From: Diadema antillarum
Taxonomy: Eukaryota
NCBI RefSeq assembly: GCF_040938485.1
Contig: NW_027270940.1
Location: forward strand, 992,001-1,056,000
Length of the DNA stretch: 64,000 nucleotides
Reading direction: 5' to 3'
Every line of letters begins with the position of its first letter. The stretch's first letter is position 1. Under the pieces are notes generated by a model, which ran no database searches, was not told the origin of the DNA, and was given only the letters and a program-made list of their open reading frames with translations. Of the stretch, positions 1 to 64,000 are shown in pieces. Both the position numbers and the translations under genes were made by a program.

Positions 1-622
1 CCGAAAAAAAGGCAGGAAAAAAAATGTTCCTTAACTAAATCCGTTCGTCCAAAGGTATGCCTTTTGACTATCAAAGGCACGCATGTTAAATGTTATTAGT
101 CACAACAAAATGTTAGCCAAATCATTGGGTGCATAAATTATCATTATACAAAGAGAGGGGTTAAAGTTGAACAACTGTTGTTTCTGGGCTTTGGTGGCAT
201 TGAGCAGTAAGGGCCGTCTGTTTTCTTAATTATGTTTAAAATTGCATTCAGACATATTGTCTCATGAAAAATAGCAAAATAGAAAGGACGAAATTGAGTC
301 TAAGTTTACAATGGATTTCTTTTTTAATTTTTTATTTTGAATAATGAAAGTAGACCAACATAATATCTCATTGTCTTTTTCTAATATTTCATTACATTCA
401 CTTACATTTTTTTTTACAGGAGTGTTACTGAGAACTTCTCAACATTGTATAAACATACTTCATGAAATATTTTTTTCTCACCAACTCAGAAGCAATCTTA
501 TCAAATAGGTTTTCTTCAACTGTTTTAGATACATCAAACCATCTGAGGTATAGCCCATTCATCAAAGAGTAATATTTTCGTCTATACTTTATTGAAACAT
601 CTGTACATCGAATTCAATAATT

Positions 623-3600
623 GAAGACCTGAATATAAGAACGACCCAAGTCCAATTTTTGGCCAAATTCAGTTTGACATGGGAAATTGTAGCTTATGCA
701 TGGACTCATCTTGTGTGTAAATGATAAATCCTAATTACCCCCGGAAGTGCCTGAAATGAATGAGTTAAGTCTTATATTAATGTAAGAATGAAGGCCTTGG
801 GTCATTCTTACATTCATATTATAGCGCAACCTCTCATCCTTCTCTCATCTCTACAGCAGAATATCATGTATATGAATCAAAGAACGACCCAAGTCCACCA
901 CACAAAATGGCCTCTCCACAATTAATGTAAATGTTAATTGTCATGATAATATATGTTCTAATTTGTATATACAATGTTGGGCTATTCCACGGTTACTCAC
1001 GTTACACTTGGAGAAACCTTCACTCATTCCTGGAGCTGTAACTCCCTTATTACAGATATGAACCAAACAACTTTTCATCACAAGAAAGTATACAGTCTGA
1101 CTATCCTTTGTATAAAAACAAAACGTGAGAAATTTCGATATGCTCCTGGCAAAACTTTAAAATGTGTCGGTTACTCACGTTACACGATTTGGACATGCAT
1201 AAAATGAAAAGTCGACAAAAGTGAAAAGTGTCCTCATACCAAGCCTTTATGAAAGTTAATTATATCCATTTCAAAGAAGTACAGTAGGGAGACAAACTTT
1301 GAATATAGTATGAAAAATAACGAATGCATGGTTTTTTCTTGGGGTGCAGATAAGGTGGTTACTCACGTTACGGTTACTCACGTTACATTTTGTCCATGTA
1401 TGGTCCTCAATATAAACGTCACAAAAAAATTAATAATGTGTGTAGCATTCAAGTTTCTTTTTCGAAATAATGTGTGTAGGATATCAGAGACCAGTTTATG
1501 TTTAAAGATAACATTCTGAGTAGGTTTCCTTTTCTCTTTTACTAAATTGGACAGTATGCTATTTATGTATTTACTATACTGTATGAGATCTGGCATGGGC
1601 TTTGCAAATGAAAAAAACTCGAAAACAAATGCATTCAATTTGATTTCTTGCCTCAGCATCAATTAAAAAAAGAACAGCAGTAAGTATAAAAAAATAGACA
1701 AACATAATTAAATACTCTTCAGATTGGCTATACAATAGACCCTAGACATAGACTCAAAATCCAAATCAAATGTTCACATTGAGCTCTCCTTTCTTGATAT
1801 TGTCCATGTCATTTAACCTGCATTTTGACTATACTATCCAGCTGATATGTGTTTGTATTGAAAGTTAAAGTGTCAACAATTATTGTCAATATTGATAGCT
1901 GGTGTATCTACAGTAGTTTTTTTTTTTTCATTAAACATCTTCTATTTCATGTAAAAGATTACAAGGGTTGGGCCATTTCCAATACATCCCAACTTGCTCC
2001 ATTTAGTGTACAATATACTTGATCATGTAGTTATTCTCTTGGCCAACAGCAATTATTTTTATGTACTTCTCCAGGATACATTCTTCTGTCTTACTCCACT
2101 GTATACCAGTCTCTAATAGATAGATGGGTTCTCTTGTGCCTCCTCTGACTCTGGTTAAACTTGACTTGCTGCATCCGCAGAAATCAGGAATTTTGAGATC
2201 TCCTCAGCTTTTGAAAAAATAGATACGATTTATGCTTGTGATTCCTGGAATGGGCTGTGTGGCTTCATATATGATACCAATATGAAGAAAATTTCTAGCC
2301 TTCATCTCAGCTTGTGACAGGACTGCCACTGTTACACCCTACATGCCCTTAACTGAAGCAACAAATGTAGTAGCATCACACATATTAGCTTTTCTGATCC
2401 TTACAACCTGTACTTTACCCCACATTTGATGTTTCACAAATATACCTATCCTCTACTAGTCACTGGCCATGGGATGTGTCTAAAAAGTTCCACTAAATCT
2501 AGAGTTTATCTATGCAGTGTGTACAGTGATGCTGCAATGTTTCTGTTTTTTAATTATGATGCTGGGCCATCTGACCAGAGAAATCCTTTTTCACATGATC
2601 TGGTAAGCCATCCAGCACAGTTTCCTTTTCTGTGGGCAAGATTGTCTGATGTGTTGACGTGGGAGTGCTGAAACCCAGAATGCCACACTGCCACTGTAAA
2701 AAAGACTAACCTGCCTTTGATTCCAGTAGGTACTCTGGATCTTATCTTGAGCAACACAGGTGTAATTTTGCTGAAATGAACCTAAATGAGGGCTTCTTTA
2801 GGAAAATTATTGTTGGTTGTCTGGTTGCATGCCTGGTCCTCATATGCCTGGTGACGCTTGTTATGTTGGAGGAACTGAGGCACCAAACTACAGTATGTTG
2901 TAATCGACTTGGTCATTTGTGGTGCTCTCCTCAACAGCTTTCATTTATCGTTGTCTTCTGTGCAGTTTTCCAAATGTACTGCTGGGTACCAGCACTGTCA
3001 GAGTTCATGATTCTTATGAATCTCCACCATCCTTGCACAAATTGCACTCATTCATCCAGCATGCTCACTTCCGTGTAGGTTAACTATGTACACATGAATC
3101 TCTAGATCTCTGGGAGCTCATGCAGAATGGGACATGGTGATGATACTTTGTGAAGAGCACTAATTTCCATGATGAAGTTCTCGTGATATTTACGTATCTT
3201 AAAAACAAACACTGTGGGGAAGCTTGTTTGAAAGTTGGACATGATCGAGACAAAGTTCAGTAAATTTTACTTGTACTTTCCCACTTTGACATCTGGGAAC
3301 ACCTTGTAGAAAAGAGCATGCGTTTCCAAAATTGAGAATGCCATGTACCAAGCTCATATTTATTGATTTATTTGTTTATTTTTAATGAGGAAAGAGTCAT
3401 ATCAGAGAGGGGCACTCTCATTTCACTTTTAATCAACCAAAAATAACTTCAAAGCTTAACACCTGACTTAAAATTTGCCATCCCACAGTAAATGTTACCT
3501 AAATTCATAATTTTTGCTGGTTACTCACGTTACAAAATGGTTACTCACGTTACAAGGTTACTCACGTTACAGTTTTTCTTCATCATTTTTATAAAGATCA

Positions 3601-4222
3601 GTATTTTGTTGTGATTTTGAAAGTCATCACCTTGTCAAAGTTTGTTTGAAGGAAGAGAATTTCAAATCCCACCAATTTAATGTGAAGAATTGTTCTCTTA
3701 GAAAACAAAGTCAGTTTTTTTGGTTACTCACGTTACATCGCCTTAGTGGGTTACAATATTTATTTTTGAACGAGTTCTACAAATTTACTTGAAAAGCTGT
3801 TGTGTATTTTAGGTAATTTGAGTCTTCTAAAATTCAGAAATGAATAAACTGGTATGATGTTGCAATAATGAAATGGTAATATGTCATATTCCATTTTTCA
3901 CTATTTTTCTTGTATTTTGGTACAGAATGGAAGTCACAACTTTCAACCATTTTTTCACAAAGTAAACATATGAAAATTAACTTTTTTATTTTTGGTTCCT
4001 GAAAATATCATGTATGAAGGACTAAAAATGAAAATAACACTGAAAAATATTGAATTTGAATTTTTGAGCTCATGTCCACCAACCTGTGGAATAGCCCTGT
4101 TGCCTTCCCATCACAGTTAAATAGAATATTATTGGACAAATAAGAAAGATATGAAGTTTTTTTTTTTAGTTTACTCGAAATGGTCTTCCATGGACTTGGG
4201 TCGTTCTTATATTCATATACTC
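623..4222 (+). mobile_element. Non-autonomous TIR element (MITE, about 480 bp) with AATT flanks, split by a 3.1-kb insertion
   Basis: AATT at 619-622 and 4223-4226; imperfect TIRs around GAATATAAGAACGACCCAAGTCCA / TGGACTTGGGTCGTTCTTATATTC; 623-978 plus 4098-4222 match the reverse complement of 17438-17916. Confidence 0.85.
979..4097 (-). mobile_element. Decayed DDE DNA transposon, Sola2-like
   Basis: Perfect 12-bp TIR GGGCTATTCCAC (979-990 / 4086-4097) and 4-bp TSD TGTT (975-978 / 4098-4101). Minus-strand transposase remnants at about 2100-3350, with stops and frameshifts: ETHALFYKVFPDVKVGK, ACWMNECNLC, NYTCVAQDKIQSTYWNQRQVSL, SDNLAH, WSDGPAS, TSHG. GRG termini, 4-bp TSD and these motifs fit Sola2 as I recall the family. 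Confidence 0.78.
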
Positions 4223-5067
4223 AATTAGGTCCTCAAAGGTTTTTACAATATTACCACAAACTCTTGAATCACCTATGATACATAGTTCTCAAACAATTCA
4301 GGGTAGAAAAAAATGGCTCGTGTTTCAGACTAATTTCTTTGTTCCACCATAATTATTGAATCTTGTAAGTAAAAATTAGATATACCGATATCTTTGTGAA
4401 TGCTGTCTCTACAAATGTGCAAAACCTTGGGAGTTTCTACCAACTGGGAACTGCATGATTCATTCAAAACACTTCATGGAGCATTTGCCTTCAACAAAAC
4501 TATTTATCTGCACAAAAAAAAATCTCACTGTCATGTAATTTTCAATACACGTCCAAGTGCTAGAGTATAAGGGGTCAAAAAATTAACAACCCAATTCATT
4601 TTCTCAGACTGAGCATTCACTACAGGGTCTACGATGCGCAGACGACCATCGTTATAGCCATGAAACATCAGAGGTCACTTTACTCTATCGTTCCCTCCTT
4701 TATATACCAAAAAAAAAAAAAAGAACTATTTAATCGTTTAAAAATCGCCGGGACATGTCAAGGCATAAAGCAAAGAAAAGCAGAAAAAAAAGTTGAGGTA
4801 GGCGTAGTAATTTCAAGACTGCAATTTTCCATATAAGAGATAGACTCTTTGGACGCCAACAATTTAGTAGGGCCCTACATGTTCTATATGTGTCAACTTT
4901 AGCACATAATTCAATTCGTATAAAGATTTCGTATTCAAACCAAAATGATCCCTAAGGCTTTAAATGAAATAGATTTCCATTGTAGACCATGTGCAGAAAT
5001 GCAGATCGCTTCAAAGAGCCAGTGGACAGATTGATATTTAATACAACCTGAAAATTCAACAAATTCA

Positions 5068-5600
5068 GTCCGGTATCGAATAAGTTCTGAAAAGACATAA
5101 TGACACTTTTTTTTTCTTCAAATCAATATCTTCGACAAGTATTCCTTTAATGTGAGTCTTGCTCAAGTTAGATATTTCCAATGTTTCTATAGCTAAGATA
5201 AAGAGTAAATGGAAAATAGGAGAACCTTGAAAGATGCATCTTGAAAGAAGAGTATAGCTATCTATGGTAAAATACCCATTGGTAACAACCAAGGAGGTAT
5301 ACCTCCTTGGTAACAACACATGTTATCCTTTCATTATGAAAGGTATACTATCTATTGAGAAGAATTGTCACCAAAATTATGCTCCTCAAAAATATGAAAA
5401 ATAATGAATGATCAACCCTATCCAAAGCTTTCTCAAAGTCTAAGGCACAGTGGAGCCAGGAATGTGCATAACTTCAGAGTATACAATGACATCCACCAGA
5501 TATTTCTGTTTGCGCTAATATTTCTTCCAGCCATAAAACATTACTGATCATCTTGAACAATTTTACGCATCTTATTTTATGTAACGTGGTATGGATGAAC
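5068..5600 (-). mobile_element. Degenerate L1/Tx1-clade LINE reverse transcriptase fragment
   Basis: Minus-strand remnants FMAGRNIS, LDFEKALDRVDH, VVTNGYF, FQGSPIFHLLFILAIETL, HIKGILV: RT motifs of the L1/Tx1 type with many lesions. Confidence 0.7.
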
Positions 5601-5766
5601 GTGAATTATCAAGTTACAGAGATAGTACATTGACATCTTATCTTGTATGATATCGAATCTTTATATTCTTAGGTTACAACGTTATTAACGACTTCTCATT
5701 GAATCCGGTAACGCGTATAGTATGTGACGAACGAAAAATTATACGCATCAAGTGTAACAACGCCAG

Positions 5767-5903
5767 GGTCAAAGTTCATGTGGGATTCCCCGCTGCCTCA
5801 ATACGGCTATTCACGATCAGAATGCAATTTCAGTGCCGAATGGTAAAGCCCACCATTGACAGACCACGACGCAATAGGGTTCCAATACAAGATGGCGTCA
5901 GTG
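5767..5903 (+). repeat. Dispersed repeat copy 1 ending in TTCCAATACAAGATGGCG
   Basis: Collinear similarity by eye to 43690-43826. Confidence 0.7.
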
Positions 5904-6095
5904 TCTCTGCCTAAAACCGCGAGTGAATTTTTCTTAAAGATTGATGCACCCATCAACATACAGTATTCATCAATGTGTAGTTTGAAATGTACAGTGCTCT
6001 TTCTGTGTCAAATCCTGTCTAAAAAAATAATAGTACAAATATAAAAAAATAATTCCCTTCAATGCGTTTTATATCAGTGGACTTAATATTTAACA

Positions 6096-6145
6096 TGTGT
6101 GCGTGTGTGTGTGTGTGTGTGAAAGAGAGAGAGAGAGAGAGAGAG

Positions 6146-6179
<34 letters not shown>
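6096..6179. repeat. Compound microsatellite (TG)n(GA)n(TG)n
   Basis: Directly visible. Confidence 0.95.
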
Positions 6180-6181
<2 letters not shown>

Positions 6182-9100
6182 TCACGTTTATTCACCAACC
6201 TGACATGTAGGCCCTCTAATGATCATTGATGTTTTTCTGATGATATTGCTGGTTGCACTGTGTGGTTGTACACGTATTTATGAACACCGTTTGAACAGTG
6301 GTATTATTTTGAAGCTGACAAAGCTACAGTGATATGAGCTCAGGTTCATTGAATAATCTTAATGATTTATACATACCTTCTGCAGCGGTGCTACATATCA
6401 CACTAGCAGTCAATGTTAGTAGCACAACGAGGTCGTATCTTCTATCCATTGCAGGTAGTCAATGACTGAGGCAACATATAAAACAGAGTGAATTATACGT
6501 TTTGATTGTAATTATGTTCCAGAAGTCTGTCGAAGAATCGGCGTAAATACAGCTTTCATGAAGGGTATGATGTTCATTGGCACGTTACTCCTCATGTAAT
6601 CTACGCTTTTGAGACAAACGAGAGGGTGGGAAGTGTTCCACCCTGAGACGCAGCCGTTTGCGATTGTTGATGTCTCCTTGTTTCTCATATTCTGTACAAC
6701 ATGTCGATGGGGATCTCTCTATCGCGTCGCCGAGATCATTTAACGCAGCCGGTGAGCGAGGTGTGGTGCGAGGTGTAGTCTCAATTGGAAACCTTTTCAA
6801 ATTGGCACAGGCGGTCATGTCTCCACGTACAACCGCACTGGCACCGTTCGTAATTTATGTGCGGCTATGAATCGCTATATGGCCACAGACTTATCAATCC
6901 ATTTCACAGACAAGCTGCAAGACTTTCTGCAAGGACGATGTACCATTTCCTTTTTATCGAGAAAAGTTTATACCAGCGAACAAATTCCCGTTGTGCACAT
7001 TAACATAGTATGCCATAACGCATTGTAATGGGACACGCTCGCTCGCGGACATGTACCTTTGTGCATTTTGTGCCTTTGTGTTTAGCAATCTGCACATACA
7101 ATGACATACAGTACTGTCAGTGTGACCAGAGATAATATACATGTATTAATTTCTAGGAACAGCGAAAATTATGCTTATTTGAAAAAAGATCTCAACAGTT
7201 TGTAAGGACTTGGAGAGAACATTATGTCCAATATGTACACTAGAAAGCCGACTATGAAGAAGATTCCCGTTCCGTCATGTCAGCCATATATATGGACGCC
7301 ATTTTTATATCAAAAACAAAAGGGTCTGAAAACCTCAAGCAGACGACAAGGCATCTGCCTTTTATTAGCCTATGAAAGATGCTGCTTTTGGCAGGGATTT
7401 TTTGAACATTATGTTTACTTTGTCCATTGCGAATTTTTGACACGTAAAATGCAGCAAGGGAAAGACAATTTCTTTTAAGCGTAAGTTAGATTAGATTAAA
7501 AGAAATATAATGTCAATTCTAGAGGTATTCATTTATTGTAGTGTTCCTCATGAATAGTATAACTATTATGCAGAACACTGCAGTAAAAGGGATGGTATGG
7601 TTTTGACTGAGATTCGACTTAAGGATCTTAACTTTTTATTTGTAAGGTTTTCTTTTTTTATTTTTTGTAAGATAGCAAGAAACTAATATGAATGAATTAT
7701 GAAAGTGCATTTAATTCTTAAAGTAATTCACAGTCTATTTGATGAAATCGATTGCTGTACTAAAAGTTGTGATAAACGGTGGGACCAACCTTTACTTTTG
7801 GATATCCCAGCCATTTCAAAACAGATTTTCATAAAAACAACAACTTTAAATTCCTCTTATATAAGTTCTTTTCTATTTAATAAGTGCTTTTTTGACAAAA
7901 ATCGGCATTGAGAAACAAAGTAATTCTCAGTAGTAAAAACCGATTTTCCTTAATAAACTTTAATTTCCTATTATAATTGCATTCGCTTTCATAATTCATA
8001 AGTAGTTTCTCATTATCGCACAAACAAAGAAAAATAATAAAATAAACATCTAAAACTGAAACAAAGTTATACCGTTCCTTTAACTTCACTTTATTTTTTT
8101 TTTCTGTTTTCGGGGGTAGAAATGTCAGTGGTAAAAATGTTACGGTTCAAATAACCGGCCCAAAACTTCAATGTGAGAAATGCTAAAAATGAAGAAAAAA
8201 ATCCAAACCTTCCGAATAAAGAAAACTTATTTCATTTTTGGATTAAAAAAGCTTCAGAACAAGAAATTTTCTGGATAGACAAATTGTAAATGAATCATAA
8301 AAATCTCTTGAAAAAAGTGTAGTACTGACAGCTATTGCAGAAACACATAATTGCATTATGTACTTAAAGGTATTGTTTACCATTGAGAGCAGGGATAAAA
8401 AAAAATGTTGGAGTTATCTCATTTCAGCATGTGTGGTTGTATCACAAAACATCCTGCAATTAAAAAAATTGCGCAATAAAAAGCCTAAAATATAAAGAGG
8501 TATCAATGTTTTTGTCAATAAACCATAACTATAGACGATTTATTCTCGAAAAAAAATTCTATCAAAACTTTTGTTTACATTTTCTACATTTACAATGCCA
8601 AGCAGTAATATACAGATTAACATTCCTATACATTAGTTATTTCTATCTCTAACTCACAATTTCGAACCATTTTGAATCACTAAAGTTGAGTGTTTGTTTC
8701 ATCTGCAAATGGTAGATAATGTGTTTAATAGATCACTTTAATCATAGCCATAACTTTTAAATCTCTTTGTTAATGAAATCAGATAAGGCCATTCGTAAAT
8801 CCCCATATCCCCGTATTTGCACATCTTGATCCTCTCATTCTGAGTGTCGATCCTAGAGAACGGTTTTGTTGTTGTTATTGTTGTTGTTGTTGTTGTTCTT
8901 TTGTGACGAGGAAAGGACTGTCATCTCAACAAAAATCTTTATATTCATTTTATTGTGACTGCAACATGAAGTACTTATATCATGAGAAAGGAAAAAAAAT
9001 GATTTGATGTAGTTTGTATCTAAATGATTTATTGAATTTGTTTGAAAATCGTGATAGTTGGTGGAAAATCTATTTTCACTTAATTCTGTGTTTGTATCTT

Positions 9101-9204
9101 TCGAATCGCCCTATGTTATAGTCTTGGGGAAAAACGTAAATGATTTGTGAAGTAATTTATCTTTGCTTGTAACGAATAACATCGATTTAGAATTAAGAAT
9201 TGAT

Positions 9205-9420
9205 GTCATTAGTGTGGGAACTAAGTCATAAAGGAGCTAAGGCTCTGGATTCGTATACAAAAAGGTCTTGGGTTTTGAATCCTCCCCTCTGCGTTAATAC
9301 TTGGACAGGATATTTGCCGTCAATGTTTGTGTATAGGCATATTTCACAATAATGGCATGCAGAGTTCTCCGGGAACAACAATGCCAACACTGAAGGCACA
9401 ACACTGCATAAAATAAGACC
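9205..9420 (+). mobile_element. Possible old tRNA-derived SINE remnant
   Basis: B-box-like GGGTTTTGAATCC followed by CTTGGACAGGATATTT; highly decayed, A box unclear. Confidence 0.3.
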
Positions 9421-10569
9421 AGATGTACATATAATGTAGATATAGTATTATGTTGAAATGCAAAACAGATCAAATATTATGAATGCATGATTTCAATATT
9501 TCTCTTTATGGTTGAAGGGAACTTATTGGACCATAATTGCTGGAGTTTGTGCGTGTGTGTGAGTGTATCCGTCATATTTTACCGTTATACCGAGCAGAAT
9601 GATAATGCGGTAAGTAGTGGATTAATGTTACTTCATCAGATTGTCCGAAACGACTTTTTTTACATACCTCTTGGACTTTTGCTGAATATTTGAAAGAGAA
9701 GAAGAGAGATAGAGAGACAGAGAAAGGAAAGAGTGCACTATGATAGAAAAAAAACATTCGTTGACAACTGTTTACAGCATGTGTTTTAGAAAAAGAAGTT
9801 GAAGCATTGGAGAAGAAAACTTTACAAAACAGGAAGTAAAAAAATAACTTTTTCTCAGTTTCAGTTGTCGCAGCAACATCCAGAGCATTGAATAAAACCA
9901 TCCGATTGCCGATTGTAAAATTAATCACATGTAATTACGTAGAAATGGTGCGATATTTTAATGATATGACCTTTCAATTTCGTACCTCTGAAAAACAGAT
10001 TCATTACCGGAGAGATTTAAAAAATATATGAACGTAATACTATAATGATAACAAAAAGGTATGCTTCATTTGATCTCTAGGAGTTTAAACAAAAATCATG
10101 GTGGCATGAAATAGTTCTCTGTGAACTTAATTTGAAATGTTCTGTGTTTGACTTAAGTAAGCCACGGATATGTGATAAGACGCTTTTATTATTTGAAATG
10201 GATGATACACTTTTAAACATATTGACAGACATGACAGAAAAGCTTGAGGGGTTGCTCTCTTAGTTAATGACTTATTTGATGTTAAAGTCCAAAAAGATAT
10301 GATTTAGATTCATCCAAATCATATTAAATGATGTTAAAAATATTGTTGTTGGTAAAAAATAGAGACACTCTCACGAATCATTTAATGAACAAATATTTTC
10401 AAAAAAAAAAATCATGTGAACATACTCCCTATAAGGGCGTGGGGATGGGATATTGTGGTATTCTTATTTGTTGAAATATAATTAAGCCAAATGTTTTTGT
10501 GAGTTGGTTATTCATTCATATCAAATGGTGTATATACGTGATGTATAGAAAGGTTTTAATCTATTTTCA

Positions 10570-10860
10570 AGTACATTCATACTGGAAAAAGCACCATGTC
10601 CCACAGTGTGAACACACTGGGAACACTGTGTGAAATCTCTTCCCATTCTTAAATTCAATCGTTTTTACATTGTGAACTATAAAGTAAATCAACAATTCAG
10701 AGTGGGAACCAGAACACTACCTTGTAAACACTCCGTGAAAACCCGAACCACAGTGTGAAATCATCTTCATACTTTGTTATTATGCGAGTGTTTTTTTTTC
10801 ACATAGCCAACTATGTGAACACATTTGGATTTCACTGTGGGAAACTGTGAAATAGATAGA
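10570..10860. repeat. Fragment related to the CACAGTGTG-rich element at 39340-41989
   Basis: Shares CACAGTGTGAA motifs and CACATAG(C/T)CAACTATGTGAACACA with 41775-41800. Confidence 0.55.
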
Positions 10861-12059
10861 ATTTCAATTTCATCTCGTCGATGGTCGAATGGATGAAAGG
10901 AAATGTTAAAAAAAATGATTGAATGCTTCGCTTTTATGTACAATAAACAGTAAATTCAATACAATTTTTATATGAGAAAGAGAAATTTGTGAAAGGAAGA
11001 AATAGAGAGATGAATTGAATTCAATATCACAGACTGCAAGAACGTAGTAATTATTGTGGTTTTTTACAGATGATTGAATGTAATAAATCTAAAGCATTAG
11101 AAGCCATTAATGACAAACTGTACAAAAGAGGAAAACATTCAACACCCTGGTTACTTCTTAAAAAGGTGATAAGCGTATCAATATTTTATAATCAGGTTAT
11201 TGCTCTTGATATTAGACATTGTTAAAACGAAAAATGAATAAAGTAAGACACCTCAGATACTTGATGCGATTTTCGCTGTTTCTTCCATTCTCTATTTTAT
11301 TATTTCACAGTATTGAATCTATTTCTCATACATCACGATTAAACCAATCAATACTATGCATAATTGGACAGAAATATTACATCTCAATTCAAAACGTGAG
11401 AATGTGTGCTTCTACAGAAATAAAAGCAATAATTGGAAAGAGCAAGCAGACAGCACAAGGTTATATATCAGGAAATGTTGGAACTAGGGCTTATGTTCCA
11501 TTACGAAAGGAATGCGAATGTGACGGACCAACTTAAAGCAATATTTTTCAGTACTAGTCAGTTCTTTAGGTTGAATACGTTGGAAAGAATGCAAACTAAG
11601 AAGCAAATTTAGCCATGAGAATAAAGATATTACATTTCAGCTGATAATGAACAACAACAACACCCCCCCCCCCCAAAAAAAAAAAAAAACAGAAAGAAGG
11701 AAGAAAGGTAAAACTTCATTTTTATAAGTACCTTTTTTCACACTCGGGGTTGAGGAAAGGAATATTAAAAAGAATATTAAAAAGTGTTGTTGAAAACCAG
11801 TCTCTCTTTATTTTACTTCACAGTTGACTGGTAGAAACTAGATTGCCTTCAAACAATTTGAATATCTTACAATTTGAATATCTTACGGTGTGAAATTATT
11901 AAAACAAATTCTTTCTACGTATAATGATATAGAACCCCCCCCCCCAAAAAAAAAAAAAAAAAAATCTGCCTCCATTGCTTTGTAGATTGCTCAGCTCTCG
12001 TAACCATACTAAAATAGTGCCTACCGAGCAGCTGTTGTGTGTCCGAACATGACATTAAT

Positions 12060-12560
12060 CGGAAGGCATTTTCTTGTTCTAGAATATCATCTGCTTAATA
12101 TTCCAGGCCCATTTGATGACGGCCTTGTGTCTATTGATCATCATTTCGTTGTTCAGGTCCGTCTTCTATGACGGTCCCTCTCAGGTGTACTTATTCATCA
12201 TGTACTTCATTATTTTCTACATGCAGCAAGCCCGAGGTTATACATCTCAAAAATTAATGTCCTGGAATTTAATAACCAAGCACTATGTTGCGTTGACGTT
12301 GGTTGACGTTGCTGTTATCAGCCTTCCTCAGTCATTTCTCTTTTAGTTTTGGGCTCTATCAACCGACTCTGCTATGAAGACGTGAAGGTATACACCTGCT
12401 GCAAATCTCAGATTATTTATGTTCTGTCCTCCAACAGAAGGTGCTTCGTTATGCATGTTTATCATTGTAATTAATCTGACATCCATGTACAGTTTGGAGA
12501 TATTTCGGCAGTCTACTTGCAATGCTTAGCTCTTGCCATACTGTGATAAAGAGAAAGCAG
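12060..12560 (-). mobile_element. Degenerate RTE-clade LINE RT fragment
   Basis: Minus-strand SVGGQNINNLRFAA (RTE-type I-N-N-L-R-Y-A-D-D motif) with downstream KYL..TV.EDG-like remnants. Confidence 0.55.
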
Positions 12561-13138
12561 TACGATAACATTCTTCTCTTCACAAATTAGCGAAACACAT
12601 CGTCAAACGTAGTACGCATGAGCAACGTGTTAGCGGTGAGTCCCAATAACGATCCTCGTGGTAAGGCCTGTGCAAACAGGTAGAAGAGAAAAAAAAATGA
12701 AAAGAAATAAATGTCACATAAGAAATGGTTACTTTTGACCCACCCCCCCCCCCGACACACACACACACACACACACATACACGCAAACGCACACTTGTGG
12801 TCATTCTTTACTCCTATTCGCGTTCCTGCTTTTTCGGAAGAGGGTATATTCATCGTGGCCACCTCCCTGGTTTATCTCAGGTGCTCAATTTTGGGGGATA
12901 TGTTTCGGATTTTTTTTTTGTACTTATCATGTAAAGAGTTCATTCCAGCATTGCAATTCTGCGAACTTCTTGGTTTTTTTTTTCTGCACTTCAAGTACAT
13001 GGGATGCAATTGCCTTGATTTCGGAAACATGCCTAAACTGCTATCGCTGTGTCTGGCGCTGTACTTTTACAATCAATAATTTAGTGATGACGTGTATCTC
13101 TGAGTCAAGATCAGGTTCAGGGTCTGAAGCTGGGGGTA

Positions 13139-13299
13139 AGGCAAGCCGTTTTAACATTTAATCATATTTCTTGATATCAAGAAGTCGAATTCTTTATTTC
13201 AAGGAATTAATTCTTGACATCAAGAAGTCAAAATCTTGGTATCAAGAAGTCGAATTCTTGATATCAAGAAATAGGAATAAATGTTAAAACGGCTTGCCA
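13139..13299. mobile_element. 161-bp foldback MITE with TA flanks
   Basis: TIR GGCAAGCCGTTTTAACATTTA / TAAATGTTAAAACGGCTTGCC; internal palindromic TTCTTGATATCAAGAA repeats; TA at 13137-13138 and 13300-13301. Confidence 0.8.
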
Positions 13300-13710
13300 T
13301 ATGGGCGATTCAATTCAGCTCGAAGAGCGCAGCTGAAGCGCAAGAAGCGGTCATAGCTGTGTCTGGCTGAGGACAGTTGCCTGCAACTTACAGGCCTCGA
13401 ACGTCGGATTGACTTCCTCAATAAACAGTCACATGCATGGCAATTATATTGTTATTAATGAAAAGATATTATATAAGCAAGAAGTCTGACATTACAATGT
13501 ATACCTGTGTCATGCCTCCTAGAACATCACTGACGGACCAACTCCGTTACTGGCTTTCCATTGACCGTAATGTTTTCCAGCTGTGGCATGTTACAGATCA
13601 AAATGAAATAAGAGCATAATAATGTATGTTTATTACGATAGTGTATAACATAAAACGTAGCACATACTTTAAGATATATCGAATCAAACTCCATTCAACA
13701 ACAGCAACAG

Positions 13711-14321
13711 CTATACCAAAAGCCACAAAAAACTGCAGAATTGCGACATGCACCTCGATGAGTTTCTGTACTCGTTCTTGCTGATAATGAAGCATGATAT
13801 AACTATTGTATTGAGCGTTTTGTTTTTTCGATATATCTTCTTCAGAGCCGTTTGAAGATTAACATTTGTTAGTTCTCGTAATCCTTTTAGAGTTGTATTT
13901 GACATTTTATAAGCTCTTGTGTTATGTAAGTCCTTCGGTTGAGGAGAAACAAAAATATTACTCAAAATTACTGATACGCCGTGAGACGGGAGACGGATAG
14001 GACTTATATTTGAGAACATTGCTGACGTATATGCCGAATATGTATCAAACACTTTGATAGTCGTTTCAATACTTGTCACTGTGACACTTTCCTTACTTTT
14101 TCTGTTTCAACAAGAAGTAAACAGAAGGAAGTGACTGATATATTTACTTCACAATTTGTGATCGATGAGACAATTGTGTTGGCGAATTTATCAGTCTTGC
14201 CATAGAAATGTACATCTTTACGAACAGAATGAGGGAAGATGCACACAAATTTAGCCAGGTTTTCTGCTGCTTGCGTATCCAGAACATCCGGCAAGGAAAT
14301 CTTAATGAAGCGATCACGAAT
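13711..14321 (-). CDS. NLR last exon (final LRR-like unit plus C-terminal tail), split over two frames
   Basis: Acceptor tttttttcag then IRDRFIKISLPDVLDTQAAENLAKFVCIFP; the frame ends at TGA 14078-14076 while a second open frame (KSKESVTVTSIE...LWLLV*) runs 14100-13711. One extra A in the A5 run at 14101-14097 would join them. Confidence 0.55.
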
Positions 14322-14419
14322 CTGAAAAAAAAACGAAGAAAACAAACCGCATGCACACTTTGAAGCATGAGGGCCTAATACACTAGTACCTGTTATATCT
14401 AATATTGATATATGATATA

Positions 14420-14422
<3 letters not shown>

Positions 14423-14451
<29 letters not shown>
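14423..14451. repeat. (TA)n microsatellite
   Basis: Directly visible. Confidence 0.9.
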
Positions 14452-14455
<4 letters not shown>

Positions 14456-14829
14456 TATTATGTATCCATTATATATTGATTCGTTTTTTCATTGTTGAGA
14501 ATTCAGTTCAATTCAAATACTTATGCGAAATTTCTTTTGCCCTGCTCAAATTACGTAATTATATATTATTTGCTTTCCTAGCTATAAAAAAACCACATCA
14601 TAACAATGCCATCACTTGTCACAGAGAAATACACGACACTTGTCATAATACACACAATCAAAAGGATTACAACCAATTTAATTCATTGCAGTATTAAAGA
14701 TAATTTCCTTTCTGTGATTGTTCGATAATTACAATTATTGAAGGAGCTTTGGTACCGGAAAGGAAAAATGGGGAAAACTGGGGACCCTCTTCCATCCCGT
14801 GAAACTCTTACTCCTGAAACCCCACACCA

Positions 14830-14928
14830 AATGATAATAATGATGATAATAATAATGATAATGAAAATGATAATAATAATAATGATAATAATGATGATAA
14901 TGATAATAATAACAATGATGATAATAAC
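14830..14928. repeat. (ATA/ATG)n trinucleotide repeat
   Basis: Directly visible; explains the Ile/Met-rich ORF 14738-14995. Confidence 0.9.
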
Positions 14929-15503
14929 AAAATACGACCCAACTATTTCAAGACCCGAAAATAATTTGGTTACAGCTCATTTTTCCGACGGTTGATTGAC
15001 ACGACAACCAAATAAGTTTCGTAATTCCGTATTTTGTCTGTCATTTTCGGATTAACAAACCTTCGGAATAACGAAAACCGTTTTCGAAACAACAATTTAA
15101 ACCAAAATTCTAATCACTTAACACTATAAACACGTTTGCTTTGGAAACGGAAACTCAACAAATTATTAGAAATGGTTAAAAACAAAGTCTACATTGGAAC
15201 CCCTCCTCGCTTAAAACAAAACAAAACAAAGAAAAAAAACAAAGAAAATTCTCATATCTGAACAGTTTTAACATTTTCGGGATTCTCTCTTTTACGGCAA
15301 AAATTTTGCCTATACGATGCATTTCTCCATATGTTGAAAGGCTTTATAACGAGGAAACGACAAATAAGTGAAGATATTTTTGTGATGAATGAGTATGCCG
15401 TTTTTGAAAGAAGAAAAGGTCTACATGCAGACGATGAGTAAGCACATGTTAAAAAAAAACACTCCGAAGGGCGTATTTTCGCAGTCAAAAAGGAAAGGTG
15501 TAC

Positions 15504-15671
15504 TTTAAGTTGGCATTCCTGATTAGATGGCTCCAGGTCCGTGGGCATTGGATAGAAGCAGCTCCATGTCACACTGAGGCTCAAAAGGCTTGGCAGGGTA
15601 AATACCCATTTGATAAAGTCTTTTTCAGTAGGGGATATCAATGGACACATGTTCAGCTCTAATTTCTGGAT
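15504..15671 (-). CDS. NLR LRR-like exon 4 (56 codons, phase 0-0)
   Basis: tttgtttacag acceptor; IQKLELNMCPLISPTEKDFIKWVFTLPSLLSLSV...ECQLK; donor GTACAC is weak, so the 3' boundary is less certain. Confidence 0.7.
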
Positions 15672-16649
15672 CTGTAAACAAAGAGAAAATTTACTATGAA
15701 GAAAATACATGAAAGTGTGAATATTGGACAATGACTAGACGTACGCACAATAGAACACCGTTCTAAATGGGTGGTGCATTTTTCGTTGAGACGGGGCTTT
15801 AGGTTTCCAACGTTTTATGGTGAGGATTCCTTTTTGAAAGATAGGCCCTACTGACAAACCTCTTATCATGCCTATGAAATATAAAGGAGGTTATAATTCA
15901 AAGTTTATTTGATGAAAATTGGTTTCAAATGGTTAAGAAGTCATTAAAGGAAGCGATCTAATAAAAGATGGAACGCACTTTTCAATAGATCACTTTACTG
16001 TACTTTTTTGGGGGATATGTCGGCCACATCAAAACTGATTTTCACCAAATAAACTGTGAATTCTTCTCGAGTTGTATACTCCATAACATTTCACAAAGTA
16101 GCTTCTAAGTATGTCACAGAAAGTGTGAAGCTGAATCCATAAATATCAAAGAGAGAAAGAGAGAGAAGAAATACCAACGGAATTTACTGATGGTCAATGG
16201 GAACCTGTCAACTTTCTTAACGATAATGTTAAAGCAAAGTTCACATAGTTTGATTGGCGTATAACATACTTCAAAGAATAAAAGGTTTGACAGTACGGGT
16301 GATATAGTTCTAAGAATTTGATAAGAATTTCCATTATAATTATGACTTGTACCCGTCACAAATACCATATCATTTGATTGGTTAAATCGTTGACAGTTTT
16401 CAGTTAGTAATTAGGTGTTACTAACATTACAAAACATGACAGGTTATTCAAAAACAACAACAACAAAACTTTGATACGATGGAATTTAAGCAAGATAATC
16501 AATCCACAAATGTCGTAAGTGATAAGTGAAGGATAACGGGGTTGTCGTCAGCACCTGTAACATTGATTTGCACAATATCTAGATTCATACTCATGCTCTA
16601 TGGCGAGCCCGAACTAATAACAGGTCATTATGCCTCCGTGATGTAAAAC

Positions 16650-16900
16650 TTCATTTAAGCTCTCGGGATGCGACAGATTTTGTGAAAGGCCTTTTGAAGG
16701 ATTTGTTTTAAATGCAGGGCATTATCTCTCACAGCATTTCAGCGTATATCAGCATGAGCTCTTCCTCTGATCTGATAGATTGTCATGCCTCTATAGTCAG
16801 ACATATTCATCCTTTAAAACTATGAAGCGTAAGAGTCGTATTCTCCCTTGCAGAGCACCACTTAAGATTCCTTTTCACCCAAGCACCAAGATCAGTGAAG
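16650..16900 (-). mobile_element. Possible very old CR1/L2-type RT C-terminal remnant
   Basis: Minus-strand FTDLGAWVKRNLKW resembles the RT-end motif DLGV...L.W; the rest is decayed. Confidence 0.25.
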
Positions 16901-17081
16901 ATGCATTTTTCTCACACCAATGCTACGTACATATTATGTTTTGTTCTAATAATAAAATGATATTCAGTGCTGTTATCTATAAATTCAAATGACTGAATGT
17001 TGAGTGAAACCAGCATAATACAAACTATGATGCGTTCTTCTCTACGTTCACTAACAAATGCTTATTGTGCATAAGAAATAC

Positions 17082-17252
17082 CTGACAGGATTTTGCCATG
17101 GCGATGGCTGTTGACAAGAAATTATCGGGAAAGCTCCCATCTCTCAAACTTAGGCTCGAAAGATTTGGCAGAGTATGCACCCATTGGGCCATGGGTCCTC
17201 CAATCAAGTCCAGATTTCGACTTTCAATGAAAGATAACGTCACATCTTGAAT
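17082..17252 (-). CDS. NLR LRR-like exon 3 (57 codons, phase 0-0)
   Basis: ttgttatttttcag acceptor; IQDVTLSF...MAQWVHTLPNLSSLSL...AKSCQ; GTATTT donor. Confidence 0.85.
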
Positions 17253-17437
17253 CTGAAAAATAACAAAATATACACCTGGAAGTGCGAAATCAAAACCAAA
17301 GTCGTGTGAATAAGCAGATATAAATGTATCTGAGGACGTGATATCAATGTCAGTTCTCAAACAGGGAACATGCCGCAAAACCAGCGAGGGCACCGTCATT
17401 TCAGTTTGTTTACTTCATTTCTTACAGAAATACAATT

Positions 17438-17916
17438 GAGTATCTGAATGTAAGAACGACCCAAGTCCATGGAAGACCATTTCGAGTAAACCAAAAAACT
17501 TCATATCTTTTTTATTTGTCCAATAATATTCTATTTAACTGTGATGGGAAGGCAACATTATATATACAAATTAGAACATATATCATTATGACAATTAACA
17601 TTTACATTGATTGTGGAGAGGCCATTTTGTGTGATAGACTTGGGTCGTTCTTTGAATCATATGGACTTGGGTCGTTCTCTGAATCATATTCATGATATTC
17701 TGCTATAGAGATGATAGAAGGATGAGAGAGGGCGCTATAATATGAATGTTAGAATGACCCAAGTCCTCCATTCTTACATTCATTTCAGGCACTTCCGGGG
17801 GTAATTAGGATTTATCATTTATACACAAGATGAGTCCATGCATAAGTTACAATTTTCCATGTCAAACTGAATTTGGCCAAAAATCGGACTTGGGTCGTTC
17901 TTATATTCAGGTCTTC
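17438..17916 (-). mobile_element. Intact 479-bp MITE with AATT flanks (empty twin of 623-4222)
   Basis: AATT at 17434-17437 and 17917-17920; TIR cores AAGAACGACCCAAGTCC / GGACTTGGGTCGTTCTT; continuous across the site occupied by the Sola-like element in the other copy. Confidence 0.85.
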
Positions 17917-18868
17917 AATTGCAAAAAAGACATTTCAATGCGTAAAAACTATAGGGTTCTACAGAATCAATACAACACTCTAAGCACGGAAAATACTGTG
18001 AACTGAAATACAATAGATGCGACTTTTAAAGTAAATATCGTATCAACATTGATAAAAAAAATAGAAAGCACGGTAATAAAAAAAAACCAGAAAAACACTG
18101 ATCTCTGTGTAACTATGGAAATCAGTGGGAGAAGGGGGCGAAGCGGTTGAAGGGTCAAAACCAGGGCGAGCAAGGCACGATATGTTTGGGATCGCGGAGG
18201 TATAAGTACAAGGGTTTGTATTTAATGAAAGACTATATATAAGCGATTATGATAGAAAGGGGTTGGAATTAGGGCTTTCTAATATACTTTATACCTTGAA
18301 AGTAAACGTGCAAAAGACTTAAAACTTCTTCAATATAATTATCCAGAGAGTTCTAACATTTTCAGCTTGCACAGATAATTAAAATTTGGTTAGTTAAAAA
18401 AAAGAGTCGTAGTCAAGGGCATTTATTGAAATACATCGGATTGCGAAATAGACAGTTTCGTTTTGAACGGACATGGAATTGAATACAGGAGGGAGATGAT
18501 GGCTAATAAAAGCAATTATGAAGCAGATGATCATTGTCATGCCATGTCCATGATTCCTTAAAAATAATACGAAGATTTTTTTTCCTGTTATGATGTTATT
18601 CTCTCATTCATTCACTTTTAACAGTCCCATGCAGGAAATTCTTCAAAGTATTGAAATTCTTGTTAGAAAATGGAGAAACCATGCAACGAAAAATAAACTT
18701 TGCTTGAAAACGTGGTAAATCCATTTCCGTTTTGTTTCAAAAGGTGCTAAATCCAATAGAATCCTATTCGAAACCATTGTACATGATTAAATGCACTTTG
18801 ACCCCATAGTAAGGCCAAGTTGGCTAGCTTTCCTGTCTGTTTAGCTTTCCAGATGACCAACGTCTTGG

Positions 18869-19690
18869 TTAACTCCGCCAGTAGGTGAAACCTACGGTCG
18901 GTGGAGATTATGTTTTCGGTTCCGTATGATTGTCTGCATGTCTGTCGGGTTGTTTGTCTGTTTGTCAGTCTGTCTTTCTGTACGTGTACAATATAATTCA
19001 AGAACGGGTGAATGAACTTTCATAAAGTTAGCAGAGTATGTACATAATAAGGAAATATTAATGAACAATTAATGTTGGGGGTCATGAGATCGAGGGTCAA
19101 ATGTCATAGGGGTCATAAAGGACATACAAAAAACTTAATTTCCCAATAACTAAAAAACGACTGATTAGATTTCAATTAACACTTGCAGTGTTTACAAAAA
19201 GATAAGAAAGACATACTCTAATTTAGGGATCAAGCAGTCAAAGGTCAATAGGAGACATAAAGGACATAAAATCAGCTTTGTTCCTCTATAACTCCACAAT
19301 GGTTGATCACATTTCCGCTAAACTTGTAGATTATGTTATGTGAAGTACGAAAGAAACTATGATGTCAAAGGTCAAAGGCATAGTATCCATAAAGGACATA
19401 AAACAAGCTTAATTTCTCGGTAACTCAAGAACGGATGAAAACGTGGAAGTGCGTTCACAATGAAGAAAGAATCGGTTAAATTTGGGGTATTGAGGTCAAA
19501 GATGAACGGCCATAACGGTGATAAAGAACATTGTCATCAATGGTTGATGGGTTTTTCTCCAATGTGTTACACAGATATCCCTGTACCTTTATATACGGTT
19601 GTGTTAAAGATACTGGCTACGAAATAGCGATATTTTAATCTTGACTGTTTGCTGGAGGGTTTGCTGTCTTAAAGTGCTCCTCTGCAGTTA
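18869..19690 (+). mobile_element. DINE-1-like Helentron-derived element (HINE), older family
   Basis: 5' TTAACTCCGCC...GGTGGAGATTATGTTTT, a GTCT-type microsatellite, repeated GGTCAAAGGTCA motifs, 3' GGAGGGTTTGC...AGTGC. Confidence 0.55.
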
Positions 19691-20091
19691 TTTGCGGTGA
19701 AATGTTTCATTTCTATGTATAAAAACAGAGACTTTGGAGGGAATAAGGAAACAGGAAAACATACAGAGATGAGAAATCATACAAGAACAAAATACACCAC
19801 GTGTTATTAACGAGTTACTTGTACAATATTTTGGGGTATGTAATCATATATAAGTTTGGAAATCATGAAAGGAAGAGAAAATGTGAGTAAAACTGACTTT
19901 GGCAATTTAACTTTTAGAGTACTCTAATCTTCAAGATATGTTTCCGTATGATTAAGTGAAAGGGAAAATTATATGCCATTTTAAAGTGTAGCATCTCGCA
20001 AGTTCAGATCTACCAAAACCGAAAAATTACTTGAGATGATGCTTTTAAAATGACAAAGTACATTCGACTGATATTTGTTTGTTTTTTCACT

Positions 20092-20094
<3 letters not shown>

Positions 20095-20133
<39 letters not shown>
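20095..20133. repeat. (CA)n microsatellite abutting the LINE 5' end
   Basis: Directly visible; supplies the THTH run of ORF 20079-22640. Confidence 0.9.
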
Positions 20134-20136
<3 letters not shown>

Positions 20137-20139
20137 ATA

Positions 20140-23100
20140 CATGCAAAAGAAATGTACATTTCTTAAATTCATCTGTAAATGAACATTACTTAAATTCATC
20201 TGTAAATGAATTGCCTTATGATTTTGGTGGAGAGTTAACTGAAAATATGTTGTGTAAATATATTACTGTGAATCAATGTAAAGATATTTACGAAAGTTTT
20301 TCTGAAGATACATTTTCTTTGTTGCATTTAAATATCAGGAGTTTGAATAAGCATTTTGATGAGTTAAAATTATTTTTAGAGACTGATGCAAATCAGGCAT
20401 TTTCTGTTATTGGTTTAAGTGAAACCTGGTTAAATTCCAACACTGAAAATTTTTTCAACATTGACGGCTACAATATATTTGCTAATAACAGGCCCGATAA
20501 GAGTGGTGGAGGTGTTGCACTGTACATATCGAATGCTTTTGAATGTATTGTTCATGATGATATTTCCAGAATGGATAATATTGTTGAATCATTATTTTTA
20601 GAAATTTACATCCCAGGAATTAGGAATATTGTGGTCGGCATTATGTACAGACCTCCAAACTCCAATATCAAGGATTTTTTAACTTACCTTTCAGATTTGA
20701 TAAAATCCCCAGTTTTTAAAGATAAGGATTGTTTCTTTCTCGGCGACTTCAATATTAACTTATTCAAGTTGGAAAATGATACTGCCGCACACGAGTTTCT
20801 TCAAACATTTTTGTCCTCTTCTTTTCTTCCGCTTATTTCGAAACCTACGCGTGTCACTGATCACTCTGCTACTCTGATCGACAATATGTTTTGTAATACC
20901 CTACCCCTTATTAATTCTTATATAATTCTTTCAGATATGACAGACCATTATCCAATTATGACTCATTTTGCGCTTAAAACCTCAGTTAATAATGTTAAAT
21001 TTTTCTCATCTCCTTTATTGAGTCGTAGAGTCTCGTCTGAAAAGCTAGCTAGTCTTGATGCGGTTCTCGAAACTGTTGATTGGTCAAGAGTTTTTGAAAG
21101 TGATGATATTAATTTGTCTTTTGATTATTTCATGGAAACATTTAATTATCATTTGGATAATGTAATTCCGAAACAAAAAAATAAACCAGATTATAAAAAG
21201 ACACCTAGGTTGCCGTGGATTACAAAATCAATTCTTCGGTCGATTAACAGGAAAAATCGATTGTATTATAGATACAAATTGGAAAAAAATGAGCGATCAA
21301 AACGTAAATACACTTTATATAAAAGTACTCTAACTATGATTTTACGTTCTGAAAAGAAAAGATACTATTTTAAGCAATTGCAAAGATACAAGTTTGATAT
21401 GAAAAATACTTGGAATGTGTTAAAGCAAGCTATGAATGTCTCGAGTAAAAAATCTGGTTTCGACAACATTAAGTTGAATGATGAAATCATCAGTGACCCT
21501 GTTCACATTGCAAATGCTTTCAATTCTTACTTTTCAAAGATAGGTGAAAGTTACGCCCAAAATATTCCTGCGTTAGAGCATCATTTTACTGAATATTTAG
21601 GCCAGCGCAATTCCAATTCTGTTTATTTTACTCCAACTAATAGACATGAGATTATTGATATTGTATCTTCTCTTAAGAACAAGAGGAGTTCTGGGTATGA
21701 TGATATAGATAATTTCATTCTTAAAGGTGTCATATCTTCAGTTGTTGATCCACTTGTTCATATATTCAATTTGTCAATTTCTAACGGTGTGTTTCCTGAC
21801 AAGATGAAACTGGCCAAAGTAATTCCATTATTTAAGAAGGGTGATAAATCCGATGTTAGTAATTATCGTCCAATTTCATTATTATCATCGTTGTCCAAAG
21901 TTTTAGAGAAACTCATTTATAAGAGAACTATTGGTTTTTTGAAGTTGCATAATATTTTTACTAATTCGCAATTCGGTTTTCGAGAGAAGCATAATACAAC
22001 TCATGCTCTTTTATATTTTATTGATAAAGTGGCTCACGCAATTGATAATCACTCTCATTTAATTAGTATTTTCTTGGACTTCTCCAAGGCCTTCGACACT
22101 GTTGATCACGATATTCTACTCCACAAGTTATCACATTACGGAATACGTGGGAAGGCCTTGGAGTGGTTCAAGAGTTATTTGGAAAATAGAAGACAGTTTG
22201 TTATAATCAAAGATAATTGTTCAGTGATAAGAGAAGTAAATTGTGGTGTTCCGCAGGGAAGTTTATTAGGGCCACTGTTATTTATTGTTTATATTAATGA
22301 TTTTTGTCAGGCATCTGAAGTACTTTCTTTCATCCATTTTGCTGACGATACCAATGTATTTTTTGCCCACAATGATGCTAATTTTCTTGTTCTAAAAGTT
22401 AATTCTGAATTACAAAAAGTGAGTAATTGGGTAAGAGCCAACAAATTATCCTTGAATGCCCAAAAAACGAAATACATGATTTTCAGTAATACTGTTGATA
22501 CTCTGAGTACAGCTATAGTTTTGAATGATATCAGTTGGAAAGAGTTTCACATCTTAAATTTCTTGGAATTATTGTTGACGACAAACTTTCCTGGAAGTTA
22601 CATATTGATTATATATCCAACACAATCTCGCGTAATATAGGCGTTATAAATAGAATGAATTCGTATATTCCACAAAAATCATTACTTATGTTATATTCTT
22701 CATTGATATTGCCTTATCTTAATTATGGTGTTTTAGTATGGGGTAACACTCATCAGAATCTACTGGATAGAGTGTTTCTCCTACAAAAGAAAGCTCTCCG
22801 TATCATCTGTTATCCTTCCATACCCTCCCACTCAAATTTGTTATTTTCCTCCAATAAGCTATTAAAAATTAAAGATTTGTTTTTATATAATTTGGGGCAA
22901 TTTATGTACATGTACAGCAACGACTCACTCCCGTCCATTTTTGCTTCTATGTTTCAAAGAAATCAATCATTCCATGAGTATCCCACTCGACGCTCCAATG
23001 AATTTCATTTACCTCTTTTACGAACGATGTTTGCTAAGAACACACTTATTTACACTGGCCCAACTTACTGGAATTCCCTGAATAATGATATAAAAGATTC

Positions 23101-23176
23101 CCCCTCTATATATTCATTTAAAAGAAGATTAAAGCTTTCTTTATTGCAATTTTATGATCCCACAGAATTGAATTAG
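20140..23176 (+). pseudogene. LINE ORF2 (endonuclease-reverse transcriptase) with a single frameshift near 22530
   Basis: ORF 20079-22640 reads to ...IVLND, then the RT end (ERVSHLKFLGIIVDDKLSW) continues in ORF 22535-23176. Confidence 0.9.
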
Positions 23177-23908
23177 CCTGTTGGCTTATTTCAATTCCTT
23201 TTCGAAGAACTTGGCTTACAAGTGATATACCGTATTTTCTCGTCTCTCTTGTCCTGAGACACCTACAGAGTAGGTTTGATTTCATTTATATTATTTCTGC
23301 ATCTATTTCTCTATACTTTTCTATATAATGGTATCCTTTTCACGCATCCCATCATTTTTTTCAATGAATTCTGTCGAGGATCACTGGATCTGCTCTGTCT
23401 TTCTGTCCGTTGTATTGTCTTCCTGTTATATTAGTCTTGTCTCGTTCTGTCTTGTCTCGTTCTGTCTTGTCTATGAGTCCCCCTTTATTAGTTTCGCCGT
23501 CCCAGTTTCGTTTTCTGTTTACTCGCCTGAGTATGTATGTCTGTTTGATACTCTATCTTCCTAGAGAGCTTCCAGACTTTTTTCTTTTTTACTTTATTCC
23601 CAGTCTTTCTTCCCCTTTTTGCATCAGTTCAATTTCTATTGACATTCTGTACTTGAGGGGCCCACATTCTACAAGCATTGTCTTTTTAGTGGGTCCCTCC
23701 ATTTTTCGATGTCTTACGCATTATGTCGTGTTTATCATTTCAGTCAAGTTTCATTACAACGTATTTCTTATTCCAAGGTTCTTCGATTTTATTTTTCTCA
23801 ATTTACTTTGTCTTGACTATGCAACCTTATTCTCTGTTACCAAAGAAAGTGAAATGTTTATGTTCTTTTCGAAAAATGAAATAAAGCATGAATTGAATTG
23901 AATTGAAT
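20140..23908 (+). mobile_element. L2/CR1-group (Crack/Daphne-like) LINE: nearly full ORF2, 3' UTR and (TTGAA)n tail, antisense in an NLR intron
   Basis: APE motifs HLNIRSL, GLSETWL, GGGVALY, YRPP, GDFNI, DHYPI; RT motifs NYRPISLL, QFGFR, FLDFSKAFDTVDH, GVPQGSLLGPLLF, FADDT; AATAAA then GAATT repeats at about 23880-23908. No ORF1 seen. Confidence 0.92.
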
Positions 23909-24030
23909 TTGCAGACAATCAGTATATGCATAATTGTATATACGTCAAAGAAGACAGAATCGTCTGATCTTTCAGTGAATTTTCGCATTCGAATTACGCG
24001 TATTATAGTAGTCAACAGAAATATACTTAC

Positions 24031-24216
24031 CTGACAGGAGTATGTCATGGTGACTGCTGTTGAAAAGAAATTGTGTGGCAAGTTGTAGCAATAATTCACA
24101 GCGAAGCTCGAAAGACGTGGCAGTGTACACGCCCATTGGGCCAAGCATTCTCCAAGCGACAATGTATGTAGAGAGTTGTCTGTCCAGTTTTGATTGCACA
24201 ACTCGAGATACTGTAT
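24031..24216 (-). CDS. NLR LRR-like exon 2 (62 codons, phase 0-0)
   Basis: tgttgtttgatatag acceptor; IQYLEL...CLAQWACTLPRLSSFAV...YSCQ; GTAAGT donor. Confidence 0.87.
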
Positions 24217-24592
24217 CTATATCAAACAACAGAAACCAAACAAAATTTCGAGAAAAAAAAACAAATTATACAAAGATTCAATGTTTGTTATCAGTATAGG
24301 CCTTTGCGTAACAGCAGTGTGAAAGTAAAAGGCTGCATCGAAACAAATACACACATTCATAAAGATGTTGAAACTCATGTCCCAAATCTATAAGGTCCTA
24401 ATACAATAAAGTATACCTTGCATTTTCTTCGGCTCTAGCGAATTGTCGATAACACAAAAGAGCGTAGTCCCCCCCCCCCAAAAAAAAAAGAGAAATAAAA
24501 GTGTATCTACCAAAACTATTTCATTGTGCAATTTGTCTTTCAAGGAAACAGTGTGAAAAAAAAAAACACGTTCATCTCCAGTGAGAACATTA

Positions 24593-24799
24593 CTGTAAAA
24601 CATGATATATTCGCGGCACGAAATTTTCGCGAATTGGAGCCGACGGCCTTTTTCGTGGCATGAAATTTTCGCGATTTGCCACTGACGTTCAATGCATTTA
24701 GTGTAGACAAGAAATTTCGCGTGCATTTTAATTTCGCGAATCTTGGCGCTCGCGAAATTCGCGAAATTAAAATGCACGCGAACATTCCTCGTTTTACAG
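24593..24799. mobile_element. 207-bp TA-TSD MITE (Tc1/mariner type)
   Basis: ta CTGTAAAAC ... GTTTTACAG ta; internal TTTCGCGAA repeats. Confidence 0.8.
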
Positions 24800-24937
24800 T
24801 ATGTGGTTTGCACAGTGGCAAACACGAAATGTACGGTTTACACCTCATGGGAGTGTCTCTGTGTGTGTTTTGAGTGTTACTTGACTTTGGCGATTGAAGA
24901 TTTTAAGTGATTTCGTTTTTAAGCATAATTGCGCTGA

Positions 24938-25329
24938 GGTCCTAGTCACATGACTGTACTGGTAAACACGGATCTTCAAGAATCTACATGATGATCTGGG
25001 GAGTTCCGGGATAGTTTCGCCCTGGATGTATACTATAGCGTCGACGAGAGTTGATGTGACTGTACATGCGGACCAACACGGCATCTACAAGGATCAAAAC
25101 GGCAGCTACACGGATCAACACGGCAGGTACACGGTAGCCACACGGACCACCCCGGATCGCTCTGCCAACACGGCAGTCCCCAGATGACGCCGGATGTTTT
25201 TGACCTCCAAAAGTTGTCATGTTGGCCTCCCGCCCGGATGTCCAAGGATGTCCAGGGTGTCAACATGGATATCTTCTCGGATCACCCCGGATCAGATCAG
25301 GGGTGATCCGGAATGTCGTGACTGGGGCT
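24938..25329. mobile_element. PIF/Harbinger-like MITE, 392 bp
   Basis: Imperfect TIR GGTCCTAGTCAC / GTGACTGGGGCT; 3-bp TSD TGA (24935-24937, 25330-25332); GC-rich CACGG repeats. Confidence 0.65.
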
Positions 25330-26221
25330 TGAGCGATGCATAAATACGCATATCTGTGCTATCATAGGGGCAACTAATAGGTGCCCGTTCTCTCCCGAAA
25401 CTCGCTGTGGGTATAGAAAGGTGGAACTTGTATAAATGGACGATGGAAGAAAGAATGGTCCTGAAGGGGATTCACTCTCATTTTTTCTAGAGGAAATATG
25501 AAGAGATTTATTGCAAAATGAGCTAAGCGCCATTTTTAAACATTTCAAAGTAAGTCCATCATCAGATAGAGGGAATATTTTAGAGTTTATGATTTAAGAT
25601 TTCTCGTATTTTCTTATTATTCTTCTTGTTTTTAGCATATTTAGTCTCAAATATCTAAACTTCACAAGATTGGAGTTAGCTTGTTGTTTTGCAATGTTAG
25701 GCATAATGACAGTGCGTTCCTGTCAACATGAAGAGATAAAGATGATTCATACTGTTATTTTTCTTTTAAAGCCAGACTTAAATGGCAATACTTTTAAACT
25801 TTATTGCCTTAACGCCCATCTGAATATCGGCATTTCCTTATTTTTTTCATGCAAATTCAATTTCGTTCAGCCAATCCTCCTGCTGTTTCCTCTACCAGAC
25901 TATCGCCTTTAATCATCGAAACATTTGTTCCATCCTGTTTCATAACAACCTGACAACTTTACTTTGAACAAACATATAAACAGGAATATCACTCAATCAT
26001 AGATTCAGTGGATTTTGTTTCTTTAAAGCTTCGAAGGCTTCCATGGCGGTAGAACGTTGCCGGCGCACCACATATCATTCTCTAGGGTAGGTGTTTGGCC
26101 TTGAAAAGGGCCTACCCAGTCCCGACGTTTCGGCAAGCATGTTTCCGTTACTCGTAAGTTTATTTTTTTTTTTTATCATTACTATTATTATTATTATTAT
26201 TATTATTTTAATAAGGATAAC

Positions 26222-26525
26222 CTAATGTTGAGGGATGTGTGCAAACGTGACATGAATGTGCGCAAAACTGGCCATGATATTTTGGGAAAAAGCAGCTGTT
26301 GACGACCTTGCCTGCTCAAATCCTTGACAATACTTGCTTCAAATGGTGCAAGAATCAGAGAAGTGGAAGAGGAGAGGAGTTAGCAGGCAGGAGAGAAAAA
26401 AAAACACGCCGTAAACACCGAGTGGATAGACTCTGCTTCTTCCCTTCGTCTTACTTCGTCAGCAGAAACTACAACTAAAGACCCATTCCAGATTTAAGTT
26501 ACACAGCAACAACAGGTGTTCTTCG
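26222..26525 (+). mobile_element. RTE-clade LINE 3' fragment
   Basis: Remnants RDVCKRDM, WEKAAVD and a decayed C-terminal CCHH-like segment typical of RTE ORF ends. Confidence 0.6.
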
Positions 26526-26941
26526 AAACCCTTGGAAAAACCTCACCTGGCGCATCAGCCATTGCCCTCTAGGACTGCCATGCCGAAAGAAGAAAAAACA
26601 ACAAACACACAAGCAAAACGGGAAAACCGAGCGAACCCGCAAATAATCATTAGCTCTATTTCGCATATGTATTATATTTGATGTTTGTAGGCGGCATGAC
26701 TACCACCTGACTACTTAAAATTCTGTAATGCCTTTATGAAATACTTTAGTAATACTTCGATTTCCTTTACTTGTCTTACCAGAGGACATCCAGGAATTCT
26801 GTAAAGGGGAAGGGGGCGCAAATATACTTCTGGTGCCACTTACTGCGCCCCTTTCATTTATTTATTTTGATTTCTTTTGTTTTAACACCCCTCCCCCTAT
26901 CCACCACTGCTTACTAATGCAACCATTACCAAAAGACTTAC

Positions 26942-27103
26942 CTGACAGGTTGAAGACTCCTCAGTGAGGATCTTGTAGAAGTCCATGTGAAATCTGCAGT
27001 CATTTAGTGTTACTTTATGCAGCACACAGCTGGAACATATACCCTTCGCCAATTCACGCGAAAGAGTTTGTCCACATTTCGTTCCGTCAAGACGTAATGA
27101 TTT
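26942..27103 (-). CDS. NLR LRR-like exon 1 (54 codons, phase 0-0); absent from the ORF track
   Basis: ctcccgttag acceptor; KSLRLDGTKCGQTLSRELAKGICSSCVLHKVTLNDCRFHMDFYKILTEESSTCQ; GTAAGT donor. Confidence 0.87.
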
Positions 27104-27221
27104 CTAACGGGAGCAAGCATTTTTTGATAATCGTAAAAAGTAAGAATTACCATAGACCGATGTGGGGAAGTAAATGAGTGCTTATTCAATTTTCAATCGT
27201 ATTTACTAATCATTTCTTTAA

Positions 27222-27773
27222 AGGTAGGGAATCCCATTTGCATGCCTTAAATAAAGAGTTGTATAAATACAGTGGTATGTTGAAGATAGTATCATTTTAG
27301 AAACTCCCATAAAGTATTGAAAGTGGAAGGTAACATTTAGTACATTTTTATTGACCGTTAGATTTTGATTTGAATTTTTTTCGGGGCTCACCGTAAATTC
27401 CAGTACATTACTAGGCTACCTTTGCAGACCCATGCACTGCATGTGTGTCCATCATGTATATTTTGTGAAGAAAGTTCATCAAAACTGACAAACATTTCTA
27501 TATTCATTCTTTCCACACACTCTATGTGTTATTACATCAGCTCTTATACTTTTAGATTTGTGTTTATATATAAAAAATACAGAAGACTGCAACAAAAAGG
27601 CTTAAGTGTGGCTGACACACAGAACTACTGAGTAGTTGAGTTTTGTGCATTATTCAAATTGTAGATAACTGTTGACTTCCAAATTTCTCAGCAGTGGCCT
27701 AAACAAGTCCCCTGAGGTTCATATTTAATGTTTTGCTGCATTTTGGGAGGTCTGTAAAAGGTATCCCCTACCT
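27222..27773. mobile_element. Kolobok-like MITE, 552 bp
   Basis: ttaa AGGTAGGGAATCCC ... GGTATCCCCTACCT ttaa. Confidence 0.72.
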
Positions 27774-28913
27774 TTAAGATATTCTATATTTTTTAAGCAA
27801 AGGAGACTTTTTTGTGTCATGATCCTGATAAATACTCAGTTACATATATAAACCTTTAAAGGACACTTTTAAACAAATATACACTTTTGAATTTGAATCT
27901 CTTCAACTTTTCTTTTTTTTATATACAAAGTTTAAGAATTCATAGTGATAAATGTGAGGAATAAGAATTTTGTTTTCGAAATTCATAAATTACCAGAAAC
28001 AAAGATGATGACATCACAGCTTCACATAATAATGCATGATTATTTGGGTGTTCTGCCGGAAAACAGAACAAAACAAGAAAGCATGCATGAATTCTACTCA
28101 GATGAACCTGTTAAGCACGTGGTATTATTGTAAAGGAATGGTCATGGGGCTACTAAACAGTAGCTCCCAAGGACAGACATTGCAACATTAACAGAATATG
28201 AGACACTCCTATGTCGTTCTATGTTCTGTGTATAATGTTTTTTGGTTTTTCAGGGTACATGTGTAGTCCATTTGAAACAATATTTTCTCCATGTCCACTT
28301 TTGACATAACACTTGGCAACTTTCAAATCCTGACCAACAACCAAGCTGGAGCAAAAGCTCTTCAAATGTTTTTTTTCTTTGTTTGTTTGTTTATGCTTTA
28401 TTGTAATCGTACATCTCCGTCTACGCACATTATATATATATATAGTTGTAAGTTTTCCAGGCGTGTAATACCATGTTCAGCAGACAAAAAAGTGCTTAAG
28501 CTCATGAACGTTTGCTAGCACATTTCTTCTCTTGCTAGCATTGAATTTATAAGACGATAAATTAAAAAAAAATGGGAGGGGTCATTTTTCCTGGGATGGA
28601 TTATTGTCCGAAATGAGATTGACTGTGGCTAATCATATCAAGGGTTTATTGCCCAGTAAGGTAATTGTTGACACCACAAGCTGACAGGGCAATCTTGAAA
28701 CGACGGTCACGGTATTACCCCAGAATCATGTTAAAGAAAGTTCTACAAGTAGTGGCAGTGAAATAATCTCATGCAGCTATAGGACTTTTGAAATAGACAA
28801 AATTCAACCGTTGTAAAGAAGTTTAGAAGTAGACATAATTGGCAATAAATCACGGTAACTCCGTGACCTGACCTTAGTCCTATATTTTGTCCAAGGGGGA
28901 ATTGAACTGTTTA

Positions 28914-28950
<37 letters not shown>

Positions 28951-28955
<5 letters not shown>

Positions 28956-29284
28956 CACGTCACGAGACCGACACCCACGAGTCATACAGCCCACAAGTCA
29001 TACAGCCCGCGGCAGGAGTCATATACAGCTCACAAGTCATACAGCCCATGAGTTCGACACTATTAAAAGCCAACAAGGCCCACGAGACCGACACATTACG
29101 TGCCTAGTTGTATCTGTCGAACTCGTGGGCTGATTTTACCTAGTGTCGAACTCATGGGCTTTATTTACCTAGTGTCGAACCCATGGGCTGTATGACTCGT
29201 GAGCTGTATGAATCATTGACCTGTTTTCAATGTCGAACTCGTGGGCTGTGTGACTCGTGGGTGTCGGTCTAGTGGGATGACCCC
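28951..29284. mobile_element. Foldback MITE inserted in a (TG)n tract
   Basis: Arms CAC(G/T)AGACCGACACCCACGAGTCA / TGACTCGTGGGTGTCGGTCTAGTG; internal AGTCATACAGCCCA and TGTCGAACTCGTGGGCT repeats. Confidence 0.75.
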
Positions 29285-29502
29285 GTGTGTGTGGGAGGTG
29301 TAGTTGTCTGTTGCCCTATTGGGAATTGTCGTGGGGTAATTATCCGGGGTTTAATTGTCCTAGGGGGAAGTGCCCTACCATGGAGGACAGTTGCCCTATT
29401 AGGGAGGTTGTCCGGGGGTATTTGTTCTAGACGCGTAAATAGCCATCCTACATACTTTTTATGTCACTTTCAAATCGACATGTATAAATCTGTATAACTC
29501 AC

Positions 29503-31004
29503 CACTTGATTACAGTGTACCATAAACGTAATTCCTGGCTTTGTATGTTCTGATGTTCCATGTGATATTTCGTATTATTCCCATTGTTTCCCCACTACTC
29601 TGGCTGCCTCCTCAGTGTTACATTCGAATGCAACGTCAACGCAGTAATCCTGGTCAGAGCATTCCAGCAAGCTGTCAATGATATCAAGACAGAGCTCATT
29701 CCCTAAAGCTGATGTAAAATAGAGTATGTAACGGAACTCTTCGTATCGACTGAGAAGTGTTTTCTTCAGGTCATTGTACTTGGCGCCATCATTGGCAAAT
29801 AAATGTTCGATGTATTTCCCTGCAGCATATTCTTGAAATAATTTGTGGGAGAAAGAAACCATTGGCACAACGAAGCATGTAACGTCAACATCTCTTTCTA
29901 CTGCCAAAACTCCGACTCTGCAACAGGTTTCCATGGCATCTCGACATTCTTTGAATTGTTCTTCGCGAAATGAATGTTTTCTGTCCAATAAGCCGTTCAG
30001 TGCTATCCAACTTATATCTTGAATTGCCATATCAGCTTCCTTCAAATGTTCCGTAGAGTTCTGGGTTTGTCGATTTCCGCATACTTCTGACGCGTAGTGT
30101 TCTTTCAGAAAAGAAATAATTTCTTCAAAAACCTGGGAAATAGTTTCTGATTTTTTAATTTCTTCCCGTCTCGCTTCACTCAATTCACTCCACATGAGGC
30201 AAAATGTGGCACAGTAGATCGGATACGGGGCCATTTCCAGCCAAACAATATCATTTTCTTCCATGAAAGTGATCAAGTTTTCTCCAAGAGTGACCATCTC
30301 TCCTGCTCCGTGAGTTCGAAAGTATCTATTTATATGTTCTGATAAATCCTTCCTGTCGAATCCCTCGATGCCAATTAATGTGTAAGCTATAGTATGAGCG
30401 ATATCCTCCAAGAATTCAATCGCTCTCCATGATCTTGTGGTCACAATTACCTTGCATGACATATATTGTTCTGATCTTAGAATGCAAATAACCTCACTGC
30501 CACATAGTTCCCCGTTATACTCATCGAAACCATCAAACACGAGGAGAATTTTATTTTGATTTACTGAGATGTACTTTTCTATCTGGATTGTTGTTGCTGT
30601 ATTTGAATCAGATAGGTATGATTTTATGATGTCACTTATACTTTTGCCGTTAGTGACATCACTAATAGAAACTAGGACCACCATGTCCAGATCCTGGAGA
30701 ATCCTACCCTGGCACCAATCCCAGGCAATCTTGGAGCAGAGTGTTGTTTTCCCGACACCTTCCTCACCCACTATCAGGGGGCGCTTTGAAACGTTGGTCA
30801 ATAGATCGCCGTACGTTGTTGTTGTAGACTTCCTTCCGTCCGTTATACTCAAATTGGGATTTATTTCGTCCATTTCAGCACATTCCAAAAAGTTGAGTGG
30901 AGCGAAAGGAATCTTGCTTCTTGACGTACGGTAATGCTCCTTCAGCTCTTCTTGGCAGCGCTGTACTTGTTCCTTTGTAAGCCAAACTGAGCTACGTGGT
31001 GACC
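29503..31004 (-). CDS. NLR NACHT exon (1502 bp, phase 1-0) with in-frame TAA at 29577-29575
   Basis: ccctttcaag acceptor; Walker A GEEGVGKTT, Walker B ILLVFDGFDE, sensor-1 VIVTTR, winged-helix FSHKLFQEYAAG; 24 further sense codons follow the stop up to a GTGAGT donor. Confidence 0.93.
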
Positions 31005-31794
31005 CTTGAAAGGGAAGAAAACCAAAGAGAATAAAATGAATACTAGAGAGAGAGAGAGAGAGAGAGAGATAGCAAGAGTAAGAAGGTATCTACTCAATAT
31101 TATATCATTGTTGTTATACTCTCATTCGTTGTGGCAATAAAGATATTTACAGGAATTCTTTGTTAACAAATGTGACCATTTTCCATTTTTTTCATTTTTG
31201 TGTGTGGAGGTTTTAAGTTGCAGTCTTGTATTATTACCTTAGAGAATGACGCTAATTTAGGCCTATGTTTATGTAAGTACAAAGTATGATATTGCCTTTT
31301 CATCCCATCTATTTTCCTATACGACTCCATGCTTAATTCACTAGTGGCTGTAAAAGTGCAATTTTATGTACAGATTTTGACACAGTTGATGGGGTGTGGG
31401 ATAGACGACCTGGGAGTCATGATAATAAAGTTTACCTTTTCTTGCCCCTGGCAGCCCTGTTTTCTATGTCACAATCTAGGTGCTTTGACTCTGTGTTATA
31501 ATTTATTTCATCTTTTTTATGCTGAATCAAATTTGTTTTGTGTTTTTCTATGTATGCATGTACATGTCTGAAATGCCGAATAGTGATAATTTATCTTATC
31601 TTTCATAATTATGCTTAATCGTTTTTGTGTGTGTGTATTTCTATGTATACATGTCTGAAATGGAGAATAATAATAATAATGAAGAAAAATAATAGTAATG
31701 AGCAGTGTGCCTATCACTAACATTTATCATACTTAATTTTCTTGATGGCTGTGTGATGTCAATGGTAAAGGCAAAATAGCTCACTTTCCATTAA

Positions 31795-32768
31795 CCCTAT
31801 TAAGCCCAAGCTATTTTGACCTCTCGCAGGCCCAAGGGGGGGGGGGGGGGGGGCATTGTGCCCCCCCTATATAACTTTGTTATTATTTGATATATCTATG
31901 TCATATTTTGCACGTAGGGGGAGGAACGCATACTCTTACATGACCTTACATTTGAATTTTTACAAATTCACCAGTGGAGGGCGTTTTTTAACAATATATA
32001 TAAAATACATAGGAAATATGCTAAAAACATGATTTTTCTGTATAATTTCTTTATCCCCATAATATGTCTTATTATAAACCAAACATTTTCATATTTGCCA
32101 TAAATGATTAGCAAGTGGAATTTTATTATTTGTTATGGTTGAAATTTCTCAAGGTCACCACATGGGGCGCTTTTCATATCAACGCAGTGATACATTATGA
32201 GACCTGAGATGAAATGTTTGGGATGGGTACATGTATAGTTATGACATTTCATATTTGCATAATACTGGAATTTTGAGATTGCAAATTGATAATTATGATA
32301 AACTTATGATATTAGAGGCATAACTTGGGTGAAGGAATCAAAATAGGCCTAACTCAAAAAATAAGGGCAATCTTTAGAAAATATTATTGTTTTCAATTAT
32401 CTCTATTATATCTATTGTTTTATGCCTATGTCACTTAAAAAACAAAGGAAATGATAAGGCCATAATTACTCCAGGACCATAATTACTTCAAATTTTGCTC
32501 CTTCAACAAATTTCAGCCAAGAAACACCCATTTCATACACTGTAATGCTGTTAAATGAATTGGGAACAGAAAAAAGATGCAAAATCTGACTGACATGGTT
32601 GTCAGTTTATGGTTGCCATGGCAACCAGCAACATCAAATATAGCTAAATTATACATCAAAATGTTTGCAATTAGATTTTAGGAAAATCGGATTAAGGGCG
32701 AAGGAGTGGCAAACGAAAAGCTGGTAGGGGGCACAATGTGCCCCCTTGGCCTTTATACATTTGTAGGG
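31795..32768. mobile_element. Non-autonomous piggyBac-like element, 974 bp
   Basis: ttaa CCCTA ... TAGGG ttaa; subterminal inverted GGCA(CA)TTGTGCCCCC motifs; long G run. Confidence 0.72.
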
Positions 32769-33724
32769 TTAAAGAACTACATTATGAACAGAAGAAATAT
32801 GTATACCGTAAATAACTAATGATAGTGGTGCACAGTAACATGCTAGAGAAGTTAGAGATTTAATTGTACAGTATTTCCAGCCAAAAATATATTATTTTCT
32901 GAGACAATTTAGAAACAAATAATTAATGCTTTAAACATTTTATTTCATATCATTTAAAAGCCTAGGATACGGGGGAGAGGGGGAAATCAATTTATTTATC
33001 ACGAGATTGAGCACATAGACTTGAATCTTCACAATTCAGTACGTTGGGGTTATTATTGCGTTCAAGATACTGAAAAGTACATTACATACAAATTTTACCT
33101 TTTGATAATGTTTTTGGCGAAAGAAAGACACCAAACAATTAAAAGACAATTACCATGTTCAACTCTTTATCCACGGGAATCTGGATTACCCATCTATGCA
33201 ATGACTAAATTTCAACATTCTGAATGGATTGAGTTTTGACCAATCCCCTTGGATTGGAAATATTACAGCCTCTCCCGACAATAATGTGGATGATGTATTT
33301 ACGTATACAGTATATCCGTTTACTACAAAGAAACTGGGAATGGTTCTTACTAGGTTACTACTCCTTTCATTTCTGTCTCATAAAAACAGAAGGAGAGTTA
33401 GAGAGACTGAGAAAAAGATATCGGCATTTTCGAGCTTCATTGGTAAATATTACACATAATTTGCCTTCAAGAAAACAAAGGAATAGTAGGAGAATATTTA
33501 CTTGTATTTTTTAGTTAAAAAATGCGTGAGATATAAGTGAGTATGCTGAATTCTCGTAGGAAAACAACAAAATAAGGAGGAAAACTAGGTATTTCTTGGC
33601 ATGCGTATTCTTGGACTTGAACAGCGCCAAACTCTATATATTGCATCACATCTAATAATGAATTAGCAAGAAAGAGCATTAGCAAGGATTATGATGAGCA
33701 TGATTGCATTTTTTTTTCTTATAC

Positions 33725-33799
33725 TCATCATTAATTCTTCTTCCTCATGAAGTTGCTCTGGTTCGTGTGGTCTCCAACAGCATGGATTCCAACCACATC
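33725..33799 (-). CDS. NLR 75-bp cytoplasmic juxtamembrane exon (phase 1-1)
   Basis: atatttcacag acceptor; GCGWNPCCWRPHEPEQLHEEEELMM; donor GTATAA keeps frame with the NACHT exon. Confidence 0.72.
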
Positions 33800-34205
33800 C
33801 TGTGAAATATACCAACAACATCGGCAAACAAAATTAGTATTGACAATCGTTTTGCAATGACATCCATTGAAATAGATCATTTTGAAAGTTATTGTAGTTT
33901 CAAAGACTTTTTCTCATTTAACATTTTCACATATTCGATTTCTTGTTTTTTGTTAAACCTGCTTTATTATACTATTAAGCAGATCTGGTAGATCATTACA
34001 ATTCCCATCTTACAACGGTGATTATTTAAAGCATAGATTATAATATTTTACCGTATTTTTACCGTATAACCTACTCCTTTTCACGGATTTTGTGTGAAAG
34101 CAGATAGATTCTTATTCACTACAGGTGGTTTGCAATGACACCCTCACCCCCCCCCCAAAAAAAGAAAATGAATAAATGATCTAGCTAGTAAAAGAAAATC
34201 GCCAC

Positions 34206-34331
34206 CTTTTCTTGGTAGGTATTCCGGATGATATTTTTGCAGGCACTTTCCAACAAGGAGAGATAGGATGGCTAGGGCAACAGGAATGCCAATGACTAGT
34301 CCAATGATGAGACCCAAATTACCACGTTTTC
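34206..34331 (-). CDS. NLR transmembrane exon (126 bp, phase 1-1); absent from the ORF track
   Basis: tttttttttcag acceptor; GKRGNLGLIIGLVIGIPVALAILSLLVGKCLQKYHPEYLPRK, a hydrophobic helix followed by basic residues; GTGGCG donor. Confidence 0.87.
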
Positions 34332-34410
34332 CTGAAAAAAAAAATCGATAGAGAAACAGATGAAAAAGTTTATATTCGTTGTATCCTAGATTTCGAAAAA
34401 TAATGGGAAG

Positions 34411-34412
<2 letters not shown>

Positions 34413-34448
<36 letters not shown>

Positions 34449-34758
34449 CCTAGTTGTCATGCTTCCTTTTAGTGCCAAAGAAATGATAGATTCCATAGGG
34501 AGAACCATTTTACACATGTTGACGAAATTACATTATTCAGATAAAACACTGCAGACAGTTTAAGGTTTGTGTTTTTGTTTCGTATTTGTTTGAATTCTAT
34601 TCTCTCTAAATTATCTAATCGTTAGCTTGATTAAAACGCTTCTCGTACGCATATATTTAAGTGGTAAAATGAACATGTGTGTGGTAATTTTAGGTCACTC
34701 AAAAATAATAGATCAATCGCCAGATCATGACAAGTCTTGATCTTAGAACTGATATATA

Positions 34759-34836
<78 letters not shown>
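34413..34836. repeat. Two (TA)n microsatellites (34413-34446, about 34756-34836)
   Basis: Directly visible; explain the IYIYIY ORFs. Confidence 0.9.
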
Positions 34837-34839
<3 letters not shown>

Positions 34840-34893
34840 CACTTGTTATCCCTTTGTCATTTAGAAACACGAAAATAACAAAGTTTCACAAAC

Positions 34894-35244
34894 CTGGTAT
34901 AGGCCGGACGGTGATTTCTACTGTCGACGCTCCATTCATTAACGAGTCACCGATAGCTATACACGTAAAGGTTTCCTCCGTCCCATGTAGGCCTAAATCT
35001 GAAACAGATATCATCTCAAACCTCTCGTATGAGTCGTCAGGTAGTGTTGTCTGCTGAGAGCTCAAGGACTCTAGTTTCTTTCCCGACTCCTCAGTCCACA
35101 GCATAGAGATGTTAGGCTTGAATCCACTCACGACACAGGTAAGATTGAAGGTAGGGGTGTTGGAGGGAGTTTGGTACGTACACCGCCTTTGATGTGACTG
35201 ACTTGTATCGTCGCATTCCTTGATTGCATGTTTTGATGCCATCG
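34894..35244 (-). CDS. NLR Ig domain 2 exon (351 bp, phase 1-1)
   Basis: tttcttgtttcctaag acceptor; FNLTCVVSGFKPNISMLW ... FTCIA; GTTTGT donor; N-x-S/T sites NLT and NIS. Confidence 0.9.
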
Positions 35245-35871
35245 CTTAGGAAACAAGAAAGTTTTGTTTAAAATTATACATTTTTTTAAACATTGAACAC
35301 TAAAACTTTACTAGAAAATTTCTAAACCATTTTCAAGGATATATTCATCTTATTCGTACCAGTTACCGGCATTTATTTTATATGTGATGGTTTGCTTTAT
35401 CGTTTATGTTGAAAATGAGACTAGAAGGTGAAATATTCCCAGGATATATATATACATAAATGTATAAAGTGAAGTATTTTCATTACAGAATGACGACTGT
35501 GTCATGCCATGATCTCCACGATCACTTGATTTGTTGGTGATATCAAGATTTTAACACCATCACAGTTACTTCTGAAAATTGCTTCAGTTAAGAGGTTTAC
35601 CATTTTGATTCCAGAAATGCGTTTCCTGCTTCTGGTATATGTTTATATGGCAGCGTCTTGTCCATAAAAGTTTTTTTAATGCTTTATGATTATCTCCCCT
35701 TTATTGTCGTATTCATTATTTTGTTGTAATATGTTTTATCATGCCGACTTCAAAAATGTTGTTAATATGATATAGAAATTCATGATCCTCAAAAAAAAAA
35801 ATGTATTTTACGAAAATTATTAATTCTTCGCACAATTTAGAGTACTTGATAAATAATATTATTTTCATTGA

Positions 35872-36032
35872 CGGTCAATTTTGGTACGAAATCAGTCATT
35901 TCGTCAAAATGGCCACTTCGTCACAAGATTAGTCATGTCGTAGTTAAATGATCGATTTCGTCACGAAATCGGTCATTTTATCGATGAAATAAATGACTTT
36001 GTGACATCTTTTTGTAACGAAATCGACCGTGT
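35872..36032. repeat. Decayed foldback repeat (ACGGTC(A/G)ATTT / AAATCGACCGT)
   Basis: Imperfect inverted ends and internal ATTTCGTCA repeats. Confidence 0.45.
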
Positions 36033-36142
36033 GACACTTAGCGCCCCATAGCCGCTGCGGTTATCCGTAAAATTTAACTTCTCTTCTAGATTAAGGATCA
36101 CCATCTAACATAACTATAAATAAACACGTGAATGTGACTTAC

Positions 36143-36442
36143 AGTTGACTGTCATGAAGACGGAGTTGTCAAAGTTTTCAAAATCGTTCAGCGTCACCTG
36201 GCAGTAGTAGAGACCTTCATCTGCTACCTTCAAATCGTTGATCACGAGGCTGAAATTTTTGTCGATGTCGAACCGTTCCTCCACGCCCTTGAAGTTTCCT
36301 TCCACGAATGTAGCCTTGGTCGTCCTCGGCTGATCATCGGAGATGCTCTCCTTGACCCAGAACACAGCTTCAGGCTCCTCCTGGATACCACAACTCAGTC
36401 GGATGTCTTCTCCTTTCCATCCCTGAAAGGTAGAGGCAGTAC
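36143..36442 (-). CDS. NLR V-type Ig domain exon (300 bp, phase 1-1)
   Basis: IRLSC...VFW...FSLVINDLKVADEGLYYC (canonical V-set DxGxYxC); AG acceptor and GTAAGT donor. Confidence 0.92.
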
Positions 36443-37214
36443 CTACCATTGATCATAAACAATGGAAAAGTGAGTAGATGTATAGTTCAAGTTTGGTAGG
36501 AACTTTTGTGGAGAGAATTTTACTTGAGGGAAGTGATTCCCACGATATGTCAAGGGACTGGCCTGCAGAATATTTATATAATATTGACTGGCCCTGAGGG
36601 AGGTACCAGAAAATATTGCCCAAACTGAAAGCATATTACCCGAGTCGAAGACGAGGGCAATATGTTTTCAGTGCGGGCAATATCTATCTGGTACCTCCCG
36701 AAAGAAAGGCCAGTCAATATCATAATTATTACCTATCCCCTAGGTTAATTAAGAAAATATGTGAATACGGCTATACACTATGATACAGATCAAGCCACAT
36801 TTGATTACCTGTAGACCATCAACATGTTGAATAATTACAAAATTGTTCATCAATGTATATCATTCAACTCCAACTTCAAAGATAGATATGTAGTTGTAAC
36901 AGGCAAACTTCAAACATCTGAATGCTCTTACACTTTATCTTTACTTCTCTGTTTAAAGTTGGAGAGTTGTAAAACTACATGGTCACTGCGCAATTCGGAG
37001 CACAAATGGACTAGTCATTGTTTGACGCCTAGTGCTGCTGTAAGTGGTCGACCTTGTATGAGTTGATTTATCAGCGTTCTTCTGCGGTGCATGTAACTGA
37101 CACCCTGGACGACCTGGAATGTTTTTTTTTTTGTGGTCGATCGGAATGTTTACGTTTAAAGCAGGGAGGTGGGGAGAGAGATTCCACTCTTTCTCTTCCC
37201 ACCTCCCAGTTTTA

Positions 37215-37400
37215 CAGTGCACTCCTATTATAACGGCCACGGTTATAACAAAATTCTGGTTATAACGAAGTAAATATTTGGGCTGCAATGTCATCCACTA
37301 TATGTATTTCTATTGTTTATTTGTTCAGTTATAACAGCATTCCGATCTAACAAAAGAAAACCGCCGGTCCCGAGGATTTCGTTATAACAGGAGTCCACTG
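37215..37400. mobile_element. 186-bp Tc1/pogo-type MITE with TA TSD (duplicated copy 38143-38328)
   Basis: ta CAGTGCACTCCTATTATAAC ... GTTATAACAGGAGTCCACTG ta. Confidence 0.82.
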
Positions 37401-37504
37401 TATGAGTAAAACCCCCGGATGCTCGTGATATGCTCTAATATCGCCTGCTGAACTCCCGACCCTGCAAAATACCAACTGTAATTGCCTCGCAAAACTACCT
37501 CGTA

Positions 37505-37676
37505 TAGGTAATAATTATATGATATTGACTGGCCCTGAGGGAGGTACCAGAAAATCTTGCCCAAACTGAAAGCATATTGCCCGAGTCGAAGACGAGGGCA
37601 ATATGTTTTCAGTGCGGGCAATATTAATCTGGTACCTCCCGAAAGAAAGGCCAGTCAATATCATAATTATTACCTA
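37505..37676. mobile_element. 172-bp foldback with central GTC-GAA-GAC hairpin (second copy 36569-36735)
   Basis: Arms TAGGTAATAATTATATGATATTGACTGGCC / GGCCAGTCAATATCATAATTATTACCTA; centre CCCGAGTCGAAGACGAGGG. Confidence 0.75.
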
Positions 37677-39339
37677 TCCCCTAGGTAAATTAAGAAAATA
37701 TGTGAATACGGCTATACACTATGGTACAGATCAAGCCACATTTGACTACCTGTAGACCATCAACATGTTGAATAATTGCAAAATTGTTCATCAATGTATA
37801 TCATTCAAATCCAACTTCAAAGATACATATGTAGTTGTAACAGGCAAACTTCAAACATCTGAACGCTGTTACACTTTATTTTTACTTCTCTGTTTAAAGT
37901 TGGAGAGTTGTAAAACTAATGGTCACTGTGCAATTAACTGAGCACAAATGGACTAGTCATTGTTTGACGCCTAGTGCTGCTGTAAGTGGTCGACCTTGTA
38001 TGAGTTGATTTATCAGCGTTCTTCTGCGGTGCGTGTAACTGATACCCTGGCGTCCTGGAATGTTTTCTTTTTGTGGTTTACGTTTAAAGCAGGGAGGTGG
38101 GGAGAGAGATTCCACTCTTTCTCTTCCCACCTCCCTGTTTTACAGTGCACTCCTATTATAACGACCACGGTTATAACAAAATTCTGGTTATAACGAAGTA
38201 AAAATTTGAGCTGCAATGTCATCCACTATATGTATTTCTATTGTTTATTTGTTCAGTTATAACAACATTCAGATCTAACGAAAGAAAACTGCCAGTCCCG
38301 AGGATTTCGTTATAACAGGAGTCCACTGTATATGTAAAACCCCCGGATGCTCGTGATATGCTCTAATGTCGCCTGCTGAACTCCCGCCCCTGCAAAATAC
38401 CAACTGTAATTGCCTCGCAAAACTACCTCGTATAGGTAATAATCATGAATATGCGCTACAATCTTCTACGCTGGTGAGTGAAGATCATGGATCATCAGAC
38501 ACTGTTTCATTTGAAGTCAATGAAAGGTGTGTATTATAGTTGAATACGACTCCGATTTTCTCCTTTTTTTTGGGGGGGGGGGTGGAATAGAAGGGAAATT
38601 TAACTAGTAGACACCTAAATATGTTATTCCAGTAGAATGCCTTTATGTTGAATGATTAATGACATCTACACGATTTTGTCGCTGACAACAATATCAAAAT
38701 AGTTGTTCATGGCAAATGGTCAGCCAAGACTTACGTCGCATAATACATGGAAAGGGGTTAGTATTTTTTTTTAAACTATGTTGATTGTTGGGAACATTGT
38801 TCTTCTATCCATGTCTAGGTCTATTTTGTAATACATATACAAACGGTGATTGAATACAGGCAGCAAATAACGAATTGCCCGGCTATTAAGAAATCGCACG
38901 TCAATATAATATAGACTTTAGAACTAACATTTCTATAACGGAGGGGGAAGTAAACACCTATAGGAGAGTGAGGTCTAATCATTGGCGGATTTCGCCGCAT
39001 ATATTTTTGTCCTATTAATGTCTATTTAGGTAAAATAGAGAAACTAACCTGTCAATTTTTCTAATAGTTTATGTGTCATGGGAAGGAATAGTCGATAGTC
39101 TCCCATGAATGGGATGCGGTATGTGTTTTTACAGATGCAGGATCGAATGAGGTAACAGTACAGTGAGGTCTCGTCATTGTTTTTTGTTTCGTTTTGCTTT
39201 GCTTTGTTTCGTTTGTCAATGTTCGTTTTTGTTAGAATTCATTTCCATTCTATCAGTCGATTATTTCACTGTACATAAAGATTTCAGCAGTATAAAAAAA
39301 GTATCCTATGTGTAAATAAACATTCCATCTATTAAAGGC

Positions 39340-41989
39340 CTACCCTTATGGAAAGAACACAGTTTTACCACACTATGTAACACAGTGTGCAACACAGTGT
39401 GGCACACAGTGTCGAACACAGTGTGGAACACAGTGTGTAACACACTGTCGAACACATGTGTTTGATATGTGTTTAATATGTGATTTTGGGACGTGTGGTA
39501 ACACTGTGTATTTACCACAGTGTGAAACACAGCGTCACCACACTGTGCAACATAGCGTAACCACATGGTCCAAAACATATTAAATACACTGTGAATCAAA
39601 CCACAGTCTCACACACTGTGACCACAGGGTTATAACCACATAGTCCATTACACTGTGGTAGTCACCACATAGTCCGCCACACTGTGGTATTCACCACATA
39701 GTCCACCACACTATGGTATTCACCACATAGTCTACCACACTGTAGCAGTCACCACATAGTCCACCACACTATGGTATTCACCACATATTCTACCACTGTG
39801 GCAGTCACCACATAGTCCGCCACAGTACATTGTGGTAGTCACCACATAGTCATCACTCCAGTTGGTACTGCTGTGTGGTATTGTCCTGTGATAGTCATGT
39901 GGTATAGCATGCCAAGAAACAAAACCCACAAGAATATCCTGTGACATTTTTCTGTAATTAAAGTGTACAAGAAAGCAGTTGTAAACACAGTTTGAATTCA
40001 TACTACTGAATATTCTCGGCACACTACCAGAAGAAATTATTGTGTACAAGTAACAGACAGTGAAGTGGCATTTGTACATGGTTTTGTGGTTTTGGAAGAT
40101 GATAGTGATGCCTTTGCTCTCGTTAAGTATGTAGAGCATGATGGCCCATTTGTAAAGAATAGAGACAGGGAGAGCCATGCTGATGCTGGACACATCAGAG
40201 TAGTGAAACGTGTGCCCAATAGATTGTATACAATACCTCCTGGTGAAATGAATGGAAAGCATGTGATTCATGAGAGACACAGGGAAGTTATAACATGTCA
40301 CTTTTTGTTCTCTTTTCACAACTACAGATATTCCCAGTATTATATCATTTCTGGTGTTTGATGTTATGCATCCGTAAACAGTATTTACACAACATTAAAT
40401 GCATGATTTATTCATCTGAAGGTTGGATAAATGACATATATAGGTCATTTTCTCACATTAAATGAATCTGTTGTTCCATGCCAGTATATGAAATTTGAAA
40501 GGTATCAACTGAAATTAGAAAAAAAAATTAAGTATTGAACATTTGCAACTACCGTGTACTTACATTGTGTTGTATATTGTTAGCTATAAGTTATTGGTTT
40601 ATTACTTCATTGGATGATAAGACCAGTTAAGTTGCTTTACAAACTTGATAAAAATCGCTGGAGAGTAAATGTAGTGATGAGGTATATTCGTTTAATTTGA
40701 TACGTAAATGTACATTTATTAATAAACTACAATACTTGAATCCTTTGACCACACTGGTAAAATGCTCTCCCCCCAACAAAACCAGAAATAGCCTGGTTTT
40801 ATAAGGATTAACATGCCATGTGGATGTACAAGATCTGAAATCCCATACTGACAGCACTATACCAAAGTTCAATATACACCTCAATGTGGTAAACATGAGT
40901 CATTGTGTGTCAAAGTACTAGATGTTCAAAAAATAGTTTAAGCTTTTGATTGTGAATGACGGAAAACCCATGAAAATATAACTTTCCAGAAATTTACACA
41001 ATAGGTAGCTAATATAGGCATACAATTTTGTTGTATGCTGTTTCCTGCAATACTTTGAAACAGTACCCAACAAAATTATGCGTTATTCAGCGGATACCTA
41101 CTGTGTAAATTTGAGGAAAGTTAATTTCATTATTTTTTAGTTATTCAAAATAAAAAAATGTAGTGTTTTTTCCTGAACATCAAGTATGTGGATATTATTG
41201 TAGTGTTAAATCAATGATCTGAAATCCCACTGTGTAACAACATTATGGACACAGGAGTTTACATATTTCTATGTATACCATACTGTGTGTTCAGTATGCC
41301 AAGTACGTGGAGATGATGTAGGTGAATGATCTGAAACCCACAAAGTGACAACACCGAGCACAGGGTTTACACATAGTTCAGTATATACCACACTGTGGTA
41401 AGCACAAGTCACAGTGTCCGGTACACGAAGTCAGTGTGGATTATGTGGTAAATGAATGATCTGAAATCCCACAGTGTGACAACACTATCTACACAGAGTG
41501 TACACATAGTTCAAAATATACCACACTGTGTCAAACATGATTCACAGTGTGTTCAGTATGTCATCTATGTGGGGATTATGTGGTAAACCACTTAAACTGA
41601 AATACCAGACTGTGGTAGCATTATGAACACAGGGTTTATACATAGTTCGATACATGCCACACTGTGGTATATGTGTGCCACTCTGTGTTCAGTATACCAA
41701 TAAAGTGGTACACTATGTGATCTCAAATCCCACACCGTGACAACGCTGTGACCACATGGTTAGCACATTGTTTACACATAGTCAACTATGTGAACACACT
41801 GTCGTAACACTATGCCACACTGTGGTATATGTGTGCCACTCTGTGTTCGGTATGCCAGTTATGTGCTACACTATGTGATCTCAAATACCACACTGTGACA
41901 ACGCTGTGACCACATGGTTAACACATTGTTTACACATAGTCAACTATGTGAACACACTGTGGTAACACTGTGTTTGTTCCATAATGGTA
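39340..41989 (+). mobile_element. Non-autonomous CMC/EnSpm-like element, about 2.65 kb
   Basis: Imperfect TIR CCCTTATGGAAAGAACACAGTTTTACCACA / RC CCATTATGGAACAAACACAGTGTTACCACA with TA flanks; CACAGTGTG-rich subterminal arrays; remnant at about 39960-40320 (IHTTEYSRHTTRRNYCVQVTDSEVAFVHGFVV) resembling the C-terminus of animal EnSpm transposases. Confidence 0.6.
39632..39850. repeat. 29-bp minisatellite (CACCACATAGTCCACCACACTGTGGTATT), about 8 units
   Basis: Directly visible head-to-tail units without unique spacers. Confidence 0.85.
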
Positions 41990-43689
41990 TGCCTATAAGC
42001 ATTAAAGTCATTGTATTATGCGTATGAAAAATTGACATTTGTATAATAAGAAGAGATGCCTAGTTTTTCAGTTCATTTTAAGCAACAACAAAAAAAAATG
42101 TTGACAGGACATTACCTTCCTGACAATCGGTGACAAAATATTTGTCATCACTATATCAAAGCATGAGAACCGATTTTCGGGGCTGATATTCTTTCCTATA
42201 CACGCTGATAATACGCCATATACAAGCTGACACACAGAAAACTGGATTACTGTAACAAGTGTTCAACAAGGTGAGTCGACTGTACGGTGATTGAACTTTG
42301 GTGAATGATAATTTGATGTCAGTCATGTTGAACCTAACATCTCATTCTTTTAGCTCGTCGGAAAAAATGTTCATTACCATTTGACAAACCATCAAAGAAC
42401 ATGAAATTTGAGTAGCAATAACCATGATGTAACCAATAATCATAATATAAAACAGATATTATTCCAAAATACTGAATCTTCGTTTACTGAAATCTGATCA
42501 TCGGAACACAAATATTAAACTGCGTAAGGAAAAAAAAACCCGCTGTTATAACACTTTTTATTCCCGCAAGCATACCTCAACACTTTTTGACACTCTCTTC
42601 TCTGTACTTCAACCAAGATATGTAGACTGTCCTTTTTAGAAAGACTAAAGATAAAAAAATGAATAAATGTAATGTGTCATAACATGTATAACCTTATTAT
42701 TAGACACCAATGTGCCTCTAAAGCTGCAATTATTGTAACGGAAACCACAAACGTTCTTTAGAAATGAGCGAGAAATGATTCTATTTGGCTAAAAAAAATC
42801 ATCATTTTCATCAATCATTTTTCTGAGCTGCAGCATTGCCAGAAAGTGAGGGGGAAATATTTTGTTTTCCTTTTTATCTTTTTACAAATTGAATGCAGAT
42901 GTGCGATCGTTAAAGGCTCGCTAGCTCCGATTTTAACAATATTTTATTTCGAATAGAAAAACAATGAACTAAAGAAAATGATGTGCATTTTCTACTTTCC
43001 TCGGTCATTAAAAGAAAAATACCTATAGCGCAAAAAAGAAGGGAAAAAGAAGAAGATAAATGATATACCATAAATACGTATGATATAGATATGTATTTAG
43101 TAGTATAGACAATGCGACAATAATATGTATTTAATTATGTAAATGTTAATGTTTGCATAAATAATTTCACATAAACATTGTTTCATTGATATTACTATAT
43201 TTGCACCTCGACATACGTATACGTATACATACGTATTTGTCGAGGTCTTGTTAAGGATAAAATGCCTATAGGTATTATATCCGTAACAAGACACTTCGAT
43301 TGAACGGAAACTGTCAAGCCACTGCACCCTTCTCAGTCGTATATCACTCTCTGCCTTTTACAAAATTCCTACGATCAAAATCCACTGCATACAATTTTCA
43401 TGATTCGTTGACAAATATTTACCCAGACATATTACATAAAGGCCCTTCAGGATTAAAAGCAAACGTAATTGCAGCTGTTTGCTTTTTTTTTTTCAGGACC
43501 AAAATTCATGCGCTTGAATATCCTCAGCACCTTCGTTTTATTTCAGCATTTACAACCACAGCATTCTGTGAACGAACATTTCAAATAATTACTTCCTGTG
43601 ATTGTTGTGATTGAAATTGTTACAGCAACTACATCATTTTTTCTCCTTTATCTATTCATTTATTACTTATTTGCGTGCAAGACGTGGCA

Positions 43690-43826
43690 GGTTCAAAGTT
43701 TATGTGGGATTTCTCATTGCCTCAATACGGCTCTTCAGGATCAGAATGTATTTCGCGGGCTGAATGCACGGTCCCTATAGACGGCAAACTACGACGCAAT
43801 AGTTCCAATACAAGATGGCGTCAGCG
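43690..43826 (+). repeat. Dispersed repeat copy 2 (homologous to 5767-5903)
   Basis: Shared AAAGTT(C/T)ATGTGGGATT, GCCTCAATACGGCT, GATCAGAATG, ACGACGCAATAG, TTCCAATACAAGATGGCGTCAG. Confidence 0.7.
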
Positions 43827-45456
43827 CCTCCGTGTAAAACCCAAGCCGACTTCTATCAATGCATGCACACATGAACCCACACACATTAATGTGTGGTTTG
43901 GATAAATTCATTTTTTTTTTGGCAACTCGTATCTTCAATGTTCTTCACTGATTTCTTAAATTGCAACAACGTTGACGTAACCTAATGGCATATTGAAATA
44001 ACGTCAACATTTTTCGTTTTGCTAATAAGCTTTCTTCAAACCCGTTCTCCTTTGACATTACTAACGTTGTTGATAACCCGATTAAAATTCCAATTAGATT
44101 TTGACCTCTAGAAAACCATTAAGCTAATGATCTCAATGTGGAAAGTGAAACACTGGACCATAACAAAATCATTTTAAAACAAAGAGATACAGCTTGTTAG
44201 ACTATTATATAGAAAACCTCTGGACATATACCTCTTTCCTACCAATATAGTCCAAGCTTTGATGGACCATTATGGAAAGTGGTAATGCCACATCAGAAAC
44301 CCACACAGAAATTCAGAGTACAGAGAAAATTAATGTAAAATAAATGTATGGAAATAAAGTGTTGGATGATTATCATTTTTTTTTATGGGGGGGGGGGCGG
44401 TTGAAACAAAATATGCCGCATTCATCGTGGTGGTAATGAATGGAAATAATTATTCCATTCTTCAAAATTATGCAAATTTGTCTCAATATGAAGTGCGGAA
44501 CCCTATTTTGAAAAAAAAAAAATCATCACATCCAGCGCGTTGCGATAAGCTGGAAATATTCTAACATTCTGCATAAAAATGAGAACAAGTCCCTAATGGA
44601 TTCCCACATTCCTTTGGTCCTGACGTGTACTATCAGTCCATCAGGTTTTAATGGAGTCGTTTATGCTGGCTTCTATTGGATCATCAGAATGTCAGTTACT
44701 GACTGAAAGATTAAAAAAAAAAACTCTGGTTGCTGCTGGTCCGTCAAACTCCGACAGAAACCATTAGAAATCATCAGATATCTGTATAGGTCTTGGTGGT
44801 CTCTTCGGATAGTCCCTATAATGGAATAATTTATACCTCACCTTTAATATAGGGCCTACACCGTAATGCCCCATTCGAAAACCATGACAGATACACATGA
44901 CTGAGATATCACAATACCGTTTTCTGATGGTGTCTTTATTATATCAAAGACTGTTGTTTTGATTGCTCGAACAATAATTATTACGATCATCACATGGCCA
45001 TTAACCCTCTAGTGGAACTATTAGAGTTCTCGATGGTGTGTCATGGTTTTAAATGGATCGATCTACTTTCGACACGGGGAAAGTGAAACTATCTTTCCAT
45101 AAGGCTGGCCGTAAAAGCGAAAGTGAGTAGGTCCAATGTTATCGACACTGACTTCATGCCACACGCTTACTCTATACACGAACATTAGTTTTCACTCATT
45201 TCATCGGCATACATAGTCCGGCTGTCTTTTACCCCTATACCGGTTAATACCTGAGATTTATCAGTTTTTATACAGACTATGGATTTTTCATTAGATTTTT
45301 AAAAAATTTATTTATATACCACCTTATCATGTACATATACTCATTGATAATGTTTGACGATATTCTGGTGGGTTCCATAGTTTTATACACACCATTGAGT
45401 GATACATAATGTTGGCATCCAACAACGTTATAAAAATAATTGATACTAATTATGTT

Positions 45457-45780
45457 CGATTCAATTCATTTTCAAAGTTTATTTCGTTTTTCGACAAATA
45501 TGCATGTCACTTCCCTTGATAACAATGACAGTGAATAAGGTAAACCAAACATTGCAGAATGAAAAGACTATACAATAATTGAGGAAATTTAGAATTACTT
45601 TTCATTGTGATAAAAACAGAAGTGGTCGAAGTAAAGTATAACATTGCGCAAATTGCGAAAAATGGAGGGACCCACTAAACAGGCAGAGCTTGTAGAATGG
45701 GAATCAATGAAAAAATAAATTGAAACACCTAAAAAAAAAAGTCTGGAAGCCCCCTGAAAAATAGAGTACGCAAGTTCGTA
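45457..45780 (-). mobile_element. 5'-truncated 3' end of an L2-clade LINE
   Basis: Reverse complement matches the 3' UTR motif at 23660-23720 (CATTCTACAAGC...TTAGTGGGTCCCTCCATTTTTCG); ends AATAAA plus TGAAT-type tail. Confidence 0.75.
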
Positions 45781-45798
45781 AAATAATGTAACACTCAC

Positions 45799-45868
45799 CT
45801 TCTGCCGCAGCGCTACAGCACACAGAAGCCAATATTAGCAGAAAAACGAGGTTGAATCTGTTATTCAT
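45799..45868 (-). CDS. NLR first coding exon: signal peptide (70 bp, phase 1)
   Basis: ATG at 45868: MNNRFNLVFLLILASVCCSAAAE, then G|GTGAGT donor; phase matches the IgV exon. Confidence 0.82.
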
Positions 45869-46812
45869 TGCAGAGAGGAGACGATTGAGGCAGTGTATAA
45901 AGTCGATTACACGATTTAATTGTATTGTTCTAGCAGTCTGTCAAAATATGATCCTCTCCCTCGCATTTTGCAAGAAGAGGGAGATACATTGGGCACACTA
46001 AACATAATCTATATCCTTTGGAGACAAACGGGATTCTTTTGTTAAAAAAAAGAAGAAAGTTTATCGGGTAGAGTAAACGCCCTGTTCCACGATGCAACGC
46101 GCCCGTCTTCCTTACAAACTCGATGACTTTTTATCAAGCATACTTGGTACAATATATCGTTAAAAAAATGCCGACGAGACATCTATGGTGTGTTATGTAG
46201 CGTCCCAATGAGTGACTAACAACATAATAGACGCTATGTGATCATGCTGATGCATTGTGGGTGTCTGCAGGGGACTGCTGTGAAGTTTGGCGCCAGGAGG
46301 TAGTGAACAAAGGTCACTGCAGTTCAGGTATCGTGCACAACATACGTGTAGACACACTCCCTCGTTTGTGGGTGTACTTCAGTCGAATCTATAAAAATCA
46401 GAGCGTTTGCGTCTATATGAAACAAAAATGTCCAAAGTTCGATTTCATTTCATTGTGAGCTGAATATCTAAACCATTCGAATAGATTAAAACATACATGT
46501 ATGTCGAGATGTTAAAAACTACTTTTTTGAAATTGTATGGATGTTTAAAAAAAAAATCTACAAAGATAATCCATTTACTAAGCCCTTAATAATACATTGA
46601 TGTGCAATGATCATGTATGCATGAATTGTCTATAGAGTTGTTAGGATCACTGTCATTTTGGATGCATGCACAAAAGTCATTATTATTGGCTTTATGTAAC
46701 TTCGTGTCTTCTTATTTGGCAGCTGGGAACCGTGCTGTCTATATAATACTGCATGACAGAGTATCTTCGTGTTGATGATAGAGAAGAAATTGTGCCCCTT
46801 CAGAATCTTTTT

Positions 46813-46985
46813 AACTGAATTGAAATCAAATTTCATTTTATTCATAACTATACAACAATGACAAAGTGTTTAAATGTAATACCAAAGACCTACATTAAAA
46901 AAGAAAATTTGAAAGAGGAAGAATTGCATTATTGCAAAAGAGAGGCCCAGAGTGAAGGACAAGCTTGTTAGCATGTGGCCACTCA
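46813..46985 (-). mobile_element. Short L2-type LINE 3' end
   Basis: RC AACAAGCTTGTCCTTCACTCTGGGCC, then AATAAA and TTGA/TTCA tail. Confidence 0.5.
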
Positions 46986-49492
46986 TTAAATGTTGTTAAT
47001 GCTCGGTATTCCGAAGGAAAATAAGATGCGTTTCTTGAAGTTCGTTAATCCGAAAATGAAAATAAGATTCGTTATTCAGAAGATTCAGTAATCCAGGTGA
47101 AATAAGGTTCGTTTGTTAGTACACAGCTAGTTTTCTCATTTTACCTTTAAACCCATTGATATTGTTTTCATTATTATTTCTGTCATTATTATTATTATTA
47201 TTTTCCTAATGTTCATGATACTACTACTACTACGTAAATAATAATAAAAATTATTATCATTAATAAAATTGTTATTATTGTTATTATTATTACATTTTTT
47301 AAAGAATTCTCCTCCCAACTGTGTTTCTATCTTTGTCTCCCTGTGACATCACATACTGTTGAAGTCTTCTTATCCAGCAATATTGTTGGACCCAAAATAC
47401 TAACCAACTTTCTAAATAAACAAATAAACAAAAATTGTAACTTACAACTAATTTAACTTATTTGCTCTTCTCTGCTTATATTTCTACATCACTCAACGAA
47501 CATAATTGTGTTCCGTAAATGAAATAAGTGTGTTTTGTTCTTGCGATTAGTTTGTAATCTCCAAAGCATGAGTTCCCTTCATCATACGTTTTGTTTTGTT
47601 TATTGATCATCAGTATGTTGGATTTTTCTTTTATTCAGATGTGGAAAGCCTTCCGCTACCCCTTCGCTTTTTTGTTTTTGTTTTTTGGTTATATTCCCGT
47701 GATACAGAGGGGAAACAATTTCTCAGCCTTTAATCCGTAACATTTTTTTTTTATCAGTCAGAAAAAAGGCTATCGGCTTACAAGGAATGTAGTATCTTCT
47801 CGTCACTTCGTTTTTATTTGTTTCAGGCCTGCCCGAAAATACGGATAATGATATATGAAAATATGCCCTGATTGTGCTCTCCCTCCCCCTCTGCGTAAAA
47901 TCAGGGTCAAATTTTTATTCTTTATCTTCATGTGCTTTGTCATAAATATGTACTTCCTACTACGAGAATGCAAATAACTGATGTATGTATTCTTTGTGCG
48001 AGAAACCCTCGAGGAAGCAGCACCCTGGAGACAAAAAAAAAATCAACATGTGGCGCTGGAAAACTAGACATAATTTTGTCGTTTCTTCCTGGATATGATA
48101 TGTATAATGATTGATGGTGATGGAACTTCACGTTGTTTAGTGCCACAAAAATGATGTGCTTGCGTTTGATTGTCAACGTCTCCTCGAGCATTTAACATTA
48201 AAATGTATATACATGAAACAAACTGTGTACCGTGCCAGTATTAGAGCTTCTCAGATGCATTTTGATCTCATAAATAATATTCAAATGTTATATCGTATTT
48301 CCATCCCCCTCCCCCCCCCAAAAAAAAATACAACGGCCCCCTCCGCAACAATAACTTTAAGATTAGTGAGTCAATCCAAATACAAACTCAAGGCATGAAA
48401 CCATATAACTAATTACCCACATCTTACGAAAAACCTATTTTTGAAGAGCAAGTTAGAAATCTCTTTCCTCCAAATTCTGTCCTTGTGTTTACACGTTAAT
48501 ATGGAGTTCCAAGACCATCCAAGTGCTAGACTTGGAAGAATCAGATCCATAGCATGCTTTACAACGATCAACATCTTTTCTGTGCCCACTTAATAATCAA
48601 ACTGAATGGGGTTTTCTGCAAAATAAAGGGAAGATATTATATTTTCAAACCCTGAGATAGCCGCCCTAAGACAGCTTTTTTCATATGGGAAGTTAAAAAT
48701 GTGAAAATCCGATTGTATTTTTACCACATTTCTTTGGAAGGGGGGGGGGGAGCATACTTTTCATTCCAATACACATCATAAATATTCATTGTTTCGTTTC
48801 CACCCATAGGCATTTTGATGTAAGTCTGTTTCGTGAAGATACTCACGCTCGATTAAAGCCGATATTATTTGATAACAGTTCGAGCGTAACTTCTTTTTTT
48901 TTTGGGGGGGGGGGGGGGATTGCATCAATCTTTGTGAAACGGGTCCCTGATCTTTATATCGGCAACACATTGTACGAAATATTTTTCTAAGTTCTCGCCT
49001 TTCCATGAAATATGCATTTTACCCAATTTCCTTTTGAACCTGTTCAGATTACATGAATTACGCATTCCCATATAAACACTCTCAATACAAAGTAGCAGTG
49101 CTTAGATTGCATTTGAAAGCCTCAAAAATCAACGATGATGATAAGTCAGCAAGTCCAGCAAGAAATTACTTTCTTCACAGGTAAATTGCATATAGTTTAA
49201 TTACAATTCAAACGACACCGTCGTGCAAATGATATCATCATTTCATTTTATTGCCTGTCCAAATTGACTGAGACATCAAGGACTTCTTTGGGCGTCGTGG
49301 AGTCGGGGAAAATCTACATCCCTAAATGGAAGACTTCTCTTTTACAGAATAGTTCGGACTAATGGCAAACATTTTGATGACCCTTTTGGCATGTTGGATC
49401 CTTTCCTTTCTCTCAATGGAAGCATGATATTGGCGCCCTCTTGACAAGGAAGTCTCTTAGTGACGCTCATCACGTCCGAGTATCAGGACATA

Positions 49493-49552
49493 GGCTTATT
49501 TACACGCAAGAGTCAATAAGCGTGGCTTATTTACACGCAAGAGTCAATAAGC
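49493..49552. repeat. Local tandem duplication, 31-bp period (GGCTTATTTACACGCAAGAGTCAATAAGC x2)
   Basis: Directly visible. Confidence 0.9.
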
Positions 49553-50056
49553 CTGTAAAATGCTTTAAGAAGCAATATTTTTGGTATTTATTTGCAAGGC
49601 AAAATCTCGTATTTCATAATCATACAATAGCTCTCAATAATCTTACAACAACATTATACTTTGTTCGTACGTTACATCACACAGGCCGTGCAATACACGA
49701 TGCTCCAACACTCTGTCCTGCTTTCGAAGACATCCTTCTTTGAAGCCATTTTCTCATAATCTTCTGATTTGAATATCGCCCGCTCTAGCTGTGTGCCTCC
49801 ACTTTTAAGAGGTTTTTCTCCCGGCCAACTTTGGTGTTGTCATACATATATTCAATATTGAACCTAGCAATGCACAGAGCGCATCTACAATCGTAGAGTG
49901 TCCACGCTCCATGGACCGGGCCGCAAAGGACTTCGCGCTCATGACATGTACTACCCGGACATACAGTATATTTTGCACAAAATTATGACATCAGTAAAAT
50001 TATAAATAAATGATGATTATTAAAATCCTCATTTCCCTCTAGAAGTCCAGGTCCTG

Positions 50057-50202
50057 GGACCCGTTTCATGAAACTTGTCATCAGTGACAAGTTGTCATAG
50101 ATTTGACAAGCTACTGGAATCCTTACATCTGATTGACTGAGAGAAAATTTGTCATAGAAATGTGGCAGTTTTCACTGATGACAAGTTTTATGAAACGGGC
50201 CC
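50057..50202. mobile_element. 146-bp Harbinger-type MITE
   Basis: TIR GG(A/G)CCCGTTTCAT(G/A)AAACTTGTCATCAGTGA; 3-bp TSD CTG. Confidence 0.8.
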
Positions 50203-50436
50203 CTGGACTATACCGCCTGGCGGTAGGAACGTCCATTTAGGAGATGCTGCACTTAATGAGGGTGTAGTCGGCACTTCGCCCAACTAATACCTACAAGAGT
50301 ACACAGTCCACTTCCAATATGGAAGCACTGCAAGCACTCTGCAACTGAAATTACATCGTTACTCGCTACAGCCTTCTCTATATCGACTAACCGTGGCTCA
50401 CCTATCATAAATCCAATTTGTTTCATTGTTTCTATT

Positions 50437-52227
50437 TTAGCTCGATGTCTGGAAATTAAATGTCTTTTTGTACACCAGTACGTTCCTGCCATCACATACA
50501 ATCATCTGGCCGTGAGGCGTGAGGATCAGATTCGACTCGACCACGTGATTATATTTCTTTTCTTTGCTCAGACCTGTCGCGACTGGAAGGGTCATCACCC
50601 TGGTCACGTCACCCCAATCTTGCCCGGACAACCGGCTGATGACGAACCGGTCGCGTTCAGGTTCATGACAAGCGACGTATATGTCACGCGTGCGCGAGTC
50701 TACTGTAGCGTTAAGGATCGTCTGACTGTGTGCGATTTCTTTTGAAACTCCATCCCTGTCGATAACGAGGACGGTGTTGTCAAACGGCACACGTTGAGCG
50801 ATTATATCGCCAGAAGGTAGCAACGCTCGCATCCGGATTCTGTCTTTGCATGCGATGCTCTTAACAATCTTCCCATTGGTTGGGTTAATAGCGTGGATGT
50901 GTGATTGACTTCGCTCCACTGCGACAATTACTCCACTCCGTTGTCTTACAGCAATGTCCACGAACGTTCTCGCAGTTGTCGTCTTTGACGGCACAGCAAA
51001 TTCTCTGGTCATCTTCCACTGCTTGTCGTAGAGGGCGACACTTCCACTCAGGAGTCCGTCGCTGCCTGTGAACCTCTCGCAGCACTTGGCACAAACCACT
51101 GCAGCCTCGTTCAGTGATTTACAGGATATTATGCGTGCACTATCTTGCAGCCGAAACTCCTCCGTCTTTTTATTGTTGACACTCATTACAAAAATCACCG
51201 CATCCCTTGATCCATCTTTCAAAATTACTGAATCGTCAGCTGATGTGTAACCTATCAAACATGGATGTTTAATCTTTCCCGCTATCTCTATGGTATCAGT
51301 CTGCTTCCATTTACCCCTGGGCCATTCGATTTGACCTCTGTACTCCTCCCCCTCAGCCCCCTTCACAAACCTGACATTCTGCGAAACTCTGGAGATCTCC
51401 TCCACGAATCCCGAGTCGGTGTTGGAATTGATTGTCGCTTCTAGCGCCGTGATCAAAGCCCGCGTTTTGCTTGCGACCAGATCCTGATCGCTCATGAGGA
51501 GGATGCTATCAACGCTCTCTAACGCTTCGTCAAGAACGTCCACGACCTCACTGGTCTGTCGGCTACATTCCTGGAAGTTCTCGTTGCATCCTGACTGAAT
51601 ATTGGTGAGCGTTTTTGTAAACTCGCGGCGCGCGTTTTCGATGGGTTCTCGTCGTTTCGCCTCAGCGCTGTGACTCTCGTTTAGTCGCTTCTCTCTCTTT
51701 TCGTTGAGTCGTCGAATCTCTTCGTCAAACTCTTTATTAATCGCATCGCGCTCATTTTTGCCTCGTTCAGTGTGTTTGCTTACAGCAACGCGGATGACGC
51801 ACTGAATTTCCTTTTTGACGGTTTCAAAATGTTTCTCAGCCACGTCGTGTTGTCGAGAAATAAGATCTGCATGCCTCTTCCATTCCTGCTTCTTGTCTTT
51901 CGTCTTGGAGACAAGGTCGCCAAGGAGTCGTCTCTTCTGAGACAAGGATTCATCCAGCTCTTTTAGCGAACACGGCTTGTGGTGCACGGTGCTACATGAT
52001 TGGCAGACGGCCTCGTCGTGTACCTCGCAGAAAAATTCGACGGGTTTCTTGTGCTTGGTGCAGATCCAGCCCACCCTCTTGCTCTGGATATCCACGATTT
52101 TATGCCCTTTCATGGTGGCGCACTCGTCGCAGAGCCGCTGCTTCTCGGCTACGTAGTACGTGGCAGAAGACTTCCTGAGGCATCCAACGCCTTCGCAATG
52201 ACAGTTCTCGTGGAAGGGGGACGCCAT
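50437..52227 (-). CDS. RING-less TRIM-like protein, 596 aa: degenerate B-box, B-box2, coiled coil, probable NHL-like beta-propeller; single coding exon
   Basis: ATG in good context (gcaATGG) at 52227; CTKHKKPVEFFCEVHDEAVCQSCSTVHH fits a B-box2; long charged heptad region; beta-rich repeats (DIAV, IHAINP, VLVID) at the C-terminus; acceptor tgtccgcag at 52286 marks an upstream intron. Confidence 0.85.
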   Translation of the reverse strand: MASPFHENCHCEGVGCLRKSSATYYVAEKQRLCDECATMKGHKIVDIQSKRVGWICTKHKKPVEFFCEVHDEAVCQSCSTVHHKPCSLKELDESLSQKRRLLGDLVSKTKDKKQEWKRHADLISRQHDVAEKHFETVKKEIQCVIRVAVSKHTERGKNERDAINKEFDEEIRRLNEKREKRLNESHSAEAKRREPIENARREFTKTLTNIQSGCNENFQECSRQTSEVVDVLDEALESVDSILLMSDQDLVASKTRALITALEATINSNTDSGFVEEISRVSQNVRFVKGAEGEEYRGQIEWPRGKWKQTDTIEIAGKIKHPCLIGYTSADDSVILKDGSRDAVIFVMSVNNKKTEEFRLQDSARIISCKSLNEAAVVCAKCCERFTGSDGLLSGSVALYDKQWKMTREFAVPSKTTTARTFVDIAVRQRSGVIVAVERSQSHIHAINPTNGKIVKSIACKDRIRMRALLPSGDIIAQRVPFDNTVLVIDRDGVSKEIAHSQTILNATVDSRTRDIYVACHEPERDRFVISRLSGQDWGDVTRVMTLPVATGLSKEKKYNHVVESNLILTPHGQMIVCDGRNVLVYKKTFNFQTSS

Positions 52228-52477
52228 TGCTATGACGACGTCTGTCACGTTATGACGGCTCCACTGTCTCACAAACTGATCAGACCTGCGGACAGAAACA
52301 ACCAGACGCTAACCATTGTTCATGTGGACCTTTGGTCAGTGTGTTTTCATTACATTACATGAATTCTTTTTTTTTTGTCTCTCACAAAAGCTTCTTTTGT
52401 TCTCATTTATCAGAAACCACCATAGAATTCCTTATGGTCCAATAAAATTTGACTGTTTTCGATGGGTCCAAATGGTT

Positions 52478-52670
52478 ATTTGATTTGATTTGATTTAATT
52501 TTATCTTATTTTATTGTTCACCATCTCAAAACACAAATAACATGATACAATCGATTGAACATAAGACTGGACATAGCGTCGTAATTACAAAGCATACAAG
52601 AGAAGACAATTTTACAAACATGAAATGTGGGGACTTACTAAAAAGCAAAGCTTGTAATGTATAGGTCGCT
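52478..52670 (-). mobile_element. Short L2-type LINE 3' end
   Basis: RC TACAAGCTTTGCTTTTTAGTAAGTCCCC, then AATAAA and (AAATC)n tail. Confidence 0.65.
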
Positions 52671-52698
52671 GTATAGATGAAAATGTTGGTCTTCTTAA

Positions 52699-53730
52699 CC
52701 CTAAAAGGGCCGGGGGGGGGGGGGGCGGAATCCGCCCCCCCTCGACGTTTCGCGCTATAATTCTGTAACGCGAAAAGGCCTCGTCGCGAGGCTTCTTGAC
52801 TTTCTTCGTTCAAGTCTCACGCAACTTTTGAGACCAAACTTGCAACGTCCGCGCATACTTTGGCGAAGCCACGCCCATTTTTGTAACGGAATGTCGCCCC
52901 TAAACGGGCACAATTTTGTGATTTTGTGTACATTTCCTATGGAAAACAGTGCTCTGTCATGAAAGTCATAAAAACCTGGTTATTTTTACAATTAATCACT
53001 TTCATTGATTAATTTTGTGCAAATTATGGTAGAAAAGTGGTCAGTGACAATTTCCAATGAAAAAACAAAGAAAAAACAAAAGTTGAAAAACAGAGAAATA
53101 CATAAGAAATTCTGAAAACAATAAAATACATAGGAATTGAAATGAGTTTTGAGAGTTTTTGTGATGTACAATTGAAGAGTTTGTTTGCAAAAACCGATAA
53201 GTCCATATTTGCCAAATGGAGATATTTGCGATTAAAGGTCAAGAAAAATAAAGAGAATAATAAGAAAAGTTTTGTTTCTTTTGACCATAACTTCAAAAAT
53301 AAACCTTCATATGTAGTAAAAAATATATCATTTACAAGGTATTATTTTGTACTTTATGACAGAGATCGTACTTCAAAATCTTCAAAAATGGACTTATCGG
53401 TTTTTGCAAACAAACCCTTCAATTGTTGAATATGCTAAAACAGATTTGCAGATCAAAAATTAGACTCTCAATGCTTTTAATTAGGCTAAAATATCATCTT
53501 GAGCTTAATTTGCATAATTGATTAATCAAAATTAGAAATTGATTGTTTCAAAAAATCTTATGACACAATCTTGTAGATTATGACGTGGGTCTCACGCATG
53601 CAAAATTTCACCACGATCGCACCACCGATGGCCGAGATCTCGGGGGGCGGGAGGGGGGGGGGGGGCGGAATCCATCCCCCCCCCCCCCCCCGGGCTGAGC
53701 ATAGCCAAAAAAAGCCCGGCCCCTTTAGGG
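52699..53730. mobile_element. Non-autonomous piggyBac-like element, 1032 bp
   Basis: TTAA TSD; 16-bp TIR CCCTAAA(A/G)GGGCCGGG; subterminal G/C homopolymers. Confidence 0.85.
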
Positions 53731-53914
53731 TTAAACAACGTAGCAACGAAAACTGAGACCCCTTTTACAGTCCGAGGCTCGGCCGCGGCCGAGCCCTCCT
53801 TCATTTCAGTGTAAACGCACAAAAGGCCAAATGCGCGAGGGATTTTTTTAGTTTACGTTTAAAACAATTCAGTGACAACGATTCAGTGGTGACAGAGTCA
53901 AGGCTATTCCAGAA

Positions 53915-54345
53915 TTAGACCATCAGAAATCACCAGAGACTTGCTAATGGTCCAGTGTAGAATTTGAGTGTTTTGAGGGTGTAATGTTAGTATCCAGTAT
54001 TGGTACAGATTATATAATTTGAGTGTTTTTCATGGATCTAGTGGTATCTAATGGGGAAGGTTAGCTCATTAGAAACCATCGGAGAATAATGATGGCCCAT
54101 TATAGAATTTGAGTGCTTTGTGGGTCTAATGGTATCTATAGATGTGGTTAAGACTATTTTGGCCTAATTTCACTGCTTTCCACTGGTCTAATGGTATCTA
54201 AAATGGTGAAGATTATTATTACTAGAAACCATCAGAGAATATCCGATGGTCCAGTATAGAAACTGAGTGTTTTATGGGTCTACCGGGCAGATATAGTGAT
54301 ATGTAATTGTGTTTTAGACTATAATGGGATAATTGTCAATGGGCC
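53915..54345. repeat. Degenerate tandem units (GAAACCATC...ATGG(T/C)CCA..TAGAATTTGAG) of an old repeat, with fragments near 44100-45050, 54715, 55270 and 58500
   Basis: Recurrent motifs visible; boundaries approximate. Confidence 0.5.
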
Positions 54346-55077
54346 TAAAGGTCCTGTTTACCTTTGGGAGCAAAGATTTATGTTCAAGATACCACATTTG
54401 ACATCACATATGCATAATGTGTAGGTCTGTTGTACCACAAAGCATCCTACCATATAAACGTTTCGCAATAAACCCTAAAATATAAGGAGATATAGGTACT
54501 TTTCTCAATAAACCATAACTGTAAACGGTTTAGTCTGAAAACATTGTTATTGTAGCTATTGTTCACATTTTGTGTATTCAACAACACTTGACAGTGATTA
54601 AACAGAATCAATATTTTTACACTGGTTGTTTCTTTCCCTAACTCACATTTAAAACTATTTCAAAGCACTAATGCTGGGTTTTTGTTTCATGTGAAAAAAA
54701 GTTACGCTTTTAATGGAAACCATCAGACAATTTCCGACGGCCCATCATTATAGAATTTGAGTTTTTGCTTTGTTTTGTTTTGGTTTATTTTTTGGTCAAG
54801 TGATATCTAAAAGTGGAACAGACTACTATGTTAAATGGGTTAGTCAAATACCGTTTAGTGATTGCCTAAACACAGTCACGTGATGGAGGTACATTCGTTA
54901 TGTTCGCCCATGGGCGAACATTCTTTGTAATGTTCTCCCATGGGAAAACATTTTCAGGTAACAAACAGAAGGCCTAGGACCGCGCGCACAGTGAATTTGG
55001 CTCTGCGCGAGCGAGCGATCGAGTGTGTCGTGCTAGTAGTTGACGTTGACGTATTTGACTAACCCATATAACATAAC

Positions 55078-55260
55078 AGATGATGACTTTTGTTTTCGGG
55101 AACATGTACCAAACGTTCCACCCTCAGGGTTTAAAATGCTATTTCGGGAGGCTATAAGTCCCTCGACTTCGTCTCTGGACTTATAACCTCCCTCAATAGC
55201 ATTTCAAACCCTTCGGGTGGAACATTCGGTATGTTCCCTCCCCCGCCAGTCATCATCTAT
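55078..55260. mobile_element. Foldback element with central GAC-GAA-GTC hairpin (minus strand)
   Basis: Arms AGATGATGACT / AGTCATCATCT, GGGAACAT..TTCCACCC / GGGTGGAA..ATGTTCCC, TATAAGTCC / GGACTTATA; centre CTCGACTTCGTCTC. Confidence 0.7.
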
Positions 55261-55323
55261 ATGATACCATTAGAAACCACCGAAGAACCTCTAATGGTTC
55301 AGTGGGATAAACCTTGAGGTCAA

Positions 55324-56369
55324 CTCTCTAAAAAAAATTTTTCGAGTGATCCCTGACGTCACTCCAAAATGAGTGAAAATGATCATTTTCACTCAAAATT
55401 CACTCCAATTTCACTCGAAAGTCACTCTTTTTTGTATTCACTCTTTTTAGAGTGAAAATTTTCACTCGATTTTTATACCCCCGGCAAACGAAGTTTGAAG
55501 GGGGTATATAGGAATCAGCGGACGGTCGGTCGGGCGGTCGGTCGGGCGGTCGGGCGGTCGGGCGGTCGGGCGGGCGGTCGGTCCGTTGCAAATCTTGCGT
55601 CGCGAACTACTTCCTCAGTTTTCAACCGATTCCCATAAAACTTGGCACAGATGTGTGCCTTGGGTTGTAGATGTGCAAGACGTATTTTTTGACAGTACCC
55701 AAAAGTACGTTGCCATGGTAACGGCATATTATGGGCAAAAATGGGTACAAATCTTGCGTCGCGAACTCCTCCCACAGTTTTTGATCAATTTTTATGAAAT
55801 TAGGTACAGATGTTCATCTGAATATGTTAATGTGCAAGACACATATTTCCGCAGTGGCAAAAGGTGCGTTGCCATGGTAACGGCATATTATTGGTAAAAT
55901 ATAGAGCAAAATGCTTCATGGCAAAACTGCTTCATCAGTGTTCTTCCAATTCTCATGGAATTCATATTGAATGTTTGTCTTAGGATATAGGTCAGCATGA
56001 CACATTTCTTGACAGTGACAAAAAGTATGTTGCCATGGTAACAGCTCACATATTATGAGCCAAAATGATGGAAAATTTTGTGTTGCAAACTAATTCCTCA
56101 GTTTTTGCCCAATTTCCATGAAACTTGGTACAGATGTGTGCCTTTGGTTGTAGATGTGCAAGACGCATTTTTCGACAGTACCCGAAAGTACGTTGCCATG
56201 GTAACGGCATATTAATGGCAGAAGATCAAGCAAAGATCTTGCGGATTTAACTACTTCCTCAGTTTTTTGACCAAAGCTTATGAAATGTTGTTTTGACCAA
56301 AGCTTATGAAATGTTGGTTGGCGGGGGTATAACCAATCGCTGTAGCGACATTTCTAGTTTTTTAGAGAG
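55324..56369. mobile_element. Small MITE (CTCTCTAAAAAA / TTTTTAGAGAG) interrupted by a HINE
   Basis: Inverted ends at 55324 and 56369 bracket the HINE; TTCACTC-rich body at 55340-55469. Confidence 0.55.
55470..56360 (+). mobile_element. DINE-1-like Helentron-derived element (HINE), well preserved
   Basis: 5' TTTTTATACCCCC with nearby inverted GGGGGTATA, (GGTC/GGGC)n microsatellite, internal units of about 140-170 bp, 3' GCGGGGGTATA plus hairpin TCGCTGTAGCGA and CTAGTTTT; T-rich site, no TSD. Confidence 0.8.
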
Positions 56370-56654
56370 AACATTTCAGTATAGATTTCATTAGAAGATA
56401 CCATTAAAAACATGCTGCCGGCTTCTCCAATACTTTCCATTGAACATTAACAAATATTTTCACCCAAATTTCACTTCAATTTTACTCGTAACTCACTTTT
56501 TTTTCTGTTAGTCTCTCCTCCAAGAGCGAAGATTTTCACCCTCTTTTTTCAGAGAGTAATCTACAAAAATACGATTTTAGATGTTCATTATGTCCGAATG
56601 ATGTATTTATATATATTCAAACATTCAAACATTTAAGTAGCTATCACACTTTTA

Positions 56655-57957
56655 AGTAGTTATCTTAAAGATCGTCAACAGAAATTGCAGTTAATGAAAT
56701 TGAATCTGATATCAGAACAATTAATTGTGGTGTTCCACAAGGATCGATTTTAGGCCCTCTTTTTTTTCTTATATATATATATATATATATGATTTCCCTT
56801 TATCAACTCAACATTTAAGTTATGTTTTATTTGCTGATGATACCATTGTATTTTGTAAAGGCTCAGATCCATGTAAACTGTTTGGCATTGTTAATAGACA
56901 ATTGCGTAATATTAGTGATTGGATGGAAGCCAATAAGTTGATTTTGAATATAGATAAAACTCATTATATTTCATTTGGTATGCGAATTATAACAGACCAC
57001 AATTTGCAATTGTATTTTAAGAATATGAAAATAGATAGAGTTGTAAGCACAAAATTCTTAGGAGTAATTATAGATGAAAGATTATCATGGAATTATCATA
57101 TTGATTACATAGCCAGTATTATATCAAGAAACATAGGGGTTTTGCATAGATTACAGTATCTTCCTAGAAATGTCCTTAAAATGTTATACCATGCTTTGAT
57201 TTCACCACATATTAATTACTGCAATATTGTATGGGGATTCACTTTTAATAAGAATATTGATCGAATATATAAATTACAAACAAGGGGAGTGCGTTTAATA
57301 ACCAATTCAAGATATGCTTCCCCCAGTTTACCTCTGTTTTTAGAAACTCAACTATTATCCATTCAAGATTTAATTTCATTAGAGTCTGCAATATTCATGT
57401 TTAGACTTAATAATAGTTTTCTCCTAATGTATTCTCTGATTATTTTACCAGCAATAGTTCAATACCAGAACTGCTCAGAGTATTCATCCCCAATTAAATC
57501 GCACATCTTGTACGCAGTCATCAATATTTTATAAAGGTACTATTTTATGGAATAATTTTAATTTAGTTTTCAGGATCAGTAAGACCGTATGACAATTTAA
57601 AAGATTATATAAACAACATCTTTGTGATGCAATTAAGTCACAAGTTGACGAATAGTTAAATATGGAGTTTCTTCTTTTCTTCTCTACTTTCATATCTACA
57701 CATATCCAGTTTTTTTATTGATTCAAGTTGTAAATCTTATCGTATTTTGCATTCATATTCGTTTCAATTCAGTTACAAACCAGCGATTATAAATGATTAC
57801 ATATATCTACATCACAATATTTCTTAAGGGATCATTTTCAATAAGCCTACTTTGTGCTTCTCATGATTCCGCCACTATCATATTTGACACCATGTATTTT
57901 TGTTTTTAATGCAAAGTTTGTAAACCTGAAAGTGGAAATAAATGAAATGAAATGAAA
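56655..57957 (+). mobile_element. 5'-truncated L2-clade LINE (RT C-terminal half) with (AAATG)n tail
   Basis: [13 protein letters not shown] (frameshifted), LFADDT, KFLGVIIDERLSW, LYHALISPHINYCNIVWG; AAATGAAATGAAATG at about 57940-57957. Confidence 0.88.
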
Positions 57958-60215
57958 TATATATGTATATATATATATATATATATACAAACACGTTTAA
58001 TATATGTACATGTTTATGTATAAAATGTCAGTTGAGAATTAGAAGGGCGTTAAGTTATCTCGAATACAGTTGTTTTAGTGCCAACTTAACACCCTTCACT
58101 TTCTCACCCGACGATGAACATTATTATGAACATTTTATACATTTGTACATCTACTTACTATTATAATCATAACAAGATTATACATATTGATTTTTTGGGG
58201 ACATATTAAATGAACATACGAAATCGTATTTTCTCAGAAAAAGGATATCAAACAAGATTTTGATTTTTATTCTTTCTATCACAAGGCACTAAGCGACATT
58301 ATGTCAGATTTGTTGTTACGGGCTTCATAAGTCTTTCAGTTTGTCGAATGCATGTTAATTGTGTTCCATATTAATGTCGCAATTACTGTAATAATAAATT
58401 GTCATGCAAAGTAGATTTGATTATATTCATTACTATAATATTGTGCATCGCTTCCGTACTCTGAATTCCTATAGATTTCTTATGGATCAATTCAAATTTC
58501 TAATGGTCCATTTTCGTAATGGTTTTCTAATGGTCCAAGGGGCTGTATCTCTAGTGCTTTTTCATAATGGTCCCGTGTGTCACTTTCCATGTTGAAACCA
58601 TTCATTAGCTTAATGATTTTCTAATAGCCCAGTAGAAGTAATGGTCAAAACACTCATGGAATTTCGACCTGGGTATAGGCACTATTTATGAGCGCCACAG
58701 AAAAGCGCCCATGTAAATACGTTGTAGTTGTATTCCAATGTACTCGACTATTATTTACGTTGTGTACTTGAGTATCGTAGTTCAATGCTCTGACTTTGCT
58801 TTGGGAAATGCTAACTCACCCTGAAGGTCTTTTTAGATTCCAACGCAATATAATTTTCCTGTGAGTATAAATAACATGCACTTTGATCTCACATTCCATA
58901 ATGGAATTCACTTATGTAGTTTAAATGTGATTTGATACAATGTTAGTATGATAGGGTCTGTACTAAAAGACATGTAGTATTTAAGAATCATTCGCACCAT
59001 AGTGAAGAATACACTAGTCACTAAAGTTTCGAAATCACTTTGTGAACTTACCCGTCAATAAACACCGTGCAGGATCGAGTCTTCACCGAAAACTCAGCAT
59101 ACGAATTATTATCACAAGTAACGTTTGATCGTTCATATAAGTCAAAGCTCCAACAAGCCAAAGACCACTCCTATGTTCTCTTCATGCCGAAGAGAAACTA
59201 ACCTCCCAGAGCCAGGTAACCTAGTTCGCAGACTACAGTATGTCTTTCAGACATGTCAGAGTTACCTGTACGTGTACTGGCTTTTATGTGTTTTTGCTTA
59301 TTACCCACCGCAACTCGTATGCTTCAATAAAGAACAAACACAAGTACAATAGTGATCCGCTTTTTCCCCTATCTCTCTCTCTCTCTCTCTCTCTCTGCGC
59401 TGGTGTTTGTTCTTTTCGTCAACAACAATAGTTTTTGCGTTGGGGGCGATCACACCAGCGCTTCTCGATTCTTTATACCGTTCAAACATGCTTATTAATG
59501 AAAGAGACTAACTCTGATTTTTTATTTTCCCATTCGTGGGTTGTACGTGTCTACTTTGTGCCACTTTGTTGCAATAATGCAGCAAAGCTGAACACCCAAC
59601 AGTAACTATGTATGTTGGATGTTCTACATAGACAGATAAACCTGTGTGTATGTGTGCGTGTGTGTGTGTGCGTTTGTGAGTGGGTGGTGTGTTTCTTTTC
59701 GCAACATGAGGTGAGGGTATTAAGAGATGGTTAACATAGCTTAGAGGGTAAAAATCCTTATACTCTCCTACATTCTTCCTATCCCCCTTTTGCTTGATAG
59801 GGGAAAACCCCTAACCGATACACATAAAAGACTCGTAGAATGTCCAGCATATTCGGTATATACGGAGAGGAGGTAGAGTGGGTGTAAACTCTATTGATAA
59901 TCATTGCCGTCTGGTAATGCCAGTGAACCATGATCCTTATTGCTTGTGTATTTCGTAGAATTCAAGGTTGTGTGCGGGAGTGTCCTCTTTATTCTTCTTT
60001 TTGCGTTTTTTTAAAATATATTTCGTTTTTTTCCTGCAGACTGCTACCGTGTTTTTTCCCCAACTTTGTGGTATCATCTTGGAGTACAATTTATGTGTAA
60101 CCACATATTTGTTTGCCATATTTAGAAGGCACTGAGGCACATGTTAGTTGCTTGAATGTACATTGAAGAGTTTGACTGGAATGCATTTGTATCAAATTGA
60201 GAAATTATAGATTAA

Positions 60216-60609
60216 AGGGATCGAACTGTTTTTGGTTGAGACCTACCTTTTTTATTTTTTTTGTATGTATGTGTGAGATAATAAAAAACTTCTTATGAAA
60301 TATAAAAGAGCATGCAATTCCAAAATGAATTCAACGTTTATTTGATGAAAATGATTTTGAAATGGCTGAAATATCCAAATCATAGCAATCGTACATGATA
60401 AAAGGTGGCAGCCAGCTTTTATTACGATCGCTTTGTTTTACTTGGTTTTTGGATGTCTCATCAGGCATTCCAAACCCCATTTTCATCAAGTAAGCTTTGA
60501 ATTCCTCTTAGAATGATATCCTCTGTACTATTTCATAAGTGGTTTCTTGATATCTCGCAAAAAGTTCTATGAGCCCAATCCTCATCTCCACCACTAATGT
60601 ATCATCCCT
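60216..60609. mobile_element. Kolobok-like MITE, 394 bp
   Basis: ttaa AGGGATCG ... CATCCCT ttaa; inverted relative of 61239-61620. Confidence 0.72.
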
Positions 60610-61150
60610 TTAAGGCTGCTATAGAAACGATTGAAAATGACCGTAAGATGGATAAGTGCGTGATCTTTAAGATTTGACCAACAAAATTCATGTAAAGTAA
60701 GGAATATACCTAAAAACAACGGCGAAAAGAATTGCTTTTTCCTATTTGATGATGATGACCTCACATTTAAAAGAATAAAAAGAAAATGACGTGTTTTTGT
60801 TTTTGTTTGTTTGGTTGCATGCCAACTCCTTAAGTGATGCGAGTCTTCGTGGGAGTATGTTCTGTCACGGTATACTTGTGGTCTACTTCGGCAACAGCCT
60901 CAGCAGTTGACGCGACGCATATGTTCAGGAATTATACCTGGAAAGGCCAGTGATTTCACCTGGTTTGTTTGTGCAGCGGGGGATGTGCACGATAGTGGAA
61001 AACATATTTGACTTTCAAAATGGAGGTCCGGAAGTCGAATCCTCCAAGAGTCGGAATTATGTCTATGGACGAAATGCGCTTGCCGAGATCAGGGAGGCGT
61101 CACCTCCCTGGCGAGATGATGATCCCGACGGTGTAGTGCAAACCCAACTA

Positions 61151-61960
61151 CAGCTCGACCTCGATTATCCGACCAGATGTCGGGACCGGCGCTCATCCGG
61201 ATAAGCGAATTGACCATTTATGGGAGACACGATGTTAAAGGGATAGTACAGTATTGGTGGAGATGAAAATTGGGCTTATAACTTTTTGTGAGATACCAAG
61301 AAAACCTTTATGAAATAGTACAGAGCATACCATGTTAAGAGGAATTCAAAGTTTATTTGAAGAAAATCGGGTTTGGAATGACCGAAACATCTAAAAACAA
61401 AGTAAAACAAAGCAACCGTAATAAAATGTGGGTCCCACACTTTATTAGAATCGCTCTGTTTTGGATATCTCAGCCATTTCAAAACCAATTTTCATCAAAT
61501 AAAAGTTGAATTCTTCATGGAACGACATGCTCTTTCATATTTCATAGGAGGTTTCTCATTATCTCACCAAAAAATGTTAGAAAACTGAAATTAGGCCTCA
61601 ACCAGAACTATACGATCCCTTTAATGTACAAAACTGCCGTCCAAGCTGTCGTCCCAGTGTACTGGCAACTAAGCTGGTAGCGTACCCCGCAGCGGTGGTG
61701 TAATCTATGCTATATAGCCTGCGCAAAATTGTAGTCCCTTCTTCACAAAAATAGAATTATGTGAAAATCATACATGTTTTACCTCATTAGAAACCTATCA
61801 TGCACATCTTATGAAACTAGTGAAATAGTTCCAAGAAAAGATGTTAAAGTCACTGTTTTTTCTCAAATTTTGGATGAAAAAAAAGTACTTCGCTGCGTGA
61901 ACGCGTCCGGATGACAGAGATTTCCGAATAAAAGGAGGTCGGATAATCGAGGTCGAACCG
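61151..61960. mobile_element. Tc1/pogo-type MITE with TA TSD, interrupted by a Kolobok-like MITE
   Basis: 24-bp TIR C(A/G)G(C/T)TCGACCTCGATTATCCGACC; TA at 61149-61150 and 61961-61962. Confidence 0.78.
61239..61620. mobile_element. Kolobok-like MITE, 382 bp
   Basis: ttaa AGGGATAGTACAG ... CTATACGATCCCT ttaa. Confidence 0.78.
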
Positions 61961-64000
61961 TATTCTGTAAATTCCCAGCATGGTATCACAAATACTTTGC
62001 GTGTGCTAATCTTTCTCCTGGAAGCATTCGGGACGGGGAATGTTGTTATGTATAATGTTTCTTATCTGGCTTCAGATTGCTTTTTCGCCAGCAAAACTGA
62101 ATTCTGAATGTTTTTCACAGTGCAAAGCCTCAAGGCAATAGGAAACAGCTCTTTTGATAAAGATGCAAATACAATAACATGAAAAATGGTAAAAGTAAGA
62201 CTTATCAGAATCTATGTCTTCTTTTCGTATGAACTTGACGCCGACGAAAAGGATGTTTGCATTGGTCTACTGATGCATCTGTTATAGTGTAATTGAAAAG
62301 TGAGTTAAGGCCTTTTTTTCTTCTTTTTTGTATCTAGCTACGAATCACAATGTTTTATATTTTTCAGAAAGTCACTGGGAGAAACCGCGCAAAAATGTGG
62401 CAAAATCCACTTTTGTACAAATCAGCATGGTCATTTATTATACTTACGTTCCGTTGCTCATTGATAAACATGCCTTCACCAAAAGTTTCACAACAAAAGA
62501 CAAAAGTATCGACGAAACATGGAGGCAAATCATCACATGTAAAAAAAAAATGTTTGAATAAAAAAATCTGCTCAATGATTTAAGACCAATGCTGTCCGTG
62601 ATTGCACATCACTGAAGGATTTTAAACGGTCCCTTTCTGAAGTGGTTTTGTCCACCTGTGTAAACGCATCTATATATTTTTTTTCTGATATACATGAAAT
62701 GTATCTACACATCTCAAGAAAGTGAATTTTGCCTTGAGATTTTGTATAATATTGCATTATAAAACAATATTTCATATTTAATTTTATATTTATATAATAT
62801 GTAATCTTCTACTCTCTTTTCTTTCTTACCTCTTTATAACTGGTCCCCATGGAAGATCAGCGGCACCAGAAACGTGCAGCTGATTATAATGGGCTATCCA
62901 TCGCAGCCGTTATCTTTCTCTAATCCTATACATTCTATTCTTTTTCGTATATCGATGATGTGTCACAATAATCATTTTTGCTATGTATGTATGTTTCATT
63001 TTATGCATGATGTTTCATTTTCCTTGTACCTTATGTTGTCTTTTATATCTGTATGTATGTTTATGACGGAAGTAAAACAAACAAACTAATTTTGTGTACC
63101 ATAAGCACACTTTGGACGCTATATGAGATTTCAGATAAGTGGAATGATAGATCAAAAAAGTATTGCAATACAGACACAGGTAAGCATTGAACATGAAGCA
63201 AAATTATTAGATTATACATGACCTCAGGAGATATTTTACACAATTCGTGTCACATGAACATGTTCAGACGTTTCAAAAATGATATGAAGAAAATGCAATG
63301 TGAGTAGTACAGTACTTTTAATCAATGAATATTTATGCAACTGTTGTAGGTGAAAGGATAATCATCAAGGTTGTGAATGGTATTATTCCAACATTTTGCC
63401 CTTAAACTCAAGGTTGCAGACATGACATATAACGTTCTACAGGTTGTATACATTGGCATCTGAAAGTATAAACTTGAGTGTACACGGTCGTAATTTGAAT
63501 AGATTTACAAGATGTAAATCTATGCAGATCTTTAGCGACTTAGTCCTGAGTGTTACATATACTACATTGATGATTCTTAGTAGCTGAATCAAGGCCACAG
63601 GCAACAAGGGGTCATTTACATGATGTAATATACGGGCTCAGGCAAAATGGCGACCATTTTGCACGTGATTTTATGCAAATATATGCAAAAACTATATATA
63701 GGGATGTTTGAAAGTTAATAAAGATATCATAATTGTATTCTAAAAACATAGGTTTAGAACCGGGATGTATACTTTCTGCGGGTTACATGTCCCGAGATAT
63801 AGGCGTAGATAGGTTGCATGGCGGCAATTTTGAATTTATGCAAATTAGGCACTGATTCACCACTCGAATCTTAGGGAACTTTTGATATGTTATTACATTA
63901 GCTCTTCCAGGTAAAATGCAAGTGGATTCGTTTCTGTTGCAGTTAGTTGGGGGTTATTGTCGACATTGTCGTACTGGACTAATGGGTCGTTTGCCTCAAC

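Follow-up and report, generated by a model that had tools for sequence, protein, structure and literature searches.

NLRs are textbook cytosolic sensors, and the question raised by this locus of the echinoid Diadema antillarum is whether a single gene places a surface-receptor ectodomain in front of an NLR core and, if so, in what condition that gene is. The stretch of DNA analysed, hereafter the window, comprises 64,000 nt of contig NW_027270940.1 (positions 992,001 to 1,056,000); compared with contig JBFRCO010000052.1 of GCA_040938485.1, it showed no mismatch over 35,453 nt. The answer that we consider probable is that the gene belongs to a large Diadema family of type I transmembrane NLRs, and that this copy is disabled, most likely as a young pseudogene or a null allele.

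Gene model and domain order

The gene lies on the minus strand, to which all exon coordinates refer; its 12 coding exons, from 45868 to 13527, join in frame into a spliced model of 1,110 codons. From its N-terminus, the product has a signal peptide, an IgV and an IgC domain, a single TM helix, a linker rich in Cys and a NACHT module, and then the part encoded by five LRR-type exons. Exon phases are 1-1 from the IgV exon to the linker exon and 0-0 across the LRR exons, 10 of the 11 introns have the GT-AG sites usual for the family, and one TAA codon is the sole interruption of the spliced frame. The order SP-IgV-Ig-TM-NACHT-LRR, proposed in a preliminary description of the window, is borne out by Pfam matches, splice joins, hydrophobicity and family homology, and the signal-peptide, TM, linker and first LRR exons do fall, as it stated, outside every listed ORF of at least 60 aa; the 11 exons and roughly 1,240 codons that it counted have to be replaced by the present figures, and the LRR-unit HMM, run on both strands of the whole window, found no hidden LRR exon that would raise the length to the earlier figure.

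Exon 1 (45799..45868) carries the start codon and the signal peptide, in which an n-region with R, a 14-residue hydrophobic core (Kyte-Doolittle peak 1.96) and an A-x-A motif precede the predicted cleavage site; it ends at a GTGAGT donor in phase 1, and its peptide is exactly the N-terminus of XP_071483230.1, the NCBI model at the locus, and is homologous to that of paralogue P0006. The IgV domain (Pfam V-set, 1.1e-11) is encoded by exon 2 (36143..36442; phase 1-1, splice sites checked), with a C...W...D-x-G-x-Y-x-C core and one N-x-S site. Exon 3 (34894..35244; phase 1-1), 66-71% identical to paralogues, encodes an IgC-type, B7/butyrophilin-like domain, for which the Pfam C1-set score of 21.5 bits just passes the cut-off of 21, while the C2-set_3 match (1.7e-4) is under its cut-off. 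The single TM helix, encoded by exon 4 (34206..34331; phase 1-1), consists of about 23 hydrophobic residues (Kyte-Doolittle peak 2.87) followed by K/R-rich juxtamembrane residues, and the equivalent stretch of a paralogue is a helix (252-272) in its AlphaFold model. Hydrophobicity gives the signal-peptide core and exactly one TM segment ahead of the P-loop, and likewise only one TM segment in each of P0032, P0006, P0009 and P0151. Exon 5 (33725..33799; phase 1-1) encodes a Cys-rich acidic linker (CGWNPCCW...EEEELMM), predicted to be cytosolic, which is kept in paralogues and used in XP_071483230.1.

The NACHT, helical and winged-helix domains are contained in exon 6 (29503..31004; phase 1 in, phase 0 out; Pfam NACHT 2.4e-16). 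Like animal NLRs, the gene encodes a NACHT NTPase with Walker A (GEEGVGKT) and Walker B (LLVFDGFDE) motifs, together with VIVTTR; among PDB sequences this exon matches NLRP3 and NLRC4 at 2e-8 to 2e-7, and HMMER retrieved 3,527 relatives of it. XP_071483230.1 (438 aa) agrees with the spliced model in its SP-IgV-IgC-TM-linker-NACHT joins; it is a prediction and relies on a cryptic 191-nt GT-AG intron within the NACHT exon (30451..30641), whose removal changes the reading frame and leaves a product of 438 aa. At the linker/NACHT junction XP_071483230.1 reads ...ELM-G-SPR..., while the sole GT donor present there yields ...ELMM-R-SPR..., which is the family pattern.

An upstream gene for an Ig-TM surface protein and a downstream gene for an ordinary cytosolic NLR could have been merged in this model, since stand-alone Diadema Ig-TM proteins carry the same Ig module and an internal ATG occurs early in the NACHT exon. 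However, the NACHT exon begins at an acceptor site in phase 1 and therefore requires an upstream coding exon; moreover, the linker exon is kept beside NACHT in dozens of loci of two species, and gene models join both parts here and at the locus of the intact paralogue XP_071476618.1, which has the same exon layout, spread over 37 kb. A Death, CARD or other N-terminal effector exon was not found, none being present between the TM and NACHT exons of the locus, so that a merger of two genes is very improbable. In the single gene, the Ig-TM cassette sits where other NLRs have their Death, CARD or PYD effector domain.

Downstream of NACHT, exon 7 (26942..27103; phase 0-0) is the first exon of the LRR region, LRR-N (tblastn with four paralogues, 4e-13 to 5e-9), and four exons match the HMM of the 60-aa LRR unit of the family, at 7e-22 to 5e-4. 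Exon 8 (24031..24216; phase 0-0; 7e-22) is LRR unit A, of 62 aa, with two ribonuclease-inhibitor-type repeats; exon 9 (17082..17252; phase 0-0; 1.1e-14) is unit B; exon 10 (15510..15671; 1.2e-4, model positions 2-44 only) is a degraded unit C, which matches the family unit over the first two thirds only and has CAA|CT at its donor in place of the family CAG|GT, the nearest GT being 6 nt downstream; exon 11 (14148..14321; phase 0-0; 4.9e-4, and 6.6e-5 by tblastn with P0008) is a terminal-type unit D. Exon 12 (13527..13580), whose C-terminal tail (LENITVNGKP...) matches the C-termini of P0002, P0005 and P0008, closes the coding region with a TGA stop at 13529-13527; position 13711, previously taken as the 3′ end, falls in an intron.

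Two other candidates in this region were rejected: the ORF at 13711-14079 as the 3′ end, which no relative matches, and the in-frame stretch 17414-17253, just upstream of unit B, as a fused LRR-N remnant, which one tblastn alignment had suggested but which is not significant by itself. The intron between units A and B holds a non-LTR retrotransposon with endonuclease and reverse transcriptase (20079..23176, plus strand; Pfam RVT_1 7.8e-37, Exo_endo_phos 7.8e-9), which is antisense to the gene and leaves its coding sequence uninterrupted.

Pfam finds no LRR in the C-terminal exons of the window, which are assigned to LRRs by their homology within the family and by the fold modelled for an intact paralogue. 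AlphaFold predicts that fold with pLDDT 80-95 over NACHT and LRR, and with low confidence in the Ig part; by Foldseek the model matches NLRC4 and NLRP3 at 1e-22 to 1e-21, and VIA-align gave Z 23.8 to NLRP3 and NLRP9 for residues 309-1190 and Z 22 to the horseshoe of ribonuclease inhibitor for residues 740-1190. The family unit HMM and the fold of this intact paralogue thus point to the C-terminal leucine-rich repeats typical of animal NLRs.

The Diadema family and the state of the window copy

A search with the Ig-TM region returned 77 proteins, all from Diadema, and Pfam recognises Ig as well as NACHT domains in 73 of them. The design is thus shared by more than 70 predicted proteins of D. 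antillarum and D. setosum, in agreement with the earlier suggestion that the architecture may be a class. The nearest relative of the window gene is only 64% identical, and one Diadema relative is named 'butyrophilin-like' by NCBI. Outside the Ig subgroup, the nearest NACHT relatives were checked and no Ig or TM N-terminus was found among them; what they have is a Death domain, a 2A-like motif or a mucin-like region. An LRR-less subfamily also exists, of at least eight models (P0170, P0171, P0172, P0180, P0183, P0198, P0204 and P0209) that stop just past the NACHT exon, and in seven of the eight the last residues come after ...NQV, ...NKV or ...NHV.

A wider reading, possible though somewhat short of probable, is that Diadema has an undescribed, exon-shuffled set of surface receptors, in which the SP-IgV-IgC-TM cassette would be combined with a NACHT-LRR core (more than 70 genes), with LRR-less NACHT, or with other P-loop NTPase (GEIAAGKS type) or multi-pass tails; the NACHT-LRR form would then be a two-sided NLR, sensing outside via Ig and inside via LRRs, and its origin may be independent of that of the sea-cucumber Ig-NACHT receptors.

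As to the condition of the window copy, two lesions had been reported. The in-frame TAA (29575..29577), codon 784 of the spliced model, is real; aligned relatives have a conserved Glu at this position, and homology carries on past the stop. It lies 72 nt before the donor of the NACHT exon, 24 codons short of the exon end. A second defect is that the exon of LRR unit C lacks the family donor; no frameshift was found. Moreover, the window copy departs from the family at 4 of the 46 invariant and 23 of the 150 near-invariant positions, compared with 0-2 and 3-6, respectively, in 15 of the 18 paralogues that served as controls and were kept out of the alignment; only 5 of these 27 changes are common to the window copy and its nearest relative. 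Two annotated relatives, P0001 and P0164, equal this erosion of conserved residues, part of which could therefore stem from the divergence of a subclade instead of from decay.

The 326 codons that follow the TAA contain no further stop, while about 17 would be expected from the introns of the same gene; the lesion is therefore recent. The same open frame (326 of 326 codons) is also what would be found if the TAA were an assembly or sequencing error, or were confined to one allele, and if an intact 1,110-aa receptor were also present at this locus in the species, and a high heterozygosity has been reported for D. antillarum (PMC13511894). Nevertheless, the second defect in unit C and the eroded residues count against an error or a single allele, as does the NCBI pipeline, which produced no full-length gene model at the locus, and this explanation is quite unlikely.

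Alternatively, the TAA might be a working stop, the product being a 783-aa, LRR-less SP-IgV-IgC-TM-NACHT membrane receptor and the downstream LRR exons leftovers. This is unlikely, yet it draws on the at least eight family models that naturally end right after the NACHT exon, on the intact Walker A, Walker B and sensor motifs of the window copy and on AjNLRC4 of the sea cucumber Apostichopus japonicus, which is functional without LRRs (PMC8699970). On the other hand, the stop lies upstream of a good GTGAGT donor and of LRR exons that are still open, so that spliced transcripts would be candidates for nonsense-mediated decay; furthermore, the product would be 24-27 residues shorter at its end than the natural LRR-less forms, and invariant residues are eroded.

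A young pseudogene or null allele thus appears, on the sequence evidence, the most likely state of the window copy. Any stable transcripts from it would yield truncated products only, of 783 aa or of the 438 aa predicted by NCBI; given the natural LRR-less subfamily, such a truncation is not necessarily a loss of function.

Proposed mechanism and meaning

In the predicted topology, the signal peptide and the Ig domains would face outward, with the NLR core in the cytosol. In those family members that are intact, ectodomains that bind a ligand or cluster may gather the NACHT modules at the membrane, and the gathered modules could then undergo nucleotide-dependent oligomerisation, while the LRR may either hold the receptor in check as an autoinhibitory lid or provide a second sensor. 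This two-sided mechanism, in which Ig clustering would promote NACHT oligomerisation and a cytosolic LRR would provide a further sensor, is proposed by analogy with AjNLRC4, which is itself devoid of LRRs.

A large echinoid family with a complete, membrane-tied NACHT-LRR core behind an Ig ectodomain means that the effector slot of NLRs is replaceable by a surface-receptor cassette. To our knowledge, the only Ig-NACHT receptors studied so far are sea-cucumber proteins without LRRs; the dozens of natural variants in Diadema, with or without LRRs, offer material for studying how a stimulus outside the cell sets off NACHT oligomerisation. Disease has caused mass die-offs of Diadema antillarum, whose repertoire of immune receptors is therefore relevant to conservation. 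The window copy alone adds little, being a damaged member and mainly an example of copy gain and loss in the family.

Comparison with known receptors

The vertebrate NLRC4, NLRP3 and NLRP9 share with the Diadema receptors the NBD, HD1, WHD, HD2 and LRR horseshoe throughout the cytosolic part (Foldseek 1e-22 and VIA-align Z about 24, for the paralogue model), and the P-loop and Walker B are found in the window gene too; however, they are soluble cytosolic proteins with a CARD or PYD effector, and identity is only 13-19%. In place of the CARD, PYD, Death or BIR N-terminus of animal NLRs, the Diadema gene has the signal peptide, IgV, IgC and TM helix. Closer in sequence are the Death-NACHT-LRR NLRs of the sea urchins Strongylocentrotus purpuratus and Lytechinus, the nearest NACHT-LRR sequences outside the Ig subgroup (38-57% identity). 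These NLRs form the expanded echinoid NLR family and have LRR exon units of the same kind, each about 60 aa long with ...SCQ at its end; unlike the Diadema gene, they carry an N-terminal Death domain, in many cases preceded by a 2A-like D(V/I)ExNPGP motif, and have no signal peptide, Ig or TM. Ig or TM forms are absent from the report of a survey of sea-urchin NLR domain architectures, and the D. antillarum genome papers cover NLRs in general terms only.

The ectodomain resembles that of B7/butyrophilin-type receptors, with IgV followed by IgC and a single TM helix and with Pfam C2-set_3 (the butyrophilin Ig-C domain) and C1-set matches; by protein-language-model features, it lies nearest to PD-L1-like clusters. 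Those receptors have a B30.2 domain or a short tail in the cytoplasm, whereas the Diadema gene has a NACHT-LRR core, and the resemblance is one of domain type, with no claim of orthology.

AlphaFold DB matches align with a Diadema paralogue over the span from IgV to NACHT, and their accessions are presumably sea-cucumber entries; these structure matches are the only hint that the family may share common descent with the AjNLRC4 fusion, the Ig-TM sequence searches having given Diadema alone. The sea-cucumber precedent, to which the preliminary description had pointed, proved correct: AjNLRC4 is an Ig-Ig-TM-NACHT receptor located at the cell membrane, which binds microbes via its Ig domains, oligomerises and drives phagocytosis (PLoS Pathog 2021, PMC8699970), and AjNLR-new is its sister (JBC 2026, PMC13133943). 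Compared by description, both the Diadema gene and AjNLRC4 are from echinoderms and have N-terminal Ig domains (Ig-like and Ig in AjNLRC4), followed by a TM helix and by a NACHT domain, cytosolic in AjNLRC4 and predicted to be so in Diadema, with no CARD, PYD or Death domain (PMC8699970). In AjNLRC4 the LRR is missing, NACHT is followed by another TM segment and the ectodomain, at 482 residues, is longer; a signal peptide is not mentioned in the text of its paper (PMC8699970). The Diadema gene, in contrast, encodes a signal peptide, a single TM helix, with none following NACHT, and a full LRR region. Since Ig-TM-NACHT receptors have been shown experimentally in the sea cucumber (PMC8699970), the Diadema family is a variant on known receptors rather than a new kind, and what is new in it is that the LRRs are kept, that the TM helix is single and that the family has undergone a large expansion in one echinoid genus.

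Exon structure of the receptor gene

The Pfam scan of the larger minus-strand ORFs in the window identified an IgV domain (36114-36449, V-set, 1.1e-11), a second Ig domain (34886-35242) and a NACHT domain (29575-30888, 2.4e-16). The second Ig domain scored 21.5 bits with C1-set, whose cut-off is 21, and 1.7e-4 with C2-set_3, which models the butyrophilin Ig-C domain. The small exons, also on the minus strand, were found among the listed stop-free stretches and by reading the DNA directly. The signal-peptide (SP) exon opens with a start codon at 45868 and codes for a typical signal peptide, followed by a GTGAGT donor; the TM exon (34331-34206) provides about 23 hydrophobic residues with K and R on the flanks, and it is followed by a Cys-rich, acidic linker exon of 75 nt (33799-33725). 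The 3′ part was located by tblastn with four paralogues together with direct reading: it includes an LRR-N exon (27103-26942), four LRR unit exons, A to D (24216-24031, 17252-17082, 15671-15510 and 14321-14148), and a short terminal exon ending with TGA (13580-13527). A profile of the family LRR unit revealed no units beyond these four in the whole window, on both strands. Ig, TM and linker exons have 1-1 phases, LRR exons are 0-0, and family-typical GT-AG sites are found at 10 of the 11 introns, the exception being the donor of LRR unit C.

The preliminary description of a multi-exon, minus-strand gene with the order SP-IgV-Ig-TM-NACHT-LRR is upheld by Pfam, exon reading, hydrophobicity and the fold of a paralogue; its 11 exons and about 1,240 codons are replaced by 12 exons, corresponding to 3,333 nt and 1,110 codons, and its 3′ end at 13711 is also revised, as the ORF at 13711-14079 lies inside the last intron and is matched by no relative.

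Intron 1 contains a tandemly duplicated segment of about 0.94 kb (36569-38375, copies 96% identical) and, further upstream, a 158-nt tandem pair (41654-41969, 94% identical). The intron separating LRR units A and B harbors, antisense to the receptor gene, a nearly full-length non-LTR retrotransposon (20079-23176, plus strand), with endonuclease and reverse transcriptase in two overlapping ORFs; a second reverse-transcriptase fragment is located at 56725-57534 (plus strand). The upstream neighbor has a single exon (50437-52272, minus strand): its 611-aa ORF, which includes a B-box zinc finger (Pfam 5.2e-6), lies in a GC-rich island (GC 0.47 versus about 0.36 in the surroundings), where NCBI annotates a gene of 596 aa.

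The HMMER search with the NACHT exon retrieved 3,527 relatives (P numbers here and below denote relatives); among them is P0032 (XP_071483230.1), a Diadema antillarum “uncharacterized protein”, whose locus (GCA_040938485.1, contig JBFRCO010000052.1) shows no mismatch to the window across 35,453 nt. In this NCBI model, the joins between signal peptide, IgV, IgC, TM, linker and NACHT are those of the direct reading. At the linker/NACHT junction (33725-33727 / 31004) the model reads ...ELM-G-SPR..., which would require a non-canonical intron, while the sole GT donor in the DNA leads to ...ELMM-R-SPR..., the pattern of the paralogues. The N-terminal module is common to the closest relatives P0006, P0009, P0082, P0001 and P0005 (longer isoform, P0151). 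The search with the Ig-TM region identified proteins of D. antillarum and D. setosum only, 77 in total; Ig and NACHT Pfam domains occur together in 73 of them (about 20 and about 50, respectively), and the intact paralogue P0151 (XP_071476618.1, 1,195 aa) displays the same exon layout across 37 kb. A merger of two separate genes is very unlikely, since the Ig-TM-NACHT joins recur in the NCBI model, in close relatives, in the 73 Diadema proteins and in the intact paralogue; moreover, the NACHT exon begins in phase 1 at its acceptor, which requires an upstream coding exon.

Topology, fold and proposed mechanism

Hydrophobicity analysis revealed the core of a signal peptide and, from the Ig domains to the P-loop, exactly one TM segment; no second one follows NACHT. 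In the ectodomain the cysteine and tryptophan cores are those canonical for Ig domains, and N-glycosylation sequons are present; the cytosolic side opens with a basic stretch, followed by a cysteine cluster, which could be palmitoylated. The AlphaFold model of P0151, built with a 42-sequence family alignment, has pLDDT values of 80-95 across NACHT and the repeats and poor ones in the Ig part. In Foldseek it matched NLRC4, NLRP3, NLRP9, NLRP14 and NOD2 (about 1e-22 to 1e-19), and VIA-align gave a Z of 23.8 versus NLRP3 and NLRP9 for residues 309-1190, and of 22 versus ribonuclease inhibitor for residues 740-1190. Thus, despite the lack of matches to Pfam LRR models in the LRR exons of the window, the cytosolic part is predicted to be a complete canonical NLR core with ribonuclease-inhibitor-type LRRs.

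The receptor has this domain order and predicted topology, an NLR fold and intact ATPase motifs. In the proposed mechanism the Ig domains would bind ligand outside the cell, clustering of the ectodomain would promote oligomerisation of the NACHT modules at the membrane, and the LRRs may act as a lid or as a second sensor; since no death-fold effector domain is present, output would proceed through partners of the NACHT, the LRR or the juxtamembrane region.

Lesions in the window copy

An in-frame TAA (29577-29575, minus strand) interrupts the gene at codon 784, 72 nt ahead of a good GTGAGT donor; the aligned relatives have Glu at this site, and homology persists to the end of the NACHT exon. 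The NCBI model bypasses the TAA by a 191-nt GT-AG intron within the NACHT exon, with a frame shift and a product of 438 aa. In LRR unit C, similarity to the family unit stops after the first two thirds, and the donor is CAA|CT instead of the usual CAG|GT, the next GT, 6 nt downstream, being weak. Changes were found at 4 of 46 family-invariant and 23 of 150 near-invariant positions, only 5 of these 27 being common to the nearest relative; 15 of 18 control paralogues, which were outside the family alignment, have 0-2 and 3-6 such changes, respectively. The annotated relatives P0001 and P0164 are as divergent at conserved positions, so membership in a divergent subclade could account for part of this erosion. 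The 326 codons 3′ of the TAA contain no further stops, versus about 17 expected from the introns of the gene; the lesion is thus young.

The window copy is most likely a young pseudogene or a null allele, and it is not likely to perform the proposed mechanism at full length. The TAA could instead be an allelic or assembly artefact. The alternative that the copy is a working receptor without LRRs should be taken seriously: at least eight family models, from both species, end just past the NACHT exon (P0170, P0171, P0172, P0180, P0183, P0198, P0204 and P0209). In 7 of these 8 the tails that follow ...NQV, ...NKV or ...NHV are similar, and the eight models resemble in domain content AjNLRC4, the studied sea-cucumber receptor, which likewise lacks LRRs. 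The interest lies in the receptor family, rather than in its damaged window copy.

The Diadema family and the sea-cucumber receptors

Beyond the Ig subgroup, NACHT is most similar (38-42% identity) to relatives from S. purpuratus, Lytechinus and Diadema, and a more distant relative is found in the brittle star Amphiura. All of these lack Ig and TM and have mucin-like N-termini or Death domains, the latter frequently preceded by a 2A-like D(V/I)ExNPGP motif, which is absent from the Ig-type members. In Death-type sea-urchin NLR relatives this motif precedes the Death domain in P0008, P0011, P0016, P0019, P0020, P0022, P0023, P0025, P0026, P0028, P0030, P0041, P0050, P0052 and P0078, an arrangement reportedly known in S. 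purpuratus NLRs. P0148 has a Death-like N-terminus and a strongly hydrophobic segment (131-149) before NACHT, and may represent another route to membrane anchoring of an NLR.

Sequence matches to the Ig module were confined to Diadema, in searches that rely on shared short words and that distant homologues could escape; several entries of the AlphaFold DB clusters, presumably Apostichopus proteins as judged by their accession series, align to the paralogue model from IgV through NACHT. Mean pairwise identities among 37 aligned Ig-type paralogues are 63% (IgV), 72% (IgC), 70% (NBD) and 47% (LRR region), indicating that the ectodomain is not unusually variable.

The IgV-IgC module also occurs in three other Diadema settings, i.e., in Ig-only membrane proteins, before a GEIAAGKS P-loop and before multi-pass tails, and IgV-IgC-TM looks like a cassette reused through exon shuffling. 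Models with IgV-IgC-TM and a non-NACHT P-loop (GEIAAGKS type; motif checked) or multi-pass tails are P0239, P0241-P0243, P0246, P0248, P0257, P0262; P0260, P0264, P0266, P0269, P0270. The multi-pass tails belong to Pfam PF21534, and one is named “rolling stone-like”.

The sea-cucumber Ig/TM NLRC4-like precedent named in the preliminary description is indeed AjNLRC4 of Apostichopus japonicus (PMC8699970); this precedent and the domain architecture stand, while the two-sided receptor mechanism is still a proposal, and the window copy is damaged. AjNLRC4 begins with Ig-like and Ig domains, its NACHT lies between two TM segments, and LRRs are absent; it was shown to reside at the coelomocyte membrane, where its Ig domains bind microbes and polysaccharides, and it oligomerises and drives actin-dependent phagocytosis (PMC8699970). 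A second sea-cucumber protein, with reversed topology, was described in 2026 by authors who consider TM-bearing NLR relatives otherwise unstudied (PMC13133943). No description of sea-urchin Ig-TM-NACHT-LRR genes was found in the literature, neither the D. antillarum genome papers nor an older survey of NLR architectures in sea urchins mentioning them. Given AjNLRC4, this kind of receptor is already known; however, unlike the sea-cucumber protein, with its two TM segments and no LRR, the Diadema gene codes for a single TM helix and retains the LRRs. Three features of the Diadema variant are new: the signal peptide combined with a single TM helix, the retention of the LRRs, and the large expansion within one echinoid genus.
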